A DNA stretch of 43,618 nt, filler included, from Catajapyx aquilonaris (lineage: Eukaryota): assembly GCA_000934665.2 (NCBI GenBank). It is 2 parts of 2 records of this genome, joined end to end, with 100 filler letters (N's around TTAATTAATTAA, not from the genome) between each part and the next. Parts side by side here need not be neighbours in the genome. Positions count along the whole stretch, not along the records: positions 21,865 to 43,618 come from JYFJ02005985.1; 1 more part is not named here. One strand, written 5' to 3'. Position 1 is the stretch's first letter. The number at the start of each line of letters is the position of its first letter. The translations under genes were made by a program, and so were the position numbers. The notes below the pieces were generated by a model, which was not told the DNA's origin, ran no database searches, and was given only the letters and a program-made list of their open reading frames with translations. Positions 1 through 43,618 of the stretch are shown piece by piece.

Positions 1-644
1 GGCTGTAAGGAGCTTGCGGTACACAGGAGATGTCTTTTTTGGCCAAATATCTAGTTACGTCATTCGCAACATGAGGCCTGGCGTTGTCGTGATGGAGACT
101 CCATCCACTCAGGTGGAGTTCCGGGCGTTTTTTTGGCGATGTGCTTCCTGAGAGTCTTGATCACTGAGAGGTAGTACTGTCCGGTGACAGAAGTGTGGCG
201 GGGAACTGCGTATTGGTATCATCAGTCCAAAAAGAATTGTCCCTCGCGTCGAGCGGGCAGCCACGCGTCAGGATGAAAGGAACCAGTTAACTGGTTGAAC
301 TTTCATCCTGACGCGTGGCTGCCCGCTCGACGCGAGGGACAATTCCTTTTGAACCGTTGATACACCATTCCCACGTTTCTGAAAACGTTTTCCCCAGGCG
401 AAAGCAGAATTTGATGGCCGCGTACTGCTCCTCGCGTGTCACATCCATTTCATCAGTGCGAGGCGAAATTGAAGCAGCCATCTTTGCAACGAGCAGTGTA
501 GCCAGACGAATGCTCATACAGTGATGCCATTTGGCCACCTCATTAAACAAAGCCCGCCGTTTTCAAATATATCAATTTCAAAAGTGAAGATTCAAAGCAA
601 TATTTATTAAAAAATAAGTCTCAGTCTTTTTTGATCAGCCCTCG
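1..644 (-). mobile_element. Degenerate, internally deleted mariner (Tc1/mariner) transposon, continuing beyond window start
   Basis: Minus strand gives a mariner N-terminus (EEQYAAIKFCFRLGKT, ORF 287..550) and catalytic-region motifs WSLHHDNARPH and QAPYS(P) at 1-110, with a +1 frameshift in a 7-A run. The terminus reads TA|CGAGGGCTGATCAAAAAAG on the minus strand (TA at 645-646). Confidence 0.9.
234..345. repeat. Foldback palindrome inside the mariner remnant
   Basis: Perfect 46-bp arms (234-279 and 300-345) flank a 16-bp palindrome AACCAGTTAACTGGTT (281-296). Confidence 0.95.
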
Positions 645-1516
645 TAATATATAAACAATCGAATTACACCCGTTTCCTGAGAAAAATCCGAGATACCTCC
701 TTGTTTCCACCTGCAGCATATTTTACTGAAGTATTATCCGCTTGAAATGGCGACCGGATGGCTCTGAAAATCGCGAAAGGAACTTGCATCAAGGAGTGTG
801 GGCAGACTGGGCACATTTTGAACGAGAAATTTGAAGAAACCGCGCAGAAAAGTACTGGTCAAGTTAGAGTAGCACTGCCTGAGGAAAACAAGGCCTGCAC
901 TAGTACTTTGGTGGTATACCGGTCTGATGGTCATCGTGGTTTTATACTCGCATGCTGCTCTGTGAGCGAAAATTCGGTAAGCAAAAACCTAGCTGGAGAG
1001 TATACTGTACCTACTGTAAAATACAATGCAACACGCCCTTAATCTGTGATACACCCTCGCTACGCTGGACTAATGGGAACTCGGCCTTCCCATTGGATCC
1101 ACGCTGTAGCACGTATAGAGTGTGTTTGTGAGTGGTCTTTGATTGTCTGAATTATTTCTGGTTGCTTTTCACTCTTCCTTCACTACTTGAAGAGCACTCA
1201 ATGCTTTTGGGTGAATGATACCGTTCATTGATTCAATCACTGAATTCAAATGGACTTTTTCACCAGATTTGCGTAACAATGTTTTAGTTCAAGCTTCGAA
1301 ATAACTATTTTAAGAATTTATTGTGTCAATTAATAGAAATTAAAATCCGTATGGACTGTGAGAGACCTGGATGTTGGGTAGATGCCAATAAACATAGTTT
1401 TGTTCTAGACTATGATTAATTTTATGTCTGAAAATCCTACACAGAAAACCAAGGTAATCAGCATTTTTAATTGAAAATGCTTAAATTAGCTTTTGTCCTT
1501 CTGATTCTCAATTACA

Positions 1517-1664
1517 CAGGGTGATGCACTGTCCAAGTTCACAAACAATGAAACAACCTGTTTAAATAGATTCCACAATCACAACGCAAGTGAAAAAGAT
1601 TGTTGCCTTTAACTGGTTGCTTGACTTTAGCCGCTTACGTGCCTTTGGCCATTGCCGCACCCTG
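1517..1664. mobile_element. Small MITE-like element with Tc1/mariner-type CAGGGTG termini
   Basis: CAGGGTGATGCACTGTCCAAG ... CTTTGGCCATTGCCGCACCCTG form imperfect TIRs, with TACA on both flanks. Confidence 0.5.
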
Positions 1665-4600
1665 TACACTTCATGTGAGGGGAACAGTGAATAAAATGCG
1701 AGTACTACATGCGGAACTTGTCACTAACTCTTAAAATGTTGTAAGCTAGAATGGAGGTCTCTATTTGATGCCATGTGTTGATGTGCTAGAAATAGTAAGA
1801 AGCGCGGCCTTTGCCCTGGCAGGTGAGTGTCCTGGTGCGTTTACCGACGTGTACAAGACAGGGAAATGGTTGTTAAGGAGCATTTATCCCCATTCCAATC
1901 CACCTGGGAGCCACAAAACAATATTAGTTGCCTCTTAGGGGACTCGCCAGCTGAGAGACCCCTATTGCTACCGATATTTATTTTCACTCTGCTGTCTCTC
2001 GTCTCGCCCGCTTAGGGAGTTCAGCTCTGTTGTTTTTGCTCACCTCCCCGGGTTTCTCTTAGGGATATTTTTAGAAATAATGGCTGTAGGGTAATTACAC
2101 TAGCGTGTGCACTGAAAATGCGGGCTATAGTCTACTAAAATATGAGCCAGCTACGCCCCTGAGAAAATACCATAAATATAATCAATTCCGAGTCCGGAAT
2201 ATTAAACACGATCAACATCATTTTGAAATCTGGCACCAGCATGTGACGCAAATGTAGGTAAACATAATTGGTGTCGTTATTAAAGAAAATGTCAACACAA
2301 ATTCTATACCCACATAATAATCAGCATTCGTTAATGCTCAATGAACGAGGTCAGTTGTTAATATTGGTTCAAGAGAGAAAAATGGTCCCATTGAGGTTTT
2401 TTTTCGACAAAATATGACCAAGATCTTAATAAATAATAACATACATATCCTTGGAAGGTTTATTATTATAGATTATTATAATTGACGCCATGTTTTTATG
2501 CTAAAGGACCTTGCCCAACTTCCCTTTATGCAAGGCGTCTAAACCTGGTTTTTCGATCTGACATTTTTTGGCTTCTAACGTCCTTGGGCCTCAAAATGAC
2601 CCTATATCCTACGGGCAAATGCCGATTTACTGCGAGAATATGCCCCAAGCGATATTTTTCACAGAAAGTCTGACAATGAAGGGTCCAGAAAGAAGCCGTA
2701 ACAATTGCTTCTTTTGGACCTATAGATCGTGGGGTAGCACAAGGCGCAATATTACGGTTAATTTCAACTACTACAAGTAGCCTAAGAATACTTTCTGGTA
2801 AGTCATCTAAATAAGCAAAAATCTGTAGGCGGAGTTTTTAAAAAGACTGTAGTGAACTGATCTAAAGTCCATTGTGTTGTTATTTGGCCAGGTCTACAAA
2901 ATGAAAACTCCTTCACATTACCATATTGTAACATAGTCATGCCTTGCTTTTTCTATGCAAATGGCCTGTAAAATACGCCACTCCTGGGGAAAATATCAGT
3001 TTTCTATCAACGCAAGCATTGACCCGGATGTTTCCAAAACACATGTGTAGGGAAGATTACTTGGCACACCCGGGCTTCTCTCGCCAATAGGAATCAGCAG
3101 CATGGATGACGCAAGCAGCCGGCGCAACGAGTAAACATAAGCAGCTTACAAGTTTGCAAATATTTGAAGCGGTAATTTCTATAGAGTGTCAGTTACTTCT
3201 GCTTTCAATATTTTCCTTCTGGTGGAAGGAAACTATGGTATGCCTAGAAATCACTTCAACACGTCAGTAATTTAACATCGCACGTCTTTGTCCTTGATGT
3301 CCCATTCTCTTACACACAGATTAAGACGCGCCACCTAGCTCACAAAATAGATAACTTACTATAACCTAATCAAATAATTGCATGCACATTGACCCTTTCA
3401 AGGGTATAAGGGGACAAATTATATTGATGCATATGCCAGCTACCAGATTTTCAAAAACCTTTGAAATATTCACCAATAGTTATAATTGCTTCTCTTTACA
3501 CTGGTTGCCGGAGGGTGGAGTTTATAGCACTCAAATTTCTCACCTTTCCCCCTTTAAGAATAAGAACATGCGAAGTGGACATCTCTCAATACACAAGCTG
3601 CAAATTACAGTATGCGAAAGTTTCGCCTTGCACAAAAAATTGTCTTTCGTATACATTTTCAACAACGTAGCGTGAATACGATCTATCTAGAATCTTAAAT
3701 TTGTAGCTGCCTCTCTCTTTATCCCGATAAATGGATGTAGCTCGAAATAGGGAATCATTCTCCGAACGTACGGTTGACGCACCGTGGAAGAAACGACCCT
3801 TTTTCAGTGTCTTTATTGCCGCGATTTGAGATGAAACATTACACCGGAGTAGACTCTTCTATCTGGTGGGCAGCGTGTATTGGGCAGTTGGAAGGTGTGC
3901 TGTAGAGTCCACGGGAAAAAAGGGGGAGGTAAGAAAGACGACGGGCGGAGGTCATAATCGCCCTATAAAAGAACCGTGGACGACCTGATGAAAACTGATC
4001 CAGACGGCGAGAAGCTGGGGGAAATGGCAAAGGGGCCCAGCAGAAAATATCGAGCTTCCCCCCTCCTAGTCACACACACACATTTTTTTCCAGTCTGGAA
4101 CGAGTCCCCTCCAGAGGTGATTTGCGGGACCCTTTCGCCATTTCCGGACTCGGGACACCGCCAATTCTTTATCACACATCCTTGTGTTTAGCTCAACCTG
4201 AAGAATGTGAAGGGAAAAGGAGTTACTGACACGGAAAATATGGTCTGCCAAATTAGGACTAAAACGGTTTGTGAAGTCCCGCTGAGGGATTAAGCAGGTT
4301 TTTACATCACCTGGAGAGTGGAGGCAGTTCAGAGATAAGTGTTTGCGCTATCCTTCTCCGGATTGTGTAATCAACGGTTGCAGGCGCGACTTTAACGGAA
4401 TTCAATTGCGCGCACCGTGAGGACGCCCCCCTTTGTTTATAAACTAAATTTTGGATTAGAAGCCATTCAGGGTAAGGACGCTCTAACCTGGCATTGAAAC
4501 ACAACGTAATAAGCCGGAGAACAAAAGAGATAATCTCTTTACTAGATGGCAGCATCATTAATTCATTAAAGAGCACTGGTGCATTGTCATAGGGCAAATA

Positions 4601-7600
4601 TAATCGTGCGGAAGAAATCCCCCCTCTAGCGCCCGTAAATTATGACACATGTGGGCTGAAATTCTGCCAGTGCAGATCATGGCATAAAATAACTGACATT
4701 TGGGGCTTCCACTGCATCTCATATTAGGTTTATCAAGGCTTGGCGCGGATTACTTTTCATAAAAAGGTGCCAATACAAGAGGGCTAATGAACAAGCTCGT
4801 GCATATTCATGAACTAGGTGTCTGCATTGATCGTTGAAAGAGGATTTGTGCCGTTTCCAAAGATGATGATATGTTTTCTATTAATTTATTGGTGAATAAT
4901 GCATTAGCTGCTGTAATATTACGTAATGCCGTTTTAAACTGGATTTATGGACGCAATCAGTGAGCACGTGCGACAAGTCAGAAGGTTAGTCAATATACTG
5001 TGCATTCAGTAAGCTTTGTGTAAATTACGCAGATGAAAAAATAGAGACCTTCCTATCGTGTAATTTAATATTACTGTAGTTTTCACCTGTAGATACAATA
5101 TTGTTGAAGTCACTTGTATGTCAGTAAGTATCAAGTTTATTGCATAACAAGTGCCTTGTTGATTATTTCGGCAATATTTACGTAGCTAACAAATATCTTA
5201 ATATAAAATTACTTTTAGTAGTTACGCATTGCTCTGCAGTAATATTCTACCTTTTTCATTGGAATACTTAGAGCTCTGTAATGGCTAAGAGGAGGCCACA
5301 ACAAGCAATACGTTGTGTGAAACTTTAGACACAAAGGGTTGAAAACAGGTGTTTAAAACGCGCTAATATCCAAAAAACCTAAATGTACGTCCTAGAATTA
5401 GCACGCTATAAGCAGCTGAAAGCAGCATCGTGAACCCAAACTAGGTGCATCCAATCGATGGGTCCTGGAAAAGGGGGTTTTCTAATAGGGGTAATCACTA
5501 TGCATTGGAGTAAATGGAATTGTTTGGAGCAAATCTGGCAACTGCGTCTCGGTTTCATATTTCCAGGTATAATGAACCCTAGGAAGACTCATTAGACAGT
5601 GTCCTCCAAGCGTAGGTTCATACCGGGAATCCCTGTGAAGTCAGTGCTTTCTGCAGGGGGTAGATGGGGAATGTTCGTTACATTAGCGCACGTGTCGCAA
5701 AATGGCTGTCACTTCCCTCAGAAGCTGGTTTCTGTAACTGCATAGCTAAGCAGCACAAGTCCCCTCCCCCTTTCCCCCCTGTAAGTATGCATTTACTCTT
5801 TGCTCAACTCATTACAGGGAGAGGCTCTTCTCTTGATTAGTCAAGCCCAGTGGGCGGGTATTTAATGCACCATTGCGCGCATTATCCTTCAGGAGCCCGT
5901 CAGAGTCTCGCATCCCCCTGCACTTTCTTTAACACGAACCAGACCCCCTAACCATCGCGCAATTATCGTGTCTACAGAGTGGCTTTGCGGGTTTACTTTC
6001 CGACGACATGAATAATACCATTCCTGGACTCCACGGTTTCGCTACCAGACGCGGAGACCCCGTTCCAAGGGTTAATATTTGCTGCCAGCAAAGTAGATGC
6101 TATTTTACTTAAGTGGGCTTAGGCCAAGATTAAGTTGGGGCTTAACATCCGCACATGTGCGGGGCTAGAAACCGGGAAAGGACCGTTTTCCGGAGCTCCT
6201 TTAGTCCGGATGTTTAATCCCCAGACCATAATTCTAGCCCTGCATAAAAATAGGTCCAGAGGGGTTTATTGTGTACTTTGGGTGCACAAAATGGAACAAT
6301 CTTACTGCTACTGCTGCTAGGGATCCACTGCTCTTGGAACCTTCTAACATCAGAGATGAAATGGCGTGTTTTGTGAATGTTACGTAAGGAAGATGCTTTC
6401 AGATTATTTTGCTTCCTACAATACATCAAGTGGTCCCGGATAGCATTCTAGCTGGGCTTCGCCAGTTGAGGGTCATGAAGAGAACTTGGAAACCTGGCCT
6501 AGCACTGTACAGTTCAAGTAGACGGATCCTATGGGCAATGCGATCTAACAGCTAGGGTTCAAGTATGTACGACGTACTTGTCACGATATTACCTTTCCTG
6601 GCAGCATAGTTCTCAAATGTATATAGAAGTAATTACTGCAGTCCTTGGAGGTGTACGATACTTTGGGTCGAGTACTAGATCGCCTGACATCTTAGACTGG
6701 AAATAATCCACTAAAGAAAGACGAACGTAATTCAGGGATTGATTTTTTTCCTCTACTTATAGTTGGGTATTTGTGTGTGTAGGCTAATGGAAATATGGGA
6801 TGGAGTCATCTAAGGTCAACAAACTGCCATCGTGCATATTGATGGGGGATTCGCCTTGACAGATTGCTACCCTTGATTCATGCAGTTACTTAGGCTATGC
6901 GGCTGCTTTTTGTAGAATATGCTAACAGGGAACAACTATGATTGCAACTGTTATCATAGCATTTATTGATCTCTTTTACATTATTACGATATTAGCATAG
7001 ATTGCACAATGTCAATGAAAGAGTGTAGGCGCTTTGACATTATGGGGCAGACACGTTCGAGATGTGGTTGCGATGGCCTTGCCCTCGATTCAGAGGTGAG
7101 AAAATTCGTTTGCGTCATCCTGACCTTTTTAAAGCGAGTCTGACAATCTAGTGTAGAAAATCTTATAACCTCATATTGCTAGAATGTAATGTGGGTTTCA
7201 TCGCTGGAGGGTATGGGAGGACGGGAGGATGAAATATGTAATTATAACCCTCCTCCTCATTCAAGGAACATTATTGGAACTTCACATTCACTTGGAATTT
7301 ACTGTATGCAAGTGAGAGGGAAACCGAGAGCTTCTTCATTATAATTGTAAGTTTATATTGTACTTTTAAGTTAAGCAGTATTAATGTTTGCTTATATTGC
7401 GTCTCTCGGAAACTTTCGGCTGCTTTCATTGTGGTGTTATACAGCACTTCCCCAAGGTACTTGTGAATTCTACCATCAAACTTCGAGGATCAGTTCCTCT
7501 ACAACAATCAGGTGATCGTTTTATGTATAATTATTTGGCTGGCGCCTCCGCCTGACTGCCGAGGGGTATAACTGGTTTCCAACACAATGTATGAAACACC

Positions 7601-10600
7601 TTTCCAAGTATGGCGTTTCCACTAGCTTACAATTTAAAATTAAAATTTCAACAATTTGTTACTGTACGTGACAATCAAAAAAATTATTTGTTAATTAATT
7701 GATGATTCATAAGCTGCAATGAGACTCTGGAGAAGAAGAGGAAGCACTTCTGCTTTCATTGTTATCTATCACACTAATTACAGTAAGCCGCTAATAACTT
7801 AGGCCGAAAGTGACAGTTTCATCCTAGCCTTTATGCTTTCCGCTCCACAAGCGAGCCACATGGTTTGCCCTTCTGAGTCAGGATAAAGCAAAGTGGAGCG
7901 TGAGAAAAAACTGCTGGGCACGGCTGGGCATTGGTGCATACGTGAGTAGATGGTATGCATGACTTACTGTCAGTTGTATCAACACACATTAGCATAAAAA
8001 CTACGATTATATATTATAAATACAAGTAGATATTCTAAGAGTTTTCTTAATTTGCTGTCATACAACTGGCCAGAAGACAATGTTTTACTGAATTCCACTT
8101 CTGGGGTTCCTAAAGTTGATATCCCGACAGGGGAAGAATTTTTCTTATGGGAATAAGTTTTTGGATCACTTTTTGTGAGTTTGCTTGATTTTCATTATCA
8201 GTGTGTTGGTGAATCATATTCACTAGCAGCCAGATGTAACCAATTAGGTTGAATCATGGTTTTAGTATTATTTTTTAAGACCCTACGTGGCAATCCGATT
8301 ATAGTAAATGGCGAAGTTAACTTATAACAGACGCTATTTGAACTGTGACATAAGCGACAACAAGTTAATGATAAAAATGTGTCTGATTGTAGGTCTTAAA
8401 GAAAAAAGTCATACTTTATGTCTAATATTTTGTGACGTCAAAAATCCCATAAAATATGTTGTGGGTTGAAAGTTCAACTCCGCTCTACATCAGAAATGCC
8501 ACTTTTCATGCCTAATAATTAATACGATTTACGATTTATGATCAACAAGCAGAAATGTGATGACTTCATATTTAAAAACATCACATTTTCAACCGTAAAT
8601 GTGAATGTGCCTCATTTCCACCAACCTGACCCCCACCCCCCTTTTTACAGCCGACATTGCGGCTGGTCTTAAAGCATTTCAAACTGCGCCTAAGTAGGTA
8701 AGGGGATTTCCGGTAATAGAGGCTAGGAAACGACCCGCGGCATCAAATTGAATGTAGGGATATTTATTTGGCCATTACTGGAGGCCTAATCCATCTTTCA
8801 ATAGCCTGGTTAGATGGTCCCAATTTATTCCACAGCTCGTGCAAGAAATCGACGGCCTATAACCGGCCCTCATTTTAACGTCAGGCTTGAGTAGAAAAAC
8901 TTGGCCAAGTGGAAGGTAGTGAAGAATGGGGAATTTTCAGGGTATCTTCCCTCCACTGGCTTCCTCCCTCGACCATCTCGACACCCCCTCTCTCACACAA
9001 CCTGTTCCCCATTCCCCAAGAATCTCGTAAATCATCGTTTTATTCAGGTCTTTGTGTCACCCTAGTCGGTTATATTTCAAGGCCCCCTTGTTGTCCACAT
9101 GTGTGCGCCAGGAGCTATTTTATAATGCTTTATAACTCAACGGAATATAACATTCACTTGCGCAGTTCCAAGGCCGCGTTTGCCCCCCTTTCCTTCCTGA
9201 AAGGAAATGGAATTTCACAGGCTCCTAATTCTTAAGGAAACATTTACCACTTCATTTTAAGTAAGGAAGTGTTTTGTCCTGGGGCCACTTTTTTCTGCGA
9301 AAGGAATTTCTTTAATGAGCCTAGCATGCTCAGGTTATAGAACAGCTAGTCAGGTTTTCTCCGTGACATTAGCCAAGTGAATGTTCATCTTGAAAGTACA
9401 ATGGTCCTACAAATATTTACTCGTGGGAATTGCACTAGTAATGAGAACGCCCAGAATGAGATATATAGGACGTAGGCCTTAAGCAAATGTTTATTATTTC
9501 AATTGAATTAAACGGCGAGCAAACTCATTCTCTCCTCCTTCATTCATGATATTCATCAGGTAGCTCTTGTTCAACACCCAGTAACAGAAAAGGAGTTAAA
9601 AACTGAACATTTTTTAACAAGTACCGGTACTTTAACTATCAGCCCTATTTACAACTCATAACCGAACCAATGCAATGCTTGGAAACATTTTCTCTACATT
9701 TAATTTGCTCAACGTAATGACGCATAATTAACATGCACCATAGCGGCCTGAATAAAAGGGCAATTTGAACAATTATAATGGCACTGCATTATATTTCTTT
9801 TCAAAGTTTCTGAATCACGACTTTGCATTGTTCGGAAGGGAAATGAATCCGCCTTTCTTTATACACGACGCCTGGGAGAAGTGAACACGCTCTTTGCGTG
9901 GCTGGAGGATTATGCCGATACTATCTCGCATGGAGTTACAATGCAATTAGGTTGGAGGTGACGGTCCGAATGGTCGTTTTCAGAGCCCTAAAACCGGCAG
10001 AATTTGGCCGATTGTACTCTTACAACTGCCTCCGTCCAATCTCGGTTGGAAAAGACTCCCTGCCACACTCCATTGTAAATGGGAAGAATCGAGACTGAAG
10101 AAAGCATGAAACGTATCATTCTTTCTTTCCTACCCTTTATAGTGTAAGAATTGAGTGCCCCAGAATTTGATTGCTGCAGTAGGGGCCTACTTAAATAGAA
10201 CAAAATAATAATACAATGCAATATATTAGGTGTAGCTGGATTAATTAGCTTTGTCAAAATGCTGATGTGGAAATAAGAAGCGAGCTCATTTTTGCTTGCC
10301 TTTGACTGAAATTTTGTATGCTCAGTAAAGTAATAATATAAACAAGTGACTTTAAAAGCTATTTGTTAAGTGATGGTTTTCACTTTTCCTAGAATTTTAA
10401 AATCTGCGAACATTTTTCAGTTACGCCGTCCAAAGTATTGAGACAAATAAGCCACTAAATCTTGAAAATATTTTCTCTGTCGCATCATTAATTGCTCCAG
10501 AAATTACGGAAATTTACAATCTCCTATGTCAGAAAACTCACGCACTCCATATTAAGTTAGTCCGTTGGAAACATGTTACACTGTCATAGTAATGTCATTA

Positions 10601-13600
10601 CTTATTACCTGCAAGACACGTTTAATAAAAATTAAATAATTTGAGGGAAGGCGTAGGCTTGGATGAGGCAATGTAGCGCTGTGTCAGAAACAAAACTGCG
10701 ATAGGACTTAACATACACGATCCTGCATGAATAAAATATTTTTGACGCTTGATAACGTACCGTGAGTAATTTGTACGCTTATTAGTGAGAATATAATTAA
10801 ACTCGGGCTACATCAATAATACTGTTTTCATACAGTATCGTACCTAACGTTTTGTGAGTGAATAATTATGTATTTTCTGCCACTATTTCGGACGGAAAAT
10901 TAGCATACATTTATGGCTGATTATTTCGTATGCCTTCTACAGTAATAAAGAAATCGGAAAAAATCGTGCATGTGAAAATATGTAATGTTACAATATTTAC
11001 AATAAAATATTTTTTTAGATGTCTGGTTGTTCCGCGGCGGTACGGAAACGTACAGTAACCTCCATGAATACATGCATACAACAATATTGTACATTGTGAA
11101 TTTTTCATTCATTTTCTAACCTCGCAAAATTTGAATTTTATTACATGCCTGATTTATCAGGATATGAATTGATGTTATGACAAATATTTCTCAAATGTCA
11201 GTAGAAAATTCAGATACAGTAATGATAACTTGTGTCTATGGAAGCATTCCTTGGGCTTAAAGTCCATTAAAACTTTCTCGGTAGTTTAAAAAAAAATAGC
11301 ATTTCACATAATGCAAGCCTAGCTTGACGCTGCAGAGGTCGCATCATCAGTGTTAGCGCTCCAAAGTAGGCTTACCAGTCAGTTTGACATTCCTTGCGCA
11401 AAATGGGCAATGACCGTGGCATATAAGAACGAGGCACATTCCAAGTATGGTTGAGGCGTGATACCACAAACCACCCTGGACCTAATAACAGCGAGCAGGT
11501 CCGCACACCATGTTGCCTCAGCGGAATAACACCTTTTGCATTTTGGGTACACGCTAGTGAGAGGAAAAAGCGCGTTGATGCAGGTCCGTTGTGGGGCAAT
11601 AGAACACGGAGCCGGTGCGCTCCGTTTCCCTTCAGCCCATTCCGTCTGGTATAACTGCGTTAGGGCGCCATCACGGCCTTGTTCAGTGTGCTGTACCTCC
11701 TTCTCCCTGCGCCTCGTAATGGGTTTAAGACAGCCAACGCAAACTCTCGTTTCTCTTCTTTCCACTTCTAACCCCCACGTGGGACACTGACCAGAGGCCA
11801 GCAAGGAAAATGCAGTTAGGTAACGGAAAAACATTGCAGATATGTCGCCATAGCCCATGAATAATTTATGCCAGTACCCAAAACTCAAGGCTATTTTTGA
11901 AACTGTGATACTATTTTATATTGTCAATCCGACGACCCTGATACTATGTCTAGATTCGGTATAAAGTAAGCAAAACAAATGCTTTTCTACCCACCGAATA
12001 AACTGCAACAGGGTGCTTTGCCACATTGATACATTTGATTGTAGTATTATTGTCAATTAGCAGTGCAAACGTCCTGTGGCTAAGCATATAGTTGGGATGA
12101 AGCCTAGAGGGCCTACATCATTGGTAGAGTCCACAGGTTTTTATACTTACAAGTACACCGCAGTGTATGCTTCATTAAAATATGCAATGGAATTCCTATA
12201 TACCGGCGAGCTTTGCAAGAGAGAAACTACTGTAGGGTACGCAAGTAATGTCTTGATAATTAATTCAACGGAGCTTATATCCGGGCTCACTAGGCCACTT
12301 TGGTTACTGTTTCGTATAGAAGACGCGTGCACTATGCCTACATATACCACATAGAAGCGGGAGAGAAATGTGGTTTCACTTTCTCAAGGGTCCTTTACCG
12401 TTCGGGAAGGCCGAGTGCGAAGTCGCCCACCTGAGCCCGGAAGTTAACTTTATACTCGCCGGCCACAAATTATTCAAAGAGAGCAGTATATCTAATTTGT
12501 AGCGCCATCGCCTTTTGCAGCTTGTTATCATGCATGTGTGTCAGAGGGGAACACAAGAAGGAGCGGCCAGGCGAAGTTAGATGTCAAACTTCGGCTCTTG
12601 TTAGCGCTTGTTTTTGTGAGATGAGCGAAGAGGGGTTTTTATGGCCAACATTTTGTGTACTCAACACAGTGCTCGCAGTAATAAAAACAAACAAAGCTGC
12701 ATAATCCGACGCACTGATCCACCCAAAATATTGACGTCTTCCTGATGGGATTTGACACTTCATCCGAAAACACAGTAATAATTCCGACCTTTCGGATAGT
12801 TAATCCTGCGCCCGTCCAAATATTTGATGGGCGAATAGGAGAAAAGATCTGCGTGCCTAGGGCATCATTGTGTGGTCAAATTATCCCAAAATTCCCTGCA
12901 AATAAGGATTAATAGCAACTATTTAGTGAAGTCAACTTGTCAGCTACTAATCTGTCTAATTTTGAAAATTCATACTGCAAAACCGTATTTTGCACCGTAT
13001 ATTTTCTTAGTGTACACAATTTTTTTTAAAGCTTCAAACATGCATTATCATTATTAATCACGCAAAACTAAATTTTGTGAAAACACTATACTCTCTTGGG
13101 CTACTTAGGTTTAATATACATTACAGTGCAAGGCTGCATAACTTTGTTCTGCGATCGAATTAATGGCAGATTGCTCGCTGAGATTTGAAATACCTTTATT
13201 AGACGTATCAAATTAGACTGCTACGATATGAATTACCATGTTCGTTTTCATTGCCTGGGAGGAATCATAGTCATGTATTGAGTTTATGAGAGTGCTGGCC
13301 GTAATTACGCTGGAGACATTTGGAACTGCAGTTCGCCGAAACAGGAATTTTCTGCGAGCTGCTTTATAATTAACTCTCACAGGGGGATTCAGATGACTCA
13401 AAGTCACGAAGTTAGCAGAATAATGACTGAGAATAGGAAACGTAAGCGATTTGATACACCCATGCTAAGTGCGTCAGTGTGCGTGTATTATTAAGTTGTG
13501 CCGCAGTTTCCGCAAGATGTGCCATGAAATAGTTAATTAAATGGGGTGGCATCTCCAGGCATAAACCGTGACCATTAAATGTGAAGTTAATTCCCCTCGT

Positions 13601-13980
13601 ATATAGTTCGTAAATCTTGCTGCAGTTAGGATGATAGTGTAGGATATATCTAGTGCTCACTTACATGGTCCTATCAATTCCCCGGGTATATACACAATTA
13701 GCACCTGCTTCTTAATCTCGCTACTAAAATAATGGTTAAATACTTGTTTGCTTTCTTGTACATCAGGTTAAGGTATGCCTCACCCTACAGGATGTTTCAT
13801 AAGGAATCCAAAATATTTGGAGGCGGATTTTTTGGACACCAAGGCTCATTGTAGTTTCTGGATTTTTGAAGTTACTGAGATAATGATCATGAAACAGAGA
13901 GTTCACTCTGCTGTTATTTTGCATCAGTATAGCCTTCTATAATATTATTGCCTAATACATCGCAGTTTATATTTAAACTT

Positions 13981-14225
13981 TATGTAGTGGTTAGAGCCAC
14001 AGCCTTCCACTACCTTTAAGGTCCGAGTTCGATCCCCATATCGGACAGAGGATTCTTATGCGGATAGAGTTTCGATGGATTCTCTCCGTGTTCGCGTGGG
14101 TTTTCTCGAGGTTCTCCCGTTTCCTCCAACTATCAAAATCCATCACAGCAAAGGCAATGATTGAAGTCGTTCAATTAAAAGATGGTCCCCTAAAAAAGCC
14201 CAAGGAGGCTTATCACGGGGTATCC

Positions 14226-14226
<1 letters not shown>
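13981..14226 (+). mobile_element. tRNA-derived SINE with V-SINE-like central domain and (ATT)n tail
   Basis: A-box-like TAGTGGTTAGAG (about 13985-13996) and B-box GTTCGATCCC (14027-14036). TTCTCTCCGTGTTCGCGTGGGTTTTCTCGAGGTTCTCCCGTTTCCTCC (about 14080-14128) resembles the V-domain consensus. It runs into the microsatellite. Confidence 0.8.
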
Positions 14227-14297
<71 letters not shown>

Positions 14298-14361
14298 GTT
14301 ATTGTTATCATTATTATTGTTATTGTTATTGTTATTGTTGTTATTGTTATTGTTGTTGTTG
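14227..14361. repeat. (ATT/ATC/GTT)n microsatellite
   Basis: Directly visible; source of the poly-I/L/V pseudo-ORFs. Confidence 0.98.
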
Positions 14362-14708
14362 TTTTTTATATATATACCCCGTTATAGGGCCATAGGCCCT
14401 TATAGGGGAGTGGGACACCACCATTTTTCGTTCGATTTTCTATATTTTTCTTCCAACTCCGGTGCAAGGACGAAAGGACATGGGGTAAGGATAGGGATTT
14501 ATTGGGGAGGGAACATAGGTGCAAGTGCAATGTCAACAAATGGGTCATGTGCTGTTCCCCAGGAGGTTAGGTTGCCAGACACCTCCTTGGTGCAGGTCAG
14601 AGACCCTCCTGACGCAGGTGAAAGGAAAGTTCCCCAGGCGGGGATCGAACCTGGGGCCTTTCACTCAGCAAGCCGTGACGTTACCATCACGGCCACCACA
14701 CCTCCCCC
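14362..14708 (-). mobile_element. tRNA-derived SINE (family 2)
   Basis: Minus strand has A-box TGGCCGTGATGG (14684-14695) and B-box GGTTCGATCCCC (14640-14651). The 3' region ATGGTGGTGTCCCACTCCCCTA..AAGGGCC is followed by an A-rich/(AAC/AAT)n tail. Confidence 0.85.
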
Positions 14709-14710
14709 AA

Positions 14711-14713
14711 TTG

Positions 14714-14754
<41 letters not shown>

Positions 14755-14863
14755 GTTATTATTGTTATTGTTGTTGTTATTATTGTTATTATTATTATTA
14801 TTATTATTGTTATTGTTATTGTTATTATTATTGTTATTATTATTATTGTTATTGTTATTGTTA

Positions 14864-14906
<43 letters not shown>
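14711..14906. repeat. (ATT/GTT)n microsatellite
   Basis: Directly visible. Confidence 0.98.
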
Positions 14907-14907
<1 letters not shown>

Positions 14908-15248
14908 TCATTTCATTTTTTACTGTACCCCATTATCGGGCCCTGGGCCCTTGTTAGGGGAGTGGGATACCACCATGTTTGGAACAGTACATAATCTGTA
15001 TGTTTTAATTATTGCTCCAAGGGTAAGTAGGAGGGGATGTGCCAAGTGCAAGTGCAAGTGCAATGTCATATATTGGTCATTTTGTGGACTCCCCCGGGTG
15101 GATTAGTCTAGCGTAAATTTCCACCCGAGAAGAAGCCAGAGATGGCCCAACTCTGCACGAGATGAAGGGGGGAACCCCGGGCTGGGGTCGAACCCGGGAC
15201 CTTAACATCCGTGGGCGCGTGCGTTACCGCAGCACCACTCCGCATCCC
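14907..15248 (-). mobile_element. tRNA-derived SINE (family 3), sharing its 3' tail with family 2
   Basis: Minus strand has A-box-like TGGTGCTGCGG and B-box GGTTCGACCCC (15184-15194). It shares GACATTGCACTTGCAC and ATGGTGGT.TCCCACTCCCCTA..AAGGGCC...GGCCC.ATAA with the SINE at 14362-14708. Confidence 0.85.

Positions 15249-15249
<1 letters not shown>

Positions 15250-15316
<67 letters not shown>
15250..15316. repeat. Pure (ATT)n microsatellite
   Basis: Directly visible. Confidence 0.98.
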
Positions 15317-15382
15317 CTTAGATTTAAAAAACAGGCTTACACTGGGAGACTCAATCATTCTATAATAGTGTACATAGGCCTA

Positions 15383-15722
15383 TGTAACAAGGCATGTTGT
15401 ACTATGTATTTTTTGTTTGTAAGCTTGCATTTTGGAAAGGGGCATTTCACGTTGAGAATGTATAAATACAGGTGGGGAGGCCTTGAAGAGGAGACTCCCG
15501 GGGTAGCGTAGAAGGAGAGCGTGTGTGCTCTATCCTTCGGATTGAGGTGTTGCGATAGGCACCCCATTCCCACATCGACTTTGGTGTACAAGCGTTGGAA
15601 TAAGTTGTAGAAGGAGATTGTACCCTGTGAGTGAATAAGATCAATGTGAAATCTCACCCTGGAGTTATTCAATTACCTGCATCGATACGTTTGACCTATC
15701 AGTTTGGAGAAAGAGTGTTACA
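15383..15722 (+). mobile_element. Solo LTR (340 bp)
   Basis: TGTAACA...TGTTACA inverted termini, exact 5-bp TSD GCCTA (15378-15382 and 15723-15727), internal TATAAA at 15461. Confidence 0.85.
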
Positions 15723-16504
15723 GCCTATATAGGTTTTTGTTTAAAACCCTTTCTCTATACAAAATGAGGGTGCTAAGACAAAATGAATCCTCTCTGCATA
15801 ATATGACCTCCTGATGTCCGGGAACTAACCTTCAGAATTTTCCTGAATTATTTTGAAGCATATTGTATCGGAATGGCTTATGAACTGCAGCATGTACAGT
15901 ATAATGTTGAGAACTTACTAACATTTTGTAGCCCCTTTGACTTCAACGTAGTTAATTCATGTGCAGGTACGCACTTTTCAACTTCATAATGTTATTGAAG
16001 AGTGATAATATAGTTTAAGTTGTCAGGGTCAGAGAGTAATGGTTTTATGCTAGATTTGGAAGAACGATTTTCTGTTTGTTCCTTTGCTGTACTGACTCAA
16101 AGGAAAACCGCTAAAGGGGAAGAGACTCGAAAGCGGACCTGCCTGCAACAGAATCTACAAGGCATATAAGCTGCACATGAAGGAGAAGGATGCGCAGAAA
16201 ATTCCGACATGGAGGAAAGTAGGCCCAAGTCAACAAAAAAATAGAAAAATGCGTCTAGGACTCAACAAATAGTATTTTATTGGCAGAATGTGATGCCTCA
16301 CCGCATCTGGGACGGATCATGATATCAAAGGTTATAATTTATATGAAGAGGCGGCTCGGTAATAGCCTACCTCTGGTAATTCACGGGGAGAAAGGAGGAG
16401 GATAATTATACTGCACAGGTGTGCATAATAGTGCCTCACAATAAGTAGGGAAAAGCTGCTTAAATTACTCATAACGGTGACTATACGAAAGAAGAAGTGT
16501 AACT

Positions 16505-18370
16505 GGGTGGTTCCATTTCAGATCAGGCCAGATCCAGAAAAGTTGTCAGGGCTTGGTCTCCGATTATTACGGAAAAATTACACGAAGTACCGCTGTCGAA
16601 ATGATGACGAATGACACTGGCTATTTTTCAGTGTCATTTTCTATTTGCCCTGAAAAAAATCATAACCGCAGGGGTACCAAATCAGCTATTTCTCGAAGTT
16701 CATTTTTTCTCAACTTTGGACGCGTGTACCAATTTTCCTATACGTCACAGAAAAACCAAATTTGGAATGGAGCAACTGCCTACCTAGGTCTGAATTTTCG
16801 ATATAAAATAATTGCGAATGTATAATTAGCAACCGCGCAGAAAATTGGCAAAAATGCTGTTTTACGATATTTTAGCAGTTTTCGCGAATTTTTTTCTTTG
16901 CAAAAAAATATTTGTGGGCAAATGAAACATGTATACTTTGAGTACAACTCATACCCTCTCTACTTATCAGCTTTGTTAAGCTTTGAAGTCAAATATTAAC
17001 AGCGGAGCCATTGTTGAACATTGTCAACTTCGCAAAACATGGTTTGGAAGAAAATAATTTTCTCAAAAACACCACCCAATAATTGAACGCCTATTTATTT
17101 CTGGACAGAGGAACATGAGAGCCACACACCAGTGCAAAAATGTCTCTCCTCCCAAGGCTTATGATCCCGATTTGAATTTTATTACTTACTCGTTTCCGGC
17201 GCTCTCCATGTAGCCCACCGACCCAATCCCATGGCTCATAGCATCATGTACCCCGGTACATTTGATTAGAACTTCTCTCGTACATGTAGGCTACATGTGA
17301 TTGTATGATACCTTGAAACTTATTCCTGATACTGGTTAATGCTATGTGAGGTCCGGTGAGGTCAAATCAGGCATAGAGGTTTTTCCAGAAGTCACACCAA
17401 ATGTTGCCATTACTGGAACGTGAAACGTGGCCAGGTTACTGTGCAAAGAACTGCGCAACATTTGGTGTGACTTCTGGAAAAATGTGAGTAAGACTTTGCA
17501 ATACCTCTATGCCTGATTTGACCTCACCGGACCTCACATAGCATTAACCAGTATCAGGAATAAGTTTCAAGGTATCATACAATCACATGTAGTCTACATG
17601 TACGAGAGAAGTTCTAATCAAATGTACCGGGGTACATGATGCTATGAGCCATGGGATTGGGTCGGTGGGCTACATGGAGTGCGCCGGAAACGAGTAAGTA
17701 ATAAAATTCAAATCGGGATCATAAACCTCGGGAGGAGAGGAATTTTTGCACTGGTGTGTGGCTCACATGTTCCTCTGTCCAGTAATAAATAGGCGTTCAA
17801 TTATCGGGTGGTGTTTTTGAGAAAATTATTTTCTTCCAAACCATGTTTTGCGAAGTTGACAATGTTCAACAATGGCTCCGCTGTTAACATTTGACTTCAA
17901 AGCTTAACAAAGCTGATAAGTAGAGAGGGTATGAGTTGTACTCAAAGTCTACATGTTTCATTTGCCCACAAATATTTTTTTTGCAAATAAAAAAATTCGC
18001 GAAAACTGCTAAAATGTCGTAAAACAGCATTTTTGCCAATTTTTTGCGCGGTTGCTAATTATACATTTGCAATTATTTTATATCGAAAATTCAGACCTAG
18101 GTAGGCAGTTGCTCCATTCCAAATTTGGTTTTTCTGTGACGTATAGGAAAATTGGTACACGCGTCCAAAGTTGAGAAAAAATGAACTTCGAGAAATAGCA
18201 GATTTGGTACCCCTTCGGTTATGATTTTTTTCAGGACAAATAGAAAATGACACTGAAAAATAACCAGTGTCATTCGTCATCATTTCGACAGTGGTACTTC
18301 GTGCAATTTTTTCGTAATAATCGGAGACCAAGCCCTGACAGCCTCCGCCTGATTTGAAATGGAACCACCC
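16505..18370. mobile_element. 1,866-bp palindromic (foldback-like) non-autonomous DNA transposon
   Basis: Arms 16505-17407 and 17455-18370 are reverse complements (about 25 differences by hand count plus a 20-bp indel), with a 47-bp spacer, GGGTGGTTCC...GGAACCACCC ends and a 4-bp TSD AACT. Confidence 0.92.
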
Positions 18371-18709
18371 AACTTCTTCGAATCAGTGTTATTAATAGAC
18401 TATGTTGTTAACCTGGCCATTACTTTTAGGATCTCTGGACGTGACAGATAGCCTACGTGTATCTGTATAGAGATTCAGATTGTTGATGTTTTGATGTCTC
18501 GAATTTGACCACGTAAAGAAGTGATAAAAAAGTTCCCGATGGTCACAATGACTGTCACAAAACAATAAATCATGCAGTAAAAAAATCAGTCCTAACATAA
18601 CTTCTCAACACAAAATCAAGTGCTATAATCTGTGAGTAACTCATACTCATCACATACACAATAAGCAGAAAGAAAATAAGTCGTCCCCGAACAAATACGT
18701 AACACTATA

Positions 18710-20165
18710 CGTCGGTCATCCGATAATATTGTATTGGCAAGACTGCTGTAATTTTCGTATCGGTACACACTTGAACATTTCACATTACCCACTAGGTGTA
18801 GTCCCCAGCTATTTTTATGGCATTTTTCCATATCCATGGAAAGCATCGAACACTGTCAGCAGCATTTTTTGTGGACATGCATCACGCAGAGATCGCCCTA
18901 AGACATGCTTCCCTCTCACAGAAACGAAAGCCATGTTGTAACGGTACGTTGGGGGATAGGTGGGAATAACGTACAAGGGTGGGCTAATAACTAGTATATT
19001 ACAATATGATACATAAATACAGTGAGAAGGAGTAGGAAGTAAGAAAGGAAGGAAGGACCTGATCAGGCAAAGGATAGGGTGAAAGAGGACGAGGAGTGAG
19101 CCCACCAGTCCAACTCCTATTTATGGAGTCCCTCACTCTGGGGGTCAAGGGGAGGTGGCTTGGGGGAGGATTGGAAAAGGGTTGCAGGAAGGACGCGGGG
19201 TCATGACCCGATAAGTCTATGGAGGAGAGAAGAGGGTGAGCATGCTGGACAGGAAGGGACTAATTAGCAGGAGGGGGAAGGTGGGTGGTGAGGAAGGACT
19301 GGTATAATGTAAGGGTTCCTTCATTTTTGTAGTTGATTGTAGGCACATGTTGGCCTACTCATATCAGAGAGTGAGGATGTTCCAACAGCTCCCATTCCAA
19401 TTTCTGAAGAAAATAATTTCCGAATAGCAATGGCCACATGACAGCAACGGTTGTCGTGGAAGACAATGGGTCCCCTCTGCAACTTTCTGGGCGGAGATGA
19501 TATTGTAATTATGGCGAATTATGGTATTGATGCTTATTTCCAATTTTCATTGCCAATTCGCAATTCCTTGCAGGTCCATATCCAACTGAGTTGTCACAGC
19601 TTCGACATAGGCCGGGTCCTTTGAAGTACGGGAGGGGGGCCTTCTTTAAACGCTTGTATACGAACCTCGCAATGGTATGATACGGGAGGCAGAGTCACCA
19701 CACGTCTGCACAAGACCTTGATGGTGCTGTCTGGCATATTTTCCACGTGAAATAGGGATAATCTTGATGAAGCAGTGCTGCCTGCGCTTATATAGGGCGC
19801 TCAAGTAAATGGGTACACTTGAACAGGCACTGCTCCACATATACTGCTGCGACTGCTTCGGAAATGGTACCGTAGTGTTCCCCAGGGCTGACCCTAAAAG
19901 CACATATCCACATTCATTCCTGGCAGCCTGGGGTGCCAAGTGGTGCCAATAATATTGAACCCCTCCCTCGAATAAGGATGCATGTCGCAAAATTGCCGAA
20001 ATTGAACTGGCCAGTGGAGAAGGTAGTATCCCTTCCACTCCATCATATGATACCACCTAGGTCCGTCTGTGGTAGTTAGTGTTTTTCGTTTTTCGCTAAA
20101 CTTCACTTTTGTTACATATACACACCCTTCTTCAAGGGAGGGGTTCAATTATCGGACAACCCTCG
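18710..20165 (-). mobile_element. Degenerate mariner transposon with both TIRs, interrupted by a solo LTR
   Basis: TA-flanked TIRs CG..GGT..TCCGATAAT at both ends. Minus-strand fragments match mariner motifs in order: RQHCFIKI..RGK.ARQ.HQGLVQ.CGDSA (N-terminus), IVFHDN...LEWELLEHP (DDD region) and HGFRF...W....AGDY (C-terminus), with stops, frameshifts and deletions. Confidence 0.8.
18937..19345 (-). mobile_element. Solo LTR (409 bp) nested in the mariner
   Basis: TG...CA ends with 5-bp TSD CATGT (18932-18936 and 19346-19350) and a TATA-like CATAAATAG on the minus strand. Mariner coding remnants resume on both sides. Confidence 0.7.
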
Positions 20166-21552
20166 TAATTATGGATTCCATGACCACTCCCCAGTACATG
20201 ATGAATCCTTATAGGCGGCCACTGTGACTCAGTGGCTGAATGTCTGCTCTTGCTCTTGCTACTTAGCTTGCCAGAGCTGCATCTGGCCAGCGCAACTGCA
20301 TGTGGCTGAGGCAGTTACATTCGGGACTTCCCGCTTAGCTTTATGTATGCAACCACGGAACGCCTCACTCTCCTGGCCTCCCCTCCATCTCACCCCATGT
20401 CTCAAGTTGCTTCCCTCCCGTTGTCTGGTCTGAACTGAACGCGTGTTTAGGACAACCTCTTATAAATAATTCTTATCATTTGCTTAGACTGAAATTGAAT
20501 AAATTATTGATAGTAGTACCTCTATGAAGCTGCAAAAATCGGATGTTGTCTTCTAAGGCATAGGCTACTGGTTTCACATGGGATGTTTTAAAATTAATTA
20601 TCCATGTTTCCGATCCAAACGTAACTTGTGAAAATGGTTTCTCTTAAATATTGCTGCCATGCTACAAAATTATTCAATAGTACTGCCCTGGGTGTTATTT
20701 CCAGGGATGCCAAGTTATTCAATATATGGCAATTTGAAAATGACGTACTGTACGTATATGTTTTTCATCTTCTGAAAAATAAACCATTATTTACTGGTTG
20801 CATTTTGAGCATGTGCCCCTCAGTTAGTGTTGTCGCATGGGTCATCAAGAACTCAGTCTTCTTGTAGTAAGAATGAAACTATTTAAAAATAGTTTTCACA
20901 AACTAACTCAATTTTTCTTATAATGGACTTAGTTGAATTAATAATTCTTGAAATTAATACAGCTCCATGACAGCCTTCTTTTTAGCTTCAGTTGCTTATA
21001 CCGGTACTTGTAGAACACTCCAGGCCGTCATCTTTGCTTCTGCAATGAGTATCGTACCTGGAATTTTAGTTCAGAGAAAGTTCACAACGAGGAACCGTAC
21101 TAAAAAGGGATGAACCTAAGTGCAGGGCTGAAATATTTGCCTAATACAGCTACCGTTTTTTAAAGATTTGGACAGAAGGTGGTGGGGTAGGAGAAGTTGG
21201 ATTTTAACATTTTAATTTTCACAAAATACTTTTCAAACTTGTTCTTACATGTCGCATCTATTACAGGATAAGTTGTTTTTATCCGATAGCAAAAAATATT
21301 GAAATTTGTTCGTAATAATGCCAGATGCAAATGTGAAATTCATGTAAGTTTTTTTCTTCTAGAACTGTAGATTCGGGTTGTGCGAAAATCTTCATTTCAA
21401 ATTCTCAATCTTGCAATTTATCCCATTTCAAATCACGACAGGTGGCGCAAGGAAGGATAAATGGTTTTAATTTTAATTTTACAAACAATGCTAAATTGTG
21501 AATGATTTTTTAAAGATTACAGGTTGTTCATTAAAACTGGGACTAACGTATC

Positions 21553-21764
21553 TGTGACCCGAGCGGTTGGGCCACACGGAAGAAAGACGCAGTGGGTAGG
21601 TTCAAGTACAATTTTATTTAGCTCGTAAGTCTGTGAGTACGCAACGTAGAGGGTGGAGTGGTAGGAAAGAGAGAGAGGAGTGTCCAGAGTAGCGGACCGA
21701 CCAAATGCCAGGATATTCTTCTGAGCACTGGCCTCGAGTATTCAGCTGCACTGGTTTATAAAGG
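21553..21764 (-). mobile_element. Possible LTR end truncated by the assembly gap
   Basis: Starts TGTGAC, has a minus-strand AATAAA (TTTATT at about 21613) and TTTATAAA at about 21755. The other end and TSD are not visible. Confidence 0.35.
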
Positions 21765-21864
21765 NNNNNNNNNNNNNNNNNNNNNNNNNNNNNNNNNNNN
21801 NNNNNNNNTTAATTAATTAANNNNNNNNNNNNNNNNNNNNNNNNNNNNNNNNNNNNNNNNNNNN
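21765..21864. other. Assembly gap: 44 N + TTAATTAATTAA + 44 N (artificial six-frame-stop linker)
   Basis: Symmetric 100-base block; TTAATTAATTAA gives stops in all six frames. Confidence 0.95.
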
Positions 21865-22043
21865 AATTTCGGAACTTCAAGGTCACGGCGCGACCTCTAA
21901 ATATTATCCGATATTACCTATATTTTGCAAAAGTCCTTTTTTTGTCAAAAGGAAACTTTTCGTGACAATCGTTGCTGACTTTTCAAACTTTCGTCATTTT
22001 TGGACCACCCTATTGCACACTCATGTATTGCATGACCATGCAT

Positions 22044-22199
22044 GAGACCAACAGCGATGCCTTTGTAAACATCATCAGACCCGGTGCAAGAAAAATATTC
22101 AGACAGTTAACTGCCAACGTGGTTAACAAGGTTCAGAGGAAAATATCACTGGAAGACCTCGCAGGAAGCCAATATCTGAAGAAATCGTTTGATTTGTAA
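22044..22199 (+). pseudogene. takeout/JHBP-like copy A0: orphan, 5'-truncated last exon
   Basis: ETNSDAFVNIIRPGARKIFRQLTANVVNKVQRKISLEDLAGSQYLKKSFDL* is homologous to exon 6 of the neighbours. The acceptor and first codons are missing; AATAAA at 22230. Upstream exons may be lost in the gap. Confidence 0.8.
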
Positions 22200-22840
22200 A
22201 TGTGTTGTGTCATCCCAGTTTATGGTTGGAATAAATAATGTAGCTGATACATAATAATAATCATAATTCAATTTTGGTTTCGTGATATTTGTTGAGACGT
22301 TTCAAGTCATTGGATTTTCAAAGATGCCCAAGACACATTTACCATAACCAAGGAAGAATGTCCCTCTATTTCGATTGCAATGTAGTGCATAACAGGATCA
22401 CAATAACTTGAGAAAAGACATGTATTCCAGCGAAACAACAATAGCAAAATTAGTGCCTCACGATAAATATTTTTCTCTCATGACCTCGACTGAACCTACT
22501 TCGTCATTGTCTTACTATAGTCGTCAGTTCGTCACACCTTCGGAAAAACCTGCAAGCAGAAACCGTGCCATGAACTATATACTACTAGTGAGGTGAATGT
22601 AATGCCTCCTGTGGGTCTAATGACACATTCTTATGAATGAATTTTATTGTGACCTTGGAGTGCCCTTGGTTACATATCAAGCTCATCTGTATGCCGATAT
22701 AGTTAATTCCACCAAGGCTCACTGGTAGAATGCAAATTATACTTTTTTGTTATATAATTCATGTTATAAAACGTATTCTGAAAGGCACACTGTGCTGAAT
22801 AAAAAAGTCGCATTCGTCATTTGTCCACAGAACTTAGCAG

Positions 22841-24220
22841 ATGAAGTCCTTACTCGTCTTGTGTCTTTTGGGAAGTGCATGTGCCATCACACTTGGTGAG
22901 ATTCTCTTAAGATATGGAAAGATTTAAAATATTTGCTACTTAATACCATAGGCTACTATTCCAGATGAGGCGTACAAGAGATGCAAGAATGTGACTCGTC
23001 AAGAATTAGAGCCATGTTTGGTACAACTCATCAACGACCTTCGACCACTCATTAGAACAGGTATTTGCATCAGGGTGAATTTATTTAAAAATTAAGTAGG
23101 CCTATAATTATGAGTAAGTTGCCGCGATTTGTATACGATAGCAGTGCAGCAGTCAATGTAACGACAAATAGGCTTTTCCCTCCTGGCACGGATATAAAGG
23201 ATATCATACTTTTGAATATGAGCATGAACTTGCAACATTCTAGGCATCCCTGAGCTGGGGATCAAAGGTAACACAATAAACTCCGAGTCAGTGGCGTACG
23301 ACGTGAGAGAAGGCCCTAACAATTATGTGGCCATTTCATACGACGGGCTGGTTGTCAGGGGCTTTCATGACTTCGAAATGAAGTACCTGAAGTGAGCTTC
23401 ATTTTTGAAATTTACTATTTTGTAATGGACATGCGCATCATAATCGTTGTGTTCTTTGTGCAGGGTGGACTACGATGAGAAGGTGGCGGCGTGGTCCGTC
23501 GTTATTCCGAAATTGTACGGCACTTCTCAGTACATCATGGACGCAAAAATTCTGTACTTTCCACTCTATGGAAATGGAACAGTTTTCGTTGACACAGGTG
23601 AAGAAACAGTGCACAACAACTGTATGCGGGAAAATAATATTACAATAAATACGCATGTATTTTTTTGCAGATAATTTTCAGTTTAATGGCATCTCCAAGT
23701 TGGATGTTAAGAAGATCAACGGTGACTGGCGTCTCCAGGAGGTTGACACAGACATGACGTTTGCGTACGAAAAGACTCACTTCAAATTCAGCAACCTGTG
23801 CGATGGGAATGATGCCATGGGTATGCAAACTAAAGAGTAATGCTCCAGCTTTCAACAATTAACAGAATTCAGCCATTCTTCAAAAGCAGCAATCAGGGGG
23901 AAGGAATGGAGTTCAAATCTTACATATGACAACACGGGGGAAAAGATTAGTGGAGTACCAGCAGGGAACTCCGAGTGACCCACACGAACACTAAGAGAGA
24001 CACCAGGACACTTACTGACAAGCACTGTGATTCATTTGCAGAAGCAGCAGCCTCTCAATTTGTGGATACCAACGTGGATGCTCTGACCAACATGATGAGA
24101 CCCGGTGCAAGAAAGGCATTCAGACAGTTAACTGCAAATATGGTCAACCATGTTCTAAGCAAAATATCACTGGAAGACTTGGCAGGAAGCCAATACCTGA
24201 AGGAAGCATTTGGGTTGTAG
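22841..24220 (+). CDS. Secreted takeout/JHBP-family protein, copy A1 (253 aa, 6 exons)
   Basis: Exons 22841-22895, 22965-23060, 23244-23391, 23464-23597, 23671-23820 and 24042-24220, all GT-AG, phases 1,1,2,1,1, open frame. Signal peptide MKSLLVLCLLGSACA; C-x10-C; P-L-I-x-x-GIPELGI; QYIMDAKILYFPLYGNG; FSNLCDGN. AATAAA at 24292. Confidence 0.9.
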
Positions 24221-24491
24221 AATGCTTTGTGTCATTCCAGTATGTCTGAACTAACTACGGAGACATAATGTGTCATTCCAGTTTATCGCTAAATAAATGT
24301 GGGTAATTTAAAAAGTGAGTTTTGGGCTCTTGATGTTCATATTGTGCTCTGTATAAGATATAATAAATTTATGATCTATATCATTAGAAATGTGTGCAAA
24401 TATGACTTTCCCAAGCTTCTTTGGTATTATGAAGCCCTATACACATTAGTTTGTCTATAGTGATTCTCCTTATCAGCTCGTCTCTATTTGA

Positions 24492-24605
24492 CAAGAGTTA
24501 CCTGTGCCGTTAACGACCGTTTACGTAACGCTGATTATGCAACGGCACCTGATACGTATGTAAACCGGATCGAAGGATGACCATTCGCACCTTTGCCTCT
24601 GAGCC
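24492..24605 (+). promoter_or_regulatory. Conserved subfamily-A proximal promoter block (also upstream of A3 and A4) with bZIP-type sites
   Basis: Alignable with about 26125-26234 and 27691-27788; contains TTACGTAA (24521-24528) and TTATGCAA (24535-24542). Confidence 0.55.
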
Positions 24606-25922
24606 ATGCAGTACAAGATCTTTGCATTCCTGCTTTTCATTACAGGCAGCGTCTTCGGCATCACATTAGGTAAGGTCTGATTATGAAATGGCATTTACAT
24701 GTGTTATTATAACAGTAATTATATTTCCAGATGAGGCGTACAAGCGATGCAAGCATGTGACGCGAGAGGAATTGGAGCCATGTGTGGTGCAACTCATCAA
24801 CGACCTTCGACCACTCATTCGAAAAGGTATTTAAATCAGTGCGAAATAAAATGATATTACCAGTGCGATTTTGTTTGAAACTACACCTTTGTAACAAGGT
24901 GTTTATAACTGAAATACTGTGTATGAATTTGTTGAAAGATTAAATTATAAACTCCAGATGGTGCATGTTTGTCATATTCTCCCTCCTGGCACGCGCATAA
25001 AAGATGTCGCAATTTTTAAAAAAATCTTATTTAACATGACTGTGATTACTTTTTCCAGGCATCCCAGAGTTGGGCATAAAAGATGGCAAAATAAATCCAA
25101 CTCCATTAACCTGGGAAAACAGGGAAGGACCCAACAGTTATGTGGTGTCTTCCTTCGACCATGCAGTTGTCAGAGGCTTTCTTGATTTCGATATGAAGTA
25201 CCTCAAGTATGTACAGTACGGTATTATAAAAATGCACAATGTTGTAACGCACATCATAATTATAGTATTGTGCTCTTTGTGCAGGGTGGACTACGATGAA
25301 AAGGTCGCGGCCTGGTCAGTGCTTATTCCGAAACCACAATCAGTCTCCCAGTACATTATGGATGCCAAAGTGCTCTTTTTTCCACTCTATGGAAATGGAA
25401 CGGCTTGGATAAGCGGAGGTGAAGGAATTGTCTTCAAAATATAATCTGGAAACTAATAATGTTTTGCATTTATTTATTCAGAGAATGTTCAGCTGAATGG
25501 CATCTCCAAGTTGGATGTCCAGAAGATCAACGGAGACTGGCGTCTGCAGGAGGTTGACACTGATTTGACCTTTGCCTATGAAAAATTCAACTTCAAATTT
25601 AGCAACCTGTGCGATGGAAATGAAGCCATGGGTAAACGCTCTACATAGTAATACTCGAGGTTTTAAACACCTAGTGAGCCCACGTGTATACCAGGAAGAT
25701 AAATTAATTATTATTATCAACAAATGTTTTGCTTCATTTGCAGAAGCAGCAGCCTCTCAATTCATGAAGACTAATGTTGATGCTCTGGTCAATATGCTCA
25801 GGCCGGGAACAAGAAAAATATTCAGACGGATCACTGGAGACATGGTCAACAAGGTTCTGAGCAAAATCTCACTGGAAGACATAGCAGGGAGCCAATATCT
25901 TAAGAACTCGTTTAATTTGTAG
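24606..25922 (+). CDS. takeout/JHBP-family protein, copy A2 (256 aa)
   Basis: Exons 24606-24669, 24731-24826, 25059-25206, 25285-25418, 25482-25631 and 25744-25922; open frame; AATAAA at 25953. Confidence 0.9.
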
Positions 25923-26234
25923 TTATTTTCTTTCATATCTGTTTATGGCTGAAATAAATATGGGCAATTAAAAGTTGAATTTTGGGCTCAAGTACATTCC
26001 AGCACAACACATAAAAACCGTTTGGAACAGATTTGCAATATTCTGTGTAATTTCCCTGATATGTGTAAAATTTTATTTTGAATTTCAACACTGACCTTTA
26101 TGACTTGCTGTGCTTCTGATCGACCAAGGGTTTCTTGTGGCATTAACGACTGTTTATGTAACGCTCGTTATGCAATACCTCGTGATATGTACACCTGATC
26201 GAAGGATGACCATTCTCACCTTTGCCTCTGAGTC

Positions 26235-27347
26235 ATGCAGTACAAGTTCTTTGCATTCCTGCTCTGCATTGCAGGCAGCGTCTTCGGCATCACACTAGGT
26301 CAGGTTAAATATTGATAAGTAGACTGTAAACTGTGAATTTAACAGCAATTGCATTTCCAGATGAGGCGTACAAGCGATGTAATGAGTCGTGAGGAATTGG
26401 AGCCATGTCTGGTGCAACTCATCAACGACCTTCGACCACTCATTCGAACAGGTATTTGCATCAGCCCGAAAATTATACATGTGGTTGTCGCTGTTTCTAC
26501 GTATATCGATGTTTCTTCTTGAATAAGACAAACTTAAAAAGGGGTAAACCAGCACTCAAGTGTATACACTGGAGTATCAAAATTTTACCAAGGAATACCA
26601 AGGGTGTAGAGGTGTCATTGAATTGCCCTTGGTATCACGAGAAAGGTTCCTTGGTGGGGTCACACCGGGTCACAAAAACGGTGTGGATGACCAAAGCATG
26701 TGAATAGTTTTAAAAAGTAGTAAGCATAATATTACCTACATTCTACAAGACAACATTCAATTGGGACGGTTGTAACAACTTCCTTGGGGTCGGTTGTAAC
26801 ATGTAACAAATTACCCTAAACCTAGACCCTAGACCCTGATTAAGTGCTATTTTGCGACACTTGGCTGCTCCAATATGCTTATAGGAGAGGATATAAAAGA
26901 CTATATACCTAACACCAAGGATTGTGGACAGGATGCCACAATAATGTATTCCTGATCTACCACTCGTCTAACCAACTTCACCCTAACTTGAATAGCAGCA
27001 ATAGTGGAGAAGGAAGGGAGTTCAAATCGTACGTACTGTACTAACTTACATAAAGCAGAAAGTTTGTTGGTTTTCTTTGTTTGTATTAATATGCCCCAGC
27101 TACCTAACGCACTTTCAGACTGCTGAGAGTATGGAAATTTACCACACTGACAAACATTTCATTTGCAGAAGCAGCAGCCTCTCAGTTTTTGGAGTCTAAT
27201 GCCGATGCCCTGATCAACATGCTCACATCTAGTGCAAGAAAGGGATTCAAACAGCTCACCGGAAACATGCTCAACAAAGTTCAGAGCAAAATATCGCTGG
27301 AAGACCTCGCAGGAAGCAAATATCTGAAGAAATCGTTTGATTTGTAA
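26235..27347 (+). pseudogene. takeout/JHBP-like pseudogene A3
   Basis: Exon 1 (26235-26298) is intact. Exon 2 (26361-26451) is 91 rather than 96 nt, giving TGA at 26390-26392. Exons 3-5 are absent. Exon 6 (27169-27347) is intact. Confidence 0.9.
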
Positions 27348-27788
27348 ATGTGTAAATATTGATATAAGTTCCTGCACCTTAAATTTCACGTAATAAAAAT
27401 GATGCATTCTGTAACAACAAGACAGTATTCCTCTGATTCATCTTGCTTTCAGCTCCTCTACACAGCTAATATTCTTACAATTTATTGGATGCGTAAGTAG
27501 CTAGTCATCAACTTGTTCATCACGCCAAATGGAAATTACTTGCTCACCAATAATAATTAATGAAATAATTTTTTCTTTAGTAAAGAACCTAAAACTTAGA
27601 GAAAGTCAGCAGTCTCAGGATCACACCCTGTAATAATCTGCTCACTACTACCAGCGACTATCGTGACTTTGAATGACCGCTAGTCTTTGCCAAGAGTTAC
27701 TTGTGACGCTAACGATTGGTTACGCAACGCTCATGAAGAGATGTAAACTGGATCGGAAGATGACCATTCACACATTTGCCTCTGAGCC

Positions 27789-29166
27789 ATGCAGTACAAG
27801 ATATTTGCATTACTGCTCTGCATTGCAGGCAGTGTTTCCAGCATCACACTAGGTCAGGTCAGACGGACATTACAAAGGTGAAATTCGTGTGTGGTATTAA
27901 CAGTAATTGTTTTTTCAGATGATGCGTACAAGCGATGCAAGAAGGTGACGCGAGAGGAATTGGAGCCATGTCTGGTGCAACTCATCAACGACCTTCGACC
28001 ACTCATTAGAGAAGGTATTTAAATCAATGCGAACTAACAGAATATGCGAAGTATATAGTAAGTTGTAGTGTAGTTTTAGGCTACTGCAGACCTGTTGGTG
28101 TCAGTTGATCAATTTCCTCCCTGGATTGCAGAGAATGAATGTTACTTTTAAAATAAATTCAGTAAACGGTAACCTTCCAGGCATACCTGAGTTGGGCATC
28201 ACAGGTAACAAAATAAATTCAGAAACATTGAACCACGACGTGAGAGAAGGACCTAACAATTATGTGGTGTTAATCTTCGACAACATGTTTGTCAGAGGGT
28301 TTCACGACTTCGAGATGAAGTACCTCAGGTACGAAACACTTTCAATCTAATGTGATTTATTGTAATCAACATCAATAATATTATTGTACTCCTTGTGAGC
28401 AGGTTGGACTACGATGATAAGGTGGCGGCTTGGTCCGTGCTCTTTCCGAAACTTCAAGCAGTTTCCCAGTACATCATGGACGCAAAAGTCCTCTACTTTC
28501 CACTCTATGGAAATGGAACCGCTTTCATGAGTGCAGGTGAAGAAATAGGTCACACACTGTAATTGGGATACTCATAATGTGTATACATAATTATGTATTT
28601 ATTCAGACAATTATCAAATGAATGGCATCTCCAAGCTGGATATTCAGAAGATCAACGGGGACTGGCGTCTGCAGGAGACAGACACCGAAATGACCTTTGC
28701 CTACGAAAAGTCCGACTTCAAATATACCAACTTGTGCGATGGAAATGAAGCCATGGGTATGATATCCTTACAGTATAATATTCCAAGGTTCAAAACATTA
28801 TAGACCTCACTCAAATTTATATATATAGCAGCATGTATCCGGAACAAAATTAAATTAGTTGGTGATCCCAAGGGGAAATTGGGGGTTTTGAAGTGTGGTG
28901 AGAAACCAATGAATCCAAAGTGAACCCACACGAACACGAATAAAAACACTATTACTCATATTAAGCACTACTGTGATTCATTTGCAGAAACAGCAGCCTC
29001 TCAGTTCATGGAGTCCAACACAGATTCCCTGGTCAACTTGATCAGACCTGCTATAAGAAAATTATTCAGAGAGTTCACTGGAAACATGGTGAACAAGGTT
29101 CTGAGCAAAATATCACTGGAAGATCTGGCAGGAAGCCAATATCTGAAGAAAGCATTTGAGTTGTAA
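27789..29166 (+). CDS. takeout/JHBP-family protein, copy A4 (256 aa)
   Basis: Exons 27789-27852, 27919-28014, 28181-28328, 28403-28536, 28607-28756 and 28988-29166; open frame; AATAAA at 29197. Confidence 0.9.
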
Positions 29167-29290
29167 ATGTTTTGTATCATCCCAGTTTATCCCTAAAATA
29201 AATATAGGATATTCATAATTCAATTTCATGGCTCGTGATTTCGAGTATATGAGTCAGGTCTATGCTATAGCATAGGCCTGATTCATCCAG

Positions 29291-29692
29291 ATGACAAAGT
29301 GCGAGATTGTCGTGCTCCCTTGTTGTTGTTTTTTAGCTTTCCAGTCTCGGTTGGTGAATACATCAACAATGAGGAATACTGATACACTTACTTTACTGTA
29401 TATTTTGTCAGTCTGATGATGTGGAAGAGTAAAAGAACAGTGGGTTGGGTGTCGTTGATTGGTTGTCTCCAACACTGTCTCCTCGATATTTTCCCAATCA
29501 AGTAAGTAATTGCAAAGATAGAAGGCATGTATAAAGGAATATTGATATAAGTACCAGCACCTAATCTTCCACGTAATAAAATAATATAAATATGCTATAT
29601 GCATTGTCTAAATGGAATATTCTACCACTGACTGATTTTATTTTCAGCTCCACTGCATAGCAGGAAGGCTATTATTTCAATTTATTGCATGT
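29291..29692 (+). pseudogene. Possible remnant of an unrelated small multi-exon gene
   Basis: Three GT-AG bounded, phase-0 segments: 29291-29353 (MTKCEIVVLPCCCFLAFQSRL), 29412-29501 (in-frame TAA at 29430) and 29648-29692. The third segment has a paralogue at 27453-27492. Confidence 0.35.
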
Positions 29693-29789
29693 GTAAGTGG
29701 TTAATCATCAACCTGTTCACGCCAGGTGGAAATTACTTTCTCACAATTCATATAAATAAATGAAATGAATGACTCTGGGGGTCCTTATG

Positions 29790-30170
29790 GGAAAAGTTGA
29801 ACCAGATAGATTTCGATGAAACTTGGTCAGATGATAGACCTCGACCTTACGGGCAATATTGTTCCGAAGGCTGAAGAAATCTACCGTGCCGTTTGGTCGC
29901 TAGAGGCGCTCAAAATCGTAATTTCAGGTAGCTCATGTAGGGCTCGTTTTCACTTATGTTGTAGAGTTTCATGAGCTAAGTCGAATGAGCCCTGTGGAGA
30001 TTTTCTGTGACAAACAATTTGGCAGATAGAATCTAGAAACGCCCAAAGGGGCCACGGCTTTCCAACACCCCGCCACTCTTCCACTCCAACCGCCACCAAC
30101 CGACTAAGGAGCACAACTTTCAAACTCAGTTGTGCGTCTACAGGCCAAATGGTTTGTCACAAAAAACTGA
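29790..30170. mobile_element. Non-autonomous transposon fragment (Helentron/DINE-like internal motifs), approximate bounds
   Basis: Motifs GATTTCGATGAAACTTGGT and CGCTAGAGGCGCT resemble such elements. It abuts and truncates the A4b exon fragment. Termini not identified. Confidence 0.35.
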
Positions 30171-30174
30171 ATGT

Positions 30175-30280
30175 TATCTGAAGGACGCTCGTTTGATTTG
30201 TAGACATATTTATTATATTTCAATGGATGGCTGAAATAAACATGGGAATTTGATAATTATTTAATTTTGGACTCTTGATA
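30175..30280 (+). pseudogene. takeout/JHBP-like fragment A4b: final codons of exon 6 plus 3' UTR
   Basis: TATCTGAAGGACGCTCGTTTGATTTGTAG matches TATCTGAAGAAATCGTTTGATTTGTAA. It is followed by ATGGCTGAAATAAA.ATGGG as in the A2 3' UTR. Confidence 0.75.
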
Positions 30281-30284
30281 TTAG

Positions 30285-30495
30285 TGTGGCGTATTTACAA
30301 TATCAGCATATTGTGAAGTCCCTCAGATGGCAGCAGTGGCGTCTGGGTATGGACCTGGGGAAGTGCTCTTTTGTGAGTGAGTCGTGTGACGGACTGGAAG
30401 CGGGCTGGTCTAATAAATGGTTTGGTCCGAACCTGTAACATTATTGGACCACGGCCACTACCCTGTGTCACATTTTGGGGTCGGAAGGGATGACA
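30285..30495 (+). mobile_element. Possible short solo LTR
   Basis: TGTGGC...ATGACA ends, internal AATAAA at about 30412, imperfect 4-bp flanks TTAG/TGAG. Confidence 0.35.
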
Positions 30496-30717
30496 TGAGG
30501 AGGTCAACCTCGTAATATTTGTTTGTTAAAGACAATTCCAGCTTAATGTGCGTCCAAGCTGGATTTGGAAGACCTTCGGAGGTCACCTTCAATTACCCTC
30601 TATACACTGTATCCATGAAGCTAATGACGATTGTTTTCAACCAGATAACTTGTTTTTGGTACGACAGTAAACAGAGTCAATGCCCATCATGCCATCAACC
30701 TCTTACACATCGTCCCA

Positions 30718-30724
30718 TATAAAA
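30718..30724 (+). promoter_or_regulatory. TATA box of copy A5
   Basis: TATAAAA 67 nt upstream of the ATG at 30785. Confidence 0.55.
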
Positions 30725-30784
30725 ACGGCACCTTATTTGCGCTCCCTTTTGAACAACAACCATTTTCTCTCTGGACACCCAACC

Positions 30785-32252
30785 ATGCAGACAAAGTCAT
30801 TTGCAGTATTTTTCTGGCTCTTTGCCAGCGTATTTTCCATTACTCTTGGTGAGATTAAGTTCAACTAGAAGTGAAGAAATGTGTTTAAAGCCTGTTTCAT
30901 AAATAAATGATCGCGCGATCCGGCAGCAGCGACAGAATGCGGCGATGAATGCCGCATGCTGCCGCTGCGTTGGAATGTGGCGATGGGTCGCGTGTTCAAT
31001 TCATATAAAAAAACGGATGCGCGACGAGGCGTGCGCGGCGCGCTGTCACGTGACTCCATCCTGCTTCTCCCATTGGCTCCAGCTCCTGCGATGAGTCCCG
31101 ACGCACATTCAATATCAAACCGGCCGGATGTGGTGCGACGCGATGAGTTCCAGCGACCGTCGCGCCTGAATTTATTTATGAATTGGACGGACGCGCGACG
31201 GTCAAGCCAGATCTGCGACCCACAGCAGATCGCCGTCGCAGAGTTTATTTATGAAACGGGCTTTACTTTCAGATGAAGCTTACAACCGTTGCAGAAATGT
31301 TGATCGTGAAGGATTGGAACCTTGTGTGGTGCAGCTTATCAACGAACTTGTACCACTCATTCGAACAGGTATTTATTGTTTATTTATTTTAACATATAAT
31401 TTTGCTTAATTTGTTAAGGTAACACTATTTCTTGCTGTTGTAGGAATCCCGGAGTTGGGAATCAAAGGTGATAAATTCTACCCTGAACACTTAGAGTTCA
31501 ACATGAGAAACGGGCCTCACAATTACTTCGTGTCATCATTCGACAACTCTGTGGTCAGGGGTTATCACGATTTCCAGATGGAATATCTGAAGTACGTACA
31601 TATTGGCAATACATTACAATCATATAATAAGGATTATTTTCACAGTAGCTATTAATTTTTCAGAGTGGACTACAAGAACAAGGTGGCAGCATGGTCGATC
31701 GAGTTCCCTAAAATAATTTTCACTTCCCAGTACATTATGGATGCGAATGTGCTTTACTTTCCAATATATGGAAATGGAACGGTTTGGTACATTATAGGTG
31801 AGTATAAGGTGTTATTTCAATCTGAAAAGTAATATGCCTACAATATTAAAAACATTTGAAATGTAGACAATATGCGGTTCAATGGTATCTCCAAACTGGA
31901 TGTTGAGAAAATCAATGGAAATTGGCGACTTCAGGAGGTTGATACTGACTTGACCTTCTCTTACAAAAATGTTGGTGCAAAATTTACTAATCTGTATGAT
32001 GGAAATGAGGGTTTAGGTAAGTATTGTATGGCTAATTTGCATACTAAAAGAATGTAAATTAATTTTGATCAATCCACAGAAATAGCAGCCTCCAAATTTT
32101 TGGACTCCAACGTTGATGCCATGGTGAACATGATGAGACCAGATATACACAAAATGTTCAGACAATTTACTAACAACGTGGTGAACAAAGTTCTGAGCAA
32201 AATATCACTGGAGGACATAGCTGGACATGAGTACTTGAGAGAGTGGTTTTAG
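30785..32252 (+). CDS. takeout/JHBP-family protein, copy A5 (254 aa; divergent A member)
   Basis: Exons 30785-30848, 31273-31368, 31444-31591, 31664-31797, 31867-32016 and 32080-32252. It stops two codons before the paralogous stop (TAG ATG TAG); AATAAA at 32296. Confidence 0.87.
30886..31265. mobile_element. GC-rich MITE in intron 1 of A5
   Basis: 22-bp inverted ends TAAAGCC(T/C)GTTTCATAAATAAA plus a second internal inverted pair (about 30995-31026 and 31158-31188). Absent from the paralogous introns. Confidence 0.85.
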
Positions 32253-32408
32253 ATGTAGAACAAAACACCTAAGAATTGTGTACAAATGAAATGGAAATAA
32301 ATTGCTTTTTATTTTTATGTTTTGTTGTCCATAAATAATTTCCAAACCTAACATAACGTCGTACTAACAAGTAAGTCCATACTCACCCACATTTAGCACA
32401 TACTTAGT

Positions 32409-32522
32409 AATTAGTTCCGGCCAATTTATCCTGGTCTTGAAGCAACCCTTCACGCTACACCTCACCGTAGGGTCTGTGCGAAGGGTTGCTTCAAGACCAG
32501 GATAAAGTGGCAGAAACTAATT
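32409..32522. mobile_element. Hairpin MITE, copy 1
   Basis: Inner IR TTTATCCTGGTCTTGAAGCAACCCTTC / GAAGGGTTGCTTCAAGACCAGGATAAA; outer AATTAGTT...AACTAATT. Confidence 0.8.
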
Positions 32523-32894
32523 GATTCCGATAGCACATTACGCAAAGGCCTACATAATACTTTCCGTATTTTATGCAATTCAATTACGTAGTGAAAAACG
32601 ACAAAATATTTATGAGAAAATTGTAATTGCGACAACCCCACCTAACTTGTTAAAAAAAGGGTCGTAATCCTCCGATGCATTCAAATTGAGTAATTATTGC
32701 AGCCCTTATCACCGGGTGATATAACATGGTGCACATGTCACCTGGTTACATAAAATATTCCTCGTCAACCGACGTCACAAAAGTGTAGGAAAACTAGTTT
32801 CTGCCACCGTATTTTAAGTTTTCATCACTTCGAGGCATACTTAAATCCAAGTAGTGCGAGAGAGCAAAGGATAGTTGGTATTGCAGATAGGAAG

Positions 32895-34656
32895 ATGAAG
32901 GTCCTTCTGGTTCTGAGCTTCCTCTTGGCCACCACATTCGCCATCACTTTAGGTGAACATAGTCATTACCTTTGTTCTGACATGTTCTAACGATATTTAT
33001 TTTTGGTTAGATGAGGTCTTTGAGAGGTGCCAGGCTGTTCTGCGAGAGGATCTGGAGCCATGCCTGATCAACCTGATTAACGATATGAAGCCATTGATTT
33101 ATGAAGGTAATGAATTTTATTATTCATATGGTGTAAGGTCTTGATAATGTACAGTCGGCTGCAAAAACTTTAGGCCACTTTATCCTGGTCTTGAAGCAAC
33201 CCTTCGCACACACACACTTCCTCAGCGTGGGGCATATGCGAAGGGTTGCTTCAAGACCAGGATAAAGTGGCAATCAAAAAGTTTTTGCAGTAGACTGTAC
33301 AGCACAGGAATTAATTAATATTAATTGATCAATTACAAAGAGTTGGTGGCACAATAATCCTTCACATATTATTCTTAAAACTATGTCTGATAATTAAAAT
33401 CCGGAAAAAATGACTTTTCATCTGAAAATTGTATGGATATCCTGGTTCGTCTATGTCTGTATAGCAAAGAAAAATGCAAACGATATTATTATTTAACATG
33501 TACTGTACCTCAATTGCACCAGAGTGCTGATGTAATGGCAAGATTGTTCTACGCAAGAGCGTAAAAAGTACCAATCGTAACTCTTAATCTTGCAATAAGT
33601 TATAGGCGACAACTAGTAGTAGCACTTCACCTTGAACAGGAAGTTGCCCCGTCTCAACCTTGATTATGCTTTTTATACTATTGTTAACGCACAAGTCATG
33701 TAATCATTACCATTCGTCTCAGGTGATTAAATTTTTAATCACACTCTTCTTAGTCAAATATACGATCTAATAGTAGGATCATTGGAAAGTGAAAATTTGA
33801 AGTGTATTTTTTTTAATGTATAGGAATTCCTGAGCTGGGTTTGGAACCTTTTGATGTCATAGAAGGAGATCCTATGGAATTTGACAACAAACATGGAAGC
33901 AGCTACTTGAGAGCAACCCTTCATGAAGGACACATCAAGGGATTTGAAGACTTTGAAATGAAAGATTTGGAGTAAGTCGTTTTTGTCTTCAACTAAACAA
34001 TGCGATTAACTGGCTATGTTGCAGAATTGATTACGACAAGCATATTGCCCGCTGGACAGTCCGTGTTCCCCAAGTTCTTCAAACAGCCAGATATTCCCTT
34101 GATGCCAAAGTAGCCTACTTTCCACTCCATGGAAATGGGACCTGCTGGCATCGAGTTGGTAAGGCATGTCTTGACCTGTCATCAAGAACAGAAGTAGTGA
34201 TGTGATGGTTTCAGAAAATCTGCTGATGACCGGCCTGACTAAGTTTGGTGTCGAGAAAATAAATGGCCAGTTGCGTATACAGGAAGTGGACACGGTGATA
34301 GATTTCACCTATGAGAAGGTGGCTCTTAGATTCAATAATCTTTACAACGGTGACCCCATAATGCGTGAGTATTTGATAAACTCGGGACTGCTAGCATAAT
34401 TCCTCATTCTTCACCTAGATGGCGCATCATCCTACTGCCACTATCAGTGTTTTTAATGGCGATTTATGTTTCAGAGGGAGCAGCTACTGTCTTCTTGGAC
34501 ACAAATGCTGACCTCCTGGTCAATGAGATGCGGCCGTCGGCAAAGAAGGTTTTCCGTCAAATCACAGGAAACACCATCAATAAGGTCTTGGCCAGAATTA
34601 AGCTGGATGACCTGGCCGGAAGCGAGTTCATCAGGAAATCGTTTAAACTTGAATAA
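32895..34656 (+). CDS. takeout/JHBP-family protein, copy B1 (255 aa)
   Basis: Exons 32895-32952, 33011-33106, 33824-33971, 34025-34158, 34215-34364 and 34475-34656. Contains GIPELGLEPFD and FNNLYNGD, the closest matches here to canonical takeout motifs. Confidence 0.9.
33152..33297. mobile_element. Hairpin MITE, copy 2 (intron 2 of B1), TA-flanked
   Basis: TA|CAGTCGGCTGCAAAAACTTT...AAAGTTTTTGCAGTAGACTG|TA encloses the same inner IR. Confidence 0.88.
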
Positions 34657-35670
34657 GATCATTGATTAAAGCAGACCCCGTTTAATCGACTCAGTACATT
34701 GAAATACTCGTATACGTTTGTTAACAATGACCTGTGGAGACTATATGTACAGCTAACGTCTCAATATGGTCATTTTTGACATTTCAAATATGTTTTCATT
34801 TCTTGCAAAATAATACACCTGCCGGTATGTGTATATTATAGCCAATCAATATATGGTACTTCATTTCAAAATTTCATGTACGATTGCAATTTTAAACAGT
34901 CACCTATCAATTATGACTATTAAAATTTTTAGCCTCAACGAAAATAATTTTGACGGACTTTGTTTATCACATGTTTGTCCATTTTAAACGGCAGAAAAAA
35001 TCTACTCAATAACAATGGGTGTCAGAATCACCATTCTGCACTTTCATAATACACACTCTCGTGTTGAATATATTGTATATTTCCTATTGCATTCTTTACT
35101 CAGCTTAAAACCTGTTCTGATGTGCAATAGCTCAATAAACAAGCAAATAGCAGACTTTTCATGCTTTTGATATTTTTGTAAGCGTATATTACCATTTTAG
35201 TCAACATGCACATGCTGACCTTGAACCAATTATTCTTGTCAGATTTTCCTCTCATTATTCGCCTTAGGCTGTCTATGCCAACCTGATCTGCAAGTGTCAT
35301 CACGCACGCATAATACTATAGAGAGGTGGCATCTAGAAGAATATAAAAGGCTATATTGTGCATAAATTAAGAAACAAATTATTAAGAGGTAAAAATACCA
35401 ACCTTTCAAGGTCAGTCTGATATTGCGTGTATCTCCAGCTTTCAGGAATACACCAGTATGTAGATATAGGTCGCTCAAACTGATTACAGTATATACTACT
35501 TATGCGTTGTTACAACTAGGAAATTGTACACAAACATGAAGGTCATGCAGTATTTCCTAGGTTGCTGACACCTTGTTTGTCGAAAGTTCATTTAAGTCGT
35601 CATTTCATGAGCAGCTTGGATAATATTATTATCAGTTTCGTTTATGAAATACATACTTATGTGCTATGTA

Positions 35671-35801
35671 CTATGGGGCTCAAATTCGCCACTTTATCCT
35701 GGTCTTGAAGCAACCATTCGCACAGGTCCCATGGTGAGGATGTGTGTAAAGGTTTGCTTCAAGACCAGGATAAAGAGGCCGAAACAATTTGAGCCACATA
35801 G
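35671..35801. mobile_element. Hairpin MITE, copy 3, TA-flanked
   Basis: TA|CTATGGGGCTCAAATT...AATTTGAGCCACATAG|TA encloses the same inner IR; loop orientation is opposite to copy 1. Confidence 0.85.
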
Positions 35802-36039
35802 TACGGTACAATAATGGTCTTCAAGCAGTCATTATGGGGACATCTGATATATTATATGATTTTTTTTTTCATTTTCCTACGAGGGACATGTCATTCTCAC
35901 ATAGTAAGTTACTGCACATGCGTGCTCCTTCGCATACGTGAAACCAGCCTGAAACAGGCAGGTTTCTGCGACTGACCATATCTCAAGTTTTGGGGCCACT
36001 GCACTTCCGTCAAGGCCTTTCCTCAAAGGGACTCTATAC

Positions 36040-36125
36040 AAGGGACAAACAAAAAAATAAGGAAAACAGGTATTGGAAGGTAGGCTGGTCCAAACCAGAC
36101 TCAGTTGGCATTTGGAAGCGGAACA
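36040..36125 (+). promoter_or_regulatory. Conserved TATA-less promoter/5' UTR of B2 (repeated before B3, B4, B5) with arthropod Inr TCAGTT
   Basis: GGAAAACAGGTATTG...AGACTCAGTT.G.ATTTGGAAGCGGAA.A(A)TG is conserved four times. TCAGTT at 36101, 38072, 40144 and 42540. Confidence 0.65.
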
Positions 36126-37672
36126 ATGAAGGTCCTGTTGGTTTTCGTCTGCCTTTTGGCCACCACACTCTCCATCACATTGGGTAAGGTTTTCTAATTA
36201 AACAATATATTTTCAATTAAAATATTATATCATCATGAGTAATGAGCATTTTTGGGGGCCAGATGAGGCTTTTCAGAGGTGCAAGAATGTGCTGAGGGAG
36301 GACCTGGAACCATGTCTGATCAACCTGATCAACGAGATGAGACCCTTGATTCATGAAGGTAATGTGCTACTGTTCCAAATGTGGAATTCTAGAAGTTCAT
36401 AGATAAAAATTCCTAAAATTTGTTGAATGCCAAGTGTCAACCTACAAGGCAACATTCACTGGATAAGACCTGAACAAACCGGATTTTGATGCAATGCCTG
36501 GTTTTTTGTTAACCTAATATCATATTTGCAATACTATCTTGAAGCAACAGTATACGTCTTGCTCAAACAAGTCTGATCATGAGAAACCACATTTTGAAGT
36601 AAGTTAAATTGCCCTGTTAGTATGCCATTAAAAGTGGGCGTATCATATTGGAAAATTTGTAGTTTCGACTAAAAGTTTTTTTTAGTAAATAAGAGTTTAT
36701 ATTAAGACAGTGTGTACGTAAATATAGGTGAGTAGTCCTTGACCTTGGGAACCCAGACATGCCTTGCATCTTGGTAGACTTGATGGTATGTGTTGTTTTT
36801 TTGTCAGGTGTTTGTCTCAAATTATAAGTTTTCAAACCTGTTATTGCAACGTTTTTAATGCTATTTTTAATTTTAGGAATTCCTGCGCTGGGACTTAAGG
36901 CTATTGACATCGATTCGGAATCACTGCACATTGACGAAAAGCATGGAAACAGCTACGTGAAAGCAAGTTATGACAATGGAAAAGTTAGGGGATTCAACGA
37001 GTTTGAAATGAAGAATTTAGAGTGAGTCTTTTTAATGTGTGTTTTTTTTGGTATGAAACTATTAATAGTTTGTTACAGGATTGATTACGACAAGAGGATT
37101 GCTCGCTGGACAGTTCGAATTCCCCAAATGCTGTTTACTAGCAGATACTTTATGGACGCCAAAATTGCCTACTTTCCACTCCATGGAAATGGCACATGCT
37201 GGCAAAAAGTTGGTAAGTCCACTGGTGTCACTCTGAAGACAACAGGTTTTGGTCGAGGTTTCGGGTTGTTTCAGACAATGTGATGTTGAGTGGCGTGTCC
37301 AAGTTTGGTGTCGAGAAAATAAATGGAGAGTTGCACGTACAAGAAGTGGACACTGATCTGGATTTCAACTATGAGAAAATTTCGATGCGAATGAATAACC
37401 TTTTCAACGGGGATCCCATACTGCGTAAGAGAGTCTTACGAATTGAAATAATGTGTGTTGTTTCTTACTCCATTATGTTACTTTCAGAGGAAGCGGCGAC
37501 GGTCTTCTTGGACTCGAACGCTGACCTTCTGATCAATGAGATGCGACCATCGACAAAGAAATTTTTCCGGAAAGTGACTGGAAATGTTGTCAACAAGGTC
37601 TTGGCCAAAATCAAGCTGGATGATGTAGCTGGAAGCGAGCACATCAGAAAAGCTTTCAACCTTGGAGAATAA
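36126..37672 (+). CDS. takeout/JHBP-family protein, copy B2 (255 aa)
   Basis: Exons 36126-36183, 36263-36358, 36877-37021, 37079-37212, 37275-37424 and 37488-37672; open frame. Confidence 0.9.
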
Positions 37673-38096
37673 GTTGCTCTACGATTCAAACTTGAGAAGC
37701 ACTTTTATGTTGCTTTGATTTTTACAAATATACCTGTAATTGTTTAATCCACTCAACATACTGTCGTATTCTAAAAATAAACTTAGAAAGCTTACCATAC
37801 ACGTAGGTGCGGTAGTGTCTTGGACAATATTTGAGTAATACGTGTAAGTTGTTTTTTGCTCAATAAATTCTGGAAAACGACCTACTGTCATCCTATGTTT
37901 CTCAAATGTAAGCGCAAATGCTTTTAATTATAATTTAATTGACTCAAATTTTAGGGACATTTCACTCCCTCAAGGCCTCTTCTGGCACATATAGTCTCTT
38001 ATTCATGTACTATGCAAGTGACAAAAAATCAGGAAAACAGGTATTGCAGGGCAGGCTGGTCCAAACCAGACTCAGTTGGCATTTGGAAGCGGAATA

Positions 38097-39678
38097 ATGA
38101 AGGTCCTGTTGGTTTTCGTCTGCCTGTTGGCCACCACACTAGCCATCACATTAGGTAAGGTGTACCTACCAATTGAAAACTAAAATTAAACCTATGTAAC
38201 AATTGGCATTGTTGTAATCGGATTTATTTTGGTCCAGATGAGGCCTTCCAGAGGTGCAAGGGAATTCGGAGGGAGGACCTGGAGCCATGTCTGATCAACC
38301 TGATCAACGAGATGAGACCCTTGATCCACGAAGGTAATGTGGGACCAGTTGCCAAAAAATGTATAGATATGTGCATTAAGTCTACCTACAACTTTTATAA
38401 CATGCCTGCGTTAGTATTCTCAAGCAAAGCGTGCGTTTTCTCAAACCAGTCTGAACCTGAGAAACCAGATTCTGAAGTGAGTTATTGGTCTGCTTCACTC
38501 CATTGCAGCTCCTTATATGTAAAAGTAGGCCTGTAATTTTTAGCTTGTGATTTTGCAATGTTTTGTGTGGTCAGTATAGACTATGTATAGACTATGCCGG
38601 TATAGACGATGTGGTCTTGTTCCTTGTTAACCTTGATGTGTACTGATCTTTGGAGCCGTTTTATTTGTATACTTTTTACGCAGCTATCACAACGTATACC
38701 TATCCTATACCTATACCTAGCCTATACCTATACCTATCCTATACCTATACCTATACCTATACCTATACCTATCCTGTACCTGCTATGTGATGAAACTATT
38801 TGCTTCAGGAATTCCTGAGCTGGGCCTAATTGGCATTGATATCGATGCGGAACCAATGAACTTTGACAGAAAGCACGGAAGCAGCTATGTGAAAGCAAGT
38901 TATGAACAGATGAAAATCAAGGGATTCAACGAGTTCGAAATGAAGGACTTAGAGTGAGTTTTAAGAAAATCTTTTTGTTGCGCAACTGATAACAACTGTT
39001 CGTTATAGGATTGACTACGACAAGAGAATTGCCCGCTGGACAGTTCTAATCCCCCAAGTGCTGTTAACAAGCAGGTACTTCATGGACGCCAAAATTGCCT
39101 ACTTTCCACTCCATGGAAACGGGACATGTTGGCATAAAGCAGGTGAGGAATTGAAGTTTTGTATGCAAACCGCTCAATGTTGACCAGTATATTTCCAAAA
39201 ACACCATTCTTTTAGACAACTTTATGATAAGCGGCGTGTCCAAGTTTGGAGTCGAGAAAATAAATGGAGAGTTGCGTCTGCAGGAAGTGGACACGGATAT
39301 GGATTTCAACTATGGAAAACTGTCGTTGAGAATGAATAACCTCTTCAACGGGGATCCCATACTGCGTAAGATTGTCTATAATTATAGAAAATTGTAATAG
39401 TATGGCACAGTTCATATACCGTATGTCACTCTTCTGTAGGTTGGAGAAGAGAGCCACAATAGATGATTCCTTATTATGTAATATTTCTTTCAGAGGAAGC
39501 GGCTTCTGTTTTCTTGGACTCGAACGCTGATCTACTGATAGAGGAGATGCGACCACAGACAAAGAAGGTTTTCCGTCAAATGACTGGAAACACTATCAAC
39601 AAAGTCTTGGCCAGAATCAAGCTGGATGACCTGGCTGGAAGCGAACACATCAGAAAAGCTTTCAACCTTCGAGACTGA
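38097..39678 (+). CDS. takeout/JHBP-family protein, copy B3 (255 aa)
   Basis: Exons 38097-38154, 38238-38333, 38809-38953, 39009-39142, 39216-39365 and 39494-39678; open frame. Confidence 0.9.
38696..38780. repeat. (CCTATA)n hexanucleotide microsatellite in intron 2 of B3
   Basis: Directly visible; explains the PIPIPI pseudo-ORF. Confidence 0.95.
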
Positions 39679-40168
39679 ATTGCTCTGCGATTCATATCAA
39701 GATATTGGTACGAGGTTTACAAATATGTTTAATCCACTAATCACAGTGAAATGCATCTTTTAACAAGAACTGTGGAGGCTTAACACACGGACAGGAAACT
39801 GTACAATATATTTTGTTAATTTTTTTGGTCAATAAATTTTGATAAATGACCTTCTGACGTGATATTTCGCATATCTGTAAGACTTCAAGATAGTGGTCAC
39901 ATGTCATTAGCCAGACCATGCTCAGTATCTCGAACGCCATTTGCATTTTTCGAATTTCTTCATAAAAAATTTGCCGCCTAAACCGCCAAGAACAACAAAC
40001 AGGCTTCAGCGACTGTCTTAAGTTTTGGGGCCATTGCTCCTCCCTCAAGGTCTCTTCTGGCACATATAGGCTCTCAATGTGCTATGCACGTGACAAAAAA
40101 TCCGGAAAACAGGTATTGGAAGGCAGACTTGTCCAAGCAAGACTCAGTTAGCATTTGGAAGCGGAACA

Positions 40169-41708
40169 ATGAAGGTCCTGATGGTTTTCGTCTTCCTATT
40201 GGCCACCACACTCGCCATCACATTGGGTAAGGCGTGACAATAATGTAAATAGCCTATCTATAATATTAAAATTCTTCGTTGTTTGTGTAAGCATTCTGAT
40301 TTGTCCCCTATTGTTGTTACCGCGACGCCTTCAATTGGCCCGCGTTCTACGCATGCGCAATGGGGTGGAGACAGCACCTCTGGTGGGTGGAAGTAGGAAC
40401 GATCCATTCTATCGCAACGGCTGGATGGTCTACTTCGCTCCCTCCTGTTCCACCCACCCACCCCTGTATTGTTGCACAACAGCTATGTTGTTGACAGGCA
40501 GTAAACAGTTCGATCTTGGAACATCATGAGGTGTTCTGATAATCCGGCCGTTCAAAGGCCATAGCGATTAATAATATGGCGTACACCCCCATAGGTCGCA
40601 GGCCTAGAAAAAATCGAGAGAAGCTAAGGTTTTTTCTAGTATTTCTAACTACGATATGATTCTCAGTAATATTTTTTGGGGGGTCAGATGAGGCTTTTCA
40701 GAAGTGCAAAGGTGTGCTGAGGGAGGACCTGGAGCCATGTCTGATCAACCTGATCAACGAGATGAGACCCTTGATTCATGAAGGTAATGCATTACCTGCT
40801 GTGTAAGAGTAATGCCAACCTTTACATGCGTTAATTTTAGGAATTCCTGAGCTGGGCCTCCAGGCTGTTGACATTGAGACGGAAACACAGTACATTGACG
40901 AAAATCATGGAAGCAGCTATGTGAAAGCAAGTTATGGAAGTGGAAAATTTAAGGGATTCAACGAGTTTGAAATGAAAAATTTAGAGTGAGTTTTTGAATT
41001 ATTTTTTTGGCCACTGTACTATTAACCGTTTGTTATAGGATTGACTATGACAAGAGGATTGCCCGCTGGACAGCTCTAGTCCCCCAAGTGCTATTCACAG
41101 GCAGATACTTTATGGATGCCAAAGTTGCCTACTTTCCACTCCATGGGAACGGAACATGTTGGCATAAAGCAGGTGAGGAATATTGTCGTAGTTCCATTCA
41201 CAAATCACAGCTTCCATAGGGAAAAAGGAGAGTGATGATTGGTGAATGGGAATGTTGACCTAATATTGTGACAGACCCAGCAGCATATTTTCAATAATGC
41301 TATTGTTTCAGACAACTTTCTGATGACAGGCGTGTCCAAGCTTGGAGTGGAGAAAATAAATGGAGAGTTGCGTCTGCAGGAAGTGGACACGGATTTGAAT
41401 TTCAACTACAAGAAAGCTTCGATTCGAATGAATAATCTTTTTAACGGGGATACCATACTGCGTAAGATAGAGAAGACAGTCCATGTCTTTTTTTATCATA
41501 ATTATTGGAAATATTTCTTTCAGAGGAAGCGGCGTCTGTTTTCTTGGACTCGAACGTCGATCTACTGGTCAATGAGATGCGACCATCAGTAAGGAAGATT
41601 TTCGGTCAAGTGATTCAAGACACTGTCAACAAGGTATTGGCCAGAATCAAGTTTGATGACTTGGCTGGAAGCGAGTACCTCAGAAAATCATTCAACCTTC
41701 AAGACTGA
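40169..41708 (+). CDS. takeout/JHBP-family protein, copy B4 (255 aa)
   Basis: Exons 40169-40226, 40688-40783, 40841-40985, 41039-41172, 41312-41461 and 41524-41708; open frame. Confidence 0.9.
40257..40639 (+). mobile_element. Non-autonomous Helitron-like insertion in intron 1 of B4
   Basis: A|TCTATAATATTAAAA 5' end, subterminal degenerate hairpin, CTAG|T 3' end, no TSD. Paralogous introns are only about 80 bp. Confidence 0.75.
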
Positions 41709-42105
41709 GTTGCTCTGCGATTCATCTCAAACAGTCAGTCGTGTAACTATCGCCACGAGTTTTACATATTACTGTTTAATCCATTCACCACAGTGATACA
41801 CGTATCCTACCAAGCTTACTACGAGTAATCGAGCATACTGTATACAAGTATATGCAAGTAGCGTATACTGCACAATTTTGGACATGTTGTTTTTTTGCTC
41901 AATAAATTTTGGAAAACAACCAGCTCACTGACATGAATCCGACATTTCGCATATCTCTTTTTAGTAGGCTATTTACCACCCATAACTCATTTTCGACCAA
42001 AACTGCACTTACCCTTTTCCCCCTCCCTCTTCCTACCCCCAGCCCATTTCCCCCTTCAAAATCTATCCTAGCAAACTCATATTTTAGACCTTTTTTATCC
42101 ATCAG

Positions 42106-42371
42106 AAAAAGTCTTATAGCACGGCTCTGCCCGTCCGTCCTTCCGTCTGTGGACAGGTATCAGGTATCATGGGGTAGGAGGAAGGAGGGGGGAAAGGCGG
42201 TCTGAGGAGAATGGACGGTCAGGGATAGGGGGTAGTGGGGGGAGGGGGCAGCCAGGGGAAAGTGGCGGATAGAGTGAACCCGGAACCCGAAAATCGAAAA
42301 AGTCTTATAGCACAACTCTGTCTGTCTGATACCTGTCCACAGACAGACAGAGCCGCTCTGTAAGACTTTTT
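42106..42371. mobile_element. DINE/HINE-like or MITE element with (GTCY)n and about 50-bp inverted ends
   Basis: AAAAAGTCTTATAGCACGGCTCTG..(CCGT)n..TGTGGACAGGTATCAG (42106-42163) is inverted at 42326-42371, with a partial direct copy at about 42297. Confidence 0.6.
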
Positions 42372-42563
42372 TTCTCGAAAAAGTTTAAAGCAGGCTTTTG
42401 CGACTGATGACTAAAGTTTTAGGGCCATTGCCCCTCCCTCAAGGCCTTTTCTGGCACACATAGTCTCTTCATGTACTATGCAGGTGACAAAAAAAATCAG
42501 GAAAACAGGTATTGCAAGGCAGACTTATCCAAACAAGACTCAGTTGGAATTTGGAAGCGGAAC

Positions 42564-43618
42564 ATGAAGGTCCTGTTGGTTTTCGTCTGCCTATTGGCCA
42601 CCACACTTGCCATCACATTGGGTAAGGTGTGTTTCAATTGAAATGAAAATAGCTAACTGTAACTGGCGAATTCTGTGTAACAATGGGAATATATTTTGGG
42701 CCAGACGAGGCTTTCCAGAGGTGCAAGGGAATTCAGAGGGAGGACCTGGAGCCATGTCTGATCAACCTGATCAACGAAATGAGACCACTGATCCATGAAG
42801 GTAAAATGTATTACGCGGAATCACAAATGTCTCGACTTGAATTTGTGCATTAAGTCTAGCTACAACTTTCGTAACAGCCTATAGTATTCTCGAGTAACGT
42901 GCATTTTCTCAAACCAGTCTGAACTTTAAAAACCAGATTCTGAAGTGAGTTATTGGTCTGCTTCTTTCCACTGCAGCCTTATATGCAAAAGTAGAAGTTT
43001 AATAAATTTATTGCCTTAGAACCTTACCTTACCTTCGAACTTTTTACCTTCTTACCTCAGAACAATTTTGCAATGTTTTTTTGCAGTTAGTTAGGTGATA
43101 TAATTTTTCATTAGTTTTAAAAATTATTCATTCATTCTGTCTACATGCATTCTGTCTAGCCTCGAATCTAGGTGACCAGTTTTTGACTGTGGTCACGATG
43201 TGGGCTTGCCCCTTGTTAACCTTGATGACAACTAGAGTCTGACGGGTACTTTCATTTGGGCGCTTTTTATGCAGCTGTCACATGTAGTTTTTGAGCCTAT
43301 ATCTGCTGTGTGAAAGTAATGCCAATTTTACATACGTTAATAATTATTTCAGGAATTCCTGAGCTGGGTCTCCAAGCTGTTGAGATCGTGTCGGAACCAA
43401 TGAACTTTGAAAGAAAACACGGAAGCAGCTATGTGAAAGCAAGTTATGGAAGTGGGAAATTCAATGGATTCAATGAGTTTGAAATGAAGGATTTAGAGTA
43501 AGTTTAAACCAATCATTTTTAGGTACGAAACTTTTAACTGGGTTTTTACAGGATTGACTATGACAAGAGAATTGCTCGCTGGACAGTTCGAATCCCTCGA
43601 CTGCTGTTCACAGGAAGA
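42564..43618 (+). CDS. takeout/JHBP-family protein, copy B5 (partial, runs off window)
   Basis: Exons 42564-42621, 42705-42800, 43353-43497 and 43552-end; frame open so far. Confidence 0.88.

Follow-up and report, generated by a model that had tools for sequence, protein, structure and literature searches.

The window (the whole stretch analysed, 43,618 nucleotides of the Catajapyx aquilonaris assembly GCA_000934665.2, filler included) carries a tandem, birth-and-death array of genes that, judging from their sequences, probably encode secreted carriers of the takeout type, whose copies would have diversified to bind different lipophilic ligands. The array is one block of a genome-wide radiation and one of many clusters. 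Its contig (21865–43618) contains eight uninterrupted six-exon genes of 253–256 residues, all on the + strand, together with a gene cut by the contig end (G10), a pseudogene (G3), an orphan exon 6 (G0) and a 100-bp remnant. The join to the other contig is probably artificial, because at 21764 and 21754 the two contigs fit in size between C3617 (21771) and C3620 (21742); the left half of the window is therefore probably not a genomic neighbour of the array. The features of the window are as follows.

21765–21864, no strand: sequence feature, N linker with TTAATTAATTAA between contigs C3618 and C3619.
22044–22200, +: G0, orphan 3' part of exon 6, without acceptor or upstream exons.
22841–24220, +: G1, 253 residues; exons 22841–22895, 22965–23060, 23244–23391, 23464–23597, 23671–23820, 24042–24220.
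24606–25922, +: G2, 256 residues; exons 24606–24669, 24731–24826, 25059–25206, 25285–25418, 25482–25631, 25744–25922.
26235–27347, +: G3, pseudogene; exon 1 26235–26298, exon 2 26361–26451 (91 nt), exon 6 27169–27347.
27789–29166, +: G4, 256 residues; exons 27789–27852, 27919–28014, 28181–28328, 28403–28536, 28607–28756, 28988–29166.
30175–30274, +: degenerate piece comprising the end of an exon 6 and 3' UTR, 73% identical over 100 nt to 25896–25989 (G2 end), E 5e-7.
30785–32252, +: G5, 254 residues; exons 30785–30848, 31273–31368, 31444–31591, 31664–31797, 31867–32016, 32080–32252.
30886–31263, no strand: young mobile element of 378 bp with terminal inverted repeats, in intron 1 of G5.
32895–34656, +: G6, 255 residues; exons 32895–32952, 33011–33106, 33824–33971, 34025–34158, 34215–34364, 34475–34656.
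36126–37672, +: G7, 255 residues; exons 36126–36183, 36263–36358, 36877–37021, 37079–37212, 37275–37424, 37488–37672.
38097–39678, +: G8, 255 residues; exons 38097–38154, 38238–38333, 38809–38953, 39009–39142, 39216–39365, 39494–39678.
40169–41708, +: G9, 255 residues; exons 40169–40226, 40688–40783, 40841–40985, 41039–41172, 41312–41461, 41524–41708.
42564–43618, +: G10, contig end falls in exon 4; exons 42564–42621, 42705–42800, 43353–43497, 43552–end.

The initial annotation of this DNA is partly confirmed: the architecture that it described is real, and its locus count is too high. The internal exons of 96, 145–148, 134 and 150 nt recur in all eight complete genes (exon sizes 55–64/96/145–148/134/150/173–185 nt), with the same intron phases (1,1,2,1,1) and GT-AG at 40/40 introns. 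The N-terminal cysteine pair is present in 8/8 window genes and in 83/83 full-length models from the genome, and the NGT in exon 4 in all eight intact window genes. The claim that all loci lie on one strand also holds, as the eight complete genes are on the + strand and an exon-profile search gave no match on the minus strand. The count of at least 12 loci was overstated: eight genes are intact, and 12 is reached only by adding G10, G3, G0 and the 100-bp remnant. A hydrophobic N-terminal stretch with a basic residue is present in 9/9 of the first exons (a crude hydropathy check). The array is not a chance pattern, because the exon profiles had no hits when run on the opposite strand, on the left contig and on two contigs of neighbouring size (initial 10 kb of each). 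Those left-contig ORFs that were compared with Pfam had no meaningful match.

The predicted splice junctions are supported by contigs of run X1, which are spliced at 5/5 introns of G6 (its 3' UTR extends to about 35153), at introns 2–5 of G2 (4/5 predicted introns) and at introns 4 and 5 of G4. In the pseudogene G3, exon 2 carries a 5-nt deletion and an early stop, exons 3–5 are missing, and one X1 contig joins exon 2 directly to exon 6. Cover of G7–G9 in X1 is low, which is uninformative on expression, and X1 contig depth cannot rank genes. Contig C6065 begins with an exon-6 tail 90% like that of G8. The 378-bp element in G5 has seven matches at 99–100% (self included) and is absent from a duplicate of the G5 region on C8424; an intron ORF of G5, suspected to be a BIR-like remnant, gave no such match in Pfam and is a short mobile element.

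Sequence and modelling indicate that the window proteins are of the takeout type and not the juvenile hormone-binding proteins (JHBPs) of Lepidoptera. The ORF covering exons 5–6 of G7 (37217–37669) scores 48.6 bits against Pfam JHBP (PF06585; cut-off 29.2), and exons 3–6 of this gene, each below the cut-off when taken singly, match positions 48–95, 98–137, 149–190 and 193–237 of that profile in order; exons 4–6 of G1 match it as well. A profile of the eight spliced window genes found a takeout-like protein at E 6e-30, which itself scores 221 bits against Pfam JHBP and matches the takeout 3e8t at E 4e-12. The structure model is that of a paralogue ORF from C7197, which comprises exons 4–6 with introns (pLDDT 68.4, low mainly across the two introns). 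Its first Foldseek matches are the takeouts 3e8t (E 3e-6) and 9ink (E 2e-5). VIA superposition is closest with 3e8t (Z 10.6, rmsd 2.7, 144 residues aligned), followed by 9ink (Z 10.0, rmsd 3.0, 146 aligned), and is lower with the JHBP 2rck (Z 6.3, rmsd 3.9, 137 aligned). This fold match is partly circular, because the alignment behind the model contained takeout-like proteins. A first model, built from clade sequences alone, had a pLDDT of 37.5 and no significant structural match, and a PDB sequence search with pieces of the clade gave nothing significant (9ink at E 1.2). A loose pattern for the core of takeout motif 2 occurs in 78/88 models and aligns with external takeouts; PMC6160090 gives this motif as NlFNg...Flnen and two N-terminal cysteines in all members. 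Both the Pfam score and the predicted TULIP barrel, which resembles 3e8t most, support the takeout/JHBP interpretation in the initial annotation.

Genome-wide, the family has about 115–120 loci, 88 of them with uninterrupted models. A C-terminal tail, LAGxxY/F, is conserved in 86/88 models; the hairpin NG[TS] sequon occurs in 52/55 core-clade models vs 7/33 of the others. In a quick tree, one gene of the genome (C171) branches next to crustacean takeout-like proteins. Protein searches gave no full-length close relative: in a set of 1.84 billion representatives, three single-exon fragments without names scored best, followed by generic takeouts, and the initial annotation's proviso that one-to-one orthologues might already be described found no counterpart in this set. 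Weak negatives came from word-indexed searches with the G7 ORF (no relative among 11 candidates) and with an exon-4 profile run against longer proteins (7999 scored, one match at E 0.27, to another Pfam family). Two scans of metagenome contigs yielded 163 and 337 pattern matches, not one of which was confirmed. A literature search returned no description of this takeout clade, and neither JHBP nor takeout is mentioned in the body of the genome papers on Folsomia and Orchesella, whose supplements may list these families. The genes seem to be missing from public protein collections, and annotation-based comparisons of family size may therefore undercount.

The family overall is under purifying selection, with dN/dS of 0.14–0.35 where dS is unsaturated, as it is for 15 of the 28 pairs of window genes. 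Within the predicted strands, mean omega is 0.68 at 27 hydrophobic sites vs 0.22 at 24 polar ones (p 0.0003), in the same direction in 3/3 subclades, and a model-free count over the β-strands of 17 independent close pairs gives a pN/pS of 0.84 for hydrophobic and 0.13 for polar sites (Fisher p 4e-8). The "cavity-facing" sites are here the hydrophobic strand sites, assigned by hydropathy and not from coordinates. Hydrophobic sites in exon 2 and in the C-terminal tail stay low (0.15–0.16), so hydrophobic codons as such do not account for the strand contrast. The contrast is not significant over the whole protein (p 0.33), in the exon-6 helices or in exon 3. Site rates correlate between subclades (rho 0.30–0.42), and their periodicity is significant for the long helix only (p 0.013; one of five segments). 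M1a/M2a comparison, in our own simplified implementation, gives p 3e-4 for subclade A, a marginal p 0.02 for C and a null p 0.92 for D; in subclade A, a PHI-like test of low power gave no sign of recombination (p 0.46). The strand pN/pS of 0.84 is below 1 and is compatible with relaxed constraint no less than with adaptation. The predicted inner lining evolves far faster than the outside of the barrel, a pattern to be expected of copies with different cargoes.

The reading favoured here, a probable one, is not that of a single hormone transporter. Tandem genes of the takeout type, each with a single TULIP domain, would arise and decay by birth-and-death. Each protein would be secreted, would form its N-terminal disulfide and would probably bear an N-glycan on the hairpin NGT; an elongated lipophilic molecule may sit inside its barrel, a terpenoid, fatty acid or carotenoid like the ones in takeouts of known structure. 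In duplicates the inner lining would change, but the N-terminal helix, the C-terminal tail and the sheet's outer face would be kept, and the family would amount to a repertoire whose carriers or scavengers differ in cargo range. Such a ligand-carrier repertoire had been proposed in the initial annotation; it is still a proposal, now backed by the substitution pattern of cavity and surface. In Drosophila, distant takeouts replace one another in courtship (PMC6160090), which argues against strict ligand specialisation.

The most tenable alternative, possible if doubtful, is bulk sequestration or a barrier function: proteins of the gut, the haemolymph or a gland secretion would mop up dietary or soil lipophiles or would package what the animal itself secretes, and specificity would count for less than breadth and dose. 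A promiscuous pocket fits a pN/pS near but below 1, JHBP-domain clusters are enlarged in soil hexapods too (Folsomia 40, Orchesella 23, Campodea 20, each count being one cluster; PMC6938034, Table S9), and a Drosophila triple mutant is more terpenoid-sensitive, according to bioRxiv 10.64898/2026.06.25.734463. This reading overlaps with the diversified carriers favoured here; where the proteins act and how specific they are make up the whole difference. Somewhat less plausible is a chemosensory repertoire of odorant or tastant shuttles in sensillar lymph, in the role of insect odorant-binding proteins. Such a repertoire should take the form of a large tandem family whose pocket varies, and the same preprint reports enrichment in chemosensory organs for about half of the 30 takeout-like genes of Drosophila and binding of linear terpenoids by one of the proteins; yet it also finds deletion mutants unimpaired in perceiving terpenoids. 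An unlikely extension would make takeouts the lineage's main small-molecule recognition repertoire: more than 100 secreted barrels with a variable cavity, a constant outer face and a lineage-specific C-terminal helix docking on one shared receptor or uptake partner. If true, this would be a variable-pocket, constant-handle system for chemosensation or chemical defence, replacing insect-type odorant-binding proteins.

It is improbable that the copy number reflects mostly neutral duplication or uncollapsed haplotypes. The assembly is fragmented (20,583 contigs), pseudogene debris is common, and C8424, C7583 and C10927 match the G1–G5 region at 92–97% over 0.4–3.3 kb, introns included; against this, grouping the 88 models by amino-acid identity still leaves 79 clusters at 90% and 64 clusters at 85%, four G2-like models exceed two alleles, and the window genes are only 44–81% identical to one another, at the low dN/dS given above. 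Least probable is transport of juvenile hormone or methyl farnesoate in the strict sense, suggested by the Pfam family name and by a shrimp JHBP-domain protein that binds methyl farnesoate (PMC12256323), as about 100 diverging pockets are unneeded for one hormone, the structural match is stronger to takeout than to JHBP, and bona fide lepidopteran JHBPs have a second, C-terminal disulfide that cannot form in the window proteins, because 8/8 have 0–1 cysteines after residue 60 (two or more in only 9/88 models).

Why arthropods keep many takeout genes is posed as an unanswered question in PMC6160090. The contrast between cavity and surface is sequence evidence on whether takeout copies differ in cargo, and the about 90 intact, alignable paralogues of a young radiation offer a direct test ground, because the sites changed between near neighbours can be named.

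Tandem takeout expansion is a known kind of event, in soil hexapods as well. The initial annotation had acknowledged that clustering is not new and suggested that this clade may be. The expansions in Spodoptera frugiperda (76 JHBP-domain genes, PMC11354444), Drosophila (30 genes in seven clusters) and soil hexapods likewise proceed by tandem duplication, with clusters by descent, pseudogenes and mostly purifying selection. The family described here exceeds the 76 of S. frugiperda, the largest count in the literature compared; crustaceans had 5–11 genes in PMC12256323. Drosophila takeout clusters show about 30% identity within a cluster, vs the 44–81% among window neighbours, and the radiation here is therefore younger and still turning over. 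Among full-length single-domain proteins, the window profile is matched best (E 6e-30) by the Macrobrachium takeout-like proteins P0005 and P0018, crustacean takeout-like proteins being about 21–28% identical to the clade ORF. High-affinity binding of juvenile hormone is a mark of the haemolymph JHBPs of Lepidoptera. Lepidopteran haemolymph JHBPs (2rck, 3a1z), described as a Lepidoptera-specific branch in bioRxiv 10.64898/2026.06.25.734463, share the fold of the C7197 model, but their second disulfide, from the C-terminal helix to the sheet, is absent in the window proteins. Epiphyas postvittana Takeout 1 (3e8t) and the locust beta-carotene-binding yellow protein (9ink), the top fold matches, have the same single TULIP barrel at only 13–20% identity in structural alignments. 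Expression linked to the circadian cycle, to sex or to feeding is a trait of some takeouts. Insect takeouts resemble the window genes in their hydrophobic leader, two N-terminal cysteines, length of ~250 residues, clustered genes and motif-2-like stretch across the exon 5/6 junction, whereas the aligned external takeouts are without the LAGxxY/F tail.

The takeout-type genes form a dense plus-strand array on the right contig of the window, which is open at both ends. Splice-site modelling yields eight uninterrupted genes, G1, G2 and G4–G9 (loci are numbered G0–G10 along the contig), with products of 253–256 residues, coding exons of 55–64, 96, 145–148, 134, 150 and 173–185 nt, intron phases of 1,1,2,1,1 and GT–AG boundaries in 40/40 introns. 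The shared six-exon architecture on one strand, noted in the initial annotation, is thus borne out, but its count of at least twelve loci is reached only if the following are included:

G10, + strand: exon 4 interrupted by the contig end (splice-site modelling)
G3, + strand: pseudogene with an exon 2 of 91 nt containing an early stop, exons 3–5 absent (exon profile search)
G0, + strand: orphan exon 6, tail only
30175–30274, + strand: remnant of 100 bp

An exon profile search finds no exon of this family in the left contig, which carries long ATT/GTT microsatellites (about 14230–15320) and a 1.8 kb segment (16544–18340) that matches its own reverse complement at 94.7% and is probably a fold-back or inverted-repeat element. 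The two contigs meet at 21765–21864, a joint made of Ns and TTAATTAATTAA. At 21764 and 21754 nt, both are intermediate in length between the previously numbered contig (21771 nt) and the next one (21742 nt), so they look to be ordered by size instead of neighbouring. Another contig, C6065, begins with an exon-6 tail 90% like that of G8, so the array probably continues past the window. Within the array, a 378-bp element with terminal inverted repeats of about 22 bp (30886–31263) lies 9 nt upstream of the G5 exon 2 acceptor, where it could interfere with splicing; it has 7 genome matches at 99–100%, itself counted, and is missing in the duplicate gene on contig C8424. A palindromic element of roughly 100 bp occurs three times in and around G6 (32409–32524, 33169–33271 and 35668–35804).

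The proteins are of the takeout type. Pfam JHBP is matched by 5 of 12 ORF pieces, one of them above the cut-off (48.6 vs 29.2 bits), and exons 3–6 of G7 match consecutive parts of the profile; exon 2, tested in two genes, gives no Pfam JHBP match. A profile of the eight spliced window proteins scores the external protein P0005, one of the takeout-like crustacean matches, at E 6e-30, and P0005 matches Epiphyas postvittana Takeout 1 (PDB id: 3e8t) at E 4e-12. Folded from clade rows alone, a natural paralogue ORF spanning exons 4–6 reaches a pLDDT of 37.5 and has no significant structural match. With 20 rows that include takeout-like proteins, the pLDDT of this ORF rises to 68.4, low chiefly over its two introns, and its top matches are 3e8t and the locust carotene-binding protein 9ink, with JHBP, Der p 7 and CETP lower. 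The profile scores, the collinear exons of G7 and the proximity of the model to 3e8t uphold the proposed JHBP/TULIP membership. Both hallmarks that PMC6160090 names for takeout proteins, an N-terminal cysteine pair and motif 2, occur here, the latter as a motif-2-like stretch. Unlike in lepidopteran JHBP, for which a second disulfide is described (preprint 10.64898/2026.06.25.734463), that bond is unable to form in the window proteins. The JHBP domain is reported as confined to arthropods among 22 species (PMC12256323), which marks the source genome as that of an arthropod. HMMER against 1.84 billion representatives returned 15 proteins, the nearest being three unnamed single-exon clade fragments from short ENA contigs; the rest are more distant, and of these, three full-length proteins were scanned and all clearly carry the JHBP domain.

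The array is real and expressed, and its family is known. Contigs of one public run (X1; single study, no library record) were aligned to 22700–42000 at 90% likeness; 33 of the 98 aligned contigs are only 90–95% alike, so part of them derive from paralogues. Among 15 of 28 joints listed, all five predicted introns of G6 are spliced, at one depth value, as are introns 2–5 of G2 and 4–5 of G4, exactly at the predicted bases, but no joint falls in G1 as modelled, G5 or G7–G9; the predicted junctions are therefore supported for part of the array. A 1277-nt contig over G6 extends to 35153. In one X1 contig, which may be of paralogue origin, exons 2 and 6 of G3 are joined at GT–AG (window 26451–27169; the short side has 27 letters). 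Because the phases of these exons match, a copy whose exon 2 is intact would yield an in-frame mini-protein consisting of the leader and two helical ends. Contig C3108 holds another locus where only exons 2 and 6 were found.

A quick IQ-TREE analysis of 97 rows (midpoint-rooted, SH-aLRT support only) places every model of this genome on one side and the 8 external rows opposite (support 100). The outgroup is thin and contains no springtail or dipluran sequence, so the lineage-specific status initially given to the repertoire is not proven. One window subclade (G1, G2, G4, G5) has relatives on six other contigs, and the second (G6–G9) is complete only in the window. A LAGxxY/F tail follows the long helix in 86 of 88 models, and an NG[TS] sequon is present in 52/55 core-clade models vs 7/33 others. 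An unpaired extra cysteine, which might permit dimers or covalent adducts, varies by subclade: it is in exon 5 in G1, G2 and G4, directly after NGT in G6–G9, and absent from G5. A separate subclade of 14 models (L042–L053 on C211, C2736, C8493, C8784, C1858 and C360), also in tandem arrays, has exons 3 and 4 fused (285 nt) and one intron fewer. Insertions in the external JHBP-like fragments P0008, P0009, P0010 and P0015 at the intron 5 position of the window genes suggest that this position is old in the family.

Takeout/JHBP barrels are described as holding a hydrophobic ligand extracellularly and handing it over (PMC5507252). Overall, dN/dS values of 0.14–0.35 indicate purifying selection on the window genes. 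In the six strands predicted in exons 4–5, hydrophobic sites, defined on 39 rows from outside the subclades tested, evolve much faster than polar ones, with mean omega of 0.68 vs 0.22, the same direction in 3/3 subclades, and pN/pS of 0.84 vs 0.13 in 17 independent close pairs. This is the reverse of the usual buried-versus-exposed pattern. The contrast was spotted by eye beforehand, and the test then used strands from the model; it is absent in exons 2 and 3 and in the helices of exon 6, and not significant over the whole protein. Tests for omega above 1 give a mixed picture across three subclades (p 3e-4, 0.02 and 0.92; simplified own implementation, one irregular model excluded). Earlier work, cited in PMC6160090, reported positive selection in takeout lineages. 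We consider it reasonably likely, judging from these substitution patterns, that the inner face of the sheet forms the cavity lining and that cargo range varies from one paralogue to another: a secreted takeout-type barrel would enclose a hydrophobic ligand, and paralogues with an altered inner face would accept different cargo. Candidate roles are smell and taste, gut or gland sequestration, or both.

Genome-wide, an exon-6 query gave 90 matches among 116 candidates, and the Pfam profile added further contigs (150/238 candidates scored). The 38 contigs or contig parts covered contain 143 locus fragments, with exon 6 in 120 and exon 4 in 117; a few are split or counted twice, so we estimate about 115–120 loci. 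After removal of two mis-joined models and one duplicate, 88 unique stop-free models running from exon 2 or 3 through exon 6 remain on 28 contigs; they group into 79 clusters at an identity of 90%, or 64 if the level is set to 85%. Three small contigs, 92–97% like the G1–G5 region, may be alleles or recent duplicates.

The as yet undescribed clade, its conserved tail and the cavity-versus-surface signal lift the array above routine, with no claim to a new mechanism. Published family counts are 76 in Spodoptera frugiperda (PMC11354444), 41 in Bombyx and 47 in Dendrolimus (as cited there), 30 in Drosophila (10.64898/2026.06.25.734463), 25 in a termite (PMC10209217) and 3–39 across arthropods (PMC12256323); one JHBP cluster holds 40 Folsomia, 23 Orchesella and 20 Campodea genes (the table row adds up to the cluster's stated total of 138; PMC6938034 Table S9, PDF). 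Tandem growth of this family is therefore already known, soil hexapods included. The expansion in Catajapyx is a new case of this known kind and unusually large, exceeding all the counts compared.
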